Of a stretch of DNA of 64,000 bases, positions 1 to 64,000 are shown piece after piece (positions within the stretch are counted from its first letter, which is position 1; every line of letters begins with the position of its first letter). The DNA is from Thermodesulfobacteriota bacterium (GTDB taxonomy: Bacteria > Desulfobacterota_D > UBA1144 > Nemesobacterales > Nemesobacteraceae), in assembly GCA_963667625.1 (NCBI GenBank), contig OY763921.1, forward strand, positions 713,963-777,962. The letters are read 5' to 3'. The notes below the pieces were generated by a model. The model had not been told where the DNA came from and did no database searches. It worked only from the letters and a program-made list of their open reading frames with translations. A program made the position numbers and the translations under genes.

Positions 1-72
1 TGTTCCGGGAAAAGAAGCTTCATACTTTCGATAATAACATGTTTTTACGCTGAGGGGTATTCCGGGTTGAGA

Positions 73-1536
73 TTATCCAAGCGGAGCAACTTCTTTTTCG
101 TACCACTTCGTGCTTTGCTCGTAGGCGTATGCGACATTGAGCACCGTTTGCTCGTCAAACGGTTTTCCCATTATCTGAAGCCCTATCGGAAGTTTTTCTG
201 AACTGAATCCGCACGGGACTGATATTCCTGGCAGCCCTGCTATGTTGCAGGGAATGGTAAGTATGTCGGATAGGTACATTTTAAGGGGATCGTCCGCTTT
301 CTCACCTATTCTGAAAGCGGTTTCAGGAGAAGTGGCGCTCGCTATGACGTCAACTTTTTCCCACGCGCTGTCAAAATCCCTTATTATCAGGGTTCTTACC
401 TGCTGCGCTTTCAGGTAATAAGCGTCATAATAGCCTGTGGAGAGGGCATAAGTCCCAAGCATTATTCTTCTTTTCACTTCATCTCCGAATCCCTCCGAGC
501 GGCTTCTGAAAAACAGATCCCTTAGGGTTTCTGCGTTTTCGCAGCGGTATGTGTACCTTACTCCGTCGTATCTCGCTAGATTCGAACTTGCTTCCGAGGG
601 GGCTATTATATAGTAGGTTGAAACCGCGTAGGGGGAGTGAGGAAGTGAAATTTCCACAATTTCCGCTCCTAGGGTTTCAAGTTCGGCGATAGCTTTGCGG
701 ATGGATTTTTCCACGTCGGGGTCCATCCCCGAAATGAAGTATTCCTTCGGTATGCCTACCCGCAGTCCCTTTATATCTGCACTGAGCGCGCTTGCGTAAT
801 CAGCGGTCGGAAGGTTTACGGATGTTGAGTCCATCGGGTCATGGCCCGCTATGGAAGAGAGGATTACGGCCGCGTCCTCCACGGTTTTCGCAAGCGGTCC
901 CGCCTGATCGAGGGAAGAAGCAAATGCGATCATGCCGTAGCGGCTTACCCTTCCGTAGGTGGGTTTCATTCCCACTACCCCGCAGAGCGAAGCGGGCTGT
1001 CTTATGGAACCCCCGGTGTCTGTTCCGACTGACGCGACGCACAGATTTGCCGCCGTGGCGGCGGCGCTACCCCCGCTTGATCCTCCCGGAACCCTGTCGG
1101 TGTCCCAGGGGTTTCTTACCGGTCCGAAGTAAGATGTCTCGTTTGAAGATCCCATGGCGAACTCGTCCATGTTATTTTTCCCGAGTACTACGGAACCGCT
1201 TGCCATGAGTTTTTCGGCCACGGTGGAATTATAGGGGGAGACGAAATTCCGCAGCATTTTTGACCCGCAGGTGGTCCGCGAGTCCTTTGTTACGAAAATA
1301 TCTTTAAGCGCTATTGGGACTCCATGGAGAGGACCCAGATAGTTTCCTTCGGATATCTCCTTTTCTGCCTTTCTGGCGGCTTCCAAGGCCACTTCTTTCC
1401 AGACGGTTATGTAAGAGTTTATTTTTGCGTCCTCGGAGGATATGCGCTCGAGAAAAAGTTCGGCAAGTTCCACCGGGGAAGCCTCCTTTTTTCCTATTAA
1501 TGCGGCTGCCTCTTTTATGGTTCTTGGAATGGACAT
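73..1536 (-). CDS. gatA: Asp-tRNA(Asn)/Glu-tRNA(Gln) amidotransferase subunit A
   Basis: Amidase signature [31 protein letters not shown]; follows gatC. Confidence 0.97.
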
Positions 1537-1540
1537 TGGG

Positions 1541-1837
1541 TTAGCTCTGGTCCTCTATGACTTTTGGAACCGTGAAAAAATCGTTTTCTTTGCTGGGTGC
1601 GTTGTGAAGGGCATCTTCAGCCGTTATTAACTGATTCACCTCGTCTTTTCGGAAGGGGATTGAGAGTTCAAGCACATGCGATGTGGGCTCCACGTTTTTC
1701 GTATCGAGCTCGGCAAGCTCATCTATGTGGACGAGGATGTCCCCGAGCTGACGGGCGAACTTCGAAAGTGTCTCGTCATCAAACTCGAGCCTCGCAAGCT
1801 CGGCTGTGTTCAGCACGTCTTTTTTAGATATTTTCAT
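1541..1837 (-). CDS. gatC: Amidotransferase subunit C
   Basis: 98 aa, LARLE...VEPTSH...FRKD...NAP...FTVPKVI; directly upstream of gatA. Confidence 0.95.
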
Positions 1838-1875
1838 TGTTAGAGTCCTGTGCAGGGTTTTTATCTGGAAATTCT

Positions 1876-2835
1876 CTAACGGTTTTCGTGAGCCCCGCGA
1901 ATAATGCTCTCCGCAAAATCTACTATCTGCGATTCAAGCTTTACTCCACTGAAAAAATTTATTTCCTGAACGCATGTAGGGCTCGTGGTGTTGACTTCGG
2001 TCAGATACCCTCCGACTATGTCGATTCCGACCAGATAGAGCCGGTCTTCTAAAAGTTTCTGTCTGAGGCCGTCGCATATTTCTAGGTCTCTTTCCGTAAG
2101 CGTGGTTTTCTCGGGATGTCCTCCGGAGTGGAAATTGCTTCTGAATTCTCCCTTTGCGGCTACCCTCATTACAGCTCCTATGGGCTGGCCGTTTAGAAGT
2201 ATAACCCTTTTGTCTCCTTGCGAAACTTCTTTTATGAACTTCTGGGCCATCACATAGACCCGCCCAAAGTCGGTTATGTTCTCGAATATAACGTTGAGGT
2301 TAGGGTCATCGGCTCTTACGAGAAAAATCCCCTCCCCGCCGTAACCGTCAAGCGGTTTTACCACAATTTCGTTACCGGTCTCGTAGAGAAACTCCTTTAG
2401 CTTTTCGATATCTTTTGAAACCAGGGTAGGGGGGATGTAGTCGGCGAAATTAAGGCTGTACATTTTCTCGTTGGATTCCCTTATCCCGGCCGGATGGTTG
2501 ATCACGTGAGTTGCGGATTCGTCAACCCTGCTTAGTATGTAGGTTGAGTAGATATAGTCCATGTTGAAGGGAGGGTCCTTTCTCATCCATACAACGTCAA
2601 AGTCATCAAGCGGAGAACTTTCCGTGGAACCCTTTGAGTAGTAATCACTTTTTCTCTCGAGGCTAAGCGTCGTTGAATCTGCCCATGCCCTCGAGTCCTT
2701 GACGAAAAGATCTTTGAGTTCGCAGTAGCGGATCTCATGTCCCCTGGCTTGGCATTCAAGCATTATGACGAAGGTGGTGTCCTTGTTTATGTTTATGGAT
2801 TCGATCGGATCCATTACGAAAAGCATTTTCGACAT
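1876..2835 (-). CDS. gshB: Glutathione synthetase (ATP-grasp)
   Basis: FVMDPI, MRKDPPF, NEK, KPLDGYGGEGIF, EVNTTSPT motifs. Confidence 0.95.
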   Translation of the reverse strand: MSKMLFVMDPIESININKDTTFVIMLECQARGHEIRYCELKDLFVKDSRAWADSTTLSLERKSDYYSKGSTESSPLDDFDVVWMRKDPPFNMDYIYSTYILSRVDESATHVINHPAGIRESNEKMYSLNFADYIPPTLVSKDIEKLKEFLYETGNEIVVKPLDGYGGEGIFLVRADDPNLNVIFENITDFGRVYVMAQKFIKEVSQGDKRVILLNGQPIGAVMRVAAKGEFRSNFHSGGHPEKTTLTERDLEICDGLRQKLLEDRLYLVGIDIVGGYLTEVNTTSPTCVQEINFFSGVKLESQIVDFAESIIRGAHENR

Positions 2836-2932
2836 GGTGATACTCTATACAAAATAGCGTTGGCGGACAATATGCCGACGGGGATTCTACCGAGGGAATC
2901 AAATCCGGCTCAACCGGTTTGAGGAAATTCCG

Positions 2933-3805
2933 TTATCCGAAGAATGACAGCAGCTCCGCGGAGGTCTCTTTGGGTTTTTCCTCCGGGACAAAATGGCCAC
3001 AGTCAAGCGGTTTTCCCGAAACGCTGAGCGCTTTTTTTCTCCATACGTCAAGCACGTCGTAGGTTCTGTGAATGAACCCCTTTCCACCCCAAAGAGCAAG
3101 AAGCGGGCACGTTATCTTGGCATTCATATCCTCTTCGTCGTGAACAATATCTATGGAAGCAGCGGCTCTGTAGTCTTCGCAGCTTGCGTGGATTGCGCGC
3201 GGGTCGCTGAAACAGCGCACATACTCTTTTACAGCCTCGGGATCAAATTTCGCGCCGGGAGCGCTCCAGCGTCTGAGTTTTTCAAGAAGATAGTACTCCG
3301 GATCGGCCCCTATCATTTTTTCCGGGAGCCCGTCGGGCTGGATAAGAAAAAACCAGTGGTAATAACCCGTAGAGAAGTGCTTGTCCGCGGTCTTGAACAT
3401 GTGGTGGGTAGGAGCTATATCCATGACGCAAGCCTTTAGGACTTTTTCAGGATGATCAAGACACATGCGGTGAAGCACCCTGGCCCCTCTGTCGTGTCCC
3501 GCAACGTAGAATTCATGAAAACCCAGAGCTTCCATCACCGAGACCATATCCGCGGCCATGGCTCTTTTTGAATAGTTCGAGTGATCTTTTTCCCCGGCGG
3601 GCTTAGAACTGTCTCCATACCCCCGGAGATCGGGACACACTACCAGAAAATTCGAGGCGAGAGTACACGCTACCTCATGCCACATGACGTGCGTTTGCGG
3701 GTAGCCGTGCAGAAGAAGCAAAGGTTTTCCTTTTCCTCCCCAGACGGTGTTTATCTCGACTTCGGGGGTCTGGATTTTCTGCTTTTTGAAGTTTTTTCCG
3801 AACAT
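2933..3805 (-). CDS. Fluoroacetate/haloacetate dehalogenase (alpha/beta hydrolase)
   Basis: LLHGYPQTHVMWH, GHDRGARV, YYHWFF, EDYRA, CGHFVPEE. Confidence 0.85.
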   Translation of the reverse strand: MFGKNFKKQKIQTPEVEINTVWGGKGKPLLLLHGYPQTHVMWHEVACTLASNFLVVCPDLRGYGDSSKPAGEKDHSNYSKRAMAADMVSVMEALGFHEFYVAGHDRGARVLHRMCLDHPEKVLKACVMDIAPTHHMFKTADKHFSTGYYHWFFLIQPDGLPEKMIGADPEYYLLEKLRRWSAPGAKFDPEAVKEYVRCFSDPRAIHASCEDYRAAASIDIVHDEEDMNAKITCPLLALWGGKGFIHRTYDVLDVWRKKALSVSGKPLDCGHFVPEEKPKETSAELLSFFG

Positions 3806-3868
3806 GTTTTCGTATATTCTATTCTAACCAGACGTAACTGCTTTCCTAAAAGCCGCGGGAGTGAAGCC

Positions 3869-4090
3869 ATGATTGAATACAAGGGGTATGTTGCAGAGGT
3901 TGAATTTGACGATTCCGTAGAGCGTTTTCACGGAAGAGTTATTAACAGCGGTAGTTATCCAATTGCCTCTTTTGAAGCGACTGATGCTGAGGGAGTACGA
4001 GAGGAGTTCCGTCGGTCGATTGACGAGTATTTTGCTTCGTGCGAGGAAGACGGATCAGAACCCGTAAAGCCTTTCCGGATCCCAACTTAA
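3869..4090 (+). CDS. HicB-like antitoxin, N-terminal domain only, orphan
   Basis: MIEYKGYVAEVEFDD...FHGRV...SIDEYFASCEEDGSEPVKPF; start reassigned to ATG 3869 within the 3581 ORF. Confidence 0.7.
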   Translation: MIEYKGYVAEVEFDDSVERFHGRVINSGSYPIASFEATDAEGVREEFRRSIDEYFASCEEDGSEPVKPFRIPT

Positions 4091-4131
4091 AGTGGTAAAA
4101 ACGACAGAGGGATAGTTCTTCAACTCTAGAA

Positions 4132-4992
4132 ATGTCTAACGTAGCACAAATAGTCAAAATGATTGCCGATGACTTCTATGGCGGTGACCTTAATCTATCC
4201 GAGAGGGGCATAGTATCTTACGACTCATGGTCGCAAATGCCGGATGTAAAATTTGTTGAGGAGATGAGAGCTTCCGGCAAGTCCGAACGCACCGTGCGCC
4301 TGTTTCTGACTTTCGTTTCTGCAATGGACCGCATGCGAGAGGCAAACAGTTTGTGGAAAGTGGCAGCGGAACTTTTCAGGTCACGTCCGGAATTCTTCGA
4401 GCCCGCCGAGGTAGTAAAAATTCCTCTGGAAACCCTTAAGTCACTTCTGAGTGAGAGCGGGGTAAGCAAGTACCACACACAGGACTCAGAAGCCTGGCAC
4501 GTTATTTCTGCCAGCTTGGTCTTGAATGATAGTCCGATCCGACGCGTAATAGAAAGTGGACATGGAGACGCCGAGGAATTACTGAAAGCGCTTAGGAGCA
4601 GGGACGAGACGGATCGCTTCAGATTTCCGCTTCTTCGCGGTCCGAAGATAGGGGCGATGTGGGTCCGGATCATGGCGAACCCGGGTGGAGCTGAGATAGA
4701 GCGCATAGAAAAGGTTCCCGTAGCGGTGGATGTTCAGGTTCGCCGTGCGACTGAGAATCTGGGGATCGCAAACACGCGAGGGCAGAAGCTCAGAGAAGCA
4801 AAACCGAAGATCCAAAAAGCCTGCCACGGAGCGGTTGCCCAGACCGATATAGGGGGACCGCCTAGGATTGCGGGAACAAGTGCGGCGCTTGATCCAGTGC
4901 TGTGGTTCTACGGCAAGTATGGTTGCAGTCATTGCGAAAAGGCAGGTAAGCAAATGCATATAAGTAGAGCTTGTAACCACTGTCAGCTTTAG
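4132..4992 (+). CDS. HhH-GPD-superfamily DNA glycosylase/lyase-like protein with C-terminal 4-Cys cluster
   Basis: FPLLRGPKIG (HhH-like), PVAVDVQVRR (Asp motif), C-terminal CSHC...CNHC. Confidence 0.6.
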   Translation: MSNVAQIVKMIADDFYGGDLNLSERGIVSYDSWSQMPDVKFVEEMRASGKSERTVRLFLTFVSAMDRMREANSLWKVAAELFRSRPEFFEPAEVVKIPLETLKSLLSESGVSKYHTQDSEAWHVISASLVLNDSPIRRVIESGHGDAEELLKALRSRDETDRFRFPLLRGPKIGAMWVRIMANPGGAEIERIEKVPVAVDVQVRRATENLGIANTRGQKLREAKPKIQKACHGAVAQTDIGGPPRIAGTSAALDPVLWFYGKYGCSHCEKAGKQMHISRACNHCQL

Positions 4993-5009
4993 CGGGGTGT
5001 TCTGTTCTT

Positions 5010-5720
5010 ATGCACCATAAAGGCGACCTGATAAAAGACCTTGAAATACTCTATTCTGCAAAACCTACCCCTGTAAGAGAAGCTTTTCGTATTCAGAAAA
5101 GACTTTCGCAAAGGGTTGTAAAAACCCCTGACCTGAAGCCTATTCACACAATTGCCGGTGCCGATATTGCTATCTGCGTTAAGGAAAAAAAGCTTGTCTG
5201 CGGAATGATTCTTTTTTCCTATCCTGAACTGGAGGAGATCGAGAGGGTATGGACTGTCTCGGATGAGGTATTTCCCTATATTCCGGGGCTTCTGGGGTTC
5301 AGGGAGGCCCCTTGCGTAATAAAGACTTTCGGCAAGCTTCGTGAGAGTTGTGACATGATCATGATAGACGGACATGGACTTGCTCATCCAAGAGGCTTTG
5401 GCCTTGCCTGTCACGTCGGGGTTTTGCTTGATATTCCGGCGATGGGCGTTGCGAAAAAATGCCTCTATGGGACTTTCAGTGAACCGGGGCTCAAGAAGGG
5501 TGAAAGAACATTGATGAGGGGAAAAGACGGCGAAGTCATTGGAACCGCTCTAAGAACCAGAGACGGTGTGAAGCCGGTTTTCGTGTCTATTGGGAACAGA
5601 GCCGATCTCGATACCTCAGTTATGATGGCACTTGAGTGTTCCCGAGGTCTTAGGATTCCCGAACCTACAAGGCTTGCCGACAAGTATGTAGGTCTGCTCA
5701 AAAAAGATGTGTGTGGATAA
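5010..5720 (+). CDS. nfi: Endonuclease V
   Basis: AGADI, FPYIPGLLGFREAP, IDGHGLAHPRGFGLACHVG, GVAK, KPVFVS, PEPTRLAD. Confidence 0.95.
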   Translation: MHHKGDLIKDLEILYSAKPTPVREAFRIQKRLSQRVVKTPDLKPIHTIAGADIAICVKEKKLVCGMILFSYPELEEIERVWTVSDEVFPYIPGLLGFREAPCVIKTFGKLRESCDMIMIDGHGLAHPRGFGLACHVGVLLDIPAMGVAKKCLYGTFSEPGLKKGERTLMRGKDGEVIGTALRTRDGVKPVFVSIGNRADLDTSVMMALECSRGLRIPEPTRLADKYVGLLKKDVCG

Positions 5721-5791
5721 ATTGCACCGCATACTTCTAAATGTGAGTATCCGGTCGGTTAAACTCATATTGTTCTAGGGAGGAATATAAT

Positions 5792-5962
5792 ATGCAGGAA
5801 CAGAAGTTAAAAACCCCTTCGGATATATATAATCGTCTTTACAAGTTGCTGAACGAAAAAATGAAAGAGGAGAGATTTGACGGGCTTGATGAGAGAGCAG
5901 AACTTACGTTGCGGACAATAGAATTTCTTGAAAGGCATCTAGAAAAAGAAGAAATAGGGTAA
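5792..5962 (+). CDS. Small hypothetical protein, 56 aa (below ORF-track cutoff)
   Basis: MQEQKLKTPSDIYNRLYKLL...HLEKEEIG, preceded by strong RBS GGAGGA at 8-nt spacing. Confidence 0.6.
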   Translation: MQEQKLKTPSDIYNRLYKLLNEKMKEERFDGLDERAELTLRTIEFLERHLEKEEIG

Positions 5963-5983
5963 TACCCAAGTAATTAAAACCAG

Positions 5984-6448
5984 ATGAGCGGTTCTGTGGA
6001 TCAGCATATTGCGAATTTCAATAAGGATTTTGAAACCTGGAGTATCGAGCTTCCGAAAGAGGCTGTTAAAAATCGACAACGGGGCAAGATCGTCAAGAGC
6101 GGGTGGACTATCTGGTATTTGTTTGGAACGGACGAAGCCGGCAACTACCTTGATTACTACGCGTCTCATCGGATGACAAACGACGGGCATGTCCGTTTGT
6201 ATGCCAACGGTAGTTTCAAGGTCCTGAATTCGTATTGCAGCACGCGCAGAGTTTCAGACGACCCGGAAGAGGACAGGCGGCTTGAGAATGAATTCTGGGA
6301 ACACAACGAGCATGTCTCACGGGAACTTGAATCTAAAGGTTTCGGGCTGGAAGGCAATGAACACCCGTCGACTATCATCAACCGCGCTTTGATTTCGTCT
6401 CGAGAATCTCATCGCAGAGTGACGAAAGGATCGGATTCAGAAGATTAA
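5984..6448 (+). CDS. Hypothetical protein
   Basis: 154-aa ORF filling the gap before the convergent carA; protein-like composition. Confidence 0.7.
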   Translation: MSGSVDQHIANFNKDFETWSIELPKEAVKNRQRGKIVKSGWTIWYLFGTDEAGNYLDYYASHRMTNDGHVRLYANGSFKVLNSYCSTRRVSDDPEEDRRLENEFWEHNEHVSRELESKGFGLEGNEHPSTIINRALISSRESHRRVTKGSDSED

Positions 6449-6506
6449 GCTTAGAGACTCTATTGCATCTTCGGTGCTGAGCCCCCGTTGTTCCCTGCCT
6501 GAGTTC

Positions 6507-7634
6507 TTACGCTGAGAAATCTTCCATCATCTCGATGAAGTCTCTGAAAAGATAGGAGGAGTCATGCGGCCCGGGCGAGGCTTCGGGGTGATACTGGACG
6601 CAGGAGAGAGGATAGTCCTTGTGTTTCAGCCCCTCGACGGTCTGGTCGTTCAGATTTACGTGAGAGACAGCGACGTTGCTTTTAAGCGAATCGGGGTCCA
6701 CGGCAAAGCCGTGATTCTGCGAAGTTATTTCTACCTTTCCGGTTGCAAGATTCTTAACCGGCTGGTTTCCTCCGCGATGCCCGAATTTTAACTTGAAGGT
6801 TTTTCCTCCGAGTGCGAGACCCAGTATCTGGTGTCCTAGACAGATTCCGAAAATGGGTTTTTTCCCGATGAGTTTTCTTACATTCTTCGAGGCGTATTTA
6901 ACCGCGGCCGGGTCCCCGGGTCCGTTTGAGAGAAAAATCCCGTCGGGGTCGGAAGCCAGTATGTCTTTAGAGTCCGTTTTCGACGGAAAAACCGTCGTTT
7001 CGCATCCAAGATCGTGAAGCTCCCTGAGAATGTTTCTCTTTATTCCGAAGTCGTAAACGGCGACTTTGAATTTTCTGGAGGGTTCGGAGTTTTTATCCTT
7101 GCTGTGGCGCCACTTTCCCGTTCCTTCATCCCATACGTAAGGCTGCGTGCAGCTTACTTCTGTTACTAGATCGCGTCCGACTATTCCCGGCGAGGAGTCG
7201 ACTTTTTCGGCTAGAGCCTCAGAGCTTGTCTCGACAGTTGAGATAATCCCCTTTATCGCTCCACCGATTCGTATGATCTTTGTAAGTTCTCTGGTGTCGA
7301 TTCCCTGTATGCCGGGTATTCCATGCCTTGAAAGAAAACTGTCAAGGCTCTCTTTTGATCTCCAGTTGCTCGGGTGATCCCAGTATTCCTTTACGACGAA
7401 ACCACTTAGGTGAGGTTTTTCTGATTCGAAATCCTCGGGGTTGATTCCGTAGTTGCCTATTTCGGGGTAGGTCATTACGATGATCTGACCGTTGTAGGAA
7501 GGATCCGTGAGTATTTCCTGGTAACCAGTTAGAGAGGTATTGAAAACAACTTCGCCGGTTGCCTCTCCCTGGGCTCCGAAGCTTGTGCCTTCGAATACTT
7601 TTCCGCCTTCAAGCGCGAGGTAAGCTTTTTTCAT
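6507..7634 (-). CDS. carA: Carbamoyl-phosphate synthase small subunit
   Basis: [34 protein letters not shown]. Confidence 0.97.
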
Positions 7635-7834
7635 TGTTCAGGGGGTTAAAATATATACGCCTGTGGTAATGTCAAATGTTCCTTTCCCGTGGAGACTAAC
7701 ACGGCGTGTTCCAAATTGCTCTCTGTGGAAACCCGGCTTATTCCAATTAGCAAATTCTGTTGTATTATTTCTGGTCTTAAGGGGCGATTGCATCCAGAAG
7801 CTTGTCGCTGTCGATGTAGCGCGAAAATACCGAT

Positions 7835-9622
7835 ATGAACTGGGACCTTACTTCTTATTTTCCCGAATTTCAGGGAGTTGAATATAAAGAATTCAAAGAG
7901 AATCTCTCCGGAGGCATAAAGAGTCTCGACCAGAAGGCTTCGGCTTCTGAACCTCTTTGCAGAGAAAACCTTGCGTTCTGGAAAGATATCTTCCAGGAAA
8001 CGGAAAGGTTCATAAGCCAATATTCCCATATCCGTTCCTACGTGGGATGTCTCAGCGCTTCGGATTCCAACAGGGAGGACTATCTGCGCGAGGAAGCGGC
8101 AATTTCCCTTCTCGGTTCGGATCTCGAGAAGCTTGAGGTTCAGCTGCAAAGAGCGCTTCGGGATGTCGACGAAGATCTGCTTTCCGAGTTCGTCTCTTTC
8201 CCGGATATCGAGTCGGCTTCCTATTACGTGAGGCGCGTTTGGCGAAATTCCCGGTTCACCATGTCCGCTCCGAAGGAAATTCTGGCCTCGGAACTCGGAG
8301 TCGACGGGATAAGCGCCTGGGGGCGGATCTACGATACCGTATCTTCCAAGATGACGTTTGAGATGGTTTACCCCGACGGGACGGAAAAAAGACTTCCAAT
8401 GTCCCAGAGAAGATCGCTTATGGAAAGTCCCGACAGAGAGATAAGAAAAGCCGCTTTTTCCGGGGGCAACGAAGCCTGGGAGGATCTTGAAGACGTGGCC
8501 GCCGGGACCATAAACGCCATATCGGGAACCAGGCACACGCTCTACAGGCACAGGGAAATCGATCATTTCCTCGACGTAGCGCTCTTTGACGCGGCGATCT
8601 CAAGACAGACTCTGGATTCCATGATGGAGGCCATACGGGAGACGGTCGAGCTCCCAAGAAGCATTCTTAGGCTCAAGGCCGAGACGCTGGGGCTGGACGG
8701 GGTGTCGTGGTACGATCTGGGAGCCCCAATGAATCTTGGCAAAACCGGCGGGGTTGACTGGAGTGGTGCGAAATCTATGGTTTCCGATTCTTTCTCGGCT
8801 TCCTATACGCGCCTCGGCGGGTTTTTTGACCATATGTGCCAGAGCGAGTGGATAGACTGGGAAGTAAGGGAAGGAAAAAGACCCGGGGGTTTCTGCACGG
8901 ATTCTCTTCTCACCGGGGAGTCAAGGATATTCATGACATATAACGGCGGGGTAGGCGACATACTCACCCTCGCTCACGAGGCGGGCCATGCCTTTCATTC
9001 TCACGTGATGAGGGAACTTCGTCCCTATGCACAGTTCTACCCCATGACGCTTGCCGAAACCGCTTCAACTTTCGGGGAAATGCTGCTTGCCGAGGGACTG
9101 CTGCGGGATCCCTCAACGAGCGTTGAAGACAAAGTGCTTGTGAGGGATGCAGAAGTAAACCACGGGGCCATATATCTTCTGGACATTCCCGTCAGGTATG
9201 AGTTCGAAAGGAAGCTCTACGAACGGCGTGCCGAAGGGGAACTGACAGTGAGCGAGCTAAAGGACCTTATGACCGAGACCCAGAAGGAGATTTTCGGAGA
9301 CGTGCTTTTGGAATGCGACCCGTTTTTCTGGGCTTCAAAGCTTCATTTCTACATAACGGGCGTCAGTTTCTATAATTTCCCCTATACTTTCGGCTACTTG
9401 CTGAGCAGGGCGCTTTTCGAGAAATTCAGGCAGCATGGCGAGGAATTTATTCCAGTTTACGAAGAGTTTCTAGCTCTCACCGGTTCAGACGATGCGGAAG
9501 GGGCGGTAAAAAGATCCATCGGGGACGATATAACGAGCAAAGATTTCTGGAAAGAGGCAATTCTTACCCTCTTACGACCGCTTGAGGATCTAAAAGAACT
9601 TCTGCCCTCGGTTACTACATAA
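7835..9622 (+). CDS. pepF: M3B oligoendopeptidase F
   Basis: WDL N-terminus, GKRPGGFC, TLAHEAGHAFH, AETAS, FYNFPYTFG. Confidence 0.9.
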   Translation: MNWDLTSYFPEFQGVEYKEFKENLSGGIKSLDQKASASEPLCRENLAFWKDIFQETERFISQYSHIRSYVGCLSASDSNREDYLREEAAISLLGSDLEKLEVQLQRALRDVDEDLLSEFVSFPDIESASYYVRRVWRNSRFTMSAPKEILASELGVDGISAWGRIYDTVSSKMTFEMVYPDGTEKRLPMSQRRSLMESPDREIRKAAFSGGNEAWEDLEDVAAGTINAISGTRHTLYRHREIDHFLDVALFDAAISRQTLDSMMEAIRETVELPRSILRLKAETLGLDGVSWYDLGAPMNLGKTGGVDWSGAKSMVSDSFSASYTRLGGFFDHMCQSEWIDWEVREGKRPGGFCTDSLLTGESRIFMTYNGGVGDILTLAHEAGHAFHSHVMRELRPYAQFYPMTLAETASTFGEMLLAEGLLRDPSTSVEDKVLVRDAEVNHGAIYLLDIPVRYEFERKLYERRAEGELTVSELKDLMTETQKEIFGDVLLECDPFFWASKLHFYITGVSFYNFPYTFGYLLSRALFEKFRQHGEEFIPVYEEFLALTGSDDAEGAVKRSIGDDITSKDFWKEAILTLLRPLEDLKELLPSVTT

Positions 9623-10535
9623 GATTCCCGATAACCCTCTCTACGGGGGAGAGTGACTTAACCAGTATGTCAACTACTATGCCGAGCATTATGAGAAGCA
9701 TGTAGATGATTGAAGCCGAGAATGCCTTTCCGTAACCACGGTTGGCAAAAACGCTCCTTACTACTAGGTAATTAAAGTATATTCCGGATACTGCGGCGAA
9801 AGCCGCAAAATAAACGGTGTTTGTCCCCGTGAGCCAGAGGATGAAAGTCAGGGGTATAAGGGAGAGGGAGTAGATAAGTATCAGCATGTTGGTGTACTTC
9901 GTCCCCAAGGCGACGGGAAGAACGTTTATCCCGGCTTTTTCATAATCCTTTTTATATTTCTGCGCGAGCACCCAGAAGTGGGGAGGCTGCCAGAGCATCA
10001 TGAATATGAATACTATCATCGCGTCGAGCTGCAGGACGGGTTTTATTGCGGTGTAGCCTATAAGAACGGGAAGGGCGCCCGGTATTCCCCCAAGTACTGT
10101 GCCGAAAGGGGAAGTTCTTTTGAGGAAAAGGGTGTAAATAAGAGTGTAGCTTAGAATCGCGAGGAGAATGAGCGCCGCGTTTACATAATTGAAGTAAGAA
10201 AGCGAGATGAAGAGAGCCACTACCATCATGAGTATCGAGATTGCCCACGCGTTTCGATCTCCGAGAACTCTCAGGGCTTCCACCCTTTTGTTAAGGCGGG
10301 TCATCTGCTTGTCGATTTTCTTGTCGAGCAGGTTATTCAGAATTGCCGCTCCACCAGCGCTAAGAAGAAGGGAGGCAACGCATAGAAAAACCGTTTGTAA
10401 AGAGGGGAAGGCCCGGTTGGCCACTACCATTCCCGCAAGGCCGGTAAACGCCACGCTCATTATTATTCCGGGCTTAGAGAGGATAACGGCGGAAACCGCC
10501 ATGTTTCCCACGGATTTTTTCTGCGCTTCGCTCAT
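9615..10535 (-). CDS. ctaB: Protoheme IX farnesyltransferase (heme O synthase)
   Basis: NNLLDKKIDKQMTR, LKRT, GALPVLIG, WQPPHFW; lies in the oxidase operon. Confidence 0.92.
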   Translation of the reverse strand: MSEAQKKSVGNMAVSAVILSKPGIIMSVAFTGLAGMVVANRAFPSLQTVFLCVASLLLSAGGAAILNNLLDKKIDKQMTRLNKRVEALRVLGDRNAWAISILMMVVALFISLSYFNYVNAALILLAILSYTLIYTLFLKRTSPFGTVLGGIPGALPVLIGYTAIKPVLQLDAMIVFIFMMLWQPPHFWVLAQKYKKDYEKAGINVLPVALGTKYTNMLILIYSLSLIPLTFILWLTGTNTVYFAAFAAVSGIYFNYLVVRSVFANRGYGKAFSASIIYMLLIMLGIVVDILVKSLSPVERVIGNLM

Positions 10536-10537
10536 TG

Positions 10538-11407
10538 TTAAAAAGTTTTTTCTGCGACAGTGTCTTTACTTATATACCCGAACCAGGTGAGAAGGCAGAG
10601 GGAAAGTATCAGAAGACCGATTGCGAGATGAACGGCGGTGACGTAAAAGAGAAGCTTTGAAGTTACGACCACGATTCCAAGTCCGATCTGAAGGAAAAGC
10701 AGGGCGACTGCCCGAGACATGTTTTTTCGGGCTTCCTTGAGTCTTTCTGATTTTCTGGAGAGAATCAGAACGAAAATAAATGCCACTGTGAGCAGGTAAG
10801 CGACTATCCTGTGCGTAAAGTGCGCCAGCACCTTGCCCGAGAGCTCGGGTGGAATCCAGTAGCCTAAGCATGTGGGAAAATCGGGGCAGGCAAGCCCCGC
10901 TTCCAGGTGTCTTACGTAAGCTCCCAGGGAAGCCTGGATGAATACAAGCAGAAAAAGCGCGAAGAAAAGCCCGGCCGGGCCCGAGAAACGGAAAGCGGGC
11001 TTTCTCCTTACGCCATCAAAATACACCATATAAAGGGTAATTGAAAAGATTATAATGGCGTTTGTGAAATGAATCGTCGTTAGGTCCACGGGAAGTTTGG
11101 TGAGAACCACAATTCCTCCCAGCACTATCTGAAACAGAAGAAGCAGAACTACCAAAAGCGGGAGTATTCTGTAATTTTTTTTGTACGCGCGAAATCTCCT
11201 GTAACAGAAGATGAAAAGCACTATAGACGTTATGCCGCCTATTACACGGTGGGAGAATTCGACGTATATATCCCACCTGAAAGGCGGGATCACCTCCCCG
11301 TGGCAGAGTGGCCAGTCGGGACAGGCGAGTCCGGCCTTGAGTCCCGATACAGCGTTTCCCCATATAAGAAGTATGAACAGAAGCGCTAGGGCGGTCTTTG
11401 CAAGCAT
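10538..11407 (-). CDS. ctaA: Heme A synthase (COX15/CtaA)
   Basis: Duplicated GLACPDWP / GLACPDFP, EFSHR, HFTHR. Confidence 0.9.
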   Translation of the reverse strand: MLAKTALALLFILLIWGNAVSGLKAGLACPDWPLCHGEVIPPFRWDIYVEFSHRVIGGITSIVLFIFCYRRFRAYKKNYRILPLLVVLLLLFQIVLGGIVVLTKLPVDLTTIHFTNAIIIFSITLYMVYFDGVRRKPAFRFSGPAGLFFALFLLVFIQASLGAYVRHLEAGLACPDFPTCLGYWIPPELSGKVLAHFTHRIVAYLLTVAFIFVLILSRKSERLKEARKNMSRAVALLFLQIGLGIVVVTSKLLFYVTAVHLAIGLLILSLCLLTWFGYISKDTVAEKTF

Positions 11408-11422
11408 GCCTGTTTTTTTAAA

Positions 11423-11731
11423 CTACTTTATTACCGGCACCCTTGTGAAGGTTTCCATTAGGGTGAAACCGATAAGAAGGGAAAGAAGGAATAAGGGGTA
11501 AAGAGCGTATATCCACGTGAGCTTGTCTTCAAATTTAAGATGCATGAAATAAAGGGCGACGATCGATGCTTTTATCGATGCTATTACCATGGCGACGACG
11601 ATGTTGAAGTCGCCGAAATCGAACTTCGCCACATAAACCGTAACTGCCGTTAGGACGAACAGTGCAAGACATACAGCGGTGTATACCCGAAGACCGGTGT
11701 GATGTTCCTCAGTGTGATCGTGTGTGCTCAT
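11423..11731 (-). CDS. Cytochrome c oxidase subunit IV
   Basis: LTAVTV, IKASIVALYFMHLKF; three TM segments. Confidence 0.88.
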   Translation of the reverse strand: MSTHDHTEEHHTGLRVYTAVCLALFVLTAVTVYVAKFDFGDFNIVVAMVIASIKASIVALYFMHLKFEDKLTWIYALYPLFLLSLLIGFTLMETFTRVPVIK

Positions 11732-11745
11732 TATTCTTTCTCCAT

Positions 11746-12363
11746 TTACCCGATTAGATACAATAGCGGAAACAGGTATATCCAGATCAGGTCAACCAGA
11801 TGCCAGTAAAGCCCTCCGACCTCAACCGGGGTGTATCTGTTTCCTTCTTTGAACCTTCCCTGCTTGGCCATTATTATCAGGGCGAGGATTATGCCCATTC
11901 CCAAAAACACGTGGAGCATGTGAAGTCCGGTCATCATGAAGTAAAGGGCGAAGAATATGTTCGTCTCGGGATATATATGATGATGGAACTTTGCGCTGTA
12001 CTCAAAATACTTGTTTACTCCGAAAGCCGCTCCGCATATAAAGGTTATGGCAAGCAGTATTATCAGCCATTTCCTGTTTCTTTTCTGGGAGGCCGACACG
12101 GCCAGAGCCATCGTGAAACTGCTGAATATGAGCACTATAGTGTTTATGGCGCCCAGGGTCACATCCAGTTTCTTGTGCGAGTCGTAAAAAAGATCCGGGA
12201 ACTTGGCCCTGAAAAGCGCGTACGCCGCGAAGAGTCCCCCGAAAAGAAGAATTTCCGTTCCGAGGAAAAGCCACATCCCGAATTTAGCCGCGTTGTGAGT
12301 TACGGCTTCTCCGAGCCCGTGTCCGTGCGCGTGGCTTTCGGCGTGTTCTGCTGTGCTGCTCAT
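11746..12363 (-). CDS. ctaE: Cytochrome c oxidase subunit III
   Basis: GMWLFLGTE, TGLHMLHV, GLYWHLVDLIWI. Confidence 0.95.
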   Translation of the reverse strand: MSSTAEHAESHAHGHGLGEAVTHNAAKFGMWLFLGTEILLFGGLFAAYALFRAKFPDLFYDSHKKLDVTLGAINTIVLIFSSFTMALAVSASQKRNRKWLIILLAITFICGAAFGVNKYFEYSAKFHHHIYPETNIFFALYFMMTGLHMLHVFLGMGIILALIIMAKQGRFKEGNRYTPVEVGGLYWHLVDLIWIYLFPLLYLIG

Positions 12364-12384
12364 TTTTTTACGTTAGCCTCCGAT

Positions 12385-13989
12385 CTATTTTTTCCCGTAA
12401 GCGTAAGTCCAGTCAGTTACAGTCGGTATTTCGTCAAAATTCTCATGTGGGGGCGGGGAAGGAACCTGCCACTCAAGAGAGAGAGAGCCGTAGGGATTTG
12501 ACGATTCGGGCCGTCCTTTTTTCCACAGCGGTATAAGCAGGTTCACGGTCATTATTAAAATTCCGAGCCCGAGTATCCATGATCCGTAGGTCGAAAGAGC
12601 ATGATAGGATATGTACTCTTCGGGGTAGGTCGCATACCTTCTTGGCATTCCTTGGAAACCCATGAAAAACTGTGGGAAGAACGTTACGTTGAATCCTACG
12701 AAAATCAGGAACCACGCGATTTTCGCGATCAGTTCATTAAATACCTTCCCGAACCATTTCTGGTACCAGAAGTGAAGGGCGCCGAAAAATCCCATCACGG
12801 TTCCTCCTATCATGACGTAGTGCATGTGAGCTACTATGAAATACGTGTCGTGGAGGTGCACGTCAACGGCCAAGGCTCCCAGATAAACCCCGGTCAATCC
12901 CCCAACCGTGAAAAGAACTATGAATGACAGCGCGTATAACATGGATGAATGAAAGTCTATTGATCCCTTGTACAGAGTTGCGGTCCAGTTAAACACCTTT
13001 ACGGCCGTCGGGATGGCGACAAGCATGGTCAGAAATGAGAATATCGCCGCCGCCGTTTCCGATATGCCGCTTACGAACATGTGGTGCAACCAGACGAAGA
13101 AGCTTATTATCGCAATTGCGAAGCTTGAATACGCGATTGCCTTGTATCCAAAGATGGGTTTTCTTGCGAAGACGGGGATTATCTCGGAAATAATCCCGAA
13201 GGCGGGAATAACCATTATGTAGACGGCGGGATGGGAGTAGAACCAGAAGAAGTTCTGGAATAGTATTGGATCCCCTCCCTTGGCCGGATCAAAAAAGCCT
13301 ATGTCAAATGCTCTCTCCGCTATCAGCAGAAGAAGCGTGATTCCCACAACCGGCGTTGCGAGCAACTGCAGTACCGCGGTCGCGTAAGATGCCCATATGA
13401 AAAGCGGCAGTCTTGACCACGTCATTCCAGGTGCCCGAAGCTTGTGGATGGTCACTATGAAGTTCATTCCGGTGAGAATCGATGAGAATCCGAGGACGAA
13501 GACTCCCAAGGTTATCATTATTACCTTGGTGCCTGTCTGAATGCTGTAAGGAGTGTAGAACGTCCAACCCGTGTCAGCCGGCTGCGCAAGTGCGGAAAGC
13601 AGTATTGCGGTTCCGACAAGATATATCCAGAAACTCAGCAGGTTGATTCTGGGAAACGCCACATCTCTAGCTCCGATCATAAGCGGTATCAGAAAATTGC
13701 CGAAGCTCGCCGCGATTCCCGGGACGATGAAGAAGAAAACCATCAGGGAACCGTGGAGAGTAAACGCTATGTTGTACTCTGTTGCGGTTCTGAAGAAGTC
13801 GAGCTCAGGAGTCATAAGCTCGTATCTCATTCCCAGAGCCGTCAGGCCGGCGATCATGAAGAAAAATGAGATCGTAATGAGATAAAGGATCCCGATGCGC
13901 TTGTGATCCGTTGTCAAAATCCACGACTTTAAACCTTTCTGGGCTAAATACGGTATATACTGGGTTTGCGTCATGACTCCGTTTGCCAT
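12385..13989 (-). CDS. ctaD: Cytochrome c oxidase subunit I, type A2
   Basis: DHKRIG, GWTFY, FWFYSHPAVY (YS motif of A2), WLHHMF, AHMHYV. Confidence 0.97.
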   Translation of the reverse strand: MANGVMTQTQYIPYLAQKGLKSWILTTDHKRIGILYLITISFFFMIAGLTALGMRYELMTPELDFFRTATEYNIAFTLHGSLMVFFFIVPGIAASFGNFLIPLMIGARDVAFPRINLLSFWIYLVGTAILLSALAQPADTGWTFYTPYSIQTGTKVIMITLGVFVLGFSSILTGMNFIVTIHKLRAPGMTWSRLPLFIWASYATAVLQLLATPVVGITLLLLIAERAFDIGFFDPAKGGDPILFQNFFWFYSHPAVYIMVIPAFGIISEIIPVFARKPIFGYKAIAYSSFAIAIISFFVWLHHMFVSGISETAAAIFSFLTMLVAIPTAVKVFNWTATLYKGSIDFHSSMLYALSFIVLFTVGGLTGVYLGALAVDVHLHDTYFIVAHMHYVMIGGTVMGFFGALHFWYQKWFGKVFNELIAKIAWFLIFVGFNVTFFPQFFMGFQGMPRRYATYPEEYISYHALSTYGSWILGLGILIMTVNLLIPLWKKGRPESSNPYGSLSLEWQVPSPPPHENFDEIPTVTDWTYAYGKK

Positions 13990-14008
13990 CTTTTTCTCCT
14001 TGATATTG

Positions 14009-14956
14009 CTACTTCAACGTCTTTATATACTCGACAAGAGCGGTTACTTCATCCTCAGATAATATACCTTTGAACGAAGGCATCGTTGGCGGGTAGCCCT
14101 CTACCATTTTTGCCTGGGGTTCGTAAATTGATTCCCTGATATAGTTCTCGTCCACAAGGACCGAGGAACCGTCTGCAAGTTTTTCTGTTTTCCCGTAAAG
14201 ATTTTTGAAGGTCGGCCCTATGACTTCCTTGCCGTCTATGCTGTGGCATGCAAGGCACCCCCTCTGGGAATGCAGTTCTTTTCCTCTCTCCGCCGGGGAT
14301 ACGCTGATCGCCGCCACGGAGGCTCCGTCTTCAAGTTCATCTCCTTTTTCCCACCTTGTGAATGCCTCTGGACTCAGGACGTTTACCTTGGCAAGCATTT
14401 GCGAGTGCCCGGAACCGCAGTATTCCGCGCACAGAAGGTCAAAGGTCCCGACCTTGGTAGGGGTGAACCAAAGCTGCTGGTAACTGCCCGGAAGAATATC
14501 CTGTTTTACCCGGAACTGCGGAACGAAAAAGCTGTGAATAACATCATCTGATCTCATTATGAGCCTTACGGGCTTGTTCTGCTGTACGAACAGTTCGTTC
14601 AGCGATTTTTTCCCGGTGAAATACTCAAATTCCCAAAGCCACTGTTTCGCTATGACGTTGACTTCGATCGCTTCTGCGGGCGGGTTGCGAAGTTCCTTGA
14701 AAGCTATCCACCCCCACGCGAAGATGACCATAAGCAGTATGGTCGGGATTATTGTCCAGATGGTCTCAATGACTGAATTATGAGTTATGTAGGCGGTTTC
14801 CTGATCCTCGCTTTTTCTCCTGTACTTGATTGAGAAGCCTACGAGTACGGCCGAAATCAGTACGAAGAAAAATACTGATACGATCGTTACGAACAGGGTT
14901 ATGTTATCAACGCTTGCGGCGAGATTAGAAGCCGATTCCGGTATCCATGTGGACAT
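14009..14956 (-). CDS. ctaC: Cytochrome c oxidase subunit II with fused cytochrome c (caa3 type)
   Basis: DVIHSF, CuA motif CAEYCGSGHSQM, C-terminal CLACH. Confidence 0.95.
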   Translation of the reverse strand: MSTWIPESASNLAASVDNITLFVTIVSVFFFVLISAVLVGFSIKYRRKSEDQETAYITHNSVIETIWTIIPTILLMVIFAWGWIAFKELRNPPAEAIEVNVIAKQWLWEFEYFTGKKSLNELFVQQNKPVRLIMRSDDVIHSFFVPQFRVKQDILPGSYQQLWFTPTKVGTFDLLCAEYCGSGHSQMLAKVNVLSPEAFTRWEKGDELEDGASVAAISVSPAERGKELHSQRGCLACHSIDGKEVIGPTFKNLYGKTEKLADGSSVLVDENYIRESIYEPQAKMVEGYPPTMPSFKGILSEDEVTALVEYIKTLK

Positions 14957-14981
14957 TTATGATTTACAACCTCCGCAACAA

Positions 14982-15890
14982 TTAATGGATTTTCTTTTCT
15001 CTTCTCCACATCAGGCAGAGAAACGTTACGAGAACCGCTAGAGTTACCATTCCTCCCGCCTTGACTACGTTAAGGGCCGCGAGTGCGTACCTTTTTCCGA
15101 CCGGGTCAAACTGATAACAGAACATAAGTACTTTATTAATTAGTTTCGAGGAACCTATCTTCCCTTCCGAAGCTTCTATTAGTGATAACTTGAAGTTACG
15201 GGGATCATGCTGAACTCCGTAGAGGTATCGCGAGATTACCCCATCCGGCGTGAGTATGATTATTCCCGAGGGATGAGCGAACTCCTCGCCGTCTTTTTTA
15301 AAGCGGAATCCTACCGAATCGGTAAGCCTCAGTATGTTCTCCTCCGTTGCCGTGAGAAAGTGCCAGTCTGCGGCTTCCGCCGCTCCGCCTGCAAGCGCTT
15401 TTCTGTATCTTGCGGCTTTCTCGCCGATTACATCGGGGGATTCTTCAGGGTCAAAACTCACAGTCACTACAGTGTAGTCCTCGCCTGGCCTGAAGGTATC
15501 CATCTGGTTTATCACTTCCACAACTCCGTCCGTCGCAAGAAGGCAGAGCCTTGGGCATGTGAAGTAGGCAAGACTGAGGAGCACCGGTTTTTTCTGCCCG
15601 AAAAAGGAAGACATGCTAACCGTCTCTCCGTTTTCTCCGCGAAATTCGGTGTCGAGATCGATGGCGGAAGAGAGTTTCTCGTCAAAGCCGATTTCTTCTA
15701 CGTCGGCTACGTTAGAAAGTGCTTGAGCGTCCGATATGAATAGAGCCGGAAGCGTGCTTGAGATATACATAACACTTAGAAAAATGAAGAACCTCCGCAT
15801 GAAAGGAGCCGATTTCTGGCTGTTTTTTAATTGAAAATAATTGTTTGGAGGCCTCGCAGAGAGAAGAGTTCTTTCCTTCCCACGCCTCAA
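14982..15890 (-). CDS. SCO family copper chaperone (true start probably near 15800)
   Basis: YFTCPRLC CxxxC motif, FAHPS, GVISRYLYG. Confidence 0.9.
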   Translation of the reverse strand: MRRGKERTLLSARPPNNYFQLKNSQKSAPFMRRFFIFLSVMYISSTLPALFISDAQALSNVADVEEIGFDEKLSSAIDLDTEFRGENGETVSMSSFFGQKKPVLLSLAYFTCPRLCLLATDGVVEVINQMDTFRPGEDYTVVTVSFDPEESPDVIGEKAARYRKALAGGAAEAADWHFLTATEENILRLTDSVGFRFKKDGEEFAHPSGIIILTPDGVISRYLYGVQHDPRNFKLSLIEASEGKIGSSKLINKVLMFCYQFDPVGKRYALAALNVVKAGGMVTLAVLVTFLCLMWRREKKIH

Positions 15891-15970
15891 ATAGGCGTAG
15901 ATTCTATCTGATGTTAATTCCCTGTCAAGAATTCGTTTTTTTTACGCTTATTTGGGTTTTCGGACTCTGT

Positions 15971-17086
15971 TTATTTTTTTCTCAGGCAAAGAACTATACC
16001 GATTCCGATAAAGGCTGTAAGAATTGACGAACCGCCGTAACTGATGAAGAAAAGAGGAGTGCCGATGATCGGCAGAAGTCCCGTTACCATGGCGATATTT
16101 ATCACGCCGTGCCAGAAGAACATGGCTGCGATTCCAAAGCATGCAATCGTCGCGAAGCGATCTTCTAGGGATGTTGCGATATTGAGAATAAAAAGAATTA
16201 TCGAGAAATACAGAAGAAGAATAAATACTGAACCCCGAAACCCCCACTCCTCGGAAATCACCGAAAATGCGAAATCCGTATGGTGTGCGGGAAGAAAATT
16301 CAAGTTGGACTGCGAACCCAGAGAAAAGCCTTTTCCGAAACCCATGCCGGAACCTATCGCAATCTGGGACTGAATCGAGTTGTAGCTTATACCAAAAGGG
16401 TCAGAGGAAGTGTCCATAAAGGAATATATCCTTTCCTTCTGGTAGTCCTTTATCAGAAAATGCCAGACCGGCACTATGGATATCAGCGCTATGATTATTA
16501 TTTGAAGCACTGCTTTTCTGCTGATTCCCAAGAGCAGAATGACACTTGAACCTATAAGAAGAATAGTAATCGCGGTTCCCATGTCGGGCTGAGCAATTAC
16601 TGCTGCAGTAGGAACAAGCAGAAGAGCTATAGGCTTGAGAAGTTCCACTGAATTGTAATTTTCTTTGGTGGCCACCTCGTTTGCGTAGTAATTAGCGAGG
16701 ACCATTATTATTCCGATTTTAATAAATTCGGAAGGCTGAACAGAGACCGGACCTATCTGGAACCAGCTTCTGGACCCCGATACCGTTTTTCCGAATACGA
16801 AAATCAACGCCAGCAGCGCGAGGAAAAACAGGTAGAAAGTAAGTGAGTGGTTTCTCAGCGTCAGAGGTCTTAAACGACTAATAATCGCCACAGTCAAAAG
16901 TCCCGCGAGGACCCATATGAGTTGTTTTTTAAATGCACCCAAGCCGGCCAGCAGAGAGATGCTGTAGAGATTCATAAGCCCTGCTGAGCAAAGCAAAGCG
17001 GTCAGCAACAACAGCCAGGAGTATTTACTCAGATTTGGCAACTCGAGCTTCACCTCGTTCCTTTTTGAGTTTGAAATAGGTTTCAA
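15971..17086 (-). CDS. rodA: Rod shape-determining protein RodA (start uncertain)
   Basis: VQPSEFIK, QPDMGT, SQIAIGSG, HTDFAF, ISYGGSS; follows mrdA. Confidence 0.93.
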   Translation of the reverse strand: MKPISNSKRNEVKLELPNLSKYSWLLLLTALLCSAGLMNLYSISLLAGLGAFKKQLIWVLAGLLTVAIISRLRPLTLRNHSLTFYLFFLALLALIFVFGKTVSGSRSWFQIGPVSVQPSEFIKIGIIMVLANYYANEVATKENYNSVELLKPIALLLVPTAAVIAQPDMGTAITILLIGSSVILLLGISRKAVLQIIIIALISIVPVWHFLIKDYQKERIYSFMDTSSDPFGISYNSIQSQIAIGSGMGFGKGFSLGSQSNLNFLPAHHTDFAFSVISEEWGFRGSVFILLLYFSIILFILNIATSLEDRFATIACFGIAAMFFWHGVINIAMVTGLLPIIGTPLFFISYGGSSILTAFIGIGIVLCLRKK

Positions 17087-18830
17087 TGATTTCTTTTGCT
17101 ATCGGGGCTGCAGCCACGCTTCCACTTCCCCCGTTTTCAACGAGGACGGTTACGGATATTTCCGCCGAATCCGATGGTGCGTAGGATGTGAACCATGCGT
17201 GGTCTTGGAACTGTTTTTTGGTCGACTCGAACTTTGCCGATACGACTTGGGCCGTACCTGTCTTACCCGAGACGGACGTGATTTTTGATCTTGCGTAAAT
17301 TCCGGTACCCCGTTGTTCGTTTACGGCACCGTAAAGTGCTTTTTTGAGAAAAGATACTGACTTTGCGTCAAGGCGCTGAGCCGCCCCGGTTATCTGTGGT
17401 GGTTTTTTTTCATCCGTTTTTCTTATCTTCGGTTTGACTATAATGCCTCCGTTTGCTATTGCTGAAGTCATAACACTTATCTGAAGAGGAGTTGTGGTAA
17501 CGTATCCCTGACCTATTGCCAGGATTGCAGTTTCGCCTGGGTACCAAGGTTCTTTCAGGTGCTTTCTTTTCCATGTCTTCGATGGGCTCACTCCGCGTTT
17601 CTCGGGCAGTGCTATGCCGGTTCTTTCTCCAAGTCCGAATTTCTTCAGGTACGGGTAAAGACCGTCAACACCAAGCTTCAGGGAAAGTTTGTAGAAGTAT
17701 ACGTCACACGATTCGACAATCGCCCTGTAGAGGTTCATATGCCCATGGCCTTCTTTGCGCCAGCAGTTAAAACGTTTCTTGTTTATCAAATGATAACCCG
17801 GGCAGTATACGGACAACTCCGGATCAGCAGTTTTTTCCTCTAGCAACGCAAAGGCCGTAATTATTTTGAGGACTGACCCGGGCGGATAGGTTCCTTGGGT
17901 TGAGCGGTTTAGAAGGGAAAAAGATTTTTTCTTTTTTATTTTTTGCTCAGAAGAAAGCCCCTTCGAGATTTGCTCGGGACGATAGGATGGACGACTTACC
18001 ATTGCCAGAATTTCTCCGCTTCTTACGTCCATTGCGACTATGGCCCCTTTCTCCTTACCCAAAGCGTCATAGGCGACCTTCTGCAGCTGTGCGTCAATGG
18101 TGAGGTGTATATCTTCTCCCTGAACCATTTCCCTTTCCCTGCTCTTTCGGGTTGGCAATAGTGCGGCAACAGAATCTGAGATCACCTTTCCGTGCGCGTT
18201 TATCATGACGTATTCAAGACTGTTTGTTCCTCTGAGTTCGCTGTCAAAGACCTTTTCAATTCCCATTTTCCCGAGTTCGTTCCCCGTCTTGATCCGACCG
18301 TAGGTTCTTACCTCCTGTGCGTTGGCGATTCCCGTGTATCCCAGAAGCACGGCGGCTGCCTCTCCATGCGGATAGAATCTCTTGTGCCCCACTTCAAGAA
18401 ACATGCCCTCTAGCTCTTCCTTGTTTTTTTCGACCAGAAGGAGCTCTTCCCTGCTTATGTCCTTGGCGATTGTAACGGGATAGAAACTTTTGAGGTTTGC
18501 TATTTTTCGAAGTTTTTTCAGAAGTTCTTCCTCCGGAGCGTTTATTATTTCCGCAAGTTTTTCCGCGAGCTCCTCGACATCTGTTATTTCTCTCGGAAAT
18601 ATTCGTATGTTAAAAGACGGTTTGTTATAGAGAATTTTTTCGCCGTTTCTATCGAAAACGCGTCCTCTGGGCGCAGGAAGTTCAAGCGCCCTCAGGATAT
18701 TTCTTTCCGAAAAATTTCTGTACTCCTCCCCCTTGTATACCTGGAGGTAAAACAACCTCGCCGAGAAGACGACAAAAAACAGCACAATTAGGGAGGAGGC
18801 TATTGTGAATCTATGTTTTAGGAATCCCAT
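17025..18830 (-). CDS. mrdA: Penicillin-binding protein 2
   Basis: APRGRVFDRNG, YPPGSVLK (SxxK), SCDVYFY, GKTGTAQ. Confidence 0.95.
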   Translation of the reverse strand: MGFLKHRFTIASSLIVLFFVVFSARLFYLQVYKGEEYRNFSERNILRALELPAPRGRVFDRNGEKILYNKPSFNIRIFPREITDVEELAEKLAEIINAPEEELLKKLRKIANLKSFYPVTIAKDISREELLLVEKNKEELEGMFLEVGHKRFYPHGEAAAVLLGYTGIANAQEVRTYGRIKTGNELGKMGIEKVFDSELRGTNSLEYVMINAHGKVISDSVAALLPTRKSREREMVQGEDIHLTIDAQLQKVAYDALGKEKGAIVAMDVRSGEILAMVSRPSYRPEQISKGLSSEQKIKKKKSFSLLNRSTQGTYPPGSVLKIITAFALLEEKTADPELSVYCPGYHLINKKRFNCWRKEGHGHMNLYRAIVESCDVYFYKLSLKLGVDGLYPYLKKFGLGERTGIALPEKRGVSPSKTWKRKHLKEPWYPGETAILAIGQGYVTTTPLQISVMTSAIANGGIIVKPKIRKTDEKKPPQITGAAQRLDAKSVSFLKKALYGAVNEQRGTGIYARSKITSVSGKTGTAQVVSAKFESTKKQFQDHAWFTSYAPSDSAEISVTVLVENGGSGSVAAAPIAKEIIETYFKLKKERGEARVAKSE

Positions 18831-19317
18831 CCAGTTTCCTCAGAAGCATTATTATCGGAACGCCGACCACTGTATTAATGATAGCTTGATAAAAAGCTAG
18901 CTCAACACTGAGAAATGCCGCCTGTCCGCTATCTTGTTTAACCAGAAGCAATATCAGTAGCAGCAAGTGCATGAGCAGGGTTCCTATAAAAAGTGCCAGA
19001 GGTAGCAAAAGGGGGTTGTTGCGGTTGTAATTAAGATTGTGCATGCTCACTCGCAGAGTAAGAAACACGGCGAATCTTGTGACCGTATGGAGCCCCAAAG
19101 TTCCGGTCGAAAAAACATCCATTAAAAACCCGTTCAGCATGGCAAGTGTGAACAGATAAGGTATTTCGGTCCTGATTGCCAGGCAGATTATTAAGATCAG
19201 ATTGAAATCAGGGGTGAACTTGCCCAGAGAAGATGTCGGGATTACTGACGTCTGGATAATGATGAAAAGAAAAGAGCAGAATAGATAGAAAAGAAAAGAG
19301 AAGTTTTTTCTCATCAT
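18811..19317 (-). CDS. mreD: Rod shape-determining protein MreD
   Basis: Hydrophobic, PDFNL...GFLMDVFS...G; between mreC and mrdA. Confidence 0.8.
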   Translation of the reverse strand: MMRKNFSFLFYLFCSFLFIIIQTSVIPTSSLGKFTPDFNLILIICLAIRTEIPYLFTLAMLNGFLMDVFSTGTLGLHTVTRFAVFLTLRVSMHNLNYNRNNPLLLPLALFIGTLLMHLLLLILLLVKQDSGQAAFLSVELAFYQAIINTVVGVPIIMLLRKLDGIPKT

Positions 19318-19344
19318 ATTCCAACTGGATTCAGTTGGAGAGAG

Positions 19345-20151
19345 CTAATTAAGATGTATGAGCACCTCTTCAACCCTGCTCACATCGATTACCGGTTTTA
19401 TGATGGCCTTTTGAAGTCCTTTGTCCGGCTCGATTCTCGTTACGGTTCCTATAACAATATTTTTTGGGAAAACATTGTCTTTTCCGGATGATATGATCTT
19501 GTCTCCAACTATAATATCGTCTTCTTGCTCAAGGTACTTCATAACGTAATGGTTTCCCGCTCCAGCAACTATGCCTCGTGCGCGACTCCTTTGTACAATT
19601 GCATCTGCTACGCTTGAGGGATTCGTCATTAGCATTACCATGGAGGTTTTTTCACTTACCGAGTGTACGGTCCCTATAGCCCTGACGTTATTAAGCACCG
19701 GGGATCCCTCACTTATCCCGGAAGACGATCCTTTGTCTATTATAAGGAAGCCAGGCCCCACCAGCGAAGGGCTGCTCCCTATGACCTTTGCTCCCACCAC
19801 TTCTCCCTCAAAGGAGCTTCTATAGTTAAGAAGACTTCTTAATCTTTCATTCTCAAGCCTTATTTCCGTTAGCATCAGCTCTTGTGCTTCCATTTCCTGT
19901 AGCTGCGTCCTCAGGTGGGAATTTTCAATACTTGTATCGACGAGGTCAATATAATGGTCCCAGTAGTATCTTACGCCATCTTTGACGTGGTTTGCGAAAG
20001 CACCGGAGCCGTAGTTAACGCTAAGCATCAACTTTGTTGTGTAATTATTTTCTTTCTTTGCCAGATCAAAAGTGACGGGCAACAGATGAATTAGAGCAAT
20101 TATGAGGATAAAGGACAGAAATAGCTGATTTTTGCTAAAGAACTTCTTCAT
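19345..20151 (-). CDS. mreC: Rod shape-determining protein MreC
   Basis: Coiled coil ENERLRSLL, IIDKGSSSGI, GDKIISSG...FPKNIVIG. Confidence 0.92.
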   Translation of the reverse strand: MKKFFSKNQLFLSFILIIALIHLLPVTFDLAKKENNYTTKLMLSVNYGSGAFANHVKDGVRYYWDHYIDLVDTSIENSHLRTQLQEMEAQELMLTEIRLENERLRSLLNYRSSFEGEVVGAKVIGSSPSLVGPGFLIIDKGSSSGISEGSPVLNNVRAIGTVHSVSEKTSMVMLMTNPSSVADAIVQRSRARGIVAGAGNHYVMKYLEQEDDIIVGDKIISSGKDNVFPKNIVIGTVTRIEPDKGLQKAIIKPVIDVSRVEEVLIHLN

Positions 20152-20440
20152 TAAGTTTCCCTTCCGGTCGGAAATACTTAATTACGATTCCCACAAGTGG
20201 TGGGAAAATCATCGCCCACGTTATGACAGCCATTGCAAGAAATTACGAGATACTAAAACAAAAAACCGTTGTTAAGTTACTGTAACACAAAACAATTCAG
20301 GTTTCAAGGAAAAATCAAGGAGCAATTCGTCTTGAAGCCGGATTGTGAAAGCAGACGCAAAATCAAGACTGAACTCGGCGCTTGCGACTCAATAATCGAG
20401 ACATTATGGAATCTGCCTGATATCACTGGTTTTCAATGAT

Positions 20441-21481
20441 TTATATAGCGACGGAATTTAGAAGATCTATATCTTCGAGAGCTTTTCCGGAGCCCATAAC
20501 GACGCAATCGAGGGGGTGCTCGGCCCTTTTTATCTGTATGCCGGTTTTTTGCTCTATGCGGTTGCGCAACCCTCTTAGAAGCGAGCCGCCCCCTGCTAGC
20601 ATTATTCCCGATTCAAAGACATCTGCAGAGAGTTCCGGCGGGGTTCTCTCCAAAGTCTGCATGATTGCATCGACTATCTGGTTTACGGTTTCTTCTACCG
20701 CCTCTGCGATTTCTTCCATGTCAATTGTGAGCATTGAAGGAACACCGGAAATGTTGTTTCTTCCGGTTATTTTCATTTGCGTCTTTCTGGTGGTGTTTAT
20801 TTCCGGGTATGAAGAAAACTTTTTCTTAAGTTCTTCCGCTGTCCTGTATCCGATTATCATGTTGTGATTTCTTCTCAACCACTGCTGTATGGCTTCATCC
20901 ATCTTGTCTCCACCGATTTTGATTGATTTACTCACAACTATCCCGGACAGCGCAATAACGGCTATTCCCGTGGTACCGCCTCCTATGTCAACCACCATGT
21001 TGCCCGAGGGTCTATGCACTTCTATCCCAGACCCTATGGCGGCGCACATTGTTTCCTCAATGAGATATACTCTCCTGGCTCCCGCCGCCTCGGCGGATTC
21101 TCTTACGGCTCTTTTCTCTACTTCGGTAATTTCAAGGGGAACCGATATTATTACTCTCGGGCGCACGAAGCTTCTCTTATTGCCGTTGGATTTTTTTATG
21201 AAGTGCTCGATCATTCTCTGAGCCGCTTCAAAATCGGCGATAACACCGTCACGAAGAGGTCTTATGGCTTTAATCGACTCAGGGGTTCTTCCTACCATCT
21301 CCCTGGCCTGTTTTCCTACAGCGATGAGTCTTGATTTGTGTCCTGGAATGTTCTGCACTGCTACCACCGACGGTTCGTTAGACACTATCCCCTGGCCTTT
21401 GAGGTATACAAGGGTGTTTGCAGTTCCGAGGTCGATTGCCAGATCGTTTGAGAAATATTTCAGAAGCTTCTCTAGTATCAT
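20441..21481 (-). CDS. mreB: Actin-like protein MreB
   Basis: IDLGTANT, RPLRDGVIADF, VDIGGGTT, LAGGGSLL. Confidence 0.96.
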   Translation of the reverse strand: MILEKLLKYFSNDLAIDLGTANTLVYLKGQGIVSNEPSVVAVQNIPGHKSRLIAVGKQAREMVGRTPESIKAIRPLRDGVIADFEAAQRMIEHFIKKSNGNKRSFVRPRVIISVPLEITEVEKRAVRESAEAAGARRVYLIEETMCAAIGSGIEVHRPSGNMVVDIGGGTTGIAVIALSGIVVSKSIKIGGDKMDEAIQQWLRRNHNMIIGYRTAEELKKKFSSYPEINTTRKTQMKITGRNNISGVPSMLTIDMEEIAEAVEETVNQIVDAIMQTLERTPPELSADVFESGIMLAGGGSLLRGLRNRIEQKTGIQIKRAEHPLDCVVMGSGKALEDIDLLNSVAI

Positions 21482-21607
21482 TACTTTATAATTACCCCTT
21501 CTTTAAGTTAAAACATGATCAAACCCGAGATACTCGCCGTATGCACCCGTAAACCAGGCGAACCTACGACCAAATAGTTAACCCTTAAATTATAGCATTT
21601 TTTTTTA

Positions 21608-22699
21608 TTATTCAAAGCGGCTATAAAAGGGTTTTTCCGTTATTTTTACCGTGTTCAGAGTTTTATCGGCGTGATGTTCCCCGCCAACGAATATTTTCCC
21701 CCGAAAATCGCAGAATTCCCTTCTTATATAGCCGATGGAGATCTTTTTCCCCAGAGTGGGAGAGTATGTTGAAGAGGTTATTCTCCCCACTTTTTTCTCC
21801 TTAACCCAGAGAGTGTCTCCTGGTAGCGCGCTGCCGTCTTGCTGCACTTCGAAATACGCGAGGTGCCAATTTACTCTGCCTCTCCACTTTATCCTTGCTA
21901 CTACTTCCTGCCCCACATAGCAGCCCTTTTCAAAGTCAAGGGCATCCCATATGCCGGCTTCAATTGGTATGGTGGAGATGTCCATATCCTTTCCGTAAAC
22001 GGGGATTCCGGCTTCTATTCTCAGGGTCTCTAGAGCCTCCTGTCCGCAAAGTCCCGGAACCGGCGGATTTTCAATAAGAAGTTCCCAGATTTTCTGAGCG
22101 CTACGGTTTTCAAAAAGAACGTCAAAACCGGTTTCTCCCGTTCTGTTGAGCTTCATTACGGTTGCCTTGCCGCAAGCCCGGTGATCATATGCCTTCATAT
22201 GTTTAACATCGGTGCCGAGGCGTTTTTCGATTAACTCCCCGCAGCTGGGACCGCACACGTGGAAAACGCAGTAATCTTCAGTGACATCAATCACCTCGGC
22301 TTTGTATGAAAGTTTGAATCTTCGAAGAAGCTCCGCTATGTTCCCACTCATGCCTGGCTCTGTGTCCATGTAGACTGAGTCTTCGTTCTTAAATACCCTC
22401 ATGTCTGAAATCATTTTCCCCTTGGGGGTGAGTATTGCCGCGTAGATGCCTGTCCCGGGAATTTTTTCCTTTACGTCGTTTGTAAGCATGCCCTGCAGGA
22501 ATTTTATGTGGTCGGCTCCCGACAGCATAAGTTTCCCCCTGCTTGAGATATCTATAACGCCTACAGATTCTCTTACGGCTTTTGCTTCTCTTTCCGGGTC
22601 ACCGTAGTTTTTCGGAAGAAGAAAACCGCCCGTCTCGCCGAATACGGCTCCTTGGGCTGCGTGTCTGTCATAAAGCGGAGTTTTCTTTGCGGATTCCAT
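21608..22699 (-). CDS. Aminomethyltransferase / YgfZ-GcvT family folate-binding protein
   Basis: KTPLYD, DISSRGK, FLQGMLTNDV, KGCYVGQEVVAR (YgfZ signature). Confidence 0.88.
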   Translation of the reverse strand: MESAKKTPLYDRHAAQGAVFGETGGFLLPKNYGDPEREAKAVRESVGVIDISSRGKLMLSGADHIKFLQGMLTNDVKEKIPGTGIYAAILTPKGKMISDMRVFKNEDSVYMDTEPGMSGNIAELLRRFKLSYKAEVIDVTEDYCVFHVCGPSCGELIEKRLGTDVKHMKAYDHRACGKATVMKLNRTGETGFDVLFENRSAQKIWELLIENPPVPGLCGQEALETLRIEAGIPVYGKDMDISTIPIEAGIWDALDFEKGCYVGQEVVARIKWRGRVNWHLAYFEVQQDGSALPGDTLWVKEKKVGRITSSTYSPTLGKKISIGYIRREFCDFRGKIFVGGEHHADKTLNTVKITEKPFYSRFE

Positions 22700-22806
22700 T
22701 AACGTAAGCGCTTGCGGAGGAGGGTTTTGGCTGCCTCCTTCCTTTGTTTTGTCTCTTGAAAAACCACTGCCTGAATGTAGTATAAAGTCCCTGTTCTAAA
22801 AAGAAA

Positions 22807-23766
22807 TTGCAGGGGTGCGAAGTGAAAGAACTGAAAGAAAGCTACAAGGTGGTCATCATGGGTTCCGGCCCGGCGGGGCTGACCGCGGCCCTTTACGCAG
22901 CGCGGGCAAATCTTGAGCCGCTTGTATTTGAAGGTCCGGAAGCCGGAGGGCAGCTTACCACGACTACCGATGTTGAGAATTTCCCGGGGTTTCCAAGCGG
23001 AATCATGGGTCCTGATCTTATGGATCTTATGAGGGAGCAGTCCGAACGTTTCGGGGCACAGTGCGTGCAGAAGGCCGTAACCGCCGTCGATTTTTCCAAA
23101 AGGCCGTTTCGCGTATCGACGGAAGATGAGCAGATACTAGCCTCCACATTCATTATTTCTTCGGGTGCCACGGCAAGAATGCTCGGCCTGCCTTCCGAAC
23201 GTGAGCTTGTGGGTTATGGGGTTTCCACATGCGCTACATGCGACGGATTTTTCTTCAGGGACAAGGAACTTGTAGTTGTCGGGGGAGGGGACAGCGCCAT
23301 GGAGGAATCCATCTTTCTTACCAAGTTTGCCACCCGGGTTACGGTGGTTCACAGGCGCGACAAGCTCAGAGCATCGGTGATAATGCAGCAGCGTGCCGGA
23401 GAAAACGAAAAAATAGATTTTATATGGAACGGCGTTGTTGAAGATGTTCTGGGTTCAAGAGAGGACGGAGTAACGGGGGTGCGGATAAAGGACGTCGTAA
23501 CCGGGGAGAGTTACGTTAAGGAATGTCAGGGTATGTTCGTAGCGATCGGGCACACTCCCAACAGCGGAATTTTCAGGGGACAGCTTGAGATGGACGATAA
23601 CGGTTACCTGATCACCAATAACGGCACCTCTGAAACAAGCGTTGCCGGCGTTTTTGCCGCCGGAGACATACAGGATACAAGATACAAACAGGCTATAACG
23701 GCGGCGGGAAGCGGGTGCATGGCGGCTATGGACGCGGAGAGGTTCATAGAAGAGCATGGACTTTAA
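22807..23766 (+). CDS. trxB: Thioredoxin-disulfide reductase (start probably GTG 22822)
   Basis: GSGPAG, CATCDG, GGGDSAMEE, HRRD, GVFAAGD. Confidence 0.97.
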   Translation: MQGCEVKELKESYKVVIMGSGPAGLTAALYAARANLEPLVFEGPEAGGQLTTTTDVENFPGFPSGIMGPDLMDLMREQSERFGAQCVQKAVTAVDFSKRPFRVSTEDEQILASTFIISSGATARMLGLPSERELVGYGVSTCATCDGFFFRDKELVVVGGGDSAMEESIFLTKFATRVTVVHRRDKLRASVIMQQRAGENEKIDFIWNGVVEDVLGSREDGVTGVRIKDVVTGESYVKECQGMFVAIGHTPNSGIFRGQLEMDDNGYLITNNGTSETSVAGVFAAGDIQDTRYKQAITAAGSGCMAAMDAERFIEEHGL

Positions 23767-23785
23767 CCGTTCTGTGTCTTAGTCT

Positions 23786-23814
23786 TGGACAAAGAGTTTT
23801 TATTCGGTTATACA
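23786..23814 (+). promoter_or_regulatory. Sigma70-like promoter of tRNA-Val/tRNA-Asp
   Basis: TGGACA-N17-TATACA about 26 nt upstream of tRNA-Val. Confidence 0.45.
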
Positions 23815-23840
23815 GATTGCCTGCTTTTTTGCGTTTTTGC

Positions 23841-23915
23841 GGGCGGTTAGCTCAGCGGGAGAGCACCTGCCTTACAAGCAGGGGGTCACAGGTTCAAATC
23901 CTGTACCGCCCACCA
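23841..23915 (+). tRNA. tRNA-Val(TAC)
   Basis: Cloverleaf GGGCGGT...ACCGCCC-ACCA, anticodon loop CTTACAA, GGTTCAAATCC. Confidence 0.97.
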
Positions 23916-23927
23916 TCTGATTTAAAC

Positions 23928-24005
23928 GGGGCCGTAGTTCAGCCTGGTTAGAACGCTGGCCTGTCAAGCCAGAGGTCGCGGGTTCGAATCCCGTCGGTCC
24001 CGCCA
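23928..24005 (+). tRNA. tRNA-Asp(GTC)
   Basis: GGGGCCG...CGGTCCC-GCCA, anticodon loop CTGTCAA, GGTTCGAATCC. Confidence 0.97.
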
Positions 24006-24109
24006 CCCCGATTAAAGAATTGCACGGAATTCCGCTTAGGGTCTGGGAGAGTTTTTAGCTTTTTTGTGTATAGTTTTCGCATTAGGTTCCACTGCGGGAA
24101 ATTCGTATC

Positions 24110-25582
24110 TTGGATATTCAAAAACAGGTTGAACGGTTCGAAAAGGGTTACCCGTTCCGCAGGCTCCTTCGCCCCGCGACAATAGGTGACGGCATAAAAA
24201 AACTGGGAGAGGATGAATCTCGGGCACTTCAGCGGGAATACGAGGATTCTCTTTCCGAAACGAGCGTATGCAAGTTTGTTCCGGCATCGGGGGTGGCCTC
24301 GAGAATGTTTCGGGATCTTGGCGCGCTTCGGGAGGTCTTTTCCTCGGAAGAAGCGGTTTTGAATCCCGAAGAGGAAAAGATACTTGAGAAATTTCTTTCG
24401 AACTTAACAAGATTTTCTTTTGCGGGTCTGCTTGAAGAGAGATTAGGGAAAAGCCTTGAAAAGGTTGCCTCTTCGGGGAATTTCAGACTCATTTTTGACA
24501 CCCTTTTGGGAAACAACGGCCTGGGTTACGGAAACGTTCCGAAAGGGCTTGTGCCTTTTCATAGGTACGGCGGGGAGATGAGGACAGCTTTTTGCGAGCA
24601 TTTCAAGGAAGCCCTTGAATATATAAGTTCGCGCGGCACAGCCTCCATGCATTTTACGATTCCCCCAGCATTTGCCGAGGAGTTCGTTCAAGAGGAGGAG
24701 AAGACAGTTTCTTTTTTTTCCTCCGAAAGGATCTCATTTGACGTAACATACTCGGTTCAGGATCCCCAAACGGATACAATCGCGGTCACAATGGACAATG
24801 TGCCCGTCTCGGACGCCGATGGATCCCTGCTCAGAAGGCCCGCCGGGCACGGAGCGCTGCTTAAAAACCTGAATGAACTTTCCTATGACTGCATTTTCGT
24901 AAAAAACATAGATAACGTGGCTAAAGAAGGACTTCTTCCCGATACTGTTAAGTGGAAAAAGACACTCGGCGGAGTTCTTCTCTCTATCCAGAAAAGAATT
25001 TTCCGCTACACAGAAGCCCTTTCTTCCTCCTGGACCTCAGAGGCACTTGAGCAGGAGATGATTTCCTTTTGCCGGGAGGAACTTTTCATGGACCTCTCCC
25101 AGGAACTTTCAGGGCTGTCTGGAGCCGGCAGGAGGGAGTTTCTGTTTCGGGCGTTTCACAGGCCCATCAGGGTATGCGGCGTCGTAAAGAACGTGGGTGA
25201 ACCGGGCGGTGGTCCGTTCTGGGTGGAAGGAGAAGGGGGAGAATCCCTTCAGATAGTTGAAAGCGCCGAGGTTGACCAAGCCTCCTCTTCTCAGCGACAT
25301 ATCTGGGAGAACTCAACCCATTTTAATCCCGTGGATATTGTCTGCAGAGTAAAGGATTTTAAGGGAAAGAAATTCAATCTGACCAGCTTTGTCGACCCTG
25401 AAGCCGGAATTATCACCGAAAAAACCCTAGGCACAAAGAAGATAAAGGCGCTTGAGCTTCCCGGGCTCTGGAACGGTTCCATGTCCGGGTGGATAACGGT
25501 TTTCGTGGAAGTTCCTTCCACCACGTTTAACCCGGTGAAAACCGTCTGGGATCTTCTGAAGGAACCCCATCAGGTAAATTAA
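24110..25582 (+). CDS. DUF4301 family protein (nucleotidyltransferase-like)
   Basis: KFVPASGVASRMF, PKGLVPFH, RPAGHGALL, FVKNIDNV, GEPGGGPFW, THFNPVD, LELPGLWNGSM. Confidence 0.88.
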   Translation: MDIQKQVERFEKGYPFRRLLRPATIGDGIKKLGEDESRALQREYEDSLSETSVCKFVPASGVASRMFRDLGALREVFSSEEAVLNPEEEKILEKFLSNLTRFSFAGLLEERLGKSLEKVASSGNFRLIFDTLLGNNGLGYGNVPKGLVPFHRYGGEMRTAFCEHFKEALEYISSRGTASMHFTIPPAFAEEFVQEEEKTVSFFSSERISFDVTYSVQDPQTDTIAVTMDNVPVSDADGSLLRRPAGHGALLKNLNELSYDCIFVKNIDNVAKEGLLPDTVKWKKTLGGVLLSIQKRIFRYTEALSSSWTSEALEQEMISFCREELFMDLSQELSGLSGAGRREFLFRAFHRPIRVCGVVKNVGEPGGGPFWVEGEGGESLQIVESAEVDQASSSQRHIWENSTHFNPVDIVCRVKDFKGKKFNLTSFVDPEAGIITEKTLGTKKIKALELPGLWNGSMSGWITVFVEVPSTTFNPVKTVWDLLKEPHQVN

Positions 25583-25618
25583 CACCCGGAAGTTTTTCTG
25601 TGGAAATCAGCTCTCAAA

Positions 25619-26968
25619 ATGCCTAAAGAAAATCTTTACTGCCTTGTTCTTGCCGGGGGACGGGGAACTAGGCTCTGGCCTCTCTCAAGGGAGTCTATGC
25701 CCAAGCAGTTCCTCAGCATAAACGGAGATGACTCGCTTCTGCTTGGGACGCTTAAGCGGGCCGCTCGCCTTGTCGCCCCGGAGAGCATACGGGTTGTACT
25801 TGAGGAAAAACAGCTCCCGCTGATCAAACAGAGTCTTCAGTCCATGGATTTTCCGGAAAAAATAAAGGTTATTACAGAACCCGTGGGCAGAAACACCGCC
25901 CCCGCAATTCTGCTCGGAACTCTTGAGATTGCTTCTCAGGACGAAGATGCGGTGATAATGGTTTTCCCCTCGGATCATGTCGTCGGGGACGACGAGAATT
26001 TCCGTGATCACGTACGAAGGGCGGGTTCCCTTGCTGAAGACGATTACATAGTGTGTTTCGGAATCACCCCCTCGGCGCCCGAGACCGGGTACGGCTACAT
26101 CGAGGGAGGAGAACCGCTTCACGACGGCGGGCTTAAAATAAAAAGGTTCGTCGAAAAACCCAGTGCCGAAGTTGCAAGTGAATACCTGCTTTCGGGAAAT
26201 TTCTTCTGGAACAGCGGAATGTTCGTTTTCCGGGCCCGGACCATGATTGAGGAATACGCGGCTCTTTGCCCTGAGGTGTATGAACCGATTCGCGAAGCTT
26301 CCCGCGGAGAAGTCGACAGGGATGTTTACGCCGGGCTTTCTTCCGTCCCAGTTGACCGCGCGGTGATGGAGAAGACTTCGCGTGGAGCCGTGGTACCATC
26401 TTCTTTTCCGTGGAGCGATATAGGGTCATGGCGGCTTTTCTACGAATTTTCCCCGAAAGATTCCGAGGGCAACGTGCTTGAAGGAGACGTAATCCTTAAG
26501 GGCACGGAGGATTCTATTGTAAAAAGCGGCTCGAGGCTTGTCTGCGTATCCGGTCTTCGCGACGTTGCGGTGATTGAAACTAAGGACGCCGTTTTTGTCT
26601 CCGATCTTGACCGCTCGAATGAGGCGGGCGAGTTTGCGAAGGAATTAAGAAAGCGGGACAGGGACGAGGCGGACCGTCCGAAAGTAGTTCACTACCCTTG
26701 GGGCAGCAGGGAAGAAATTGAGAAAGGAAAGTTCTCAAGAACAATCAAAACAACTCTTTTTTCCGGCAAGTCCGCAAGGACGGAAAACACCTCTTCTCAC
26801 AACCTCCGACTGGTGGTTCTTCAGGGAGAAGCTCTGATCGTCGGCGAGAAGAGCGACGAACTCGGCCTCGGGCAGACTTTCTTTCTCGAAGACGGAGCGA
26901 ATTGCACCCTAGAGAACAAGGGGGACGATGTTCTGCTCATTCTTGAGATCTTTTCCGTTAAGGGTTGA
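25619..26968 (+). CDS. manC: Mannose-1-phosphate guanylyltransferase with degenerate C-terminal cupin
   Basis: LAGGRGTRLWPLSR, PKQF, EPVGRNTAPA, FVEKP, WNSGMF, WSDIGSW. Confidence 0.9.
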   Translation: MPKENLYCLVLAGGRGTRLWPLSRESMPKQFLSINGDDSLLLGTLKRAARLVAPESIRVVLEEKQLPLIKQSLQSMDFPEKIKVITEPVGRNTAPAILLGTLEIASQDEDAVIMVFPSDHVVGDDENFRDHVRRAGSLAEDDYIVCFGITPSAPETGYGYIEGGEPLHDGGLKIKRFVEKPSAEVASEYLLSGNFFWNSGMFVFRARTMIEEYAALCPEVYEPIREASRGEVDRDVYAGLSSVPVDRAVMEKTSRGAVVPSSFPWSDIGSWRLFYEFSPKDSEGNVLEGDVILKGTEDSIVKSGSRLVCVSGLRDVAVIETKDAVFVSDLDRSNEAGEFAKELRKRDRDEADRPKVVHYPWGSREEIEKGKFSRTIKTTLFSGKSARTENTSSHNLRLVVLQGEALIVGEKSDELGLGQTFFLEDGANCTLENKGDDVLLILEIFSVKG

Positions 26969-27034
26969 AAAAAAACAGGGGGAGCAGAGCTTTGACTCTG
27001 TTTTCCGTTGAGTTATCATTTTTCCACCGAGCGG

Positions 27035-27126
27035 GGAGAGGTGGCCGAGTGGTCGAAGGCGCTCGATTGCTAATCGAGTAAGGGGTGAAAGCCCCTTCGT
27101 GGGTTCGAATCCCACTCTCTCCGCCA
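27035..27126 (+). tRNA. tRNA-Ser(GCT)
   Basis: GGAGAGG...TCTCTCC-GCCA, anticodon loop TTGCTAA, long variable arm. Confidence 0.97.
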
Positions 27127-27195
27127 ATCCTGTTTTGTAATCTACTGAGAAAAAGGATTATTTGGGAAACAGAAAAGGTTTGTACCCCTTCCTAT

Positions 27196-27231
27196 AAAAA
27201 AGCCCACCAATGCGGTTAAGCCAAGGTGGAC
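27196..27231 (-). terminator. Intrinsic terminator for the DUF6011/AAA genes
   Basis: On minus strand: GTCCACC...GGTGGGC followed by TTTTTT. Confidence 0.55.
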
Positions 27232-27264
27232 TATCTACAAAACCAAAAAGGGACGTACCCCTCC

Positions 27265-27447
27265 TTAAGATTCACAAATTACATCTGCCGTCCGATGTTT
27301 CCGCCAGCATTCCGGTCCCATTCCTAGGATAATGGAACGGGGATCCGTCAGTGGTTTATCACAGATTTTACATCGGGTTTCATTCCCCCGGTCGGCTTTT
27401 CTCTTTTCTGCTTTTCGTTTCCGGTCGGCTTCCTTCCGTTTCCTCAT
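27265..27447 (-). CDS. Small basic Zn-finger protein, DUF6011-like
   Basis: CKICDKPLTDPRSIILGMGPECW matches the CxxC..LT..S...G.GP.C pattern; Lys/Arg-rich N-terminus. Confidence 0.65.
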   Translation of the reverse strand: MRKRKEADRKRKAEKRKADRGNETRCKICDKPLTDPRSIILGMGPECWRKHRTADVICES

Positions 27448-27515
27448 AAGATCTATTATACAAAAACCAGGGGTGAGAAAAACCTCACTCTCTCCATCAT
27501 TGCGTCGTTCGGGAA

Positions 27516-28688
27516 TTACAAGCCAAGCAGTTTATCCATCAGCTTCGGAAGAGAAATCACAGTTGTACCCTTTTCAATCGGAAATTCATCATGGCCACCG
27601 TAGACAACAAATTTTCTGGTAGCTCTGATATCTTCCGATGCGTGATGAAAGCCGGGTCTTATTTTGGGCGCGACGCCATATTTGATTTCAATCGCCCACA
27701 ACTCTTTGCTTGATATCCTGAGAATAAGATCGATCTCCGTGCCGGAAGACGCACGATAGTAATAAGACTCCACGCTGTTTGGCAGGATGGAGACTATGTT
27801 TTCAATTACGAATCCTTCCCAGCTTTTTCCAAGAACGGGGTTGGAGAGCAGCGCATCATAATCCGCGATACCAAGCAACCTGTGCAGGATTCCGCTGTCC
27901 CGAACATAAAACCGCGGAGATTTGACCAATCGTTTCTTGACGTTCCCGTACCAGGGACTCAGTCTCCGTACAAGCAGCAAATCAACCAGGATATCTAGGT
28001 AATGGGTAACGGTTTTCCCGTCAACTTCGAGATTGTTGCCCAGTTTTGAATAATTCAGCGCTTCTCCCTGCAGATGAGCGAGCATTGTCCAAAGCATCCT
28101 TAGGCGACTGGAGGGCACCCGGAATCCCATCTGCGGAACGTCTCGCTCCAGATAGGTTCGGATGAGCATTTCAAGCCATTCCATGCTCTCAGCGTCTGAT
28201 GATGCCAGATAGCTCTCGGGAAAACCGCCCCTAAGCCATAGTTTATGAAAATCATCCGGGTTGGCATGCGGAACCTCAAGGATATTAAGGCCGTTCATGT
28301 AAATATAGCGGATGCGTCCCGCCAGACTTTCTGAAGACTGGCGAAGCAGGTCCATCGTTGCGGAACCGAGTAATAGGAACTGCTCAGCTTTTTTGCCTGC
28401 CCGCCGATTTTCGTCAATCAGTCCACGCAGGGTCATGAACAGATCGGGGGCACGTTGTATCTCATCCAGAATAATTAGTCTTTCCCTGCTCCCGGAAAGA
28501 AAGGAAACGGGGTCGCGCAGCTTCAGCAGGTCTTCCGGTGACTCTAGATCCAGATAGATGGAATTGTGCTTTTCAGCGATTTCTCGCGCCAATGTAGTTT
28601 TGCCGACCTGTCGCGGCCCAAGAAGCGCAACCGCGGGGGCGCGTTTTACAGCTTCATCAAGCTTGTCCGCAATCCATCTTTCCAGCAT
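27516..28688 (-). CDS. AAA_14/DUF4143 ATP-binding protein
   Basis: GPRQVGKTT, LDEIQ, LGSA, RGGFPE, KRLVKSPRFYVRDSG, EIDL...AIEIK. Confidence 0.9.
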   Translation of the reverse strand: MLERWIADKLDEAVKRAPAVALLGPRQVGKTTLAREIAEKHNSIYLDLESPEDLLKLRDPVSFLSGSRERLIILDEIQRAPDLFMTLRGLIDENRRAGKKAEQFLLLGSATMDLLRQSSESLAGRIRYIYMNGLNILEVPHANPDDFHKLWLRGGFPESYLASSDAESMEWLEMLIRTYLERDVPQMGFRVPSSRLRMLWTMLAHLQGEALNYSKLGNNLEVDGKTVTHYLDILVDLLLVRRLSPWYGNVKKRLVKSPRFYVRDSGILHRLLGIADYDALLSNPVLGKSWEGFVIENIVSILPNSVESYYYRASSGTEIDLILRISSKELWAIEIKYGVAPKIRPGFHHASEDIRATRKFVVYGGHDEFPIEKGTTVISLPKLMDKLLGL

Positions 28689-28835
28689 ATGTGTATTTTA
28701 GGAGATAGACTCCGAAATTGCAAGATTTTTTCTGTTTAGGTAACGTAAAAACCGACCTTCATTAAATGATGTGGAAATTTTTATTCAAGGATGGATTTAA
28801 GGAGCCAGTCGGCAGGATAGTTTCAGGAAAGTAGT

Positions 28836-30125
28836 TCACACGGCTGTTGCGTAGGCAACTTCGTTTTTTACGTCCTCTATCCTTATCTTTATTTCCGTTC
28901 CGGTATCGATGTTGCCTTCAATCAGCTTCGCGTTTATGTAGTTTTCCGTGGTGCAGTTTGACTTGCTCTCGACAATGGCACCGAGAGTCTTGCCTATGAA
29001 CGTTCTGTAAAAGTTTTCTTTTTTCGTTTTTCCAAGCGCGCGAAGCTCCGCCGCTCTTTGCTTCTTCACCTGCGGGGAAACCTGGTCTTTCATATTCGCG
29101 GCTGGGGTCATTTTCCTTATCGAATAAGGAAACACGTGGAAATAGGTGAGTTCCGAAGCGGCCGCGACATCGCGGGAATTTTCAAACTGCTCCTGTGTTT
29201 CCCCGGGAAACCCGACCATTATGTCCGTGCCGATCGAAGCTTCCGGCAATGAACTGCGTATCGAGTCCGTGCACTCGAGGAACTGCTCGGGGCTGTACCT
29301 TCTTCTCATTTTTCTCAGGACATCCCTGTCTCCGCTTTGAAGCGCTACGTGAAAACTCGGGCAGACGATTTCCGAATCCGAAACAAAGCTGATCAGTTCC
29401 TCCGTGGTATCCGCGGGGTCAAGAGAGCTGAGCCTTATCCTGCTCACAGCCCTGGACTTCTCAATTTCTCCCAGCAGACTGACGAGATCCGAACCTATGT
29501 CCCTTCCGTAGCTTGTCAGATGAATCCCGGTTAGAACGACTTCCTTATAACCTCCCCGCGCAAGAGTTTTCAGCCTTGAGATCACTTCATCCGTCCCGAG
29601 ACTGCGGGAGCGTCCGCGCGCCCTTGGAATCACGCAGAACGTGCACGCATAGTTGCAACCGTCCTGTACCTTGAGAAACGCCCTTGTCCTGTCGGGAAAG
29701 AACCTGATGTCAGGAGTATCGAACTTCCTTTTTTTCTCTTTGAAGATGTCGGATAGGAGAACCTTCGGCTCACTCTGAACTTCACCCCGGCGGATCACTC
29801 CGAGAAGGGATGAGGACTTGTGGGAGTTTCCGATTACGTAGTCGACTTCCTCCATGGCGGAGAGTTGCTCCGGGGAGACCTGGGCGTAGCAGCCGGTCAC
29901 TATTACAACGCCCCGGGGGTTTGATCTTTTTGCCCTGTATACGTAGTTTCTCGCTTCAGAATCTGCCTTGTGCGTGACGGTGCAGGTATCTATTACGTAT
30001 ACGTCTGCAGGTTCGTCAAATTTTTTGTTCTTTACGAACTCTGAGGATGGCAGGTGGTTAAGCAAGGCGGCCGTATCGTACTGGTTAACCTTGCACCCCA
30101 GGGTTACTACGGAGATCCTTTTCAT
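28836..30125 (-). CDS. mtaB: tRNA (N6-threonylcarbamoyladenosine) methylthiotransferase
   Basis: TLGCKVNQYD, CTVT...AD, KVQDGCNYACTFC radical SAM motif. Confidence 0.93.
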   Translation of the reverse strand: MKRISVVTLGCKVNQYDTAALLNHLPSSEFVKNKKFDEPADVYVIDTCTVTHKADSEARNYVYRAKRSNPRGVVIVTGCYAQVSPEQLSAMEEVDYVIGNSHKSSSLLGVIRRGEVQSEPKVLLSDIFKEKKRKFDTPDIRFFPDRTRAFLKVQDGCNYACTFCVIPRARGRSRSLGTDEVISRLKTLARGGYKEVVLTGIHLTSYGRDIGSDLVSLLGEIEKSRAVSRIRLSSLDPADTTEELISFVSDSEIVCPSFHVALQSGDRDVLRKMRRRYSPEQFLECTDSIRSSLPEASIGTDIMVGFPGETQEQFENSRDVAAASELTYFHVFPYSIRKMTPAANMKDQVSPQVKKQRAAELRALGKTKKENFYRTFIGKTLGAIVESKSNCTTENYINAKLIEGNIDTGTEIKIRIEDVKNEVAYATAV

Positions 30126-31195
30126 TAGACGCGCGCCCCTTTTATCCAGCCGCCGCCCACCACAGTTTTGTTCTTGTAGAAAACGATCGCCTGGCCGGGC
30201 GTTACGGCTTTTTGCGGTTCCGAGAAACTCACTATTGCCTCCCCATCGTCCGTGACGGTCACTCTGGAAGGAACCGCGCCGTGGCGGTATCTTATTTTCG
30301 AGCGCACCTCGATTTCTCCTTCGGGAGGCCCACTTACCCAGGAGAGATTTTGTGCGGTAAGGGCGTTGCTGTAAAGGTCTTTTTCCTCTCCGACCCTGAC
30401 CTCGTTTCGCTCGGCGTCGATACCGACAACGTACATCGGCTTTCCCTTCGTGAAACCGAGACCACGTCTCTGCCCGATGGTAAAAGATGCGATTCCCCTG
30501 TGCCTCGCGACAGGGTTTCCCTCCATGTCCACTATGTCACCCTCTATTTTTCCTCTCTCGAGGTAAGGATCGAGAAATTCCCTGTAACCGTCTCCCGTGA
30601 TGAAGCAGACGCCCATGCTCTCGGCCTTTGTGGCGACCCTGAGTCCCATACTCTCGGCAATTTTTCTCACCTCGGTTTTCGTTTTGTCTCCCAAGGGGAA
30701 AATGAGCCTTTGAAGTTCTCTCTGGCCTAGGGTGAAGAGAAAGTACGACTGGTCCTTGGCGGGATCAACGGCCCGCTCAAGGGAGTACTCGCCGGTTTCG
30801 GCGCTTCGGGATATCCTCGCGTAGTGGCCCGTGGCGAGAAAATCCGCGTCAAGTTCAAGAGCCCGCTTCAGAAGGAAGTCGAACTTCATGAACTGGTTGC
30901 ATAGCACGCAGGGTATGGGAGTTTCTCCCGAATCGTACTTGCTTACAAAATCGGAGACCACGAGTTCCTTGAAGGAATCCATGTAATTTACCACGTAGTG
31001 AGGTATGCCTATCTCGTATGCGACTCTCCTCGCGTCGCAGACCTCATCCGCGGAGCAGCATCCCCCTTCGCTCTCCCCGTAATCCCAAAGCTGCATGGTC
31101 ACTCCTATGACTTCATGCCCCTGGGACTTAAGAAGAGCGGCGGTGGTGGCACTATCAACTCCTCCGCTCATGGCTACCACTATTCTCTTTCCCAT
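30125..31195 (-). CDS. mnmA: tRNA 2-thiouridine synthase
   Basis: AMSGGVDS, PCVLCN, ATGHYA, KDQSYFL, TIGQRRGLG, TPGQA. Confidence 0.96.
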   Translation of the reverse strand: MGKRIVVAMSGGVDSATTAALLKSQGHEVIGVTMQLWDYGESEGGCCSADEVCDARRVAYEIGIPHYVVNYMDSFKELVVSDFVSKYDSGETPIPCVLCNQFMKFDFLLKRALELDADFLATGHYARISRSAETGEYSLERAVDPAKDQSYFLFTLGQRELQRLIFPLGDKTKTEVRKIAESMGLRVATKAESMGVCFITGDGYREFLDPYLERGKIEGDIVDMEGNPVARHRGIASFTIGQRRGLGFTKGKPMYVVGIDAERNEVRVGEEKDLYSNALTAQNLSWVSGPPEGEIEVRSKIRYRHGAVPSRVTVTDDGEAIVSFSEPQKAVTPGQAIVFYKNKTVVGGGWIKGARV

Positions 31196-31341
31196 AATGC
31201 AAGGATTCTACCCTAGAAAAAAAGGCGGACAAACAGGGAAATTTTTCCTTCGTTCCGCCGTGGGCGAGGGTGCGAAGCGTTCGGGCGGAATGGTAGTGCT
31301 CGGAATTTTTCGCAAATTTAAATTTTCAGCATTTCTTCAGT

Positions 31342-31377
31342 TTCAGGAACAAAGACTCATGAGTCTTTGTTCCTGAA
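31342..31377. repeat. Perfect 36-bp palindrome inside the IS
   Basis: TTCAGGAACAAAGACTCA|TGAGTCTTTGTTCCTGAA with no spacer. Confidence 0.95.
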
Positions 31378-31391
31378 CTCCGGTTGTTCAA

Positions 31392-32603
31392 TTACCCTAC
31401 CTCAATTGCCTCCTTTCTGTCCATTTCCCTCAGCAAATCCATATCCAGATACCTCCTGCTTCCCCACTTGGTCCCCGATATATGCCTTAACCTCGCCGCG
31501 CACAACATCAACGCGCTCTGCCCGTCAGGGAAAGCCCCCACCACCCGGGATCTTCTCCTTATCTCCTTTATGATCCTCTCCATCGGATTGTTCGTTCGGA
31601 TCCGCCGCCAGTGAGAAGACGGAAACCCGTAGTAACCAAGAGTCTCTTCAATATTCTCCTCTACCCACTTCGCCGCGGAACCCAGTCGCATCTCTTTCAG
31701 CTTCTTTATAACTTCCCTTGCTTTTGCCCTCGCGACCTCCTTGCTCTCTGAAGCATGTATGGCCTTTAACATCAGACTCACCTCCCTGACTCTCCCCCGA
31801 GGCACGTGACTGAACACGTTTCTGTAGAAGTGAACAACGCAACGCTGCCAAAGCGCCTCCGGGTAAAAATCCCCTATGCTCTCAACCAACCCCAGACACG
31901 CGTCGCTTATGAACATCCTTACCCCGCTAAGCCCCCTCTGCTTAAGATGACGCAGAAACCCGCTCCACCCGGCCTTGTCCTCCTTCGCCCCCTCCACAAC
32001 CCCCAGAACCCTGCGATAACCGTCTGTACTCACCCCTATGGCTATAAGAACCGAAACGTTGCCCACTTCTCCTCCCCAGCTGCGCTTGAGACTCACCCCG
32101 TCGAGATAAACATAGGGAAACTCTCCTTCTATAGGCTTGTTTCTCCACTTCTCTATGTGCTCGTACACGCTTTGGTTGAGCTTGGAGACAGTGGCCGAAC
32201 TCACCCGCGTGTCCCACAGCGCCTCGGTGATATCCGCCACCCGCCGCGTGGATACTCCCGCAAGATACATCTCAACCAGGGCTTCTTCCACCGATGACTC
32301 CCTTCGCCTGTATCGCTCTATTATAGCGGTCTGAAACCTCTGCTCCCGAAGCTTGGGTACCTTAAGCGTCACTTCCCCAGCCTTGGTCTGGAGCTTTCTT
32401 GTGTAGCTTCCTGAGCGATAGTCCTGGCGGTCTGCGCTTCGCTCGTACCTGCCTGCCCCGACCATCTCATCTGCTTCAGAGTCAAGGACCTTGTTGAGTA
32501 CTTCCTCTACCGTATCGGTGACTATGGAGCTTAGGTGATCCTTAAGCTCTTTGTGGTTAATCTGAATTACCTTTTTGGGGCTCTTCGCTGTATAATCTCT
32601 CAT
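31392..32603 (-). CDS. IS256 (Mutator-type) DDE transposase
   Basis: RSGSYTRKL, GVSTRRV, YLDG, FISDA, WQRCVVHF, RTNNPMER. Confidence 0.96.
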   Translation of the reverse strand: MRDYTAKSPKKVIQINHKELKDHLSSIVTDTVEEVLNKVLDSEADEMVGAGRYERSADRQDYRSGSYTRKLQTKAGEVTLKVPKLREQRFQTAIIERYRRRESSVEEALVEMYLAGVSTRRVADITEALWDTRVSSATVSKLNQSVYEHIEKWRNKPIEGEFPYVYLDGVSLKRSWGGEVGNVSVLIAIGVSTDGYRRVLGVVEGAKEDKAGWSGFLRHLKQRGLSGVRMFISDACLGLVESIGDFYPEALWQRCVVHFYRNVFSHVPRGRVREVSLMLKAIHASESKEVARAKAREVIKKLKEMRLGSAAKWVEENIEETLGYYGFPSSHWRRIRTNNPMERIIKEIRRRSRVVGAFPDGQSALMLCAARLRHISGTKWGSRRYLDMDLLREMDRKEAIEVG

Positions 32604-32745
32604 GGCGGTGTTTCCTCCTGTTAAATAAATTTAAGAGCACTATTTATCTAACCGGATTTATAAAGAAATGCCGCCTTCCTTTTTAATTTGCGAAAAATTT
32701 AAAGCGTTATCGGCGGAATTTGAAGTGTATGTTAAAATTAATAAG

Positions 32746-33750
32746 ATGAACGAGGCTTCCTGCTGCCATACCCCACCACCCGGCGAACCTCTTCGGGTCA
32801 GCCGAAACCTTAAAATCTCCCTTGCGCTGCTTCTCTGCCTGATTGCCGTTTCCTTCCTGCCGCCTCTTTCGGCCCTCAATGCCTCCCTTCTGGGTTATCT
32901 CCAGCTGCTCGCCATTCCGCTTGTTGTGGGTTTTCTTCTGGGCGGGGCCATAGACTACTTTATCCCCGAGGGTTTTATATACAGATACCTTGGAAAAACG
33001 GGCAAGCCATCGCTTCTCTACGCGCTCGCGGGAGGTTTTGTGATGTCTTCCTGTTCCCACGGAATACTTGCCATAGCGATCCAGATCTACAAGAAAGGGG
33101 CAAGCACCTCGGCTGTGATAACATTTCTGCTCGCTTCTCCATGGGCGAATTTCCCCATAACCATTCTTCTCATAAGCTTTTTCGGGTGGAAAGGTTTTCT
33201 GTTCATAGTCACGGCGGGATTTATCGCCATTCTTACCGGTCTTATCTTCGAGGCACTTGAGCGGGGCGGCTACGTGGAGAAAAACGACGTCACTGGCTTG
33301 GGAGAAGGATACGAGTGGGAGAAGATAAAGAATTTTTCCCTGAGGGAAAGTGTTCCAGGGGTTCTCAGGGGAAGTCTCAATCTTTCCAACATGGTTCTCT
33401 GGTGGCTTATAGTCGGCCTTATAGCGGCGGTTCTGATAGACGTATACGTGCCCGGGGAATTTTTTATGCGGCATCTGGGTCCGGACACAGGTGGCCTTTT
33501 GCTCACCCTTGTGGGGGCCACCGTGATTGAAGTCTGCAGCGAGGGCAGTTCGCTTATTGCGTTTGAGATTTATGACAAGGTCCAGGCGTTTGGAAATCCC
33601 TTTGTTTTCCTGATGGCTGGGGTTGTGACCGACTATACGGAGATCGGGCTTCTCTGGACTAACATAGGCAGAAAGACGGCCTTGCTCCTTCCTGTAGTGG
33701 CTGTCCCTCAGGTGCTTTTCTTCGGGTTTCTCTACAACGCCTTTCTTTGA
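32746..33750 (+). CDS. DUF318 family permease (ArsP-like); start reassigned to 32746 because the 32668 ATG lies inside the IS
   Basis: SSCSHG, FLLASPW, VCSEGS, FLMAG motifs; multiple TM segments. Confidence 0.85.
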   Translation: MNEASCCHTPPPGEPLRVSRNLKISLALLLCLIAVSFLPPLSALNASLLGYLQLLAIPLVVGFLLGGAIDYFIPEGFIYRYLGKTGKPSLLYALAGGFVMSSCSHGILAIAIQIYKKGASTSAVITFLLASPWANFPITILLISFFGWKGFLFIVTAGFIAILTGLIFEALERGGYVEKNDVTGLGEGYEWEKIKNFSLRESVPGVLRGSLNLSNMVLWWLIVGLIAAVLIDVYVPGEFFMRHLGPDTGGLLLTLVGATVIEVCSEGSSLIAFEIYDKVQAFGNPFVFLMAGVVTDYTEIGLLWTNIGRKTALLLPVVAVPQVLFFGFLYNAFL

Positions 33751-33768
33751 ATCGTGGGGAGAGATAGA

Positions 33769-34350
33769 ATGCAAAGATGTCCATGGTGCGAGCGAACCGA
33801 TCTTGAGAGGGATTACCACGACAACGAATGGGGAGTGCCCGTTTTCTCCGATGAAAAGCAGTTTGAGTTTCTGGTCCTCGAGTCCGCCCAGGCGGGCCTC
33901 AGCTGGCTTACGGTTCTTCGCAAAAGGGAGAACTACAGGCGTCTTTACGACGGGTTCGATCCGGAAAAAGTTTCTAGATACGGAGAGGAAAAAATACAGA
34001 AGCTCATGTCGGACAGCGGAATAATACGCAACCGAAAGAAAATAGAGGCTTCAATAAACAACGCCGTGCGGTTCCTTGAGATACGGGATGAGTTCGGAAG
34101 CTTCTCCGATTACCTGTGGGGGTTTACCGGCGGAGTTCCGGTTACTAATGCCTGGGAGGAACTCTCGGAAATACCGGCCTCTACGGAACTTTCAGTGACG
34201 GTGAGCCGCGATCTTAAGAAACGGGGGTTTCGTTTCATGGGTCCCACTATTGTTTACTCCCATCTTCAGGCGACAGGGGTGGTGAACGATCATCTGGTTT
34301 CTTGTTTTCGCTACGAAGAGATCCTGGATTTAAGCAAGGGAGTCAAATAG
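33769..34350 (+). CDS. tag: DNA-3-methyladenine glycosylase I
   Basis: RCPW, YHDNEWG, LESAQAGLSW, IIRNRKKI, GFRFMGPT, NDHLVSC. Confidence 0.95.
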   Translation: MQRCPWCERTDLERDYHDNEWGVPVFSDEKQFEFLVLESAQAGLSWLTVLRKRENYRRLYDGFDPEKVSRYGEEKIQKLMSDSGIIRNRKKIEASINNAVRFLEIRDEFGSFSDYLWGFTGGVPVTNAWEELSEIPASTELSVTVSRDLKKRGFRFMGPTIVYSHLQATGVVNDHLVSCFRYEEILDLSKGVK

Positions 34351-34950
34351 CCGCATCAGGTAATCTCCGCTTTCCCTGCTGAACTTGACTATTTTTTCGA
34401 TCTTTTCCTCGCTGAGGTCTTTTTCGATTCTTCTTACCGTTTTTTTTATCGCCAGGGAGTGCGCGGGATCTTCCTTTGCGTGAACCTCTATAAAAGTCGA
34501 GGGGTTGGGGACTGTTTCTAATTCGGGGAAAAGAAGCCCCGATACGTTTTCAAACAGATAGGAATGTCCGAGTATAGCAAGAGGAAACTGCTCGGCGGCG
34601 TTCTGCAGAAACTCATCGTACTCCCTTACGATCTCAAGGCAGAAAGGGTCTATCTCCTTTTCCCCGAGGTCCTTTAGGTCACGAAGGGCAATCTCGGCGT
34701 GCCCAAGCTCTCCCTGTGCGCAGGAATGGAACCTTTTGCTTAGGTAGGGGTCGGAGTCTTTGGTGTTTACGCTTGCCATGTTGACCGCTCTTTGACTCAG
34801 AAACTCGATTATATAAAAAGTGAGCAGGAATTTTGCGTAGGTTTCCCGGCTGAGGTTACCGGAAACAAGGCCCTTTACCTCTTCTTTGTCCTTCACCCTG
34901 CGAAGATAGGTTTCGACTTCAGTGTCAAGCAGCGATTCAAGCTTTTCCAT
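34330..34950 (-). CDS. Heme-oxygenase-like diiron oxidase (HDO; CADD/PqqC/TenA fold)
   Basis: E...ELGH...FE...HAKEDPAH ligand pattern; all-helical appearance. Confidence 0.65.
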   Translation of the reverse strand: MEKLESLLDTEVETYLRRVKDKEEVKGLVSGNLSRETYAKFLLTFYIIEFLSQRAVNMASVNTKDSDPYLSKRFHSCAQGELGHAEIALRDLKDLGEKEIDPFCLEIVREYDEFLQNAAEQFPLAILGHSYLFENVSGLLFPELETVPNPSTFIEVHAKEDPAHSLAIKKTVRRIEKDLSEEKIEKIVKFSRESGDYLMRLFDSLA

Positions 34951-35080
34951 TTCGTTTTTTCCAGAATAAAATTCAGAACGACTATTATAATATAGAAATC
35001 CATATTGTTAATTGTTCCCGCCGTTTTTCGGGTTGACTGCGCCATTTGGCTCAGGAACCATTAGGAAGCGTTGCTTTTCC

Positions 35081-35157
35081 GCGCCCGTAGCCCAACTGGA
35101 CAGAGCGCTTGACTACGGATCAAGAGGTTGGGGGTTCGAATCCCTCCGGGCGCGCCA
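35081..35157 (+). tRNA. tRNA-Arg(ACG)
   Basis: GCGCCCG...CGGGCGC-GCCA, anticodon loop CTACGGA. Confidence 0.97.
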
Positions 35158-35258
35158 TTTTCGTTTTCATTCCTTAAGAAACTACTTAACACTTTTAAAT
35201 TCAGCTGCACCGTTTTTGCGTCGACTGCAACGCATGTTAGCCATTTGATTACAGTTTG

Positions 35259-35567
35259 TTACCGCTTTTCGGGCGGTGTCGATTTGATCTCAGCTGCAAA
35301 TTGTGCATGAGCCTCCGGGTCAACGGGCCTGTGTTTGATCTTTGTGCTAGCAGGATTCTTGCCAAGGTAGTTTTCGTCTTTCCAATCTGTAGATGGTCTT
35401 ATTGGTCTTGGTTCGAAGCCTCCACCGCAACTGGGGCAGACATTGTCCAAAACAGTATCAACGCATGTGGTGCAAAACGTACATTCATATGTACAGATAC
35501 GTGCTTCTAGTGAGTCGGGTGGCAAAGCCCTGTTGCAGTGCTAGCAGGTTGGTCTGAGCTCCAACAT
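35259..35567 (-). pseudogene. DUF1272 family gene with in-frame amber stop at codon 9
   Basis: RBS AAGGAG, then MLELRPTC*HCNRALPPDSLEARICTYECTFC; TAG at 35541-35543. Confidence 0.8.
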
Positions 35568-35594
35568 GCTATCTCTCCTTTTCTATTTATGAAA

Positions 35595-36353
35595 TCAGGT
35601 CGTTTTTTTATTTGCTATCCTGATCCCTCGTATTATCAGGACCGCCGCGGCATATGAAAGGATAATGACGGGTCCGGCAGGCATATCGAACGCTACGGCA
35701 AAGGCGATACCGGAAAGAACCGCCGCCACTCCGCAGAGCCACGCTATAAGATACGGCCTTTTGACGTGTACAGCGGCCAAAGCCGGGAGTATAAGGCTTG
35801 CAAAGACAACATAGACGCCAACCAGTTGAACCGATGAGGTGATGGCGAGAGCGAAGAGCAGGTAAAAGCCCATGTTGCTTCGCACCCCGGGCTTGGAAAA
35901 CCAAGCCAGCAATATCAGCGCGTAAATAGGTGCGTGCTTCGCTACGTCTGTCCATGTTACAAACAGCATCTGTCCCGAAAGCAGGTGCTTTACTTCATCT
36001 CCGCCGTGAGGATGATCGGCGAGGAGCAAAAGCGCCAGGGACGCGGCCAAAATGAAGGCGCATCCTATGATCGCTTCCTGTCGCTCGGGCATTGCCGTTT
36101 CCACCTTGCGGAAAAACAGCCCTGCCGCGACCGCGCAGCCAAGCGCTATGAACTGGATCAGCCACGGGGACGGATCATGGATAACCATGTTGCCGACCAC
36201 AAGCCCGAGTCCCGCAATCTGCGCCACTGCAAGATCAATAAAGATGATGCCGCGGCGGAGCACCTCAATACCAAGAGGAGCGTGTGTGAGCGCGATCATG
36301 AGGCCGGCCGCCACTGCGGGCCCGATTATTTCCAGGAGTTCACTGCCGAACAT
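35595..36353 (-). CDS. Metal ABC-3 family permease (ZnuB/MntB-like)
   Basis: GIEVLRRGIIFIDLAVAQIAGLG, GVYVVFASLILPA; hydrophobic. Confidence 0.88.
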   Translation of the reverse strand: MFGSELLEIIGPAVAAGLMIALTHAPLGIEVLRRGIIFIDLAVAQIAGLGLVVGNMVIHDPSPWLIQFIALGCAVAAGLFFRKVETAMPERQEAIIGCAFILAASLALLLLADHPHGGDEVKHLLSGQMLFVTWTDVAKHAPIYALILLAWFSKPGVRSNMGFYLLFALAITSSVQLVGVYVVFASLILPALAAVHVKRPYLIAWLCGVAAVLSGIAFAVAFDMPAGPVIILSYAAAVLIIRGIRIANKKTT

Positions 36354-37260
36354 CGTATGTCCCTCTCAACAAAGCTATAGTTCTGTCAAACAGCGCGAAC
36401 AGATCGCCGCTTTGCTCGTCACCGCCAACGGTGTAAGGAAGCACGATTGCCCTTGTACCGGTTTTCTCCGACAACCACTCGCTTGCGTCATCAGGATCGG
36501 AAGGGGTACGGATAATTACGTCCGCCGGACTGCTTCTTAACTTTCGCAGCAAATTCTTCAGATGAGAAGTTGTCGGCGGAATGCCGGGTTTTGGTTCAAG
36601 TGTCCCCACTTGCTTTATTCCGAGCCAGTCAATCAGATAAGTAAACGATTTGTGATGAACCACAACCGGTTTTCCTTTAAGTACGGCAGCCTCGGATTCC
36701 CATCGGGAAATCGCCTTGCGCAGGCGGGATGAAAAATCCCGGTAACTATCCTTATAGAAAGAGGCATTTTCAGCGTCGATTCCAGAAAGCCGCTCCGCAA
36801 GCACTTCGCCCACCGTCATCAGGTTGTACGGATTCAGGTGCATGTGGGGGTTGCCTTCCGGATGCACGTCTCCCATGCTGCGGTCAACTACGACCGGAAC
36901 TTCAAGCATGGTGACCAGATCCGCAGCCATAAGGTAACCGATGGAGCCGGGTTGGAGGTCGGAACTTGCCTTCTGAAGCAGAATCGGAAGCCAGCCTATC
37001 TCAAGACTCGCACCCGAGCAGAGGAGCAAATCGGCTTTGCGTGCCTTGGATATCAGGCTTGGACGCGCCCGTATGTAATGGGGGTCCTGTATGGCCGAGG
37101 TAGCTGAAAACGCTTCCACCTTGTCACCGCCTATTTCTTGGGCCAGTGCCGCCCATTCCGGTTCGCAGGCAAATACTTTTACCTTTGCGAAAGAATATGC
37201 CGGGGCCACGAAAAGCAGCCCCGGCAGGAGGATGGAAAGGAAAGTAAGGTAACGTTTCAT
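36340..37260 (-). CDS. Cluster A-I metal-binding protein (ZnuA/TroA family); start reassigned to 37260
   Basis: Signal peptide, QDPH, GDVHPEGNPHMHL, HKSFTYL, EPKPGIPP. Confidence 0.9.
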   Translation of the reverse strand: MKRYLTFLSILLPGLLFVAPAYSFAKVKVFACEPEWAALAQEIGGDKVEAFSATSAIQDPHYIRARPSLISKARKADLLLCSGASLEIGWLPILLQKASSDLQPGSIGYLMAADLVTMLEVPVVVDRSMGDVHPEGNPHMHLNPYNLMTVGEVLAERLSGIDAENASFYKDSYRDFSSRLRKAISRWESEAAVLKGKPVVVHHKSFTYLIDWLGIKQVGTLEPKPGIPPTTSHLKNLLRKLRSSPADVIIRTPSDPDDASEWLSEKTGTRAIVLPYTVGGDEQSGDLFALFDRTIALLRGTYDVRQ

Positions 37261-37273
37261 GCTGCGGTTGCTC

Positions 37274-38707
37274 TTAGTATTTATGCGCGGCGTGGGCACC
37301 TATGCCCATTATGTACTGGAGCAGAATCTGGTTGTCGCTTAGATCCTCTCCTACTTTTTCGTAGTTGTACTGAAGGCGTATACGCGAGAACTCGCTGTTT
37401 GACCAGTCGCCCATGACCGCTACCGCGTAGGGGTCGTGATCTATCCCTGAATCCTCGGGAGAGTATATCTGGGAATAGCGCGTGCCTATTCTCCATTTCG
37501 GCGAGAACTTGAAAACCCCTTGCGCGTACCAGCCATGGCTTCCCCCGTCGAGATGCTCTTCGTGAACTTCGTCTCCTTCCGCAAGAGTATAGATGCCTTC
37601 TTCATCGCGCCAGAAATACTCGCCCTGGAGAAGCACCTCTTTTTCGCGGGCGTTTCCGGTGGGGGCCCACACGTAGCGGAGATCAAGCGCGTAGAGTCTC
37701 GTGTCGCCCGTGAACATGCCGGCGGTGAAGAACTCCTCGAAATCCTCCTCGTGCTCTTCTTCATGTTCTTCCTCATGACCATGCTCGTCTTCGGCGGCAT
37801 GCTCTCCCTCTTCTTCGTGTCCATGAGTGCCGCCACCGCGGCCGCTTGCCTCTCCGTCAAGCAGATACCCCCCGATTCTCCAGGATGAATTCTCTCCTAT
37901 GTCGCCGCCTACCCGCAAGAAGGCGCTGAATGAGTTTATGTCGTTACCCTCAGCTCCCGCAAACGGGAAATCGTCTCCGCGGAAAACACCGCCTCCCGCC
38001 TCGACATAGAAGTCGGTTGGGAGCACGTATGAAATCTGCGCCCCGGTATCGTTAAAGGCCTTGTCGAGAAACACCCTGTATGGCAGGGGGCGGTCGGCGA
38101 AATCGTCAGAGTGGGAGTGATGCTCGTTCAGGTATCCCATAGTCCAGAACGCGCGGCCCATTCTTATGCTTGCTCCCGCTGGAAGCCCGAGGCCGGGAAG
38201 GGTCTCCACGTATGCTTCCTCAAGCTCTATCTCGACCCCGTCTCCATGGTCTGCAAGAGCCGTGGTTATGTGACCGTAGAATTTATCGTCAACGCTTGTC
38301 GAAAAATTAAATTCGGTTTCCCCGAGAGAGATTCCTTCCGCCCCGCGTTCTCCCTCGTGTCCCAGGACAAACCCGGGAATTTCGTCCTCATCCGAAGAAA
38401 AGGCGGCGAATCGTCCGCCCAGTATCGCCCCGATTGAAGGATTGAGGTTCCTGTTGTAGATGACCCTGCTGGGGTAGGCGCTATCCTTGCTCTTCGAGTA
38501 AGTGGTTTTAGCCTGAGATGCTTCGGTTTCCATCTCGGCGAGTTTTTCTTCCATCTTTAAAATCCGGTTCTCATACTCCGATCTCATGGTCTGTATCTCC
38601 TTTCTTAAAGCTTCTATATCCTGGTCGGAAGCGGCAGAGGCGGAGATGTGAGAAAATGGTAAAATGGCAAAAAACGCGGTTATGACCGCGAAACGTAATG
38701 TATTCAT
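37274..38707 (-). CDS. Outer-membrane beta-barrel protein with His/Glu-rich insert (putative metal porin/receptor)
   Basis: Signal peptide, coiled coil, alternating beta-strands, LNEHHSHSDDF, HGHEEEGEH...HEEEHEEEHEE, C-terminal GAHAAHKY. Confidence 0.75.
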   Translation of the reverse strand: MNTLRFAVITAFFAILPFSHISASAASDQDIEALRKEIQTMRSEYENRILKMEEKLAEMETEASQAKTTYSKSKDSAYPSRVIYNRNLNPSIGAILGGRFAAFSSDEDEIPGFVLGHEGERGAEGISLGETEFNFSTSVDDKFYGHITTALADHGDGVEIELEEAYVETLPGLGLPAGASIRMGRAFWTMGYLNEHHSHSDDFADRPLPYRVFLDKAFNDTGAQISYVLPTDFYVEAGGGVFRGDDFPFAGAEGNDINSFSAFLRVGGDIGENSSWRIGGYLLDGEASGRGGGTHGHEEEGEHAAEDEHGHEEEHEEEHEEDFEEFFTAGMFTGDTRLYALDLRYVWAPTGNAREKEVLLQGEYFWRDEEGIYTLAEGDEVHEEHLDGGSHGWYAQGVFKFSPKWRIGTRYSQIYSPEDSGIDHDPYAVAVMGDWSNSEFSRIRLQYNYEKVGEDLSDNQILLQYIMGIGAHAAHKY

Positions 38708-38711
38708 TTTT

Positions 38712-38796
38712 TCCTCCTTAAGTTTAAAAAGAAACTACTGTTTCCCGATTTTGTACTCGGGAAACCCTGAAAAATTTCTTTACTGCTTTAGGAGGA
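38712..38796 (-). promoter_or_regulatory. SD-sequestering nested hairpin downstream of leader ORF 1
   Basis: UCCUCCUAAAG (38786-96) pairs with CUUAAGGAGGA (38712-22); AAAGAAAU (38774-81) pairs with GUUUCUUU (38728-35); inner 9-bp stem at 38740-65. Confidence 0.75.
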
Positions 38797-39072
38797 GAGG
38801 GGAGGTCCGCGGGTGATTCCCGCATCGTAATTGTCCCGAACGATTATAACGTCAGTGGGTGACTGTGGGATGTGTTCCGCATGGCGAAGAACACAGGCCC
38901 CACTCATGGCGCCGGGACTTGTGTAGTCCTGATACTTGGCGTTAAGACAGATCTCGCAGGCAGTTCCCTCATGTTCGTGTTCCAAGGAACCGTACTCGGC
39001 CGCATGGACAAAGGAGAACATCTGCGCTCCCAGGAAAGCGATTGTCAGTAGTAAGGAAAGTGCCTTGCTCAT
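38788..39072 (-). CDS. DUF2946/CutF/CruR-like secreted leader peptide with CxxC and C-terminal RGPP
   Basis: Signal peptide ending VHA, HEHEGTACEIC, ends ITRGPPLSS*. Confidence 0.8.
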   Translation of the reverse strand: MSKALSLLLTIAFLGAQMFSFVHAAEYGSLEHEHEGTACEICLNAKYQDYTSPGAMSGACVLRHAEHIPQSPTDVIIVRDNYDAGITRGPPLSS

Positions 39073-39080
39073 CTTTATTG

Positions 39081-39105
39081 TTAAATGAGAAATATTTTCA
39101 TTTAA
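39081..39105. promoter_or_regulatory. Fur-family operator-like palindrome
   Basis: TTAAATGAGAAATATTTTCATTTAA, 8-bp perfect arms, 8 bp upstream of the leader start codon. Confidence 0.65.
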
Positions 39106-39254
39106 TTTACCTTAGAAAAAAGTGCGGTGTCAATGATGTGAACAAGGTGGAGAGGAAAACATTGGTGTTAAAATCTCTATCAGCTTGTCAAAGATTACAC
39201 AATTGTACCACGGGTATTACACACCACAGTCTCAATTAAGGCTGCTTGCAATAG

Positions 39255-40109
39255 TCAGTCATCCTCGAATTCGATTTCTCGAGCGATTACAGTTCCTGAA
39301 CTTGTTCTCGAGCCTTCGACTTCTATGCGTCTGCCGACGGCGAGGTCATTGGCATTGCCGTGCTCAAAGCGGGTTGAAGAATTGTGTATTACGAGGGTGC
39401 TGCCGAGAAGGAAGGATTGGGAGTCAACAATGCTGGTGATTCTGCCCTCAATTTCATAGTAATCATCATAATAATTGTCATCATCGTCGTCGTTATTATG
39501 GTAGTAATCATCGTCATATTCTCCATCCTCGAACTCGATTTCTCGGGCTGTTATGGTTCCCGAACTTGTTCTTGAGCCTTCGACTTCTACGCGTCTGCCG
39601 ACGGCGAGGTCATTGGTGTTGCCGTATTCAAAGCGGGTGGAGGAATCATGCGTTATCAGGGTGTTGCCCAGGAAAAAGGAACGAGAATCAACAATGCTGG
39701 TGATTGCGCCCTCGATCTCGTAATAGCCCTCGTAATCATCGTCGTAGTCTCCATCCTTAAATTCAATCTCTCGAGCTGTGGCGGTTCCCGGAGTTATTCT
39801 TGAGCCTTCGACTTCTACGCGTCTGCCGACGGCGAGGTCATTGGCGTTACCGTATTCAAAGCGGGTTGAGGAGTCGTGAATTATGAGGGTGCTGCCAAGA
39901 AAGAAGGACTGGGAGTTAACAATGCTTGTGATTGGGCCCTCGATCTCGTAATTGGAAGCGATATTTCTTAACCCCGTGTCAGTCTGTTCTGTAGGTCTTG
40001 CTGTATCGTTTGTTTCTGTGTTGTCGGTATTTCCACCGCTACAGGCTATCGCACCGAGCATGAGTAGCAAAGCTACAACTGCTAACCTTAGAGAATTGTT
40101 GATTAACAT
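39255..40109 (-). CDS. Lipoprotein with three DUF5666-like repeats
   Basis: Lipobox GAIAC; three 66-aa repeats (YEIEG.IT...FEYG...LAVGRRVEVEG...AREIEF). Confidence 0.8.
   Translation of the reverse strand: MLINNSLRLAVVALLLMLGAIACSGGNTDNTETNDTARPTEQTDTGLRNIASNYEIEGPITSIVNSQSFFLGSTLIIHDSSTRFEYGNANDLAVGRRVEVEGSRITPGTATAREIEFKDGDYDDDYEGYYEIEGAITSIVDSRSFFLGNTLITHDSSTRFEYGNTNDLAVGRRVEVEGSRTSSGTITAREIEFEDGEYDDDYYHNNDDDDDNYYDDYYEIEGRITSIVDSQSFLLGSTLVIHNSSTRFEHGNANDLAVGRRIEVEGSRTSSGTVIAREIEFEDD
39261..39950 (-). repeat. Three ~198-bp intragenic direct repeats
   Basis: Units 39753-39950, 39525-39722, 39261-39458 share long identical DNA runs such as GAGCCTTCGACTTCTA(C/T)GCGTCTGCCGACGGCGAGGTCATTGG. 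Confidence 0.9.
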
Positions 40110-40315
40110 ATGTCACCTGCTCAATTTTCTTTCTAGTTATATTATACTTCTCTAATATTCTGGGTGCAACTTTCTTGAGCATTCTATTGTCGCCTCTCTT
40201 TCTGCTGGAATTTGCGGAAAGCTTAGATGGATGGATTCAACCCCCGTCCGTTCTGTTGAGTATCTTCACTGTTTGAGTAACATTACCGCCACGCATCGAC
40301 TTATCGGAGGTTAAA

Positions 40316-41317
40316 GTGAGCGGAAGACCCATTCTGGTTACCGGAGACAGGCCGACCGGGAAACTTCATTTAGGACACCTTGTGGGTTCGCTTCAAAACC
40401 GCATCAGGTTTCAGAGCGAATACGACTGCTTTTTTCTGGTTGCCAACCTCCACATGCTTACCACCCATTACGACAGGGCCGTAGAGGTTGAGGAAAACAC
40501 TATCGAGATGGTGTGCGACTGGCTTTCTGTGGGAATGGACCCTGAGAGCTCGGTTTTCTATGTCCAGTCCCAAGTGCCGCAGATAACTGAACTCTCAACC
40601 ATACTCTCGATGCTTTGCCCCGTGCCGAGACTCCAGAGAATCCCCACCCTTAAGGAGAAAATTCAGGATATGGGAGTGGGGGACAACTATTCGGCCGGGC
40701 TTCTCGGATACCCCGTGCTCATGGCGGCCGACATACTGATGTTCCGGGCGACCAAAGTTCCGGTGGGCGAAGACCAGCTCAGTCACGTGGAGCTCACAAG
40801 GGAGCTTGCCAGGAGGTTTAATTTCCTCTACGGCGATTACTTCGGGGAGCCTGAACCGCTCATCAGCGAAGCGTCCCGCCTCGTAGGGACCGACGGGAAC
40901 AGGAAGATGAGCAAGAGCCTTAACAACTGCATATACCTCAGCGACAGCGAGAAGGAAGTTGAGAGTAAGGTAAGGAGTATGTATACAGACCCGAAGAGAA
41001 TAAGGGCCGACATACCGGGCACCGTGGAAGGCAACCCGGTTTTTATCTACCACGATCTTTTCAACGACGATGCCTCGGAAATTGAGGATCTCAAGGACCG
41101 CTACAGGACCGGAAACGTCGGGGATGTCGAGGTGAAGAAGAAACTCGCCCGCGCCATAAATCTCCTCCTTGAGCCCATCAGGGAAAAAAGAGCGCAGTAC
41201 GAAGGAAGGACGGACGAGGTAAGGGACATACTCCATGAGGGGACTCTCAAGGCGAAGCGGATAGCCGAAGAGAACATGGAGGAGATAAAGGAGAAGGTTG
41301 GTCTTTTCCGTACGTAG
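40316..41317 (+). CDS. trpS: Tryptophan--tRNA ligase
   Basis: [35 protein letters not shown]. Confidence 0.97.
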
Positions 41318-41420
41318 GTCCCCGCGTGTTTGTTGACAGAGACGCGGTCTGTTCTATATCCTGCTTAAATAAATTGTTTGTGTTTAAGGCGTTTTTCGCG
41401 ACGGAAGAGGATATAGCAAG

Positions 41421-42620
41421 ATGAACTCCATCGAAGAAATTATTGATGACGTAAAACAGGGCAACCTCGTAATACTGGTTGATGACGAAGACAGGGAGAA
41501 CGAGGGAGATTTCGTCATACCCGCCGAGAATGCTACTGCGGAAATGATCAATTTTATGGCCACTCATGGCCGCGGTCTTATCTGTCTCTCCCTTACCCAG
41601 GAAGACGCTAACCGTCTGTCTCTTCAGCCCATAAAGCCCGAGTACAACGAAGCCCCCGAGCACACGGCTTTCACCGTGCCCATAGATGCGAAAAAGGGAG
41701 TTACGACCGGCATATCAACCCATGACAGGGCCTCAACGATAAGACAGGCGATATCACAGAATTCCAGACCTGAGGATTTCGTGCGTCCCGGACACATTTT
41801 TCCGCTTATAGCGAAAAAGGGAGGGGTGCTTGTCCGTGCCGGCCACACGGAGGGCTCAGTCGACATATCGCGGCTGGCGGGTTTCCACCCGGCGTCGGTT
41901 ATCTGTGAGATAATGAAGGAAAACGGTGACATGGCGCGTCTTGAAGACCTGATGGCTTTCTCCGAAAAGCACGGCATAAAGATCGCCACTATTGCCGATC
42001 TGATAAGGTACAGGATAGGCAAGGAGAGTTTCGTGCGAAGGGTGGCCGAGGCGGAAGTGCCTACAGAATATGGGGTTTTCCGTGCCATCGCTTTTGAAAA
42101 TGAAATAGACGGTCTTCAGCACATGGCCTTTGTGAAGGGGAAACTCAGCCCCGAGGAGGGGACACTCGTAAGGGTGCACTCCGACTGTGCCATAAGCGAT
42201 ATTTTCGGTTCGCTTTACTGCCACAGCAGGGCAAAGCTCATCCAGTCCCTAAAGATGATAGAGGCAAACGGCTCCGGGGTTCTTGTTTACATAAACCAGG
42301 AGTCAAGCAACGGGGGATTCGCGAAAAAGATAACGCGCTATTCAAACGGAAAAATAAGGGAGGCGCCCGCGCTTGTTCCCGAAAGGCAGGAACTCAAAGC
42401 GGAACTCAGGCATTACGGAGTGGGAGCCCAGATACTCAGGGATCTTGGAGTGCGCGACATAAGGCTTCTCACTAACAATCCGATAAAGGTAAAGGGGCTT
42501 GAAGGATTCGGGCTCAGAATGGTAGGGAGCGTTCCCATAGACATTTCGGATTACAGGGAAAAGGAAATTGCCATGGGAAAAAGCGCGGATTACGGTAATA
42601 TTGTTTCAATATCAAAGTAA
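41421..42620 (+). CDS. ribBA: DHBP synthase fused to a degenerate GTP cyclohydrolase II domain (RibBA/RibBX)
   Basis: DDEDRENEGD, GHTE, ICEI; RVHSDC...CHS, YGVGAQIL, LLTNNP. Confidence 0.88.
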   Translation: MNSIEEIIDDVKQGNLVILVDDEDRENEGDFVIPAENATAEMINFMATHGRGLICLSLTQEDANRLSLQPIKPEYNEAPEHTAFTVPIDAKKGVTTGISTHDRASTIRQAISQNSRPEDFVRPGHIFPLIAKKGGVLVRAGHTEGSVDISRLAGFHPASVICEIMKENGDMARLEDLMAFSEKHGIKIATIADLIRYRIGKESFVRRVAEAEVPTEYGVFRAIAFENEIDGLQHMAFVKGKLSPEEGTLVRVHSDCAISDIFGSLYCHSRAKLIQSLKMIEANGSGVLVYINQESSNGGFAKKITRYSNGKIREAPALVPERQELKAELRHYGVGAQILRDLGVRDIRLLTNNPIKVKGLEGFGLRMVGSVPIDISDYREKEIAMGKSADYGNIVSISK

Positions 42621-42631
42621 GAGGGGAGCAG

Positions 42632-43099
42632 ATGCCTGAAATGATAGAAGGAAAACTGAGCGCCGGGAAATTCCGCTTCGCCATCGTGTCAAGCAGGGTT
42701 AACAGTTTCGTCACGAACCCGATGACGGAGGGAGCGGTTGACACCCTCGTTCGCCACGGCGCGAGTGAGAGGTCAATAGACGTGATAAAGGTGCCGGGTT
42801 CTTTCGAGGTGCCTTTGGCGGTGAAAAAAGCGGCGCTGTCGGGAAAATACGATGCCGTCGTGGCGGTCGGAGCCATAATAAGGGGACAGACCTCCCATTT
42901 TGATTTTCTCGCCTCTCAGGTGACAAAGGATCTCTCCGCGGTCGCACTTGAGACCGGAGTGCCCGTCTGCTGCGGCATAATAACCACGGAAACCACCGAA
43001 CAGGCCATCGAAAGGGCAGGGGTCAAGGCAGGGAACAGGGGAAGCGAGGCCGCACTTAGCGCGCTTGAGATGGTTAATCTCGTAAAAGCGCTTTCCTAG
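42632..43099 (+). CDS. ribH: 6,7-dimethyl-8-ribityllumazine synthase
   Basis: VPGSFEVP, GAIIRGQTSHFD, ERAGVKAGNRG. Confidence 0.96.
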   Translation: MPEMIEGKLSAGKFRFAIVSSRVNSFVTNPMTEGAVDTLVRHGASERSIDVIKVPGSFEVPLAVKKAALSGKYDAVVAVGAIIRGQTSHFDFLASQVTKDLSAVALETGVPVCCGIITTETTEQAIERAGVKAGNRGSEAALSALEMVNLVKALS

Positions 43100-43108
43100 A
43101 TTTTCCAG

Positions 43109-43564
43109 ATGGGGAAGAGAAGGCTATCAAGAAAAACCGCCCTTCAGTTTCTCTATCAGGCTGACTCGGCGTCCGGCGAAGTTTACCCCAAGACATCCGA
43201 CCTGCGCTCCAAATTTAAATCATTCTGTTCATTTCATCACGAAACGGCGGACGGTGAAATACTTGAATTCGCGTTTGCGCTCTGCCGGGGCGTTTTTGAG
43301 AATCTTGACACCATAGACGGCATCGTTAACGGGTGCTCTGAGCACTGGAAGGTGTCGAGAATGTCCATGATAGACAGGAACATTCTGCGCCTCTCGGTTT
43401 ATGAGATAGTCTTCTTGAGCGACATACCTCTGCCTGTTACTATAAACGAGGCGATTGAAGTGGCCAAGGAGTTCGGGTCGGAGACCTCCGCCGCGTTTAT
43501 AAACGGCATTCTCGACAAGATAGGGAAAGACATGGAAGCTGGCGAGTTAAGCGATGATAAGTGA
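43109..43564 (+). CDS. nusB: Transcription antitermination factor NusB
   Basis: RRLSR..ALQFLY, IDRNILR, INEAIEVAKEFG, FINGILD. Confidence 0.96.
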   Translation: MGKRRLSRKTALQFLYQADSASGEVYPKTSDLRSKFKSFCSFHHETADGEILEFAFALCRGVFENLDTIDGIVNGCSEHWKVSRMSMIDRNILRLSVYEIVFLSDIPLPVTINEAIEVAKEFGSETSAAFINGILDKIGKDMEAGELSDDK

Positions 43565-44588
43565 AGTGATTTCAAAGCTTGTGGAAGGCGGGGACCTCTC
43601 GGAAAAAGAAGTGACCGCGGTCTTTGACCTTATGATGGAGGGGGAACTTCCCGAAAGCCAGATGGCTGCCTTTCTTACGGCGCTTCGCATGAAGGGGGAA
43701 ACCGTTTCCGAGATAACCGGCGTGGCGAAGGCCCTTTTGGGTAAGGCCGAGAAGATAGACTGCGACCGGGAAACCGCCGTGGATCTCTGCGGGACCGGTG
43801 GAGACGGAAGCGGGACGTTTAACATATCCACGACTGCTGCCTTCATAGTCTCCGGAGCCGGAGTCACGGTCGCAAAACACGGCAACAGGTCGGTTTCAAG
43901 CCCGGTCGGAAGCGCGGATGTGCTGGAGGCCCTTGGAGTGAAAATAGGTATCTCCCCGGCTCTGGCGCAGAAATGTCTTTCGGATGCGGGCATAGCTTTT
44001 CTTTTCGCTCCCGTATATCACCCCGCCATGAGAAACGTAGCCAAGTGCAGAAAGGAGCTCGGAATAAGGACCGTTTTCAACTTGATAGGTCCGGTGGTAA
44101 ATCCCGCGGGAGTGAGAAATCAGGTCATGGGAGTCTACTCTCCGCATCTCCTCGTTCCTGTTACCGAGGTGCTTAAAAACTTGGGTTCACAAAATGTCAT
44201 GGTGGTTCATGGTGAAGGGTGCATGGACGAGATAACCGTTACGGGGAGTACGAAAGTGGCCGAGCTTCGCGATGGAGAAATCAGCGAGTACGATCTGCAC
44301 CCTGAAGATTTTGCCGTAAAAACCCGCTCGCACGAAGAACTCAGGGGTGGCGTGAGCGCAGCCGAAAACGCGGAGATAACCCTTTCCGTGCTGAGGGGAG
44401 GAGAGAACGGTGCGAAAACAGACGCGAGTCTGCTTAACGCTATGGCGGCCATATACGTTTCGGGCAAGGCGGCGAGCCTTGCGGAAGCGCTTGTTCTGGC
44501 CAAAGATTCTCTTTCAAGCGGCGCAGCGCTTGGAAAGCTTGAGATGCTGATCGAGATTACCAACCGGAACCAGCCGAATGATTCTTGA
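43554..44588 (+). CDS. trpD: Anthranilate phosphoribosyltransferase
   Basis: DLCGTGGDG, FNIST, KHGNRSVSS, RTVFNLIGP. Confidence 0.97.
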   Translation: MISEVISKLVEGGDLSEKEVTAVFDLMMEGELPESQMAAFLTALRMKGETVSEITGVAKALLGKAEKIDCDRETAVDLCGTGGDGSGTFNISTTAAFIVSGAGVTVAKHGNRSVSSPVGSADVLEALGVKIGISPALAQKCLSDAGIAFLFAPVYHPAMRNVAKCRKELGIRTVFNLIGPVVNPAGVRNQVMGVYSPHLLVPVTEVLKNLGSQNVMVVHGEGCMDEITVTGSTKVAELRDGEISEYDLHPEDFAVKTRSHEELRGGVSAAENAEITLSVLRGGENGAKTDASLLNAMAAIYVSGKAASLAEALVLAKDSLSSGAALGKLEMLIEITNRNQPNDS

Positions 44589-45351
44589 CGACATAGTCGC
44601 GTATAAAAGGCATGAACTAGATGAGGCGAAAAAAAAGTTTTCGCTTGGAGAACTTGTGTCCGCCGCCGCGGACCGTCCGCCGGCCATTGATTTTGCCGCT
44701 CTTCACGCAGAGACCCGGGGGGTGAAAATAATATCGGAAATAAAACGCGCTTCTCCTTCCAAAGGCGTCATAAGGGATGATTTCGATCATTTCTCTATTG
44801 CCAGGGAGTATGAAGCCTCTGGGGCTTTCGCGCTTTCGGTTCTTACCGACCGCAAGTTCTTCGGGGGCGATATTTCCTACCTGTCAGATATAAGAACTCA
44901 CTCGGCGCTTCCGATTCTTAGAAAAGATTTCACCATAGATCCCTACCAGGTCTATGAGGCAAGGTGTTACGGGGCTGACCTCGTGCTTCTCATAGTCGCC
45001 GTATTGGACCGCGGGCAAATAGAGGAATATCTTTCTCTGGCGCGTTCCCTGGGGATGAACTGCATCGTGGAGGTGCACGGCGAAGAGGAACTCGAGACCG
45101 CTCTTTTGGCGGGAAGCGAGATAATCGGCATAAATAACAGGGACCTTCGGACATTCGACGTTTCGCTTGACGTGTCAAAGAGACTTTCCGGCATGGTTCC
45201 CGAAGGGAAAATCATAATAAGCGAAAGTGGCATATCGTCGGTCAGGGACATGGAAGGACTTATGGCCTGCGGTATAGACACTTTTCTTATAGGAGAAACA
45301 TTTATGAAGGCTAAAAGCCCAGGGGAAGCCCTTCGCGGGTTTCTCTGTTGA
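44578..45351 (+). CDS. trpC: Indole-3-glycerol phosphate synthase
   Basis: ISEIKRASPSKG, SVLTD, LRKDF, GINNRDL, SESGI. Confidence 0.97.
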   Translation: MILDDIVAYKRHELDEAKKKFSLGELVSAAADRPPAIDFAALHAETRGVKIISEIKRASPSKGVIRDDFDHFSIAREYEASGAFALSVLTDRKFFGGDISYLSDIRTHSALPILRKDFTIDPYQVYEARCYGADLVLLIVAVLDRGQIEEYLSLARSLGMNCIVEVHGEEELETALLAGSEIIGINNRDLRTFDVSLDVSKRLSGMVPEGKIIISESGISSVRDMEGLMACGIDTFLIGETFMKAKSPGEALRGFLC

Positions 45352-45695
45352 TGGAGTGCTTGTGGAGCATGCGTGGAGAAGGAAGAAAAAAACCCTGGCT
45401 GGCAGTTCTGCTTTCCCTTTTTTTCCCGGGACTGGGACAGCTCTACAACGGGCAGTTCGCTAAGGCCATCTCGATATTCGCCCTTATAATCATAGTGAAC
45501 GTCCTCTCGCGTGAACCGCTTGAGGTTTTCCTTGAGTTTGCGGACACCCAGGCGCTTGAAGATGTTCCCCGCTCTACATTTACTCTTGTTGCGGGGTATT
45601 CTCTTGCGACGCTTTTCATCGCGGGGATATCAATTTACGACGCGAACGCGACGGCCAGGAAAATAAATCTTGATATTGAAGAAAAACAGCTTTGA
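45348..45695 (+). CDS. Small membrane protein (TM2/DUF5683-like; start uncertain)
   Basis: KKPWLAVLLSLFFPGLGQLYNGQ. Confidence 0.65.
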   Translation: MMECLWSMRGEGRKKPWLAVLLSLFFPGLGQLYNGQFAKAISIFALIIIVNVLSREPLEVFLEFADTQALEDVPRSTFTLVAGYSLATLFIAGISIYDANATARKINLDIEEKQL

Positions 45696-45710
45696 GGAGG
45701 AAAAAACCAG

Positions 45711-46223
45711 ATGCAAAGAGAAAATGCTGTAAAAATGAAGGGCAATCCGATCACTCTTATCGGTCCCGAGCTCAAAAAAGGTGATCCCGCTCCCGATTTC
45801 AGGTGCATGGAGGCTTTTGGGAGCGAGGTAGACCTTGGGAGCTTTGGTGACGACGTGAAGGTTTTCAACGTCGTGGTCTCGGTGGACACTCCGGTCTGCG
45901 ATGTTCAGATAAGGAGGTTCAACGAGGAAGCCGCAGGGCTTTCGGACTCGGTACAGATAATAACGGTGAGCATGGATCTTCCGTTTGCGCAGAGCCGCTA
46001 CTGCGCGGCCGCCGGAGTGGAGAGGGTAAGAACGGCATCTGATTACCAGCACGCTTCTTTCGGCGAGGCCTACGGGGTGCTTATAAAGGAGAACAGGCTC
46101 CTTGCCCGCGCGATTTTCGTTGTGGGTCCCGATAACACGCTCGCTCATGTTGAATACGTAGGCGATATAGTGAACGAGCCTGATTACGATGCGGCGCTTG
46201 CGGCGATAAGATCAATAGGATAG
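45711..46223 (+). CDS. tpx: Thiol peroxidase
   Basis: KGNPITLIG, SVDTPVC, SMDLPFAQSRYC, LLARA. Confidence 0.94.
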   Translation: MQRENAVKMKGNPITLIGPELKKGDPAPDFRCMEAFGSEVDLGSFGDDVKVFNVVVSVDTPVCDVQIRRFNEEAAGLSDSVQIITVSMDLPFAQSRYCAAAGVERVRTASDYQHASFGEAYGVLIKENRLLARAIFVVGPDNTLAHVEYVGDIVNEPDYDAALAAIRSIG

Positions 46224-46238
46224 GGGAGAGGAACGACC

Positions 46239-46496
46239 ATGGAGTTTATTGGACTGGCGATCGCGTTTATAGCGGCTTTCTGGGTTTATTCGGATGCGAA
46301 AAGCAGGGGCAAGACCACTGGGAAGGCGTTTTTATGGTTCCTCGGCGTGTTCTTTGTCCTCATACTGTTTCTGCCGCTTTGGCTCATTACGAGGCCTAAG
46401 GTAAAGCTTTGTCCTTACTGTGGCGAATATTACGAATATGGAGAGTCTGATAGTTTCTGTCCCAGATGCGGTGTTGAGTTGCAGGCCGGGGAATGA
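46239..46496 (+). CDS. Membrane protein with C-terminal zinc ribbon
   Basis: Two TM segments followed by CPYC...CPRC. Confidence 0.7.
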   Translation: MEFIGLAIAFIAAFWVYSDAKSRGKTTGKAFLWFLGVFFVLILFLPLWLITRPKVKLCPYCGEYYEYGESDSFCPRCGVELQAGE

Positions 46497-46523
46497 TATT
46501 TTTTAAGTTGAGGTGTCTTTTCG

Positions 46524-46847
46524 ATGAGCGAGACGACTGAAAAGTCCGAAGTTACTGAAGATGACGTGATGGAGGTGCTCGGCGACATATACGATCCCGA
46601 GATACCGATAGATATAGTCAATCTGGGCCTTGTCTACGGTGTTGCCATAGAAGGTTCCCGGGTGAATATCGATATGACGATGACGTCTCCCGGATGTCCT
46701 GCCGCAACGCAGATAGTTGCCGAGGCAAAATACCTTGTCGAGGAGCTTGACGGAGTCTCCGAGGTAAATGTCGAGATTGTGTGGGACCCACCCTGGGATC
46801 CGGGAAAGATGAGCGAAGCGGCAAAGGAAAGCCTGGGGATGTTCTGA
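46524..46847 (+). CDS. DUF59/SufT (MIP18) Fe-S assembly protein
   Basis: DPEIPIDIVNLGLVY, MTMTSPGCP, WDPPW. Confidence 0.9.
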   Translation: MSETTEKSEVTEDDVMEVLGDIYDPEIPIDIVNLGLVYGVAIEGSRVNIDMTMTSPGCPAATQIVAEAKYLVEELDGVSEVNVEIVWDPPWDPGKMSEAAKESLGMF

Positions 46848-46890
46848 TTTCCCGTGCCTTGTTGCCGTGCCGTGACCAAGGAGGTTAGAA

Positions 46891-47349
46891 ATGGGAGAGA
46901 ATCTTGAGATAGGGAGCCGGGCTCCTGATTTTGAAGCTGAAACCTACGGAGCGGAGAAGGTAAGACTGAGCGACTTCTATTCGAAAGGGACCGTAGCGCT
47001 TTATTTCTATCCTAGGGACAACACTCCGGGCTGTACTAAGGAGGCCTGCTCGCTTCGCGACGCGGAGGAGGAACTTGTGTCCCTTGGTGTGCAGGTTCTG
47101 GGGGTAAGCACAGACGGGGTAAAGTCCCACGAGAACTTCAGAAACAAGCTTTCACTCAACTTCCCGCTGCTAAGCGACAAAAGCAGGGAGATAGTGGATC
47201 TATACGGGGTAGAGAGCAAGTTCGGTTCCGCCCGCAGGGTCACTTTCCTTATAGAAAAAGGCGGCAGGATAGCCCATATCTGGAACAAGGTGAAGACCTC
47301 GTCTCACGCCGGAGAGGTAACCGAGAAGGTAAGAGAACTGGGTTTGTAG
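46891..47349 (+). CDS. bcp: Peroxiredoxin Bcp/PrxQ
   Basis: YFYPRDNTPGCTKEAC. Confidence 0.93.
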   Translation: MGENLEIGSRAPDFEAETYGAEKVRLSDFYSKGTVALYFYPRDNTPGCTKEACSLRDAEEELVSLGVQVLGVSTDGVKSHENFRNKLSLNFPLLSDKSREIVDLYGVESKFGSARRVTFLIEKGGRIAHIWNKVKTSSHAGEVTEKVRELGL

Positions 47350-47359
47350 TTTCCCTGCC

Positions 47360-48118
47360 GTGAACTTGATGAAAGACCTTCCCAAAGCCGTTTTCATAAC
47401 CGGTACCGACACGGGAGTGGGGAAAACCGCGGTCACCGCGGCGCTTGCGGCTCTTCTCTGGAAAAAAGGTCTTGTGACCGGAGTAATAAAGCCGTTTCAG
47501 ACTGGAACGGAACTTGAAGGCCTGAGCGACGCTGAATTCATCTACGCATTTCTGGGAAGAGACTGCGTGCTGTCCGAGGTTTCTCCCTGCCGCCTGGAAG
47601 CTCCCCTCTCTCCCTATCGCGCCGCCGCGATTGAAGGGGTTGATATCCCTCTTCGGGACATAATAGAACATACGCGGGATTATATATCCCGAAACGACGT
47701 AACCCTTATTGAAGGCGCAGGAGGTCTCTGCGTACCCGTTAGCGAGAGCTACATGATGGCTGACCTTGCCGTTGATCTTGATGCCCCGATGGTTATAGTC
47801 GCGCGTCCGGGGCTCGGCACCCTTAACCATACCGCCCTTTCGCTTGAGTATGCGAGGCAGAGGGGCGCACAGGTGCTCGGTGTAGTGATAAGCGGGTTTC
47901 CGGAACCCGCGGATGTGGCTTCAGCGACCAACCCGGCCGTCTTGAGGGATGTTTTCTCGGTGGACATACTCGGGGTGCTGCCCCTTTTGCCGGGGCTTGA
48001 TGTCGAAGGCGGCTCCTTTTCGGGACTCAAGGGTGTCGGGGAAAGCTGTTTTTCCCCGCTTTTCGGGGGGAAATTCTCAGCGGATGTTTTTTTAGAGAGG
48101 CTCTCGCGGAAAGCATGA
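47360..48118 (+). CDS. bioD: Dethiobiotin synthase
   Basis: TGTDTGVGKT, KPFQTG, EGAGG, LGTLNHT. Confidence 0.94.
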   Translation: MNLMKDLPKAVFITGTDTGVGKTAVTAALAALLWKKGLVTGVIKPFQTGTELEGLSDAEFIYAFLGRDCVLSEVSPCRLEAPLSPYRAAAIEGVDIPLRDIIEHTRDYISRNDVTLIEGAGGLCVPVSESYMMADLAVDLDAPMVIVARPGLGTLNHTALSLEYARQRGAQVLGVVISGFPEPADVASATNPAVLRDVFSVDILGVLPLLPGLDVEGGSFSGLKGVGESCFSPLFGGKFSADVFLERLSRKA

Positions 48119-48209
48119 CGGTGAGATGGCTTTTTTCGAGCTGTAACTAGTCGCCGGGGATTTTTCCTCTCTAAAGTTTCGCGGTTTTCCCGACGCGGTT
48201 TCTGAATTC

Positions 48210-48237
48210 TTGACAGATCAAAAGAACTTGTAATAAT
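48210..48237 (+). promoter_or_regulatory. Sigma70-like promoter of the act operon
   Basis: TTGACA-N16-AATAAT with TG extension. Confidence 0.5.
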
Positions 48238-48263
48238 ACTAGCCGATCGAATTTACTTCCTGA

Positions 48264-48896
48264 TTGAATAACCCGTTTTTCAGCAAGTTTAGGATGAAGA
48301 TAGAGAGAGACAGATTCCTGCGTATTGCTATAACCGTTTTATTTATCGCTGCGGGTTTTTATCTGTATGCGGAAACCGCCGAGAGCAGAGACAAAGGCCC
48401 TGCGCAGCCCGTTCTTTTCAGCCACAAGATACATGCGGGTGACAACCAGATACAATGCCAGACCTGCCACAGTTACACGGAGGTCTCTCCCCATCCCGGT
48501 ATTCCCTCGGTGCAGAAGTGCATGGGATGCCATTCCTATGTTGCCGGAAGGGACGTTGAGTACACAACCCAGGGAGGCCAGACGATCAACATAAGAGAAG
48601 AGATAAACAAGGTAAAGGGCTACTGGCGCAGACAGGAACCGATACCGTGGGTAAAGGTTACCGGAATGTATGGCACGAACTCCTCGGGAATGCCGGAGTT
48701 TGTGCATTTCAACCATAAAAGGCACATAAAGCGCGGATTTGAATGCAGCACCTGCCACGGAGAAGTCGAGAAAATGGATGTGGTGCACAAGGCAAAAGAC
48801 CTGACGATGGGGTTCTGCATATCGTGTCATGAAGAAAACGCCGACAACGAGGAGCACAAGACTGAACTCAAGGATTGTCTGACCTGCCATTACTAG
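48264..48896 (+). CDS. actA: Alternative complex III pentaheme cytochrome c ActA
   Basis: Five CxxCH motifs (CQTCH, CMGCH, CSTCH, CISCH, CLTCH), FSHKIH, FNHKRH. Confidence 0.9.
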   Translation: MNNPFFSKFRMKIERDRFLRIAITVLFIAAGFYLYAETAESRDKGPAQPVLFSHKIHAGDNQIQCQTCHSYTEVSPHPGIPSVQKCMGCHSYVAGRDVEYTTQGGQTINIREEINKVKGYWRRQEPIPWVKVTGMYGTNSSGMPEFVHFNHKRHIKRGFECSTCHGEVEKMDVVHKAKDLTMGFCISCHEENADNEEHKTELKDCLTCHY

Positions 48897-48910
48897 GCCG
48901 GAGGGGATAT

Positions 48911-51850
48911 ATGTCTGGGAAAGAAAATAAAGGAAAAAACGGCATGAAGAGAAGGGATTTTCTGAAAGTGCTCGGGGTAGCCGGCGGTACGGCAGCAGTT
49001 GCCGGAAGCTGTTCGGAGCCCGTGGAGCAGATAATCCCTTACGTTATTCCTCCTGAGAACGTCATTCCTGGGGTACCCAAGTTCTACGCGACGACCTGCA
49101 GGGAGTGCTCGTCGGGCTGCGGTCTCGTGGTGAAGAACCGCGAGGGACGCGCCATCAAGGTTGAAGGCAACCCCGAAAGCCCTATAAACAGCGGAAAGAC
49201 GTGCGCCATGGGACAGGCTTCCCTGCAGGGTCTTTACAATCCCGACAGGGTCCGTTCCCCGCTCAGATGCAACACTGAGACACAGAGACTCGAACCCATA
49301 GGCTGGGAGCGGGGTGAAGAAATACTCGCGGAAAAGTTAAATTCTCTCGGCTCGGGGAAGATCGTCTATTTGAGCAACAACGTTTCGGGAACTTACTCGA
49401 AGTTCGTGGCGGAATTCCTGAGACCTCTCGGAGGAAAGCATTACGTTTACGAGACTTTTTCCCACGAACCCATCAGAAAAGCGAATTCAATTGTTTTCGG
49501 AAGAGACGAAATCCCTTCCTACAGGATAGACAAAGCGGACTACCTTCTCTCATTCGGGGCCGATTATCTTGAAACGTGGCTCTCCACTGTTTCAAACTCC
49601 ATAGGATATTCAAAGCTAAGAGACATCGATCACGGGAAAACCGGCCAGGTCGTTCATATAGAACCGCGTTCCGGAATGACGGCTTCAAACGCCGATACGT
49701 GGGTCGCGGCGAAACCTGGCACGGAACAGTACCTCGCTCTCGGGATTGCCAACGTTATGATCTCGAAAGGTCTTAACAAGGTTGCCCCGGGGCCGATAGC
49801 CAGAATGGTTTCAGGTTACACGCCCGAAAAAGTTGCGGCGCTCACCGACGTATCCGCCGACACCATAAAGAAAATCGCCCGGGACTTCGCGGCCTCAAAA
49901 AGCCTGGCGATAGGAGGCGGAGCGGCCAACACGGGATCGAACGCCACCGAGACCATGGTTGCCGTAAACATATTGAACTACCTTGCCGGAAACATAGGCA
50001 AGACGGTTGATTTCTCAGATCCCCTTTCAATCTCGGATGCAAGCACCTTCGGCGACATGAAGAAACTGGTGGAGGAAATGAGGTCGGGCAAGGTGGAGAT
50101 TCTCATTGTCCATAACGTAAACCCGGTTTTCACGCTTCCGGGGGAACTCAACGTTGCCGAGGCACTCGAAAAAGTGCCGTTTGTCGTAAGCCTCTCTTCA
50201 TTCCTTGATGAGACTTCCGAGAAAGCGCATCTCGTGCTTCCCGAAAACACTTCTTTTGAGAGCTGGGGAGACTACAGCCCGAAAAAGAGTGTTACCGGGA
50301 TCACTCAGCCCGTCATGAGACCGGTTTTCAATACCAAATCCGCGGGCGATACGCTGATCTCCGTTTCAAAGAATGTAGAGGCGCTTAAAAACACGTTTAC
50401 AGAGAAAAAATACTACGACTATCTGAGAAGCGCCTGGAAGAAGAGGGCAGCGGTTCTCTCTCCGGGAACAAGCTTCGAGAAGTTCTGGGAAAAACTTCTC
50501 GTGAAAGGTTCGTTAACGACCACTCCTGCACCCGTCAATGTAGCTCTTTCTTCCAAAATAAGTTCCGTTTCTTTCCGCGACCCGCAGTTCCGCGGAGAAG
50601 GGGATTTCCACCTGATTGCTTACCCGTCCCACAGATTTCTTGACGGAAGGGGAGCGAACAAGCCGTGGCTTCAGGAACTTCCCGATGCTCTTACCACTTC
50701 GGTCTGGGATTCATGGCTTGAGGTAAATCCCGCGATCGCGGCGAAAATGGGTCTTGAAGACGGTTCCTACGTGAAGGTTGATACCCCAGGGGGAAGTTTC
50801 GAGGTACAGGTTTTCGTCTATGAGGGAATAAGGCCGGATACGATCGCCATTCCACTTGGACAGGGACACACTTCCTACGGAAGGTATGCGAAGGGAAGAG
50901 GGGTGAACCCCTTTGCCCTGCTGCCGGCGGCTACCGACGCGCTTTCAGGAGGACCCTCGCTGCTTTCAACCAAGGCGAACGTTTCATCGCTTAGAAAAAG
51001 AGACCTGCTTGTAAGGACACAGTACACAAAGAGCCAGGGAGACAGGCACGTTGCCAAGACCGTCGCCCTTGACCAGATTGGTCATCATAACGGCGCTCAT
51101 GGAGCGGACCACTCTAAGCACCCTGACTTCTACCCAGAAAAGGAATACTCCAAATACAGGTGGGGAATGGCCATAGACCTTAACAAGTGCACGGGATGCG
51201 GAGCCTGCGTGACCGCGTGTTCCGCGGAGAACAATATTCCCTTCGTAGGAAAGAAGCAGATCGCCAAGCGTCGCGAGATGAACTGGATCCGCATAGAGAG
51301 ATTCTTTGAGAAAAACAGCGACGGAAGCCTTGACGTAAGATTTCTGCCCATGCTCTGCCAGCAGTGCGGAAACGCCCCCTGCGAGCCCGTATGTCCTGTT
51401 TTCGCGACTTACCACAATCAGGAAGGGCTAAACGGCATGATATACAACCGCTGCGTGGGCACGAGGTACTGTGCGAACAACTGCACATACAAGGTAAGAA
51501 GGTTCAACTGGTATACCTATAAGTTCCCCGAGCCGCTTAACTGGCAGCTTAATCCCGATGTGACCGTAAGGTCCAAGGGTGTAATGGAGAAATGCACTTT
51601 CTGCGTTCAGAGAATAAATCACGGCAAGGATCTTGCCAAGGATGAAGGAAGGCTTCTTCGCGACAGAGAGGTTCTCACGGCCTGCGAGCAGGCTTGCCCG
51701 AGCGACGCGATAGTGTTCGGCAACCTGATTGACGACAAAAGCAGGGCGTCGGTGCTCTCTGAGGACGATAGGGGCTACAAGGTTTTGGAAGTGGTAAACA
51801 CTAAGCCCGCGATTACCTATCTTAAGAAAGTCAAACAGGAAAGAGTGTAA
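48911..51850 (+). CDS. actB: Alternative complex III ActB (molybdopterin-oxidoreductase-like plus Fe-S domain)
   Basis: Tat motif RRDFLK; CTGCGACVTAC, CQQCGNAPCEPVCP, CVGTRYCANNC, GVMEKCTFCVQR, CEQACP. Confidence 0.92.
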   Translation: MSGKENKGKNGMKRRDFLKVLGVAGGTAAVAGSCSEPVEQIIPYVIPPENVIPGVPKFYATTCRECSSGCGLVVKNREGRAIKVEGNPESPINSGKTCAMGQASLQGLYNPDRVRSPLRCNTETQRLEPIGWERGEEILAEKLNSLGSGKIVYLSNNVSGTYSKFVAEFLRPLGGKHYVYETFSHEPIRKANSIVFGRDEIPSYRIDKADYLLSFGADYLETWLSTVSNSIGYSKLRDIDHGKTGQVVHIEPRSGMTASNADTWVAAKPGTEQYLALGIANVMISKGLNKVAPGPIARMVSGYTPEKVAALTDVSADTIKKIARDFAASKSLAIGGGAANTGSNATETMVAVNILNYLAGNIGKTVDFSDPLSISDASTFGDMKKLVEEMRSGKVEILIVHNVNPVFTLPGELNVAEALEKVPFVVSLSSFLDETSEKAHLVLPENTSFESWGDYSPKKSVTGITQPVMRPVFNTKSAGDTLISVSKNVEALKNTFTEKKYYDYLRSAWKKRAAVLSPGTSFEKFWEKLLVKGSLTTTPAPVNVALSSKISSVSFRDPQFRGEGDFHLIAYPSHRFLDGRGANKPWLQELPDALTTSVWDSWLEVNPAIAAKMGLEDGSYVKVDTPGGSFEVQVFVYEGIRPDTIAIPLGQGHTSYGRYAKGRGVNPFALLPAATDALSGGPSLLSTKANVSSLRKRDLLVRTQYTKSQGDRHVAKTVALDQIGHHNGAHGADHSKHPDFYPEKEYSKYRWGMAIDLNKCTGCGACVTACSAENNIPFVGKKQIAKRREMNWIRIERFFEKNSDGSLDVRFLPMLCQQCGNAPCEPVCPVFATYHNQEGLNGMIYNRCVGTRYCANNCTYKVRRFNWYTYKFPEPLNWQLNPDVTVRSKGVMEKCTFCVQRINHGKDLAKDEGRLLRDREVLTACEQACPSDAIVFGNLIDDKSRASVLSEDDRGYKVLEVVNTKPAITYLKKVKQERV

Positions 51851-53181
51851 TGAGCCAGACGCAGCAGACACCTTTAACTTACGCGAGAATAACTGAAGAT
51901 GTAGTCAGGATGGTTGACAAGCCGTCCAAGAAGTGGTGGGCTCTTTTCCTTCCCACAGTGGCGCTCGTGGGACTCGGTGTCACGTGCTTTTTCTATCAGG
52001 TAGCTACGGGACTTGGAGTCGCCGGCTACCGTCACCCGGTTTTCTGGGGAGTCTACATAACCGATTTCGTTTTCTGGGTTGGAATAGCGCACTCCGGGAC
52101 CCTTATCTCGGCCATACTTTATCTTTTCCGCGCCAGGTTCAGGATGTCCATATACAGAATCGCCGAGGCCATGACGGTCTTCGCGGTTCTAACGGCAGGA
52201 CTTTTTCCCATAATTCACCTCGGAAGACCGTGGAACTTCCTGTGGCTAATCCCTTATCCCAATTCAAGGGAGCTGTGGATAAACTTCAAGTCGCCGCTTG
52301 TCTGGGACGTGTTTGCTGTAAGTACTTATCTTACCGTAAGCTCGGTGTTTTTCCTGGTCGGAATGATTCCCGATATCGCTGCGATAAGGGACAAGGTGAA
52401 GGAAACTCCGAGGAAGATCATATACTCGATTCTTTCCTTCGGATGGAAAGGGTCAAACAAGGAATGGCTTCACTACACAAGGGCCTATCTTTATTTCGCG
52501 GCCCTCGCCACGCCTCTTGTCCTCTCGGTTCACAGCGTCGTGTCCTGGGACTTCGCGATGGGTAACGTTCCCGGATGGCACACCACAATATTCCCGCCGT
52601 ACTTCGTTGCGGGAGCTATTTTCTCGGGACTTGCGATGGTTATCACGCTTACCGTACCGATAAGGAAGATTTTCCATCTCGAGGACTACATAACGCTTGA
52701 TAACTATGACGGCATGGCGAAGCTCATAATTTTTACTTCCTGCATAGTCGGCTACGCGTACGCGGCGGAATTCTTTATGGCATGGTACAGCGGAAGTCCT
52801 TATGAGTGGGGACAGTTCGTTTACAGGGCAACCGGAGAGTACGCGCCTTTCTACTGGACGATGGTGATATGCAACTGCTTCGTTCCCATAGTGCTCTGGT
52901 GGGAGAGCGTGAGAAAGAACATAAAGGCCCTTTTCGTCATATCCATACTGATAAACATAGGAATGTGGTTCGAGCGGTTCAATATCATCGTCATATCGCT
53001 TTCGAGAGATTTTGAGCCCGGCGCGTGGGGCATATACAAGATATCGTTTGTCGAGGCCGGCATAACGATCGGAAGTTTCGCATGGTTCTTCATGTTCTTC
53101 TTGCTGTTCGTGAAGACTCTTCCGGCAGTTTCCATAGCGGAGATGAAAGAAATACTTCCGGTGCCGAAGAAGGGAGGTTAG
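51850..53181 (+). CDS. actC: Alternative complex III ActC (NrfD family quinol-binding subunit)
   Basis: FVFWVGIAHSGTLISA, HLGRPW, SPLVWD, SVHSVVSWDF, PGWHTTIFPPYFVAGA. Confidence 0.93.
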   Translation: MSQTQQTPLTYARITEDVVRMVDKPSKKWWALFLPTVALVGLGVTCFFYQVATGLGVAGYRHPVFWGVYITDFVFWVGIAHSGTLISAILYLFRARFRMSIYRIAEAMTVFAVLTAGLFPIIHLGRPWNFLWLIPYPNSRELWINFKSPLVWDVFAVSTYLTVSSVFFLVGMIPDIAAIRDKVKETPRKIIYSILSFGWKGSNKEWLHYTRAYLYFAALATPLVLSVHSVVSWDFAMGNVPGWHTTIFPPYFVAGAIFSGLAMVITLTVPIRKIFHLEDYITLDNYDGMAKLIIFTSCIVGYAYAAEFFMAWYSGSPYEWGQFVYRATGEYAPFYWTMVICNCFVPIVLWWESVRKNIKALFVISILINIGMWFERFNIIVISLSRDFEPGAWGIYKISFVEAGITIGSFAWFFMFFLLFVKTLPAVSIAEMKEILPVPKKGG

Positions 53182-53187
53182 CAGGAA

Positions 53188-53694
53188 ATGGATCAGGGCG
53201 TAGTCGGAATTTACTCATATCAGGATTCGGTTCTTTCGGCCGTGGAGAAACTCAAGGAAGCGGGTTACCGCAACATGAGGGTTTTCTCCCCGTTTCCAGA
53301 CCACGAAATTGAGGCGGCGGTTGATCTGCCTGAGAGCCCGGTACGGTTTTTTACCCTCTTCGGCGGTCTGCTGGGAGCGACCTGCGGAGTCGGTTTTACG
53401 GTTCTTACTTCAAGTGCCTGGCCGATAGCGGTGAGCGCCAAACCTATAGTTTCGATACTTCCCTACATGGTCATCGTTTTTGAGCTTACGGTGCTTTTCG
53501 GTGCGCTTTCAACCTTTTTGGGGCTGATAATAAATTCCCTTATAAGGCAGAGAACCCCGGTGAGGCTTTATGACGAGCGTTTTTCGGATGACAAGTTCGG
53601 CGTCGCCGTTATATGCGAGAAGGAAAAAATAGGTGCGGTTGAAGCGATATTAAATTCTACGGGAGCTGAAGAAATCAAGTTTGATGAAGCATAG
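53188..53694 (+). CDS. actD: Alternative complex III ActD (DUF3341)
   Basis: FSPFP, FELTVLFGAL, RFSDDKF. Confidence 0.9.
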   Translation: MDQGVVGIYSYQDSVLSAVEKLKEAGYRNMRVFSPFPDHEIEAAVDLPESPVRFFTLFGGLLGATCGVGFTVLTSSAWPIAVSAKPIVSILPYMVIVFELTVLFGALSTFLGLIINSLIRQRTPVRLYDERFSDDKFGVAVICEKEKIGAVEAILNSTGAEEIKFDEA

Positions 53695-54265
53695 AAAGTT
53701 TTCTCGGACAGTTCCGGGGGGATCCCGGGTTCTCAATTTTTCTTTGAGACTGAAAGTGTGCGTGGCGGTTGTTTTTGCGGTCGCGCTTTCGCTTTCTTCC
53801 GCCCATTCGCTTCCCTGGTCTTGGGACATGTGGTCTCAGGACTCGATCAAGCCCTACGAAGAACCCGTGATTTTTCCTCGCAACTCGATTTCCACCGACG
53901 GCGAGAAAACAAAACTTGGGGACAGAAGCAAGGTCGAGCTTATAGAGAAGGCCCCGGTTACCCGAAGCGGCGAGTCGGTTGCCAGGGGAGAGAAGGTTTA
54001 CAAGGAGCAGTGCGCCGTGTGCCACGGTCCCGGGGGATTGGGAGACGGAATCATAATAAAGAAAGGACTAGGCTTTTACCCGGTCAACCTTACCACGCCG
54101 GCCGTAGCGCAGAGAACAGACGGTTACATCTATGCCTACATACGCTACGGGGGCAAGGTGATGATGCCTTCTTACAGTGAGAACATATCGGAACAGGACG
54201 CGTGGCACGTGGTCAATTACGTGAGAAAGCTTCAGAACCCGGGTTCTGTGAAGGAGAATCAATAG
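53681..54265 (+). CDS. actE: Alternative complex III monoheme cytochrome c ActE
   Basis: CAVCH, GKVMMPSY, WHVVNYVRKLQ. Confidence 0.88.
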   Translation: MMKHRKFSRTVPGGSRVLNFSLRLKVCVAVVFAVALSLSSAHSLPWSWDMWSQDSIKPYEEPVIFPRNSISTDGEKTKLGDRSKVELIEKAPVTRSGESVARGEKVYKEQCAVCHGPGGLGDGIIIKKGLGFYPVNLTTPAVAQRTDGYIYAYIRYGGKVMMPSYSENISEQDAWHVVNYVRKLQNPGSVKENQ

Positions 54266-54269
54266 CAAA

Positions 54270-55448
54270 ATGGATCAGTCCGTAAACCAGGAGATACTAG
54301 CGAAAAGAAACCAGATACCTAAATGGGTATTCATGGTTTTTGTCGCTCTTGCGATTGTGGGTGCCGGAGCTTTCGTGATTAACGCCAGGGGCGAGAAGGC
54401 CGAAGAGGTCTGGCAGCTTTTCTTGGTGAATTTTCTTTTCTGGACGGGAGTGGCCCAGGGCGGCCTTGTGTTCTCCTGCATACTGAGGATAACCAACGCC
54501 AGATGGGGCAGGGGGCTTCTTCGCATAAGCGAGGGGTTTGCGAGCTTTACCATAGTCTCCTTCGTGCTTCTGCTTGTTCTTTTCATCGGACAGGAATTTG
54601 TTCTTCCCTATGCGCATCATCACTACCACAGCCCCAAGGACATATGGCTTAACATGAATTTCGTGATGGCGAGAAACGTTATAGGTTTCGCAGGACTTTT
54701 AGTGCTTAATTATTTCTACCTGAAAACATCCATACGCCAGGACCTTGATGGCAGGGAAAACATTGTAAAGTTAAAGAAGCTTGCCCCTGCGGTAATCGGG
54801 GTCTACGTTCTTGTTTTCTCCCTTTTCGCCTGGGATTTCATGATGTCGCTTGATCCTCACTGGTTCAGCACGCTTTTCGGGCCCTACTATTTCATGGGAA
54901 GCCTGATAGCTGCCATAGGGGCGACTATAATACTTTCGGTTCCCATCAAGCGTTATCTGGGACTTGATGAGTATCTTTCTCTTCATCATTACTGGGATAT
55001 GGGAAAGATACTTCAGGGTTTTTCTCTTTTCTGGGTTTACCTCATGTTCTCCCAGCTTCTTACGATCTGGTACGCGAACATGCCTGAAGAGACCGGGTTT
55101 GTGATAAAAAGGGTGGTGGATGAGCCTTTCCGCTCGTTTGCCTGGGCTATTCTCACATGCTGCTTCATATTTCCTTTTGTCTCCCTGCTTCCCCGCACGC
55201 ACAAGATAGTTACCCCGATAGCTGTCTTTATCGCTACGGTTTCTTTCTCGGGACTCTGGATGGACAAGTTCCTGCTGATCATCCCCTCGCTTACAAGCGA
55301 GCTGGTTTTCAGCATCAATCACTTCCTGATCACCCTGGGTTTTCTTGCCGGATTCGTGGCGACATTTCTTATGTTTGTAAACAGGTTCCCGGTAATACCT
55401 TTCGGCGACCCGTACTTTGACGGAAAATCGAAGGGAGGAGGGCATTGA
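54270..55448 (+). CDS. actF: Alternative complex III ActF
   Basis: MSLDPHWFSTLFG, DMGK, FWVYLMFSQ...IWYANMPEE. Confidence 0.92.
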   Translation: MDQSVNQEILAKRNQIPKWVFMVFVALAIVGAGAFVINARGEKAEEVWQLFLVNFLFWTGVAQGGLVFSCILRITNARWGRGLLRISEGFASFTIVSFVLLLVLFIGQEFVLPYAHHHYHSPKDIWLNMNFVMARNVIGFAGLLVLNYFYLKTSIRQDLDGRENIVKLKKLAPAVIGVYVLVFSLFAWDFMMSLDPHWFSTLFGPYYFMGSLIAAIGATIILSVPIKRYLGLDEYLSLHHYWDMGKILQGFSLFWVYLMFSQLLTIWYANMPEETGFVIKRVVDEPFRSFAWAILTCCFIFPFVSLLPRTHKIVTPIAVFIATVSFSGLWMDKFLLIIPSLTSELVFSINHFLITLGFLAGFVATFLMFVNRFPVIPFGDPYFDGKSKGGGH

Positions 55449-55449
55449 G

Positions 55450-55599
55450 ATGAAGCTTACACCTGAGCAGCTTGACAAAATAGTTCTTCTTTTCACCGTG
55501 AAAGTTGCTATCGGCATCGCGGCTTTTATGGGCATAGTGGCTACCGTAGCGCTTTTCGGCACCAAGATAGCTCCATTGATGGGCAAACTTCCCTGGTAA
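55450..55599 (+). CDS. Small single-TM protein at the end of the act operon, 49 aa
   Basis: ATG 1 nt after the actF stop; hydrophobic core VLLFTVKVAIGIAAFMGIVATVALF. Confidence 0.65.
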   Translation: MKLTPEQLDKIVLLFTVKVAIGIAAFMGIVATVALFGTKIAPLMGKLPW

Positions 55600-55732
55600 C
55601 CCCGATCTCACTCCCGTTGTGCCTAAACTAGGCGCGATAGAACATCTATTGAGACGCCTCGGTCGAAACCAGATATAATTTCCGCGCGGGTTTTTCCCGT
55701 TTTTCTTAAATATATCTTCTAAGGAGTTTTCC

Positions 55733-56083
55733 ATGTCCAAAGACGCCGAAATCAAGCTGAGGGTAGTCCTAGGGGAGGACGATATTCCCGAGGAGCTTTT
55801 CTGGCAGGCTTCCCAGGCTCAGGAACCTGGGGAGAAGCGCTGCGAGGCGGCTTTTCTTTCCATGTGGGATGCCGAGAAAAAGGAATCCCTGGTAGTAGAT
55901 CTTTGGACCAAGAAAATGGAAGTGGGGGAAATGAACTACCATTTCTACTATACGATGATGAAAATGGCCGACACATATGAAAGAGCTACCTCCGAGAAGC
56001 AGATATCGAACAGAATGAGAGAATTCGCAGGCGAGTTCGCCCAGATGATTCAGGAGTCTTTGGGAAGCCAGAAAAATTCCTGA
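55733..56083 (+). CDS. gldC: GldC family protein
   Basis: PEELFWQA, FLSMWD...VDLWTKKMEVGEMN.HFY.TM..MADTYERAT. Confidence 0.75.
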   Translation: MSKDAEIKLRVVLGEDDIPEELFWQASQAQEPGEKRCEAAFLSMWDAEKKESLVVDLWTKKMEVGEMNYHFYYTMMKMADTYERATSEKQISNRMREFAGEFAQMIQESLGSQKNS

Positions 56084-56111
56084 CCAACCTCCCTAGCGCT
56101 TTGCAGGCTAA

Positions 56112-56139
56112 GGAAATGCCGGTTTTCTCCGACATTTCC
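56112..56139. terminator. Hairpin between convergent gldC and the merT-like gene
   Basis: GGAAATG-c-CGG-ttttct-CCG-a-CATTTCC; no clear U-tract. Confidence 0.45.
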
Positions 56140-56162
56140 CTAATCTCAAGACCCAAAAGAAA

Positions 56163-56558
56163 TCAGTAAAAAACTCTCGCGGCTATAAAAGCGAAGAAAA
56201 AGCCTACGAGCCATAGAAGCACGGATAGCAGATATATCCAGTTGCTTGTCTTTCGTAATCTGGCACATGCCATTGCCTGCGCCGGGTCAATCGGGCAGGG
56301 AGCGTTTCTTGACCTCCAAAGCGCGACTCCGGCGATTAGAAGCATTGCGCCGGAGATTCCGAACGTCCAGATCTTGTATTTTGACAACGCGATCAGCCAG
56401 GGTGCGGTTCCTACGATTCCCGCCAGAACCGCGCCGGCTCCGATCGTCACTAATAATGCGGGAAGGGCGCAGCACACAAGGGTTCCAGCGGACGTAAGCA
56501 GACTGAGCGAGGGGAGAAGCGTTTGCTTCACTCCATATCCGGGATTCGTGTTATCCAT
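56163..56558 (-). CDS. MerT/MerC-like inner-membrane metal transporter (start reassigned to 56558)
   Basis: TLVCCALP in TM1, loop CPIDPAQAMAC, three TM segments. Confidence 0.75.
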   Translation of the reverse strand: MDNTNPGYGVKQTLLPSLSLLTSAGTLVCCALPALLVTIGAGAVLAGIVGTAPWLIALSKYKIWTFGISGAMLLIAGVALWRSRNAPCPIDPAQAMACARLRKTSNWIYLLSVLLWLVGFFFAFIAARVFY

Positions 56559-56934
56559 GCTCGCACCCCCTCTGAATGGCATTCACGTTGTACCCGGAGT
56601 CCGTGATAAGCTTCGTAAGCGTTGCATCGTCAATGGTCAATCCGGGCTTCGTAGCTACAGCTACGAAGCCTTTGCCGAGATCAACCTTGATTCCCGCAAC
56701 ATCGCCGCGTTTCAGGAAGACTTTTTCCAGGGAACGAGCGCAGAAATCGCATACAAGCCCGCTGACCTTGATATTGATTGTGTCTTCACATGCGGCGTTT
56801 TCCATGTCGTTTGAAGCGGCGGAGGGCTCTACCACCTGACCTTCATGGTTATGTTCGTGTTCTCCATGTTGCGCATGGCTATGGAGCGCGAAAAAAAGTG
56901 TCATAAAAAGAATTGCGGTGATTGATATTTTCAT
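56551..56934 (-). CDS. Periplasmic HMA-domain (MerP/CopZ-like) chaperone with His-rich N-terminus
   Basis: Signal peptide, HSHAQHGEHEHNH, KVSGLVCDFC. Confidence 0.85.
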   Translation of the reverse strand: MKISITAILFMTLFFALHSHAQHGEHEHNHEGQVVEPSAASNDMENAACEDTINIKVSGLVCDFCARSLEKVFLKRGDVAGIKVDLGKGFVAVATKPGLTIDDATLTKLITDSGYNVNAIQRGCEHG

Positions 56935-56944
56935 AGTTTTCTCC

Positions 56945-57592
56945 TTAAAATCTTATTATTAAATTGAACAAAATCCCACCTTTGTCGCTGATTCCGACCT
57001 CAACGAGATACTCGTTCTTAAAAAACCGTACAAGAGGCGTAACCGAGATGTTATCTCTCTCCCCCGTGATGTGGTCAACTTGCAGCATGAGCCAGGTGTG
57101 GAGATCGCCGTAGTCCCCGATATAAGGGGCGATTCCCACTCGCGCTTTCTGCCTGAAGAACTTCGCTATGTCTTCGGCGTAGTAGACGCGGTTCTCATAG
57201 CTCGTAAAGTACCGTCGAGTTTCCCAGTCAAGGGCTATATCGGCAAAGGCGGCGAGCTGGGGTTCGCTGTCGGGCACTCCAAGATCACCGTGAGCTGTGC
57301 CAAGGCCGCCTTTAAGATAGAAGTTTGCCTGCGAGGCTGGCGCGTTGTGGCGCTTCACCAGATAGTTAAGCTGCGCGCCGTGGAACTGCCAATTCTCCTC
57401 GCGCCAGTATTCGGTTCTGTATCCTATCGAATACTTAGCCGTCGGCGAATAATGAACGTGAAGAGAATGCGCGTTCTTGTCGTTTTTCTGCATGACCGTC
57501 CAGCCGCCCGGATACGAGACCGGACGAGACAGGGACTGGGGAGCGTATCCCATCAGGATCACGCAACATAAAGTGAAAACTGTTAATTTCAT
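56945..57592 (-). CDS. Putative small outer-membrane beta-barrel (start reassigned to 57592)
   Basis: RBS AGGAGG; signal peptide; alternating aromatic strands; C-terminal Phe (FNLIIRF). Confidence 0.65.
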   Translation of the reverse strand: MKLTVFTLCCVILMGYAPQSLSRPVSYPGGWTVMQKNDKNAHSLHVHYSPTAKYSIGYRTEYWREENWQFHGAQLNYLVKRHNAPASQANFYLKGGLGTAHGDLGVPDSEPQLAAFADIALDWETRRYFTSYENRVYYAEDIAKFFRQKARVGIAPYIGDYGDLHTWLMLQVDHITGERDNISVTPLVRFFKNEYLVEVGISDKGGILFNLIIRF

Positions 57593-57597
57593 GTTTC

Positions 57598-57678
57598 CTC
57601 CTGAGTATCGATTATGGCCTGGCGACGCCGAAGCGAAGCCGTTTATAGCGCGCGGGCGCGCGCAAGTTTGCTCAGGAG
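57598..57678 (-). promoter_or_regulatory. SD-sequestering multibranch structure downstream of leader ORF 2
   Basis: CUCCUGAG (57671-78, spanning the leader stop) is the exact complement of CUCAGGAG (57598-605, the RBS); encloses a GCGCGC stem (57648-63) and a cUUCGg hairpin (57621-40). Confidence 0.75.
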
Positions 57679-58022
57679 AGGCGTTTTGGAGGTCGGAAAT
57701 GGGTTTCGATCTGGCGGGAGGACAGAAGCTGATCGGCAAGAATTCCGACAGCAGTTCCCCCATGATGATCTTTTAATTCTTCAAGTGGCAGTGCGTTTGT
57801 CTGGACACAATGCTGGCAATCACAGCCATCGCATTGATCGGAGCTTCTATCTTCCGAATCTTTTGTTTCATGGCATGGCATGTCCATGTCGGCGTCCATC
57901 TGTATTTCGGCGGAAGCCTTGTCCATGTTCATTGGACATGTGGAGAAAGCGTTCGCCATGCCGCCGGTAAAAAACAATGCGACAAATGTTACCAGTAGTA
58001 CTGTTGTTTTAATGGTGTCCAT
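57672..58022 (-). CDS. CopL/DUF2946-like secreted Met/Cys/His-rich leader ending FRPP
   Basis: Signal peptide ending ANA, MDADMDMPCH, CDGCDCQHC, ends HFRPPKRLS*. Confidence 0.75.
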   Translation of the reverse strand: MDTIKTTVLLVTFVALFFTGGMANAFSTCPMNMDKASAEIQMDADMDMPCHETKDSEDRSSDQCDGCDCQHCVQTNALPLEELKDHHGGTAVGILADQLLSSRQIETHFRPPKRLS

Positions 58023-58134
58023 ATCCTAACTATAAACTATTCACTTTTAGCTCAAACTTCAATGGCAAAGGTTCGAAAGAACCAGGTTACGCGGGAGTGT
58101 TTGCAGATTAATGAAGAACTGCAATGGCCCGTCT

Positions 58135-59067
58135 TTATCTGAATTCGGGTATTACCTCTTTTGCGAAAAGCTCTATGGTTGAGGGATTCATCACGTCGGA
58201 GAAGAAGATCGTGTATTTGGATATTCCTTTCTCCAGATCTGCGTTGATCTTTTTTACGCAGTCTTCCGGGGTTCCCACGATCCCGAGTTTTTCTATGTCT
58301 CCGAAGAATCCGTAGCGTCTCTGGGCCTTTTCGAGTTTTTCGGGGAGATCTTTTCTGTCCTTAACCAGAACGCAGACGGTCTGCTGGGATATCGTTATAT
58401 CTTCTATGTCTCTCCCGACTTCCTCGCAGTGCTTACTGAGTATCGAGTGCTTGCGGTCAAATTCAATTGCGCTTGTCGCAGGACAGTTCCATTCATCGGC
58501 GAGTTCTGCCACTGCCCTTAAAAGGAATCTTTCTCCGGAACCCCCGATGCATACTGGAATATGGGGACGCTGAACGGGCTTGGGGTTGCAAAGCGCGTTT
58601 TCCACCTTGTAATGTTTGCCCGAAAAAGAGGCGGTTTCCTCAGTCCACATCAGTTTGAGTATCGTGACCGCTTCTCTAAGCATCTCTATTCTTTCTTTCG
58701 TTGAAGGGAAGGGATATCCGTAAGCGCGAAATTCCTCTTCAAACCAACCGGCTCCTATTGCGAACTCAACCCGCCCGTTGCTTATTACGTCGAGTGTTGA
58801 AGCCATCTTGGCAAGCAGGGGAGGGTACCTGAATGGGTTGCAGAGCACCATCGTTCCGAGCTTAACATTTTCCGTTACTGTCGAGAGCGCGGACATTAGA
58901 GTCCAGGGTTCATAGATGTCGATACCGATTATTCCCTGACCTAGAACATGATCGTAGAACCAAACGGAATCATATCCGGTCGAGTCGCATAACTGCGCCG
59001 CGGCCTTTATGTCTTCAAAATCTATTTTCTGCTGTCTCAGCATTACTCCAAATTCGGGTCTGCCCAT
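58135..59067 (-). CDS. LLM-class (luciferase-like) flavin/F420-dependent oxidoreductase
   Basis: FYDH, EPWT, LAKMASTLDVISNGRVEFAIGAGW, PKPVQRPH, IGGSGE. Confidence 0.88.
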   Translation of the reverse strand: MGRPEFGVMLRQQKIDFEDIKAAAQLCDSTGYDSVWFYDHVLGQGIIGIDIYEPWTLMSALSTVTENVKLGTMVLCNPFRYPPLLAKMASTLDVISNGRVEFAIGAGWFEEEFRAYGYPFPSTKERIEMLREAVTILKLMWTEETASFSGKHYKVENALCNPKPVQRPHIPVCIGGSGERFLLRAVAELADEWNCPATSAIEFDRKHSILSKHCEEVGRDIEDITISQQTVCVLVKDRKDLPEKLEKAQRRYGFFGDIEKLGIVGTPEDCVKKINADLEKGISKYTIFFSDVMNPSTIELFAKEVIPEFR

Positions 59068-59318
59068 TGTCTGTCTCCGTTTTTTGGTGTTCGTGCGGGG
59101 TGTAAAGCGCACGGGTAATTATCCCTTTAGCTGAAGACGCTGTAAACACGGCGCTGCCTCTTTTGCTTGCAAATAAAAGTTCACTGTTTCGCTTCTTTGT
59201 GCTATCATTACGGGCGACGGGGAAAAAGAAAGCCGGCAGTGCCTGGAGAGCTTTTTACCGCCTGTTTTAGATAGAACAAATTCCGTTTCTTCTTAAATCT
59301 ACGATCCAGAGGTTTCCA

Positions 59319-59933
59319 ATGAAAAACGCAACTGTTTTCGTTCTATGTTTTATTTTCGCTTTGATTGCTTTTCCCGGTGACGGGTACTCTAGTTCCGATT
59401 CCAGTAATAACAAAAATACGTCCGCTAAATCGAGCGGCAAGAAAGAAAGGAGAAAACCAATGGTTCTGATTTCAACTTCGCTGGGCGACATAAAACTCGA
59501 GCTTTATGAAGAAGAGGCGCCGATTACCGTGGCCAATTTTCTTTCCTACGTGGAAGAAGGATTTTACGACAGCACCATATTTCACAGGGTGATAAATAAT
59601 TTCATGATACAGGGTGGCGGCATCACCGCGGACATGAAACAAAAGCCGACTAAAGCCCCGATAAAGAATGAGGCCGATAACGGTCTTAAAAATGAACGCG
59701 GCACCATAGCAATGGCTAGGACCGCCGAGGTTAATTCCGCGACGTCGCAGTTTTTTATAAATCACAGGGATAACGCTTTTCTTGACCATGGTACCCGCGA
59801 TTTCGGTTATGCGGTGTTCGGAAAAGTGGTTGAGGGAATCGAAATTGTTGACAAAATCGCCGCTGTTCAGACCAGACCGGGAGATGTTCCCGTCGAGACG
59901 GTGTCTATTTTGTCCATGAAGGTCGTCAATTAA
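59319..59933 (+). CDS. Exported cyclophilin-type peptidyl-prolyl isomerase
   Basis: Signal peptide; [35 protein letters not shown]. Confidence 0.94.
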
Positions 59934-59951
59934 CAGACGGCCTCTTTTTTC

Positions 59952-60995
59952 GTGTCGGAAAAAACTACTTACAAGAGCGCCGGTGTTGACGTGGAGGAAG
60001 GCGAGAGGTTCGTGCGGCTTATAAAACCTCTCGTTGAGTCGACCTACGGCGAGAGCAAAGTAAGCCCGCTCGGGGGTTTTGCGGGCGCTTTTCCGCTTGA
60101 TACGGACACTTTTCGCGAGCCACTGCTTGTATCCGCCACAGACGGGGTCGGCACAAAACTCAAAACGGCCTTCTCCGTGCGCAAATTCGATACGATAGGC
60201 ATAGATCTGGTTGCCATGAGCGTTAACGACGTGATTACGTGTGGCGCGAAACCTCTGTTTTTTCTTGATTATCTGGCTACCTCAAAGCTCGATTCAGAGC
60301 AGGCGGCCGAGGTGGTGAAGGGTATCTGCGAGGGATGCGTCCAGGCCGGATGCGTACTTATCGGGGGTGAGACGGCGGAGATGCCCGGATTTTACGCCGA
60401 GGGGGAGTTTGATCTTGCGGGTTTCTGTGTCGGAGTGGTGGAGAAAGATCTATATATTGACGGCGCCGGGGTAGGGCCAGGCGACGCGCTCATCGGGCTT
60501 GCTTCAAGCGGTCTTCATTCAAACGGCTACTCGCTTGCGAGAAAGGTGTTTTTTGATATTGGAGACTACTCGATTGATTCAAAACCCCAGAGCCTCTCGA
60601 AAACCCTTGGAGAGGAACTTCTCGAACCCACGGTCATATACTCAAGGGTCGTTATCGGGCTCTGCGGAGAATTCGACGTAAAAGCCCTTGCCCACGTGAC
60701 GGGCGGCGGGATTCCGGGAAATCTCTCAAGAGTCATTCCTGACGGGCTTTTTGCGGCAATTGATAGCAAGAGCTGGCAAGCTACTCCCATTTTTGACCTG
60801 ATAATGAAAACCGGGAACATAAGCCGCGACGAGATGTACTCGACGTTTAACTGCGGGGTGGGAATGATAGCGGTGCTGCCGCAGGAACAGGCCGAAGAAG
60901 CTTTGTCATTCACGCGGAACCTATCGGAAGCGGCTTACCTTATCGGCGAGATAAAGAAAACTGGCACCCCCGGCCTCAAGGTCCGCATTCTCTGA
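59952..60995 (+). CDS. purM: Phosphoribosylformylglycinamidine cyclo-ligase
   Basis: YKSAGVD, TDGVGTK, GGETAEMPG, SSGLHSNG, HVTGGG, TFNCGVG. Confidence 0.97.
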   Translation: MSEKTTYKSAGVDVEEGERFVRLIKPLVESTYGESKVSPLGGFAGAFPLDTDTFREPLLVSATDGVGTKLKTAFSVRKFDTIGIDLVAMSVNDVITCGAKPLFFLDYLATSKLDSEQAAEVVKGICEGCVQAGCVLIGGETAEMPGFYAEGEFDLAGFCVGVVEKDLYIDGAGVGPGDALIGLASSGLHSNGYSLARKVFFDIGDYSIDSKPQSLSKTLGEELLEPTVIYSRVVIGLCGEFDVKALAHVTGGGIPGNLSRVIPDGLFAAIDSKSWQATPIFDLIMKTGNISRDEMYSTFNCGVGMIAVLPQEQAEEALSFTRNLSEAAYLIGEIKKTGTPGLKVRIL

Positions 60996-61005
60996 GAGCG
61001 CGGGT

Positions 61006-61899
61006 TCAGTTGTAGTACCTAACCCACTTGGGAAGCTTGTAATCGAAAGTGGCTGGTATCTTTAGTTTTTCTTCCTCCCAACTCTTGGGGAAGGGATTGT
61101 AAGGGGAGGCAATTCTTATTGTCCGCAGCACTTCCCTGTCCAGGTTCTCGAAACCGGAAGGCTGAATTATTCTCACGTTTTCAAGATATCCGTCTTTTCT
61201 TAGCGTAAAAACGATCCGCACGTTTCCCTGTTCCCTTCTTGCCTGTGATTCCTTGGGGTATTTCCAGACCTGGTAGATTCTCTCTTTCAGTTTCGTGAAA
61301 TATGAGATGTACTTGTATTCCGTCGTGTTAAGATCAACGGTGATTTCCTTCTCGACGTCTTTGGTCCCAAGAAGCTGTTCTTCTGTATTGTAGTCGAAAG
61401 GAACGTCCGCTATCTTGGGGTTGACCATCTGCGAAGCGGAAGCGCTCGGGGTGCTTCCGGGCCGTTGGTCGGGACTGGCCTTTCTTTTTTCGGGTCTGTT
61501 TCTTTCTCCCTCGGGTATAATGGCGACCCGGTCTTTTTCGGGAGAGAACCTCTCAGCGCTCTTTTCCTGTTCTCCGGGTTGAATCGCTCCCGCGGGTTTT
61601 CTTTGCACCGTGCTTTTCTTTGTCGGTTGGGGAGAGGACCTTGAGAGTTTCGTCGTGTCATCTATCGTAGTCTCTTTTTCCGCCCTGTGAGACTTGTCGG
61701 CGAGTCTTGACGGCTTGTCAGGAGGCTCAGTCTCTTTAACTGGTATCTCTATAAGTTCTATGAACGTTTTATCAAGCGCAGGCTTGAGACTTTCGGGATC
61801 GGGCAGTATCTCTGAGAAAAGAAACTGGATCAGCAGCAGATTTAGCACGGCTGAGATCAGAAGAAAAACCGGGAAAGGGACTTTTCTGTTCCTGTTCAT
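61006..61899 (-). CDS. TonB/TolA-family energy transducer
   Basis: N-terminal TM, charged Pro-containing linker, C-terminal YPKES...GNVRIVF...SGFENLD...ASPYNPFP. Confidence 0.82.
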   Translation of the reverse strand: MNRNRKVPFPVFLLISAVLNLLLIQFLFSEILPDPESLKPALDKTFIELIEIPVKETEPPDKPSRLADKSHRAEKETTIDDTTKLSRSSPQPTKKSTVQRKPAGAIQPGEQEKSAERFSPEKDRVAIIPEGERNRPEKRKASPDQRPGSTPSASASQMVNPKIADVPFDYNTEEQLLGTKDVEKEITVDLNTTEYKYISYFTKLKERIYQVWKYPKESQARREQGNVRIVFTLRKDGYLENVRIIQPSGFENLDREVLRTIRIASPYNPFPKSWEEEKLKIPATFDYKLPKWVRYYN

Positions 61900-61939
61900 C
61901 GGGGTTTACCAGTGTTTTGCCGTGTGGTAGGCAGGCCTT

Positions 61940-62968
61940 TTATATCTTCAGTATATTCTGTATCAGAACCCTGGCAAAGTCGGCCGTTTTGAGGTTGCCT
62001 CCAAGGTCCCGGGTCTTCTCGCCGTTTGAAAGGGCTATGTTGTAAGCTGTTTTTATCTTGTCGGCAGCTTCTCTCATATCCTCTCTTCCTTCTGAATCGG
62101 CCAGATACCTGAGCATCATTACCGCTGACATTATTAGAGCGAGCGGATTCGCTATTTCGAGTCCCGCTATATCCGGCGCAGACCCATGCACCGCTTCAAA
62201 GACCGAGTATTCATCCCCTATATTGGCGCCGGGAACAACGCCGAGTCCTCCGACAAGGCCGGCGCAGAGGTCGCTCATCACGTCGCCGTAGAGGTTTTCA
62301 AGCAGCAGCGTATCAAACATGGCCGGATCCTGAACCAGTCTCATGCATCCCGCGTCTATGATGTACTCTTCATACTCGATGTCCGGATACTGTTCGCTTG
62401 CCTCCCTTGCCTTGCTGATAAAAAGACCGTCGGTGATCTTCATTATATTGGCCTTGTGAAACACGGTTATCTTTTTTCTGCCTCTTTTTCTCGCGTACTC
62501 AAAACCCCATCTGGCGATTCGCTCGCATGCTCTCTCGGTTGCGACCTTCATGCTCATCACGACCCCGGGGGAAACCGTGTTTTCAACGCCACTGTAAAGA
62601 CCTTCGGTGTTCTCGCGCACGATGACTATGTTAACGTCGGAGAATCTGGTTCTCACGCCCTCAATGCTTCGTACCGGCCTTACAGCGGCGTACAGGTCAA
62701 GTTTTTTTCTAAGTTCCACATTTACCGATGAAAACCCCTCTCCTATGGGGGTCGTGCATGGGCCCTTAAGCGCGACTTTATGTTCCCTTATGGCGTCCAG
62801 AGTGACTTCCGGCAGGACTTCGTGGTACTTTTCTAGAGCCGATACGCCGGCCCCTCTTATGACCCATTCGATCTTGGCTCCGGAAGCGGCAATGACGTTC
62901 TTTGTCGCTTCGGCGATTTCCGGGCCGATACCGTCTCCTGGGATTAAAACGACTTTTCTAGCACTCAT
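61940..62968 (-). CDS. Isocitrate/isopropylmalate dehydrogenase family (NAD-IDH-like)
   Basis: [45 protein letters not shown]. Confidence 0.9.
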
Positions 62969-63094
62969 AATCTGTACGTGTGATACGGTTTGAAACCAGG
63001 TTTCTATGAAGCATATATGTTCTTAATGTGGCAAGTTACGTGCCAACAAATCACTTTCCGTGCCCGCATATCCGCGAAGCTTTTGTAAGGCACT

Positions 63095-63676
63095 TCAGCC
63101 CAGTTTTTTTAGAAGCAATACCCCAACCAAAAGCAGTATGAAAAATATAACCGTAAATATGTTGAAGTATTTGTCGATAAGCAATTTTACTCTCTCTCCG
63201 AAAATCGAAAGAAGACAAGCGACTATCGCAAATCTGGCCGTTCTTCCCACCGCGCAGGCGGCTATGAACGTCGGGAAGTCGACCTTGAAGACTCCCGCAG
63301 TTACGGTGAACGCCTTAAAGGGTATGGGAGTGAAGGCCGCGGCCAGAACGGCTTCAAATACATTTTCTGAGTATTTGTCGCTTACCGTGGCGAAGGCCTC
63401 TGCGGTTACGATGTGTGAGGTAAAAAAGTCCCCGACAAGCTCCCACACCCAGTATCCTATGAGATACCCGGCTGCCGCTCCCAGTATGGAAAAAACGGAG
63501 CAGTAAAGAGCGAAGCGATATGACTTTCTGGGGTTTCCGAGACATAGCGCCATGAGAAGAGGGTCTGGAGGTATGGGAAAAAAAGATGCTTCCGTGAAGG
63601 AAACCAGGGAAAGTGCGAAGGGACCATGCTTTCTGTCCGCCCAGCCCAGAACCCATTCGTAAAGGCTTTTAAGCAT
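63095..63676 (-). CDS. YqaA/DedA (VTT) family membrane protein
   Basis: EASFFPIPPD, FTPIPFK, GRTARF. Confidence 0.9.
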   Translation of the reverse strand: MLKSLYEWVLGWADRKHGPFALSLVSFTEASFFPIPPDPLLMALCLGNPRKSYRFALYCSVFSILGAAAGYLIGYWVWELVGDFFTSHIVTAEAFATVSDKYSENVFEAVLAAAFTPIPFKAFTVTAGVFKVDFPTFIAACAVGRTARFAIVACLLSIFGERVKLLIDKYFNIFTVIFFILLLVGVLLLKKLG

Positions 63677-64000
63677 GGTTCTCTAGTTGTTCCCTGAGCT
63701 CTTCTAGGAACCCGTAGTCCGTCATATCAAGCTTTATCGGGGTTATCGAGACGTAGCCTTCAAGAATGGACACTATGTCGGAGTTTTCAATTCTCAGGGA
63801 ATCAAGCTCGTTTCCGCCTATCCAGTAGTACTTTTTTCCTCGGGGATCGGTTTTTTCCACTATTGGTGCTTGATAGACCCTTTTACCTTGGCGCGTAACC
63901 CGTATTCCCTTTACTTCCTCTAGGGGAAGGTTAGGCACGTTCACATTGAGCAGGGTGTTTTCGGGAAGACCGGTTTTAAGAACGAATTCCGCGGCCACCC
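63669..64000 (-). CDS. surE: 5'/3'-nucleotidase SurE, C-terminal part (runs off the window)
   Basis: LNVNVP, DPRGKKYYWIGG, GYVSITPIKLDMT. Confidence 0.9.
   Translation of the reverse strand, partial: VAAEFVLKTGLPENTLLNVNVPNLPLEEVKGIRVTRQGKRVYQAPIVEKTDPRGKKYYWIGGNELDSLRIENSDIVSILEGYVSITPIKLDMTDYGFLEELREQLENHA

Follow-up and report, generated by a model that had tools for sequence, protein, structure and literature searches.

A probable zinc uptake operon that pairs a porin-like channel and a binding protein with an ABC-3-fold permease lacking both ATPase and coupling helix

Three coupled genes were found on the minus strand of the window, the 64-kb stretch of DNA analyzed in this work (genome 713963-777962). 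They encode an outer-membrane channel protein (OMP, 477 aa, 37274-38707), a periplasmic cluster A-I binding protein of the ZnuAII type (SBP, 36340-37260, 306 aa when translated from the ATG) and an inner-membrane permease of the ZnuBII type with ABC-3 fold (252 aa, 35595-36353). The stop codon of the OMP gene is separated by 13 nt from the ATG of the SBP gene (37260), whose longest ORF spans 36340-37299, and the start of the permease gene overlaps the end of the SBP gene by 14 nt. The SBP translated from the ATG at 37260 begins with MKRYL and has a signal peptide. The genes can be taken as real because homologues were detected across phyla with E values between 1e-60 and 1e-295. A preceding sequence-only reading had described the same three genes with the same gap and overlap, and re-reading of the ORFs agreed with it. 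What it had overlooked is a fourth member of the operon, a leader ORF of 94 aa (38788-39072, minus strand) with its own promoter and operator. Downstream of the permease gene, at a distance of 27 nt and on the same strand, there is a DUF1272 (Cys-rich zinc-ribbon) gene (35259-35567; Pfam match to profile positions 15-57), which is broken by an in-frame TAG at 35540-35542, the upstream frame reading MLELRPTC-stop-HCNRALPP. No such gene was present in any of 80 related loci, and it is probably not part of the conserved module.

The operon is preceded by a sigma-70-like promoter (39104-39133, minus strand; TTGACA and TAAATT separated by 18 nt, 10 of 12 consensus positions), the only promoter-like site in the region 35000-39400. 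Beside it lies the palindrome AAATGAAAATATTTCTCATTT (39083-39103, minus strand), a putative operator for a Fur-family, probably Zur-type, regulator, with a 7-1-7 core (TGAAAAT-A-TTTCTCA) and ending one base downstream of the -10 hexamer. The pattern TGARAWWNWWTYTCA had just two matches in the 1.86-Mb genome, as compared with 0-1 in shuffled genomes, and the second copy was located just upstream of a gene pair encoding a Fur-family regulator and a MerC-family protein (genome 32094-32571). In 11 related loci the box was found upstream of the leader or the OMP gene; a twelfth match (locus L080) fell inside the SBP gene.

The translated leader consists of a signal or anchor segment, a metal-type motif (HEHEGTACEIC), a variable middle part and the terminal sequence RGPP-LSS-stop, which lies 77 nt before the OMP start. 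When 28 leader homologues were aligned, H23, H34, C39 and the C-terminal R(G/A)PP proved to be conserved. A profile search detected leaders in 41 of the 66 loci having upstream sequence, and 37 of these 41 carried RGPP or RAPP; R(A/G)PP was located 2-9 (mostly 3-4) residues before the stop. The leader was the only flanking gene that was widely conserved, and it matched no Pfam or NCBIfam family, including DUF2946. In leaders that precede metal genes, RAPP and RGPP have been shown to act as arrest motifs (PMC12992588, PMC10951233, PMC9426467), and by its sequence the leader looks like an arrest peptide of the RAPP/RGPP class.

In the RNA fold of the region 38712-38796 (minus strand) the last codons of the leader (UCCUCCU.AAG, 38786-38796) pair with the Shine-Dalgarno region of the OMP gene (CUU.AGGAGGA, 38712-38722). 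Between the paired strands lies a 9-bp hairpin (38740-38765) with a T-run behind it; this hairpin was also picked up as terminator-like. The minimum free energy was -43.7 kcal/mol (z = -4.28), and none of 200 shuffled sequences folded as well. With the two Pro codons (38800-38805) occupying its P and A sites, an arrested ribosome would mask the anti-Shine-Dalgarno sequence.

The OMP comprises a signal peptide, a periplasmic coiled coil (residues 28-63) and a 16-strand porin-like barrel. It could be assigned to no Pfam family and had no sequence match to solved structures. The AF2 model (pLDDT 79) contained about 16 strands and the N-terminal coiled coil but no plug, and Foldseek returned OmpT, OprP/OprO, DcaP and OmpF with E values between 1e-12 and 1e-9, the best matches being 16-strand porins. 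There are two conserved motifs, the loop NEHHxHxDDF (194-203) and a C-terminal GAHxAHKY; a further loop (293-321) is disordered and rich in His and Glu. The published 'omr' annotation implies a TonB-dependent receptor, that is, a 22-strand barrel with plug and TonB box. This assignment was rejected, as no TonB_dep_Rec or Plug match was obtained and the model has about 16 strands. The sequence-only reading had called the protein a 'non-TonB' porin, correctly so, because it is a 16-strand porin-like barrel without plug.

The SBP matched the ZnuA family (PF01297) with 129 bits, the best NCBIfam model being AztC. Its nearest solved structures are PsaA and MntC. Residues H61, H139 and H203 align with ligand positions of PsaA, H203 being at the place of PsaA Glu205, and H61, H133, H139 and H203 were invariant in 56 of 56 family members.

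The permease matched the ABC-3 family (PF00950) with 65 bits in two separate pieces. Its AF2 model had a pLDDT of 94.8, and the best Foldseek match was PsaC (7kyp, TM-score 0.75), followed by BhuU, BtuC and HmuU. All permeases of this cassette lack approximately 19 residues that include the coupling helix: residues 150-166 of ZnuB constitute an insertion relative to the cassette permease profile, and the coupling helix of ZnuB comprises residues 154-162 (PMC12236471). In agreement with this, each of the 30 genomes searched gave a Pfam match with a break around profile positions 143-169, and the TM5-TM6 segment was 12-14 aa long in 48 cassette permeases (13 aa here) versus 32 aa in 26 canonical ones. 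An EAA-like coupling helix (D/E-x-x-A-x-x-x-G) between TM5 and TM6 was absent in the cassette permeases. The coupling helix, whose inspection the sequence-only reading had proposed, is thus deleted throughout the clade.

Other parts of the permease are strictly conserved. Residues H24, D40, Q45, E85, E93, T172 and Q176 are invariant, and a DHPHGG motif occupies the periplasmic end of TM4. The invariant D40 in TM2 can be compared with the D36/H40 metal site of ZnuB; depending on the alignment register, the position of the ZnuB TM2 His is taken by A44 or by the invariant Q45. H24, located in TM1, is an invariant residue specific to the clade. The cytoplasmic loops are also highly conserved (R34, E85, P89, Q92, E93, P155 and R158), a pattern that fits a gate and fits equally a docking site for some further partner. 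The confident fold and the invariance of H24, D40, Q45, E85 and E93 suggest that the protein is still a transporter.

No ABC ATPase was encoded by the flanking ORFs, and a whole-genome search with PF00005 gave no match in the entire window. The absence of an ATPase ORF in or beside the operon, noticed in the sequence-only reading, thus holds over a much larger region; the nearest match, a 639-aa frame holding two ABC domains, was approximately 43 kb from the operon. That reading had also suggested a survey of homologous operons. We compared 80 homologous loci from Dadabacteria, Alpha-, Beta- and Gammaproteobacteria, Planctomycetes, Spirochaetes, Verrucomicrobia, Lentisphaeria, Nitrospinales and Flavobacteria, 74 of which kept the order OMP-SBP-permease. 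An ATPase (NBD) gene inside the operon was found in none of the 80, and any NBD within 10 kb in only nine; three of these NBDs were co-oriented and downstream, and the two annotated ones were LptB and part of a ZrgA plus MacB/FtsX system. In contrast, canonical ABC-3 loci of the same genomes, which served as control, had an adjacent NBD in 20 of 20 cases, as does the Tro operon of this genome. The cassette permeases form a single clade (100/100 support), and the family profile was matched by about 431 clusters at 50% identity (E <= 1e-30). These results show that the missing ATPase is a family trait.

The sequence-only reading had offered two explanations, an NBD acting in trans or an ATP-independent system built on an ABC-3 protein and fed by a porin. 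According to the former, the operon would encode a conventional ABC importer using a Tro-type or orphan NBD. This NBD would bind the short TM5-TM6 loop or some other cytoplasmic face of the permease, whose cytoplasmic loops are conserved. Potential donors exist: in this genome a complete Tro-like operon is located about 137 kb away (Tro-type NBD at genome 887536-888330), a canonical ABC-3 system was present in 23 of the 30 host genomes, and ZnuABC is likewise present in the Vibrio species with the cluster (PMC9817125). However, the helix deleted in every member is the main NBD contact in ZnuBC and PsaBC, and canonical ABC-3 permeases of the same genomes keep their NBD adjacent (see above). Moreover, the other seven of the 30 genomes, all of them MAGs that may be incomplete, had no other ABC-3 gene, and searches of these genomes with the ZnuC model and with an NBD fragment of the Tro type gave scores at the generic NBD level only. 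The clade is old and monophyletic, and this therefore speaks for a stable loss rather than for repeated borrowing. A strictly co-occurring ZnuC/MntA-type NBD had been named in the sequence-only reading as the finding that would argue against ATP independence; because of the survey, the coupling-helix deletion and the genomes without donor system, we conclude that no NBD co-occurs strictly in this way, with the caveat that the MAGs may be incomplete. Thus, the survey and the helix favor the ATP-independent explanation, the Tro NBD of this genome speaks for the other, and we regard borrowing in trans as unlikely.

The family itself has already been named, because the cassette has its homologue in the omr-znuAII-znuBII cluster of V. 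parahaemolyticus, V. vulnificus and V. campbellii, which is under Zur control (PMC3794297, PMC9817125). The V. campbellii cluster is listed as omr-ZnuA2-ZnuB2 (PMC9817125), and ZnuA2 corresponds to VPA1307 (PMC3794297, PMC9817125). In the Zur-regulon table of V. parahaemolyticus the cluster transcripts showed the largest increases, with fold changes from 283 to 1034 (PMC9817125), and ZnuAII of this species contributes to growth under zinc limitation (PMC3794297, PMC9817125). In V. campbellii (NZ_CP050465) the OMP, SBP and permease genes are at 4915-6057, 6029-6973 and 6977-7771 (locus L085), and BLASTP identities with the proteins described here were 34% (E 7e-65), 43% (E 1e-78) and 37% (E 8e-43), respectively. 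The two clusters share the gene order, the short TM5-TM6 loop, the lack of an ATPase gene and several motifs: NxxHxHxDxF and the C-terminal GAHGAH(A/K)(F/Y) in the OMP, DPH and GNPH in the SBP, and IFIDLAVAQ in the permease. They differ in that the Vibrio OMP (380 aa) has no N-terminal coiled coil and is annotated as a TonB-dependent receptor, wrongly as judged by the fold, and in that the regulator is a typed Zur there and an untyped Fur-family protein here. The sequence-only reading had supposed a transport architecture not yet characterized. This stands insofar as the papers found on the cluster do not discuss the missing ATPase or coupling helix, but the cluster had been named, shown to be Zur-regulated and linked to zinc in Vibrio.

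The substrate is probably zinc, and the cassette probably serves zinc uptake. The same architecture could instead handle Fe2+, Mn2+, Co2+, Ni2+ or Cu under true Fur control. The regulator sharing the operator box scored 81 bits against the Fur model and 31 bits against the Zur model, both below every curated cut-off, and the operator half-sites (TGAAAAT and TGAGAAA) are closer to the Fur 7-1-7 consensus than to Zur boxes. These two features make the metal in this organism less than certain; in addition, the leader contains Cys besides His. On the other side, four His are invariant in the SBP, and a conserved Glu/Asp pair as in Mn/Fe-type proteins is lacking, a box that occurs only twice in the genome would define an unusually small regulon for an iron Fur, and the Tro operon, which carries a DtxR-like regulator, already covers Mn/Fe uptake. 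In locus L059 the cassette adjoins ZrgA and MerC-family genes, and the homologue in Vibrio is tied to zinc and controlled by Zur (PMC9817125, PMC3794297). Taking these points together, another metal appears doubtful, with a real though minor chance of being the true substrate. Far less probable is that the permease-like protein does not transport at all and serves as a membrane anchor or sensor for the SBP, or that the module exports or sequesters metal. Loss of both motor and coupling helix could mark loss of transport, but the TM2 Asp that lines the pore is the same in all phyla, as are other polar residues within the membrane, the fold is intact in a high-confidence model, and the protein is co-expressed with an uptake SBP and a porin. 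In Vibrio it is induced with the zinc-uptake genes of the Zur regulon (PMC9817125), and ZnuAII supports growth when zinc is limiting (PMC3794297).

These considerations lead us to the view that the locus is probably a four-gene, envelope-spanning metal uptake operon of the omr-znuAII-znuBII family, most likely for Zn(II) and probably independent of ATP. The scheme below is inferred with respect to the nature of the metal, the transport direction, the energy source, the oligomeric states (dimer and trimer) and the arrest switch. A Fur-family repressor, probably acting as Zur, would bind the palindrome beside the promoter. The secreted leader, with its HxHxGxxCxxC motif and terminal RGPP, probably arrests its own ribosome, which would cover the last leader codons and free the Shine-Dalgarno sequence of the OMP gene, so that downstream translation opens; binding of metal by the exported part of the leader, or export itself, would release the arrest. 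The porin-like, probably trimeric OMP channel with its conserved His/Asp motifs would admit metal to the periplasm without TonB. There the ZnuA-type SBP would capture it with its four invariant His and hand it to a presumed dimer of the ABC-3-fold membrane protein, which keeps the TM2 Asp (D40) used by ZnuB in its metal pathway. Because the coupling helix is lost and no ATPase partner was found, this protein may be a facilitator or an ion-coupled carrier, in either case gated by the SBP. It would be driven by the membrane potential together with the very low level of free zinc in the cytosol rather than by ATP hydrolysis.

What defines an ABC importer is that a membrane domain is paired with an ATPase. 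We give an even chance to the wider proposition that the ZnuBII clade is the first ABC-importer membrane-domain lineage known to have shed its ATPase, and that it forms an SBP-dependent, ATP-free zinc carrier which is accompanied by a His-lined porin of its own and by an RGPP arrest peptide that senses metal, and is spread over many phyla. If this is true, a large and old clade (about 430 clusters, including abundant marine lineages) breaks the pairing rule, and a type II ABC membrane domain can serve as a gated channel or in secondary transport. Next to TRAP and TTT there would then be a third type of secondary transporter that relies on a binding protein, and the result would bear on the cheap zinc supply of streamlined marine bacteria. 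It would affect annotation too: at present the permeases carry the label 'metal ABC transporter permease', and the porin goes as 'hypothetical', except in Vibrio, where it is called 'TonB-dependent receptor'.

Compared with the cluster A-I importers ZnuABC (9oko), PsaBCA (7kyp), MntABC, TroABCD and AztABCD, the cassette shares the PF01297 SBP fold with His at canonical ligand positions, and the type II ABC-3 membrane fold with the invariant TM2 Asp. Unlike them, it has no NBD gene, has lost the residues comprising the coupling helix, has Gln instead of His in TM2 (depending on the register) and a new invariant His in TM1, and includes a dedicated porin and a leader peptide in the operon. With regard to energetics, TRAP-T DctPQM and TTT TctABC offer an analogy to the proposed mechanism: there, too, a periplasmic binding protein feeds an ion- or potential-driven carrier, without homology to the cassette. 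We take ZIP/ZupT to be another energetic analogue: ZupT takes up zinc without ATP and is not homologous to the cassette permease, which has the ABC type II fold. The leader resembles CruR of B. pertussis, CutF of R. capsulatus and ApdA/ApdP (PMC9426467; 10.1101/2022.11.11.516240; PMC10951233; PMC12992588) in being small and exported, in carrying a metal-type Cys/His motif and R(A/G)PP near the stop, and in having an outer-membrane uptake gene directly downstream with the ribosome binding site in an RNA structure. It differs from the CruR/CutF class in the downstream gene, which here encodes the porin of a probable zinc system and not a copper TBDT or an oxidase.

The sequence-only reading had described a tightly packed set of three metal-uptake genes at 35595-38707, and this was borne out by the ORF coordinates, all on the minus strand. 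The gene of the outer-membrane protein (OMP; 37274-38707, minus strand) encodes an exported protein of 477 amino acids; it is followed on the same strand by the genes of a ZnuA-family binding protein (SBP; 36340-37260, counted from the ATG of MKRYL) and of an ABC-3 permease (35595-36353). The 13-nt gap between the OMP and SBP genes was reproduced when the SBP was started at the MKRYL ATG, and the 14-nt overlap of the SBP and permease genes agreed with the coordinates. In Pfam searches the SBP matched ZnuA at 129 bits and the permease matched ABC-3 at 65 bits in two pieces, and no Pfam family matched the OMP. The operon was also said to lack an ATPase in its body or beside it: none of the 10 flanking ORFs encodes an ABC ATPase, and a genome-wide search with PF00005 detected none within the 64-kb window. 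Since promoter, operator and a leader ORF have to be added, the start of the operon lies upstream of 38707.

A scan with one genome per species yielded 518 relatives of the permease, the best 80 of which were examined with 10-kb flanks. Homologous OMP, SBP and permease genes were found in the same order in 74 of these 80 loci. Four of the six exceptions (L026, L027, L043 and L051) are loci cut by contig ends, and the remaining two are betaproteobacterial, with the OMP gene on the opposite strand (L059) or with no OMP gene (L069). An ATPase subunit (NBD) gene was found inside the operon in none of the best 80 of 518, whereas in 20 canonical ABC-3 loci taken from the same host genomes and analyzed by the same method, as well as in the host genome's own Tro operon, an NBD gene was directly beside the permease gene in every case (20/20). 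These observations show that the missing ATPase is a family trait. Any NBD gene within 10 kb was found in only 9 of the 80 loci, and in three of them (L059, L065 and L069) it was co-oriented and 1.6-2 kb downstream. The NBD of L065 was rejected as a partner of the cassette, being LptB beside LptC/LptA, and so was that of L059, which belongs to a ZrgBC-like zinc system (ZrgA, MerC, NBD, FtsX/MacB-permease) with its own membrane subunit; L069 appears to have the L059 arrangement. Clustering of the flanking ORFs in the related loci for other conserved partner genes returned the leader only.

The permeases themselves have lost the helix on which an ATPase would dock. When a profile built from 47 members of the family was aligned to E. 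coli ZnuB (PDB 9oko), ZnuB residues 150-166 were an insertion relative to the profile; the coupling helix of ZnuB, as seen by cryo-EM, comprises residues 154-162 (PMC12236471), and in PsaC two coupling helices make extensive contact with the ATPase (PMC8346216). In a joint alignment the segment from the end of TM5 to the start of TM6 was 32 residues long in all 26 canonical permeases, with an EAA-like D/E-x-x-A-x-x-x-G motif, and 12-14 residues long in all 48 cassette permeases, the Vibrio one included. In line with this, the Pfam ABC-3 match of the cassette permease is interrupted around profile positions 143-169 in each of the host genomes searched. Otherwise the permease is predicted to be a well-formed type II ABC membrane domain: its AF2 model had a pLDDT of 94.8, and the best Foldseek match was PsaC with a TM-score of 0.75.

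That a neighbouring ATPase is the partner was rejected, as there is none in the operon, in the window or in the operons of the 80 related loci. That the cassette is a decayed remnant of a canonical system was rejected because the polar residues within the membrane (H24, D40, Q45, E85, E93, T172 and Q176) are invariant across phyla, and because the clade is deep and monophyletic; in a maximum-likelihood tree a long branch with 100/100 support parts the cassette from the canonical permeases, and 431 clusters were found at E <= 1e-30 among 1.84 billion representative proteins searched.

The sequence-only reading had also considered that an ATPase is supplied to the permease in trans. The host genome, a single contig of 1.86 Mb related most closely to MAGs that carry the label Candidatus Dadabacteria or Thermodesulfobacteriota, does encode a Tro-type NBD, in a Tro-like operon (DtxR-like regulator, SBP, NBD and two ABC-3 permeases) about 137 kb from the cassette. 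With an ATPase available for borrowing, a comparison across genomes was needed to decide; 7 of the 30 host genomes searched, among them two Pelagibacterales, two Leptonemataceae, a Rickettsiales and a Maricaulaceae MAG, carry no ABC-3 gene beyond the cassette's own. In those seven the best matches of the ZnuC model and of the Tro-NBD fragment (a query of the first 50 residues only) were at the level of generic ABC ATPases, in searches that both discriminate poorly. The ZnuC model scored Tro-type NBDs at 112 bits and generic ones at about 95-108 bits, which is no separation, and the search with this model is therefore only weak evidence, as is that with the short Tro-NBD fragment. The seven-genome result, which comes from MAGs and poorly discriminating NBD searches, is supporting evidence rather than proof that borrowing is not generally possible, and we consider supply in trans unlikely.

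The model of the OMP (pLDDT 79) consists of an N-terminal coiled coil (residues 28-63) and a barrel of about 16 strands, with no plug domain. Its best fold matches were trimeric porins (OmpT of V. cholerae, OprP/OprO, DcaP and OmpF), and the only hit of use from sequence searches against Pfam, NCBIfam and solved structures was a coiled-coil match to FapF. A TonB-dependent receptor was ruled out by size and fold, and the published label 'TonB-dependent' is unsuited to the fold as modelled. In the OMP the NEHHxHxDDF loop and the C-terminal GAHxAHKY are invariant, and a His/Glu-rich loop is variable. The SBP came closest to PsaA, MntC and AztC; a histidine takes the place of Glu205 of PsaA, and 56/56 members share four invariant histidines. 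Judged by what is generally known of cluster A-I proteins, we take these histidines to point to zinc and away from Mn/Fe.

The promoter of the operon (TTGACA, 18 nt, TAAATT; 39133-39104, minus strand) is directly followed by a Fur-family palindrome, AAATGAAAATATTTCTCATTT (39083-39103, minus strand), of whose 7-1-7 pattern the genome has only two copies; in 11 related loci the box is conserved ahead of the leader or OMP gene. The second copy is just upstream of the gene of a Fur-family regulator (152 aa), which is followed by that of a MerC-family membrane protein (128 aa; both at genome C1:31700-32571, outside the window). Against the Fur model the regulator scored 81 bits and against the Zur model 31 bits, neither score reaching any cut-off. 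Judged from gene context, a Zur-like role of the regulator is more likely: the regulon has two sites, and in the Burkholderiales locus L059 the cassette is accompanied by MerC-family and ZrgA genes, a MerC-family gene (9463-9858) lying between the ZrgA and ZrgBC-like genes that adjoin the cassette. From their presence at both places, MerC-like proteins may belong to zinc regulons.

The leader, the only other widely linked gene, encodes 94 amino acids (38788-39072, minus strand); the peptide has a signal-like segment and the motif HEHEGTACEIC, and it ends in RGPP-LSS. Of the 66 loci with upstream sequence, 41 have such a leader ahead of the OMP gene, with R(A/G)PP placed 2-9 residues (mostly 3-4) from the stop. 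Both RGPP and RAPP are known to arrest ribosomes, and they are over-represented upstream of genes for metal homeostasis (PMC12992588, PMC10951233, PMC9426467). The stretch of RNA between the end of the leader and the start of the OMP gene is predicted to fold well (z = -4.28), with UCCUCCU, in the leader's final codons, base-paired to AGGAGGA, the ribosome-binding site of the OMP gene. If a ribosome stalled at the two proline codons, it would mask the anti-SD and leave this ribosome-binding site open. In eight Dadabacteria relatives (L005, L006, L007, L008, L010, L011, L013 and L021) a second leader copy lies between the OMP and SBP genes, at about 8650-9000 of the locus (L006: 1907-2380), with its own operator box in L010 (8687); the window's genome has the first copy only.

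Several further genes lie close to the cassette. A gene for a DUF1272 (Cys-rich zinc-ribbon) protein (35259-35567, minus strand), 27 nt downstream of the permease gene, was found in 0/80 related loci; it has a good ribosome-binding site and an in-frame TAG (35540-35542) inside the N-terminal Cys-rich motif (MLELRPTC*HCN...), which could be a sign of a pseudogene, a sequencing error or a read-through codon. Downstream of the cassette, both in the window and at 12 loci of the Dadabacteria clade, is the gene of a 206-aa protein (34330-34950, minus strand) whose weak matches are haem-oxygenase-like and rubrerythrin-like; this synteny is lineage-specific, and the gene lies outside the conserved module. 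Just upstream of the promoter is a lipoprotein gene (39255-40109, minus strand) whose product contains three DUF5666 repeats connected by stretches rich in Asp and Tyr (DYDDDYEGYY, YDDDYYHNNDDDDDNYYDDYY); several Dadabacteria relatives (L005, L007, L011 and L021) have it upstream as well. The G+C content at 36001-38000, within the cassette, is 55.5% against about 49-51% around it, and an IS256/Mutator-family transposase gene is at 31392-32603; these features and the patchy spread across phyla all fit a horizontally moving cassette.

In the mechanism that we propose, repressor and arrest leader would turn the operon on at low periplasmic metal, the porin would let metal in, the His-rich SBP would capture it, and the ABC-3-fold membrane protein, presumably a dimer, would move it inward without an ATPase. 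By general energetics, zinc import could be driven by the membrane potential together with the very small amount of free zinc in the cytosol. Judged from sequence, this full model of ATPase-free zinc import is moderately probable; it is weakened by the Tro NBD in the genome, by conserved cytoplasmic loops and by the incompleteness of the host MAGs. If true, it would surprise ABC-transporter specialists.

A tblastn search of a plasmid collection with the permease matched a 2.06-Mb V. campbellii replicon (NZ_CP050465.1), where a locus without annotation has genes for an OMP of 380 aa, an SBP and a permease, arranged as in the window, with identities to the window's proteins of 34% (E 7e-65), 43% (E 1e-78) and 37% (E 8e-43), respectively. 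The replicon is filed as 'plasmid unnamed1' with only 2 annotated features; its size and content suggest that it is probably the second Vibrio chromosome. V. campbellii is named as a carrier of the omr-znuAII-znuBII cluster (PMC9817125). In the Zur-regulon table for V. parahaemolyticus the fold changes are 1034 for omr, 543 for znuAII and 283 for znuBII (PMC9817125), and ZnuAII (VPA1307) is induced by zinc limitation, under which it helps growth (PMC3794297). Homology to this cluster and the Vibrio zinc data thus name the family and tie it to zinc, and the locus very probably belongs to the omr-znuAII-znuBII family. The literature searched contained no statement that ZnuB2-type permeases lack an ATPase, nor any on their coupling helix. 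Compared with the known system, the locus is a further member of a named family.

Follow-up and report, generated by a model that had tools for sequence, protein, structure and literature searches.

Two metal-transporter cassettes headed by putative CutF/CruR/CopL-type leader peptides in a Thermodesulfobacteriota genome

Organization and cargo of the two cassettes

The analysed window, a stretch of 64,000 nt from Thermodesulfobacteriota bacterium (GCA_963667625.1 OY763921.1:713963-777962), contains two gene cassettes on the minus strand, cassette A (35595-39072) and cassette B (56163-58022). Within the span 35595-58022, some 17 kb between them (39.3-56.1 kb) is occupied by unrelated genes. Each cassette begins with a small ORF (leader A or leader B), and the features of both are collected in Table 1.

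Table 1. Genes and RNA or DNA elements of cassettes A and B
Feature	Coordinates	Strand	Evidence
Divergent ABC-3 (ZnuB-like) permease	35595..36353	-	ABC-3 match 37+34 bits
ZnuA-family periplasmic metal-binding protein	36340..37299	-	PF01297 E 2e-37; AztC E 7e-19
477-aa outer-membrane protein, 16-strand porin-like barrel	37274..38707	-	structure model pLDDT 60
SD strand A, CUU-A-AGGAGGA, 4 nt before porin ATG	38712..38722	-	sequence, fold
Spacer hairpin A, 9 bp, inside long tail-to-SD stem	38740..38765	-	fold; compensatory changes at 3 pairs
Anti-SD strand A, UCCUCCU-A-AAG (Ser93, Ser94, stop codon and 2 nt)	38786..38796	-	fold; cognate tail:SD covariation, 15 loci
Leader A, 94 aa	38788..39072	-	23 genus homologues; family of 98 cluster representatives; linked to PF11162
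23-bp palindrome TAAATGAAAATATTTCTCATTTA, putative Fur-family-like operator	39081..39105	.	conserved upstream of leader copies across genus
Sigma-70-like promoter TTGACA-18-TAAATT before leader A	39104..39133	-	10/12 consensus positions match
MerT-like three-helix inner-membrane protein	56163..56582	-	PF02411 sub-threshold; conserved in cassettes L073-L078
Exported HMA-domain protein (GLVCDFC), His-rich N-terminus, MerP/CopZ-like	56551..56934	-	weak HMA match
215-aa 12-strand outer-membrane beta-barrel	56945..57592	-	structure model pLDDT 86.8
SD strand B, CUCAGGAGG, 4 nt before barrel ATG	57597..57605	-	sequence, fold
Anti-SD strand B, UCUCCUGAG	57671..57679	-	fold; covariation
Leader B, 116 aa	57672..58022	-	CopL_fam sub-threshold matches

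In cassette A, the porin carries a coiled coil at its N-terminus, a conserved NEHHxHxDDF motif and a His/Glu-rich loop specific to Dadabacteria, and the best structural matches of its model are OprO/OprP/OmpT (E 2e-9, TM about 0.5). Alignment of the ZnuA-like binder to PsaA predicts a His-His-His-Asp ligand set, with His where PsaA has Glu205. The permease reaches 37+34 bits for ABC-3, whereas the canonical ABC-3 genes at another site of the genome score 223 and 155 bits. A ZnuABC-type importer comprises a binder, a permease and a co-encoded ATPase, and here the first two are present while the ATPase is absent. No Walker-A/LSGGQ ATPase is encoded in the 64-kb window, and no Walker-A/LSGGQ ORF was found within ±6 kb in 7 loci from 3 phyla. 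About 135 kb away, the genome encodes a canonical ATPase together with two ABC-3 permeases. A cargo of porin, ZnuA-like binder and ABC-3 permease without ATPase is new and unusual for this type of leader. Cassette A may encode a Zn-type uptake chain.

In cassette B, structure comparison relates the 215-aa barrel to KdgM/NanC/invasin-beta-like proteins, and its homologues number more than 1,400, with no Pfam family that covers them. The MerT-like protein carries CC in TM1 and a C-x9-C loop. Cassette B shares only Cys-pair motifs with Mer-type transport: the MerT score is 15.6 versus 32.9 bits, the MerP match has E 0.066, and no reductase or MerR is adjacent to the cassette. The cargo of 12-strand barrel, HMA protein and MerT-like protein is new and likewise unusual. 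The Met/Cys ligands of cassette B together with its HMA and MerT-like proteins suggest a Cu(I)-type thiophilic metal.

Sequence features of the leaders

Leader A starts with a signal peptide or anchor (aa 1-24; K3, hydrophobic core, AxA-type VHA/A), continues with the metal-type motif H23..E26..H32-x-H34, C39-E-I-C42 (CxxC at 38947-38958), and ends in R88-G-P-P91 (38800-38811) and L-S-S-stop (CUC UCC UCC UAA), with PP three residues from the end. The palindrome TAAATGAAAATATTTCTCATTTA overlaps or follows the -10 element and is 8 nt ahead of the start codon. Among the 23 genus homologues, C39, C42 and G-I-T-R-G-P-P are invariant and the 45-aa spacing is constant, while the middle region is variable. 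The wider family has 98 cluster representatives of about 94 aa, and 89 of them contain xxPP near the C-terminus (RAPP in 76, RGPP in 12). The spacing from the first Cys to Arg is 48 ± 1 in most members (77 of 84), and PP is followed by three (52 members) or five residues (24 members). Across phyla the N-terminal motif H..AEHG..HEH.G..C is strongly conserved, and the central 40 residues are almost unconstrained while R(G/A)PP is invariant.

As a small exported protein with a C-terminal, invariant RGPP and a co-directional downstream gene, leader A has the attributes of RAPP/RGPP arrest peptides, and it follows the CxxC-~45-RAPP-3 layout of DUF2946/CruR (invariant in the genus, ±1 in the wider family). 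PF11162 (DUF2946) matches neither leader A nor leader B even at E 10. In the wider leader A subfamily 4 of 56 members are matched, and one member (25.5 bits) exceeds the gathering score of 23.7 bits, with an alignment that starts at the Cys motif and extends as far as the terminal RAPP. Leader A is a peripheral DUF2946 relative, linked transitively via these subfamily members and carrying the hallmark 45-residue CxxC-to-R(G/A)PP spacing.

Leader B has a signal peptide at aa 1-25 (K5, hydrophobic core, ANA/F), three metal-type motifs (C29-P-M-x-M; M-D-M-P-C50-H; C64xxC67xC69xxC72 at 57807-57833), and the C-terminus F-R-P-P (P111-P112, 57687-57692) and K-R-L-S-stop (CUC UCC UGA), which places PP four residues from the end. 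C29, C50, H51 and C64 are invariant in its genus family, which also has a CxCxxC cluster. PP is also invariant, within a conserved PPK motif, and the preceding residue varies (R/Q/H/S/Y), which sets leader B apart from RAPP/RGPP peptides. It also departs from the DUF2946/CruR layout of CxxC-~45-RAPP, with 38 residues and a non-conserved Arg. Since Arg is not conserved, its PP would act as an ordinary polyproline pause. Against CopL_fam (NF033807), leader B scores 19.9 bits, below the 40-bit cutoff. The same is true of 16 of 21 genus members, whose matches are near-full-length though sub-threshold, and the alphaproteobacterial L073 leader reaches 26.9 bits. Leader B is a sub-threshold CopL relative.

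The 1.86-Mb genome was scanned for ORFs with a signal peptide, CxxC and R.?PP within the last 9 residues, and exactly two were found, leaders A and B, whose signal peptides were called by inspection and a simple pattern. About 0.11 ORFs with all three features are expected under independence, and five Markov-shuffled genomes gave 1, 0, 0, 0 and 0. Every element that the preliminary description of this DNA listed for both cassettes (leader motifs, anti-SD tail, spacer, barrel, binder and membrane protein) is present, and the leaders indeed lack other visible similarity, with homology undetectable by hhalign (probability 0.7%). Its shared R(x)PP holds for PP but not for the Arg, given the variation in the leader B family.

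Pairing between leader tails and downstream SD sequences

Anti-SD strand A begins 9 nt after the first Pro codon. Anti-SD strand B (UCUCCUGAG) spans the final two bases of the Leu115 codon, the whole of Ser116 and the UGA stop, and a single nt (G) beyond it. Spacer A is 80 nt with a 9-bp hairpin and spacer B is 79 nt with two hairpins. In both cassettes the minimum-free-energy folds close by the tail:SD helix, UCCUCCU.AAG with CUU.AGGAGGA in A (z -4.0) and UCUCCUGAG with CUCAGGAGG in B (z -1.9). SD pairing probability is not discriminating alone, as the genome background has a median of 0.74, with A in the top 0.8% and B in the top 16%.

The tails also co-vary with their own SDs. Cognate tail:SD duplexes have energies of -11.45 versus -9.05 kcal/mol for permuted ones in A (15 loci, permutation p 5e-5) and -12.75 versus -9.72 kcal/mol in B (p 1.4e-4), a signal that comes from a modest number of distant lineages, both helix strands being nearly invariant within the genus. 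For five lineages, the cognate pairing of B is the best of 120 permutations. The co-varying tail/SD pairs include UCCUCCU/AGGAGGA, UUCUCCUAA/UUAGGAGAA, UUAAUUCCU/AGGAAUUAA, CUUUGAUUU/AAAUCAAAG and UUUCCUAAAU/AUUUAGGAAA. Tails ending in xFS-stop and in xFLLS-stop in the leader A family both place UU(U)CUCCU in one and the same register relative to PP, and the distance of the anti-SD is kept constant from PP, not from the stop codon. An anti-SD inside the coding tail of the leader, at a fixed distance from PP, is new.

Distribution and mobility

Leader A was found in 32 of 36 genomes of the Candidatus Dadabacteria genus and leader B in 31 of 36, and the cassettes as a whole are likewise conserved in the genus. 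The leader-porin-ZnuA-ZnuB operon also occurs in MAGs of Proteobacteria, Rickettsiales and Planctomycetes, and cassette B in Alphaproteobacteria. Mobility of the leader module can be seen directly in the relative G039, which has two copies (92% identical) of a 516-bp unit made up of operator, leader, spacer, SD and signal-peptide codons, one before the porin gene and the other before znuA. One Rickettsiales MAG has cassette B without the leader, and another MAG has an A-type leader ahead of a P-type-ATPase-like gene. These cases support the modular character that had been proposed earlier.

Relationship to known systems

Leaders A and B appear to be new, unannotated members of a leader-peptide switch type described in 2021-2025 (CutF, CruR, CopL), and form two new, Pfam-negative subfamilies. 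The CutF-like/DUF2946 design is already published (PMC9973294, PMC9426467, PMC12992588), so the cassettes are not an undescribed system, for which they had been named the best candidate. The idea of a modular arrest-peptide family is supported as regards a diverse set of small exported peptides with metal motifs, a proline stall, an SD-masking helix and different cargo. Ozturk et al. 2023 defined a set of 5,334 "CutF-like" proteins, grouped into 29 clusters and with CutF, CruR and CopL among them, with distinct Cys/His motifs, not all Cu-specific, and diverse in metal and cargo (PMC9973294). [quoted passage not shown]

CutF of Rhodobacter capsulatus (cutFOG; PMC8456105, PMC9973294; bioRxiv 10.1101/2025.02.05.636593) is likewise a small Sec-exported peptide with a Cys/His motif and a C-terminal proline stall, and acts in cis before a short intergenic region where an anti-SD stem-loop shields the SD of the next gene; the cutO anti-SD stem-loop was demonstrated by mutation (PMC9973294). 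However, CutF has CxxxC, a PPP-type EF-P-dependent stall (RGPP in leader A) and a multicopper oxidase cargo for detoxification, with copper inducing the stall, whereas the cargo of leaders A and B is an outer-membrane barrel, then a binder and an inner-membrane protein. Its anti-SD is intergenic, while that of leaders A and B is in the last codons and stop codon.

Leader A shares with CruR (Bp2923, Bordetella pertussis, DUF2946/PF11162) the order of export signal, CxxC, 45 residues, R(A/G)PP, three residues and stop, and both head metal-uptake operons (a predicted one in the case of leader A) whose first cargo gene encodes an outer-membrane protein, a porin for leader A and a TonB-dependent transporter for CruR. 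CruR has a 162-nt spacer (cruR-bfrG), Rho-dependent termination and copper sensing, in contrast to the 80-nt spacer, SD masking, His-rich motif and Zn-type binder of cassette A. CruR control depends on CxxC/RAPP, and spacing mutants were also made by Roy et al. 2022 (PMC9426467). Leader B resembles CopL (Xanthomonas/Stenotrophomonas, NF033807), a secreted small Met/Cys/His-rich protein heading a copper-type operon. CopL precedes copAB (multicopper oxidase and outer-membrane protein), whereas leader B precedes the 12-strand barrel, HMA and MerT-like genes, and its family scores 20-27 bits against the 40-bit CopL cutoff. The action of CutF (PMC9973294) and CruR (PMC9426467) is confined to cis, and neither can be detected as a protein; CopL also acts only in cis (PMC9973294).

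Arrest by RGPP/RAPP, with enrichment upstream of metal genes, was shown by Fujiwara et al. 2025, and RGPP is the strongest and most avoided arrest tetrapeptide, EF-P-refractory and with Pro-Pro occupying the P and A sites at the stall (PMC12992588). SecM, MifM, ApdA and ApdP similarly combine C-terminal R-A/G-P-P-type arrest at the peptidyl-transferase centre, force relief and downstream SD unmasking, but they monitor the Sec or YidC export machinery rather than metal and share no sequence with leaders A and B outside the motif.

Proposed mechanism and alternative explanations

The anatomy, conservation and spacing of both leaders are observed, as are their RNA pairing and covariation. Each cassette is quite probably headed by a regulatory leader peptide of the CutF/CruR/CopL type, for which we infer arrest, metal dependence, metal identity and direction of control. 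The N-terminal hydrophobic segment would target the leader to the Sec translocon. The metal-binding motif directly after it (His/Glu/Cys in A, Met/Cys/His in B) would be separated by a linker of fixed length (45 residues in A, 37-41 in B) from the C-terminal Pro-Pro stall site, and so lie about one exit tunnel plus one translocon from the peptidyl-transferase centre. The 3-4 codons after PP and the stop codon would form one helix strand, and the SD of the first cargo gene the other. A ribosome pausing on PP would cover or unwind the anti-SD strand, starting 9-12 nt downstream of the P-site codon, so that the SD would be exposed and the barrel gene and its coupled genes turned on; after a short pause the leader would terminate, the helix re-form and the cargo be off. 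How long the pause lasts would depend on whether metal is bound to the leader while it is nascent and partly exported. Leader B fits this model less well, because its anti-SD begins 12 nt past the P-site codon and the helix would be only partly opened by a ribosome held at PP.

Cassette A, with a strong RGPP, a Fur-family-like operator and a His3Asp ZnuA-like binder, may be ON by default, with metal releasing the arrest and turning it off, and such a switch would join CruR logic to the SD-unmasking output of CutF. Sensing by leaders A and B would be periplasmic. For CruR, however, the signal peptide was reported to be dispensable for sensing and the output to depend on Rho (PMC9426467), which leaves both "periplasmic" sensing and "SD-unmasking" uncertain for leaders A and B.

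Alternatively, the leaders could be ordinary mature periplasmic or membrane-anchored metal-binding proteins (chaperones or CopL-like regulators), with the tail:SD helix serving constitutive translational coupling without metal-regulated arrest. The cross-phyla conservation of H..AEHG..HEH.G..C fits a metal site in a finished protein, a helix overlapping the stop codon would be opened by any terminating ribosome, and leader B lacks an RAPP-type motif. Simple coupling, however, would need neither a Cys-to-PP spacing fixed to about ±1 residue nor an anti-SD distance held from PP instead of the stop codon. It is also at odds with an invariant R(G/A)PP amid an almost unconstrained centre, RGPP being the most avoided and strongest arrest tetrapeptide, and with the homologous CutF and CruR being cis-only and undetectable as proteins, and we regard it as unlikely. 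The output could also be mainly transcriptional, a stalled ribosome blocking Rho or an attenuator hairpin and its release causing termination before the barrel gene, with SD masking secondary. CruR, which shares the CxxC-45-RAPP-3 layout of leader A, acts through Rho, and the hairpin of spacer A followed by a U-rich run was flagged as terminator-like. Yet this U-run begins 6-8 nt past the hairpin and takes part in base pairing in the minimum-free-energy fold. At 79-80 nt, versus 162 nt in cruR-bfrG, the spacers are short and almost wholly folded into a stem ending on the SD, and the cross-phyla tail:SD covariation shows selection on SD masking itself; a mainly transcriptional output is quite unlikely. 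Chance resemblance of two unrelated small ORFs with a hydrophobic start, CxxC and PP near the stop has in its favour that the motifs are short and that one of five shuffled genomes gave such an ORF. It is effectively refuted by the comparative data, as each of the two proteins is conserved in about 31 of the 36 genomes of the genus and also occurs in other phyla, ahead of the same cargo genes and with covariation in the RNA pairing.

Within the CutF/CruR/CopL-type reading, a narrower and tentative possibility, which we think rather doubtful as a whole, is that the leader A subfamily (about 94 aa, with H.AEHG..HEH.G..C, about 45 aa, R(A/G)PP and xFS-stop) comprises arrest peptides that sense zinc or another non-copper divalent metal where the translocon faces the periplasm, and gates a conserved, ATPase-less porin/ZnuA-like/ABC-3-like uptake route in several phyla. 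If this is true, metal sensing by nascent chains would no longer be limited to copper, and cassette A would point to a substrate-binding-protein-dependent importer without a dedicated nucleotide-binding subunit.

Organization of the two cassettes

Cassettes A and B both lie on the minus strand and are separated by about 17 kb of unrelated sequence. Each begins with a leader, a small putatively secreted metal-motif peptide ending near a C-terminal Pro-Pro (PP), and its last codons plus stop codon (the tail) form an anti-SD to the ribosome-binding site (SD) of the following barrel gene. Leader A reads signal peptide, HAAEYGSLEHEHEGTAC39EIC42, 45 residues, R88GPP91 and L-S-S-stop; leader B reads signal peptide, CPMNMD..MDMPCH..C64DGCDCQHC72, 38 residues, P111P112 and K-R-L-S-stop, with both signal peptides assigned by inspection.

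Genes of cassettes A and B in window coordinates
Feature	Position	Strand	Basis
Leader A, 94 aa	38788-39072	-	window ORF
477-aa outer-membrane protein, cassette A	37274-38707	-	structure model
ZnuA-family binder, cassette A	36340-37299	-	PF01297, E 2e-37
Divergent ABC-3 permease, cassette A	35595-36353	-	ABC-3 model match
Leader B, 116 aa	57672-58022	-	window ORF
215-aa outer-membrane protein, cassette B	true start 57592	-	structure model
Exported HMA protein, cassette B	56551-56934	-	
MerT-like three-helix protein, cassette B	56163-56582	-	

Window ORFs and RNA folds agree with the anatomy given for both cassettes in the preliminary description, and its outer-membrane barrels are borne out by modelled structures of both proteins. 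The cassette A barrel is modelled with moderate confidence (pLDDT 60) as a 16-strand, porin-like structure preceded by an N-terminal coiled coil, with OprO/OprP/OmpT as top structural matches. The cassette B model is a confident 12-strand barrel (pLDDT 86.8) resembling KdgM, NanC and the invasin beta-domain. Alignment of the cassette A binder to PsaA places His where Glu205 stands, giving a predicted His-His-His-Asp ligand set; its top named NCBIfam match is AztC, and both leader A and the porin are His-rich. In cassette B the ligand residues are Met/Cys in the leader; its HMA protein contains GLVCDFC, and its MerT-like protein has both CC and a C-x9-C loop.

Directly upstream of cassette A lies a triple-DUF5666 lipoprotein gene with Asp/Tyr-rich linkers (39255-40109, minus strand), adjacent in the related genome G039 too, and 70 nt downstream of the permease gene lies one for a DUF1272 Cys-rich protein (35259-35525, minus strand).

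The region upstream of leader A (39081-39133) contains a promoter-like TTGACA-18-TAAATT followed by the 23-bp palindrome TAAATGAAAATATTTCTCATTTA. This Fur/Zur-box-like (Fur-family-like) element overlaps the promoter, lies 8 nt ahead of the start codon and is kept upstream of leader A copies across the genus, which suggests a tier of transcriptional control above the leader switch. For leader B, the upstream region yielded no sigma-70-like promoter.

As the preliminary description held, the cassette A permease has no obvious energiser: no Walker-A/LSGGQ ORF occurs anywhere in the window, nor within +/-6 kb of cassette A at seven loci from three phyla (L063, L064, L066-L068, L071, L072). A canonical ATPase (genome 887.6-888.3 kb) with two ABC-3 permeases is encoded about 135 kb away, the three genes together covering 887.6-890.3 kb. 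Judged by ABC-3 model scores (37+34 bits, against 223 and 155 bits for the canonical pair), the cassette A permease is much the more divergent.

Conservation and modularity of the leaders

The preliminary description had proposed comparing the leader pattern with shuffled controls. Exactly two ORFs in the 1.86-Mb genome, leaders A and B, have a signal-peptide-like start together with CxxC and an R.?PP within the final nine residues, in excess of the 0.11 expected under independence and the 1, 0, 0, 0 and 0 found in five Markov-shuffled genomes. A looser genome scan (signal peptide, PP tail and >=6 Cys/His/Met residues) gave no credible third leader. Far stronger evidence against chance than this count is conservation: leader A is present in 32 of the 36 genus genomes and leader B in 31 of 36, and at E 1e-3 neither was detected in the rest of the phylum.

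In leader A, C39, C42, G-I-T-R-G-P-P and their spacing are invariant in the genus, and the central part of the sequence drifts. Leader B conserves its Cys/Met/His positions and PP, with [x]PPK[RHAP][LI]S* (asterisk, stop) as the family tail; the residue before PP is R, Q or H among genus members, and Alphaproteobacteria have S or Y there. The 'R(x)PP' once described as common to both leaders is therefore really a common PP, as the Arg varies in the leader B family. Profile-profile comparison detected no homology between the two families (hhalign probability 0.7%), in keeping with the earlier remark that they share no other visible similarity, so the leaders are analogous and not paralogous.

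Leader A occurs twice, about 2 kb apart, in some 20 of the 32 genus genomes that carry it. G039 (locus L063, G039:C18) contains a duplicated 516-bp unit (5243-5760 and 7270-7786; 92% identity), one copy before the porin gene and one before znuA, each including the palindromic box, leader, spacer, SD and first ~30 signal-peptide codons. The window genome has a single leader A, arranged as in Proteobacteria. In a Rickettsiales MAG (L070, 5998-9626), an A-type leader (..LHMAEHGF..RAPPHFS*) is followed by no porin cassette; the next genes are a His-tailed ORF of 95 aa and a P-type-ATPase-like gene of 949 aa with a GDGENDQ motif. The proposed modular family with different specificities is correct, though already known from CutF-like proteins.

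Pairing between leader tails and ribosome-binding sites

In both cassettes, a helix between the last codons plus stop codon and the SD of the barrel gene closes the minimum free energy fold of the stretch that runs from the leader tail to the start codon. This helix pairs UCCUCCU.AAG with CUU.AGGAGGA in cassette A (-34.3 kcal/mol, z -4.0) and UCUCCUGAG with CUCAGGAGG in cassette B (-35.0 kcal/mol, z -1.9). Two hairpins also occur in the cassette B spacer (57593-57671), one GC-only and one capped by cUUCGg; both are kept across the genus, with a few compensatory changes.

SD pairing probability was uninformative against 253 genes with a GGAGG SD (background median 0.74), so it was replaced by cognate-versus-permuted duplex energies. 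Misaligned SD columns kept RNAalifold from recovering the tail:SD helix in the genus alignment of A.

Across lineages, the tail and its own SD change together in both families. In the A family, the tail/SD pairs are UCCUCCU/AGGAGGA (window), UUCUCCU/AGGAGAA (L012), UUCUCCUAA/UUAGGAGAA (L072), UUUUCUCCU/AGGAGAAAA (L066) and UUAAUUCCU/AGGAAUUAA (L069); in the B family they are CUCUCCUGAG/CUCAGGAGG (window), UCUCCUG/CAGGAGA (L073), CUUUGAUUU/AAAUCAAAG (L075), CUCUCCU/AGGAGAG (L077) and UUUCCUAAAU/AUUUAGGAAA (L078). Cognate duplexes are the more stable, at -11.45 against -9.05 kcal/mol for permuted ones in A (15 loci; p 5e-5), and -12.75 against -9.72 kcal/mol in B (10 loci; p 1.4e-4); for five independent B lineages the cognate assignment ranks first of all 120 permutations. 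Since both helix strands are nearly invariant within the genus, this signal is drawn from a modest number of distant lineages.

The A-family anti-SD starts 8-9 nt past the first Pro codon, and its distance to PP is kept but that to the stop codon is not. Tails ending xFS* and xFLLS* both encode UU(U)CUCCU in one register, so conservation of the residues past PP is best read as an RNA constraint. A CCUCC within the Pro-Pro codons was also considered as anti-SD. Throughout the genus the first Pro is encoded by CCU, but the PP codons of other phyla are CCC/CCG, and CCUCC is thus not the conserved pairing.

Wider families and related loci

Searched against 1.8 billion cluster representatives, the leader A profile retrieved 98 proteins, nearly all of about 94 aa, with the consensus M..K..L.L..FL..Q..S..HMAEHGF..HEH.G..C (~45 variable residues) PRAPPxFS*. 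Among the 89 with xxPP near the C-terminus, 76 carry RAPP and 12 RGPP, and the tail past PP has three residues in 52 and five in 24; the first Cys and the Arg are 48 +/- 1 apart in 77 of 84 members. Pfam DUF2946 matches 4 of 56 members, one above threshold with an alignment running from the Cys motif to the RAPP end. PF11162 (DUF2946) matched neither the leaders nor anything else in the genome even at E 10, so direct membership is not claimed; as wider-family members do match, leader A is best placed as a peripheral relative of DUF2946 with that family's hallmark layout. Two long repeat proteins (P0119, 2749 aa; P0153, 1196 aa) each match profile positions 33-71 13-15 times, probably through a repeated Cys/Thr-rich domain unrelated to the leaders.

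A leader followed by a porin gene was found at six loci in Proteobacteria, Rickettsiales and Planctomycetes MAGs. Five have the full leader/porin/ZnuA-like/ABC-3-like operon, and the sixth (L069) lies on a contig that stops directly behind the porin gene. At L067 (6285-6617), the post-leader SD is masked by a perfect 8-bp tail helix and precedes a short ORF whose start resembles a signal peptide, the porin gene starting only ~330 nt downstream; this may be a remnant of rearrangement.

The cassette B barrel has >1,400 homologues at ~60% identity, and the leader/barrel/HMA/MerT-like operon also occurs in Alphaproteobacteria (L073, L075, L077, L078). A Rickettsiales MAG (L076) carries barrel, HMA and MerT-like genes without any leader ORF, with a nitroreductase gene and a MerR-family gene downstream. 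In the alphaproteobacterial MAG locus L078 (~1880-1900), the PPP codons of the B-type leader contain an 11-C run that is a phase-variable tract or else a sequencing error; removing a single C gives a frame that ends in the family tail ..SPPPRPIS* and allows a perfect 10-bp tail:SD helix. Leader B and its homologues score 19.9-26.9 bits against NCBIfam CopL_fam (cutoff 40 bits) with nearly the full model length aligned, and 16 of 21 genus leader B members give such a sub-threshold match.

Discussion

The design of these leaders is a published one. In CutF, a Sec signal and a CxxxC motif are combined with a proline-rich C-terminus; the stem-loop that comes next carries an anti-SD shielding the SD of cutO, and CutF becomes dispensable when the anti-SD is mutated (PMC9973294). 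CutF-like proteins have varied Cys/His motifs and are not all copper-specific (PMC9973294; bioRxiv 10.1101/2025.02.05.636593). CruR regulation works via Rho and requires CxxC, RAPP and the spacing between them, and the DUF2946 layout of Roy et al. is CxxC, 45 residues, RAPP and three residues to the end (PMC9426467); leader A has this CxxC-45-R(G/A)PP-three-residue layout in common with DUF2946/CruR. RGPP is the strongest arrest motif, EF-P-refractory, with Pro-Pro in the P and A sites at the stall, and small secreted proteins encoded upstream of metal genes show an enrichment of it close to their C-terminus (PMC12992588). ZnuA and MerT returned nothing in the supplement of PMC9973294, and literature searches on CopL as an arrest peptide and on MerT/copper uptake found nothing productive.

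Both leaders fall within the operational CutF-like definition; neither reaches a curated HMM threshold. Given this and the design published for CutF, CruR and RGPP arrest peptides, the claim of an undescribed system fails. The observation in the preliminary description stands, and its interpretation is supported in part. Leaders A and B are two new, unannotated members of the known CutF/CruR/CopL leader-peptide class, with uncharacterised cargo.

In the mechanism we propose, pausing of a ribosome on PP would occlude or melt the anti-SD strand and so make the SD accessible, and the helix would re-form upon release and termination. In length, the linker (45 residues in A, 37-41 in B) roughly equals one exit tunnel and one translocon together, so that at the stall the metal motif, which directly follows the hydrophobic segment, would be located at the periplasmic face. 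This placement fits the CutF model, although CruR is reported to be independent of its own signal peptide.

Cassette A resembles a Zn-type uptake system, given its predicted His-His-His-Asp binder, AztC match, His-rich leader and porin, and Fur-family-like palindrome. Because RGPP is intrinsically strong, the cassette would be ON by default and shut off once metal releases the arrest. For cassette B, the Met/Cys ligands, GLVCDFC and the CC plus C-x9-C loop point to Cu(I) or another thiophilic metal, and the leader B stall may be weaker and EF-P-sensitive, as its Arg is not conserved.

The ATPase-less ZnuA/ABC-3/porin cassette poses a separate transport question. As for the leaders, Pfam-negative genes of an uncultured, reduced-genome Candidatus Dadabacteria lineage are here placed among the co-translational metal sensors (CutF/CruR/CopL), and the class is thereby extended to two widely conserved, uncharacterised transport cassettes. 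That tail and SD co-vary across phyla supports, on comparative grounds, SD masking as an output general to this class, and the constant spacings between metal motif and PP and between PP and anti-SD offer concrete geometric predictions.

Follow-up and report, generated by a model that had tools for sequence, protein, structure and literature searches.

A predicted RGPP arrest-peptide leader whose last codons pair with the Shine-Dalgarno sequence of a putative porin/ZnuA/ABC-3 metal-import operon

[quoted passage not shown] This question is raised by a locus on contig OY763921.1 of a Thermodesulfobacteriota bacterium; the window, that is, the whole stretch of DNA analysed here, is 64,000 nucleotides long. 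We consider it likely that the ORF is a regulatory leader of the CruR/CutF type, which would control translation of the porin-like gene that follows it and, through this gene, the ZnuA/ABC-3 operon. The leader and the genes downstream of it all lie on the minus strand.

The spacer between the leader stop codon and the ATG of the downstream gene (38707) is 80 nt long. This first gene (porin-like gene 1, 37274..38707, minus strand) encodes a 477-residue protein that has no match in Pfam and is predicted to form an outer-membrane beta-barrel. The protein has an N-terminal coiled coil and a His/Glu-rich insert, and its AlphaFold model (pLDDT 58) comprises a signal helix, a long helix at residues 28-63 and at least 15 strands. 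As the best Foldseek matches of the model are porins and other outer-membrane channels (OmpT, AlgE, DcaP, OprO and OmpF), the label 'porin-like' is reasonable. The two genes that follow on the same strand encode a ZnuA/TroA-type metal-binding protein (36340..37299; PF01297, 2.4e-37) and an ABC-3 (ZnuB-type) permease (35595..36353; PF00950, 8.4e-18), and no ATPase gene adjoins the permease gene in the window. When the ZnuA-like protein is aligned to PsaA, His is found at three ligand positions and possibly Asp at the fourth; such a His/His/His(/Asp) ligand set would be TroA-like. The initial annotation had placed the leader ahead of a metal porin and a ZnuA/TroA-type operon, and both the porin fold matches and the two domain assignments agree with it.

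The leader ORF itself (P0001, 38788..39072, minus strand) has 94 codons and a stop. Its translation reads MSKALSLLLTIAFLGAQMFSFVHAAEYGSLEHEHEGTACEICLNAKYQ...AGITRGPPLSS, and the complete 94-residue sequence is MSKALSLLLTIAFLGAQMFSFVHAAEYGSLEHEHEGTACEICLNAKYQDYTSPGAMSGACVLRHAEHIPQSPTDVIIVRDNYDAGITRGPPLSS. Residues 1-24 (39001..39072, minus strand), as read from the sequence, form a predicted export signal with a Lys-containing n-region, about 20 hydrophobic residues and the sequence VHA/AE, and AlphaFold predicts a helix for residues 2-29 (pLDDT 91-93). Whether the signal peptide is cleaved is uncertain, because H23 is invariant. A putative metal site, recognized from conservation in the close family and in diverged members, is made up of H23, H32, H34 and C39-E-I-C42 (38947..39006, minus strand) and takes in the segment HEHEGTACEIC. 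The predicted arrest motif RGPP (R88, G89, P90 and P91; 38800..38811, minus strand) is invariant in both the close and the broad alignments and is followed by LSS and the stop codon TAA (38788-38790, minus strand). The translation thus bears out the signal peptide, the HEHEGTACEIC segment, the RGPP at 38800-38811 and the L-S-S-stop ending that had been noticed at the outset. By analogy with the toeprint of CruR (PMC12992588), the ribosome is predicted to stall when Pro90 (CCU) is in its P site and Pro91 in its A site. Variable sites in the ORF number 82 at third codon positions, compared with 58 and 58 at the other two, and the ORF is therefore coding. It is the sole convincing small ORF ending in R[A/G]PP in the 1.86-Mb genome; among the long ORFs of this small proteome, RGPP (6 occurrences) shows no visible depletion next to AGPP (3). 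ORFs of this kind are annotated as 'hypothetical protein' or with a wrong start (77-aa versions).

Close homologues of the leader (n=78) all come from Candidatus Dadabacteria-type MAGs. C39, E40, C42, I86, R88, G89, P90 and P91 are invariant in an alignment of 62 close homologues, and the arrest segment is the best-conserved part of the leader, with an identity of 0.95 versus 0.65 for the linker. A profile search over 1.84 billion cluster representatives retrieved 116 proteins, nearly all of 92-110 residues, which have the signature L..FL..Q..S..H.AEHG...H.H.G..C.I in common and whose C-termini consist of PRAPP or RGPP and 3-5 further residues. Two long repeat proteins returned by this search (P0082 and P0184) are spurious and have no His/Cys motif. 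A second homologue search with the broad leader alignment returned mostly the close family again. Across 100 diverged representatives, whose mean column identity is 26%, H23, C39, R88, P90 and P91 remain invariant, with H32 and H34 conserved to 90% or more; the second Cys occurs in just 24 of 110 representatives. The arrest motif is RAPP in 91 and RGPP in 19 of the 110, and the tail that follows has 3 residues in 61 and 5 residues in 26 of them. Between the Cys and the arrest motif, the linker is conserved in length and not in sequence. The invariant Cys is separated from the Arg by 48 +/- 1 residues in 100 of the 110 representatives, and in the window leader exactly 45 residues lie between CxxC and RGPP, within the 45 +/- 2 expected of leaders like CruR and CutF.

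The leader has no match in Pfam or NCBIfam, and none to Pfam DUF2946 (PF11162) even at E <= 10; a PF11162 search of the whole genome at the same threshold also found nothing. Against the 100 diverged relatives, PF11162 gave 15 weak matches (best 2.4e-5), and the two that were inspected individually are below the cut-off, with their C-termini aligned to the end of the profile. By profile, the leader is not a DUF2946 member. Judged from its sequence, it appears to match the DUF2946/CruR-CutF leaders in every defining motif, in spacing and in operon position, and we treat it as a putative unrecognized branch of the CruR/CutF superfamily.

The 3' end of the leader also takes part in an RNA structure. 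The segment 38690-38830 (minus strand) folds with a minimum free energy of -44.6 kcal/mol (z = -4.60), and none of 200 shuffled sequences was as stable. In the outer helix, UCCUCCU (38796-38790), formed by the codons of Ser93 and Ser94 and the U of the stop codon, pairs with AGGAGGA (38718-38712) over 7 bp, and in the second helix AAG (38788-38786) pairs with CUU (38722-38720) over 3 bp. The anti-Shine-Dalgarno (anti-SD) element at 38786..38796 (minus strand), which is delineated by this fold and by codon bias, is thereby joined to the Shine-Dalgarno (SD) region CUUAAGGAGGA of the porin-like gene (38712..38722, minus strand), the 3' arm of the outer helix. Nested inside them (38728..38781, minus strand) is a hairpin supported by the fold and by relatives, in which a third helix of 9 bp, AAAGAAAUU with AGUUUCUUU, surrounds a central hairpin of 9 bp, GUUUCCCGA with UCGGGAAAC; the central hairpin shows compensatory changes among relatives. 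The initial annotation had held that the last codons pair with the SD of the porin gene and that the whole 80-nt spacer folds as one nested hairpin with helices of 7+3, 8 and 9 bp. The pairing, the nesting, the 7+3 bp and one helix of 9 bp are all recovered, and the fold is far more stable than expected from shuffling; the helix described as 8 bp has 9.

The energy required to open the SD was computed across the genome for all genes with a GGAGG Shine-Dalgarno sequence, 219 in number. For the porin-like gene it amounts to 12.8 kcal/mol, compared with a genome median of 3.8 and a 95th percentile of 9.1; this value ranks 5th of 219, after four identical values of 15.43 kcal/mol that probably stem from a repeated element present in several copies. 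In all of 38 related spacers folded one by one, the pairing probability of the SD is at least 0.78; as a point against the switch, several relatives mask it weakly (opening energy 2.7-4.2 kcal/mol). Counted from the P-site codon's first base, the anti-SD occupies +10 to +16 and falls within the footprint of a stalled ribosome. When a ribosome stalled at RGPP was simulated, with Pro90 in the P site and the bases up to +16 masked, the opening energy fell from 12.8 to 1.0 kcal/mol at the window locus, and the family median fell from 7.4 to 3.1 kcal/mol. Also against the switch, a weak alternative hairpin between a U-rich stretch and the SD is still predicted in many relatives with the ribosome placed at RGPP.

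The pairing appears to be maintained by selection on nucleotides. Pro90 is encoded by CCU in 39 of 39 related copies, compared with a genome usage of 20%, and the last Ser by UCC in 36 of 38, compared with 24.5%; the Thr codon three positions upstream drifts freely among all four synonyms in the same 38-39 copies. These codon choices point to selection on the anti-SD at the nucleotide level. Family-wide, Ser, Phe and Leu together account for 60% of the tail residues (110 representatives), a composition that would fit codons chosen for their pyrimidines. Comparisons of tail and SD draw on about 46 spacers for which DNA is available, as against about 110 protein representatives. RNAalifold, applied to a plain MAFFT alignment of 37 spacers, gave a weak consensus of -3.3 kcal/mol, with the CCUCC of the Pro codons as the partner of the SD; the consensus is weak because the MAFFT alignment is not structural, and it was replaced by per-sequence folds, a register-anchored pair table and a test of cognate versus non-cognate duplexes. 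At least 36 of the 38 distinct tail/SD pairs in the register-anchored table have a paired 7-bp core. For core pair 6-29, 26 sequences have C-G, 9 have U-A and 2 have U-G, and for core pair 7-28, 33 have C-G, 1 has U-A and 2 have U-G; none of 5000 partner shuffles reached the observed pairing. Cognate duplexes are more stable than non-cognate ones (-12.4 versus -11.0 kcal/mol; permutation p = 0.0009). The covariation across homologues that the proposed stem called for is therefore present, in the form of C-G to U-A changes. Furthermore, the anchor of the anti-SD lies 7-8 nt (6-8 nt by automatic register) past the second Pro codon in 44 of 46 sequences, and this distance is unchanged at loci with tails of 5 instead of 3 residues. 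The element is therefore tied to the arrest codons and not to the stop codon.

The same arrangement recurs at distant loci. At L025, a leader that is 32% identical to the window leader (P0182) precedes a porin orthologue (55% identical), a ZnuA gene and an ABC-3 gene in the same three-gene order, again without an ATPase. At seven further loci from a metagenome scan (L031-L037), the leader is succeeded by the beginning of a porin orthologue; the porin orthologues behind distant leaders are 53-58% identical, although these leaders share about 30% identity with that of the window. The leaders of these eight distant loci are about 30-56% identical to one another, and each pyrimidine tail matches its own SD: UUUUCCUAA with UUAGGAAAA at L033, UUCUCCUAA with UUAGGAGAA at L032, UUUUCUCCU with AGGAGAAAA at L035 and UUCUUCUAAA with UUUAGGAGAA at L025. 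Moreover, in 13 of 24 related genomes the whole cassette, consisting of promoter, operator, leader, hairpin, SD and the signal-peptide codons of the porin, is duplicated ahead of the ZnuA gene; the unit is therefore portable and kept intact.

The promoter in this cassette is sigma-70-like (39104..39133, minus strand), with TTGACA, 18 nt and TAAATT giving 10 of 12 consensus matches in the scan; the 24 related loci, like the duplicated copies, all keep both TTGACA and the -10 region. Between the -10 element and the start of the leader, and overlapping the promoter, conservation reveals a putative operator palindrome of the Fur-family type, AAATGA[A/G]AA-TAT-TTCTCATTT (39081..39105, not assigned to a strand). 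It is conserved nearly letter for letter in the 24 related loci and in the second copies. The 9-3-9 palindrome, perfect in about one-third of the related loci and one base off in the window, has the look of the Fur-family 7-1-7 type. A weaker copy with 3 mismatches lies at the start of one of the two Fur-family genes of the genome, a gene that resembles Fur/PerR more than Zur. As this was the one further plausible site in a genome-wide search, the sites are too few for defining a regulon or a metal.

Taken together, the invariance of the motif, the 45-residue ruler, the fixed position of the anti-SD, the covariation of tail and SD and the codon selection support the architectural core of the proposal, namely an RGPP arrest peptide at which a stalled ribosome would uncover the next SD. 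The ribosome would arrest while Pro90 occupies the P site and Pro91 the A site, as toeprinted for RAPP in CruR, and its footprint (to about +15) would cover both the CCUCC of the Gly-Pro-Pro codons and UCCUCCU. With the anti-SD covered, the SD would be freed and the porin gene translated. Release of the arrest would lead to termination three codons later, the hairpin would re-form and initiation would be blocked; on the RNA that is then left untranslated, Rho may act too. At the point of arrest, about 50 residues would separate the His/Cys site from the peptidyl-transferase centre, a distance that would put the site just beyond the ribosome or the translocon. By analogy with CruR, and given that the operon looks like an uptake system, metal binding at this site may trigger the release, and uptake would be switched off when the metal is plentiful. 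The putative operator of the Fur-family type, which overlaps the promoter, would provide a further tier of control at transcription, and release of the stall by metal would be the coherent choice for an importer under a Fur-type repressor.

Could the hairpin be opened without any arrest? In plain translational coupling, any terminating ribosome would open the helix, no programmed arrest would take place and RGPP would serve the mature peptide. The anti-SD overlaps the stop codon, so that a terminating ribosome covers it as well, and with such a ribosome in place, opening the SD is likewise predicted to take little energy (median 3.6 kcal/mol); because any ribosome that reaches the stop opens the outer helix, RNA data alone do not separate arrest from coupling. 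What coupling leaves unexplained is found in the peptide and in the spacing: the invariance of R-[A/G]-P-P amid a C-terminal half that otherwise varies freely, the fixed 48-residue ruler and the constant distance between the anti-SD and the Pro-Pro codons where tails have five residues. A spacing tied to the Pro-Pro codons would be predicted by the arrest model and would not be required by coupling. In addition, RAPP and RGPP arrest strongly in three tested translation systems and are robust arrest motifs refractory to EF-P (PMC12992588), in agreement with the starting premise that such motifs stall ribosomes. We therefore regard coupling without arrest as unlikely.

A comparably low probability is assigned to control of the CruR type alone, in which the stall would block Rho, release would permit termination before the porin gene and the SD hairpin would be secondary. 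CruR does work through Rho (PMC9426467), Rho is encoded in the present genome and, in the 3' third of the leader (about 100 nt, from 38885 to 38780), C exceeds G by about 10-13%. The spacer, however, is short (80 nt versus 162 nt in CruR), C-poor and almost fully base-paired, and both the covariation and the codon-level selection concern the SD pairing itself. The Rho and SD mechanisms are compatible, since Rho polarity would be invited by a porin mRNA that is not translated, and a contribution from Rho to the arrest-and-hairpin scheme is possible.

Least probable of all is that the product of the ORF is a stable periplasmic protein serving the uptake system as metal binder or chaperone, with the hairpin as an ordinary intergenic structure or a weak terminator: the signal peptide, the His/Cys motifs, co-transcription with transport genes and the weakly terminator-like flag that a motif scan gave to the central hairpin and its U-rich stretch would suit such a role, but AlphaFold predicts disorder beyond the signal helix and one short helix, a model that fits a nascent-chain sensor better than a stable protein, the linker keeps its length and not its sequence, neither the CruR nor the CutF protein can be detected in vivo (PMC9426467, PMC9973294), and the intrinsic terminator was set aside, as the U-tract starts 5 nt past the stem and is itself paired.

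Metal-sensing arrest peptides (CruR and CutF) were described in 2022-2025, so far for copper alone. The leader reported here would be a new branch of this kind, in which the downstream operon, and possibly the metal, is new as well. The approximately 100 cluster representatives, together with the window locus, indicate that Pfam misses a large branch of the CruR/CutF family, in which the leader is coupled to a porin, a TroA/ZnuA-type binding protein and an ABC-3 permease; recognition of this branch improves the annotation of such leader ORFs. Because the tail codons are themselves the anti-SD, the RNA logic is very clean, and at about 365 nt the locus is a compact natural system for asking how metal in the periplasm or cytoplasm is reported to the ribosome by a nascent chain, whether the same trick is used for metals besides copper and what the 45/48-residue spacing measures. 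A bolder proposal, which we put forward tentatively and hold to be possible but somewhat doubtful, is that this is the first non-copper arrest-peptide sensor, for Zn, Mn or Fe, which heads a widespread, undescribed porin/binding-protein/ABC-3 import module without an ATPase, in which a fixed ruler of 48 residues brings a His3-Cys sensor to where the chain leaves the ribosome or translocon during arrest, and the anti-SD, not the protein, dictates the pyrimidine-rich tail residues (Ser, Phe, Leu). Zn, Mn and Fe are the candidates because the binding protein is TroA-like and the operator is of the Fur-family type. The main texts on CruR, CutF and RAPP leaders describe no ZnuA-type operon and no zinc, and a literature search with combined terms returned nothing relevant.

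Among known systems, a survey of small ORFs with RAPP/RGPP (PMC12992588, Fig. 4) describes similar genes, namely small secreted proteins with a C-terminal RGPP or RAPP upstream of metal-related genes. The downstream classes given in its main text are TonB receptors, YcnI, PCuAC and PepSY; in that main text, supplementary lists apart, the ZnuA/ABC-3 operon is not named and zinc is not mentioned.

CruR of Bordetella pertussis (Bp2923, DUF2946; PMC9426467) is likewise a small exported leader that stands first in a metal-import operon starting with an outer-membrane importer. Its CXXC is at residues 90-93 and its RAPP at 139-142 of 145 residues (PMC9426467), and in both leaders CXXC is followed by exactly 45 residues, R-x-P-P, 3 residues and the stop; the CXXC-RAPP spacing is kept within 1-2 residues across more than 2000 DUF2946 proteins (PMC9426467). 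The stall of CruR has been toeprinted at the Pro-Pro codons (PMC12992588). Remote members of the family of the window leader, 109 residues long and without a pyrimidine tail, precede TonB-dependent receptor genes, as CruR does. The window leader differs from CruR in its motif and length (RGPP and 94 residues versus RAPP and 145), in having no Pfam DUF2946 match, in its short structured spacer with the SD masked by the last codons of the leader (CruR has a 162-nt spacer and uses Rho) and in its porin/ZnuA/ABC-3 operon, which takes the place of TBDT/PepSY.

CutF of Rhodobacter capsulatus (cutFOG; PMC9973294; bioRxiv 10.1101/2025.02.05.636593) is also an exported leader of the DUF2946 type that has a metal motif with Cys and, at its C-terminus, a proline arrest sequence, and its stall, it is proposed, melts a stem-loop that keeps the next gene's ribosome-binding site covered. 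CutF has CXXXC and an EF-P-dependent motif of the PPP type, and its copper-induced stall turns on a detoxifying oxidase. The effect of the metal is thus opposite in direction in the two copper systems: copper relieves the stall of CruR, which acts through Rho-dependent termination (PMC9426467), and induces that of CutF, in which the SD-masking stem-loop is melted (bioRxiv 10.1101/2025.02.05.636593). The initial annotation had named CruR and CutF as DUF2946 leaders that control downstream copper genes through such arrest motifs; this is broadly right, except that among these systems CutF and SecM alone employ a stem-loop over the SD, and CruR does not act through an anti-SD. As the window operon looks like that of an importer, we expect a polarity opposite to that of CutF; for some proteins resembling CutF, nickel or cobalt may be the metal sensed (PMC9973294).

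SecM-secA of E. coli and ApdA/ApdP (PMC10987492, PMC12992588) share with the present leader a C-terminal motif of the R-A/G-P-P class, an exported nascent chain and a stalled ribosome that opens a hairpin hiding the downstream SD. These peptides monitor the secretion machinery and have no metal site, whereas the putative His/Cys site of the window leader, at a fixed distance from the arrest point, suggests metal as the signal. The mechanism that we consider most likely is a hybrid of these systems, in which a CruR-type sensor and ruler are combined with an SD-masking hairpin of the SecM/CutF type.

In 13 of the 24 related genomes, a second complete copy of the leader cassette lies before the ZnuA-type gene, as at L001 5004-5400, L003 5104-5471 and L014 5095-5458 and in 10 further related loci. 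Each copy comprises the promoter, the operator palindrome, the leader, the hairpin spacer, the Shine-Dalgarno sequence (SD) and about 27 first codons of the porin gene; because this copy sits in front, the ZnuA-type gene in these genomes bears the signal peptide of the porin. The cassette is single-copy in the window's own genome.

The porin-like protein itself (gene 37274-38707, minus strand) carries a His/Glu-rich insert at residues ~296-330, which is found only in the Dadabacteria-type copies and varies in length there through DEHGHE-like repeats; distant orthologues lack the insert and retain the motifs NEHH.H.DDFADRPLPYR and GAH.AHKY. No ABC ATPase gene was found beside the ZnuA/ABC-3 pair, either at 34950-36353 in the window or at 3901-5587 of L025, a more distant locus in which a SelO-like gene follows the pair directly.

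At L026 6001-9629, one family member, P0191, ends in RAPP-HFS and has no porin behind it; it is followed by a second ORF of 95 aa and then by a protein of 949 aa that carries a Hydrolase domain of the haloacid-dehalogenase type and may be a P-type ATPase. The window also holds a second leader of like design (116 aa, 57672-58022, minus strand), with Met/Cys/His-rich motifs and the C-terminal end HFRPPKRLS-stop, whose CUCCUGAG spans the stop codon and pairs with CUCAGGAG at the SD of the next gene (57592 and downstream). Genes 3' of this leader gave weak HMA and MerT matches. Elsewhere in the window's own genome, the energy needed to open the SD was identical and extreme (15.43 kcal/mol) at four gene starts (C1:163955, 1019533, 1109314 and 1187674); a single repeated element whose SD is masked probably accounts for all four as its copies.

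The gene immediately upstream of the RGPP leader's promoter (39255-40109, minus strand) encodes a 284-aa lipoprotein-like protein in which DUF5666 occurs three times and the linkers are acidic and rich in Asp and Tyr. Relatives (L003) have one or two genes of this kind in that position. The leader promoter is overlapped in all related loci by a 9-3-9 palindrome, AAATGAGAA-TAT-TTCTCATTT, which is perfect in about one-third of them and one base off in the window (39081-39105). Two Fur-family genes are present in the window's own genome, and the start of one of them (C1:32094-32552, outside the window) bears a copy of the palindrome with three mismatches, which suggests that its product is the cognate repressor and is autoregulated. 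This regulator looks more like Fur/PerR than like Zur.
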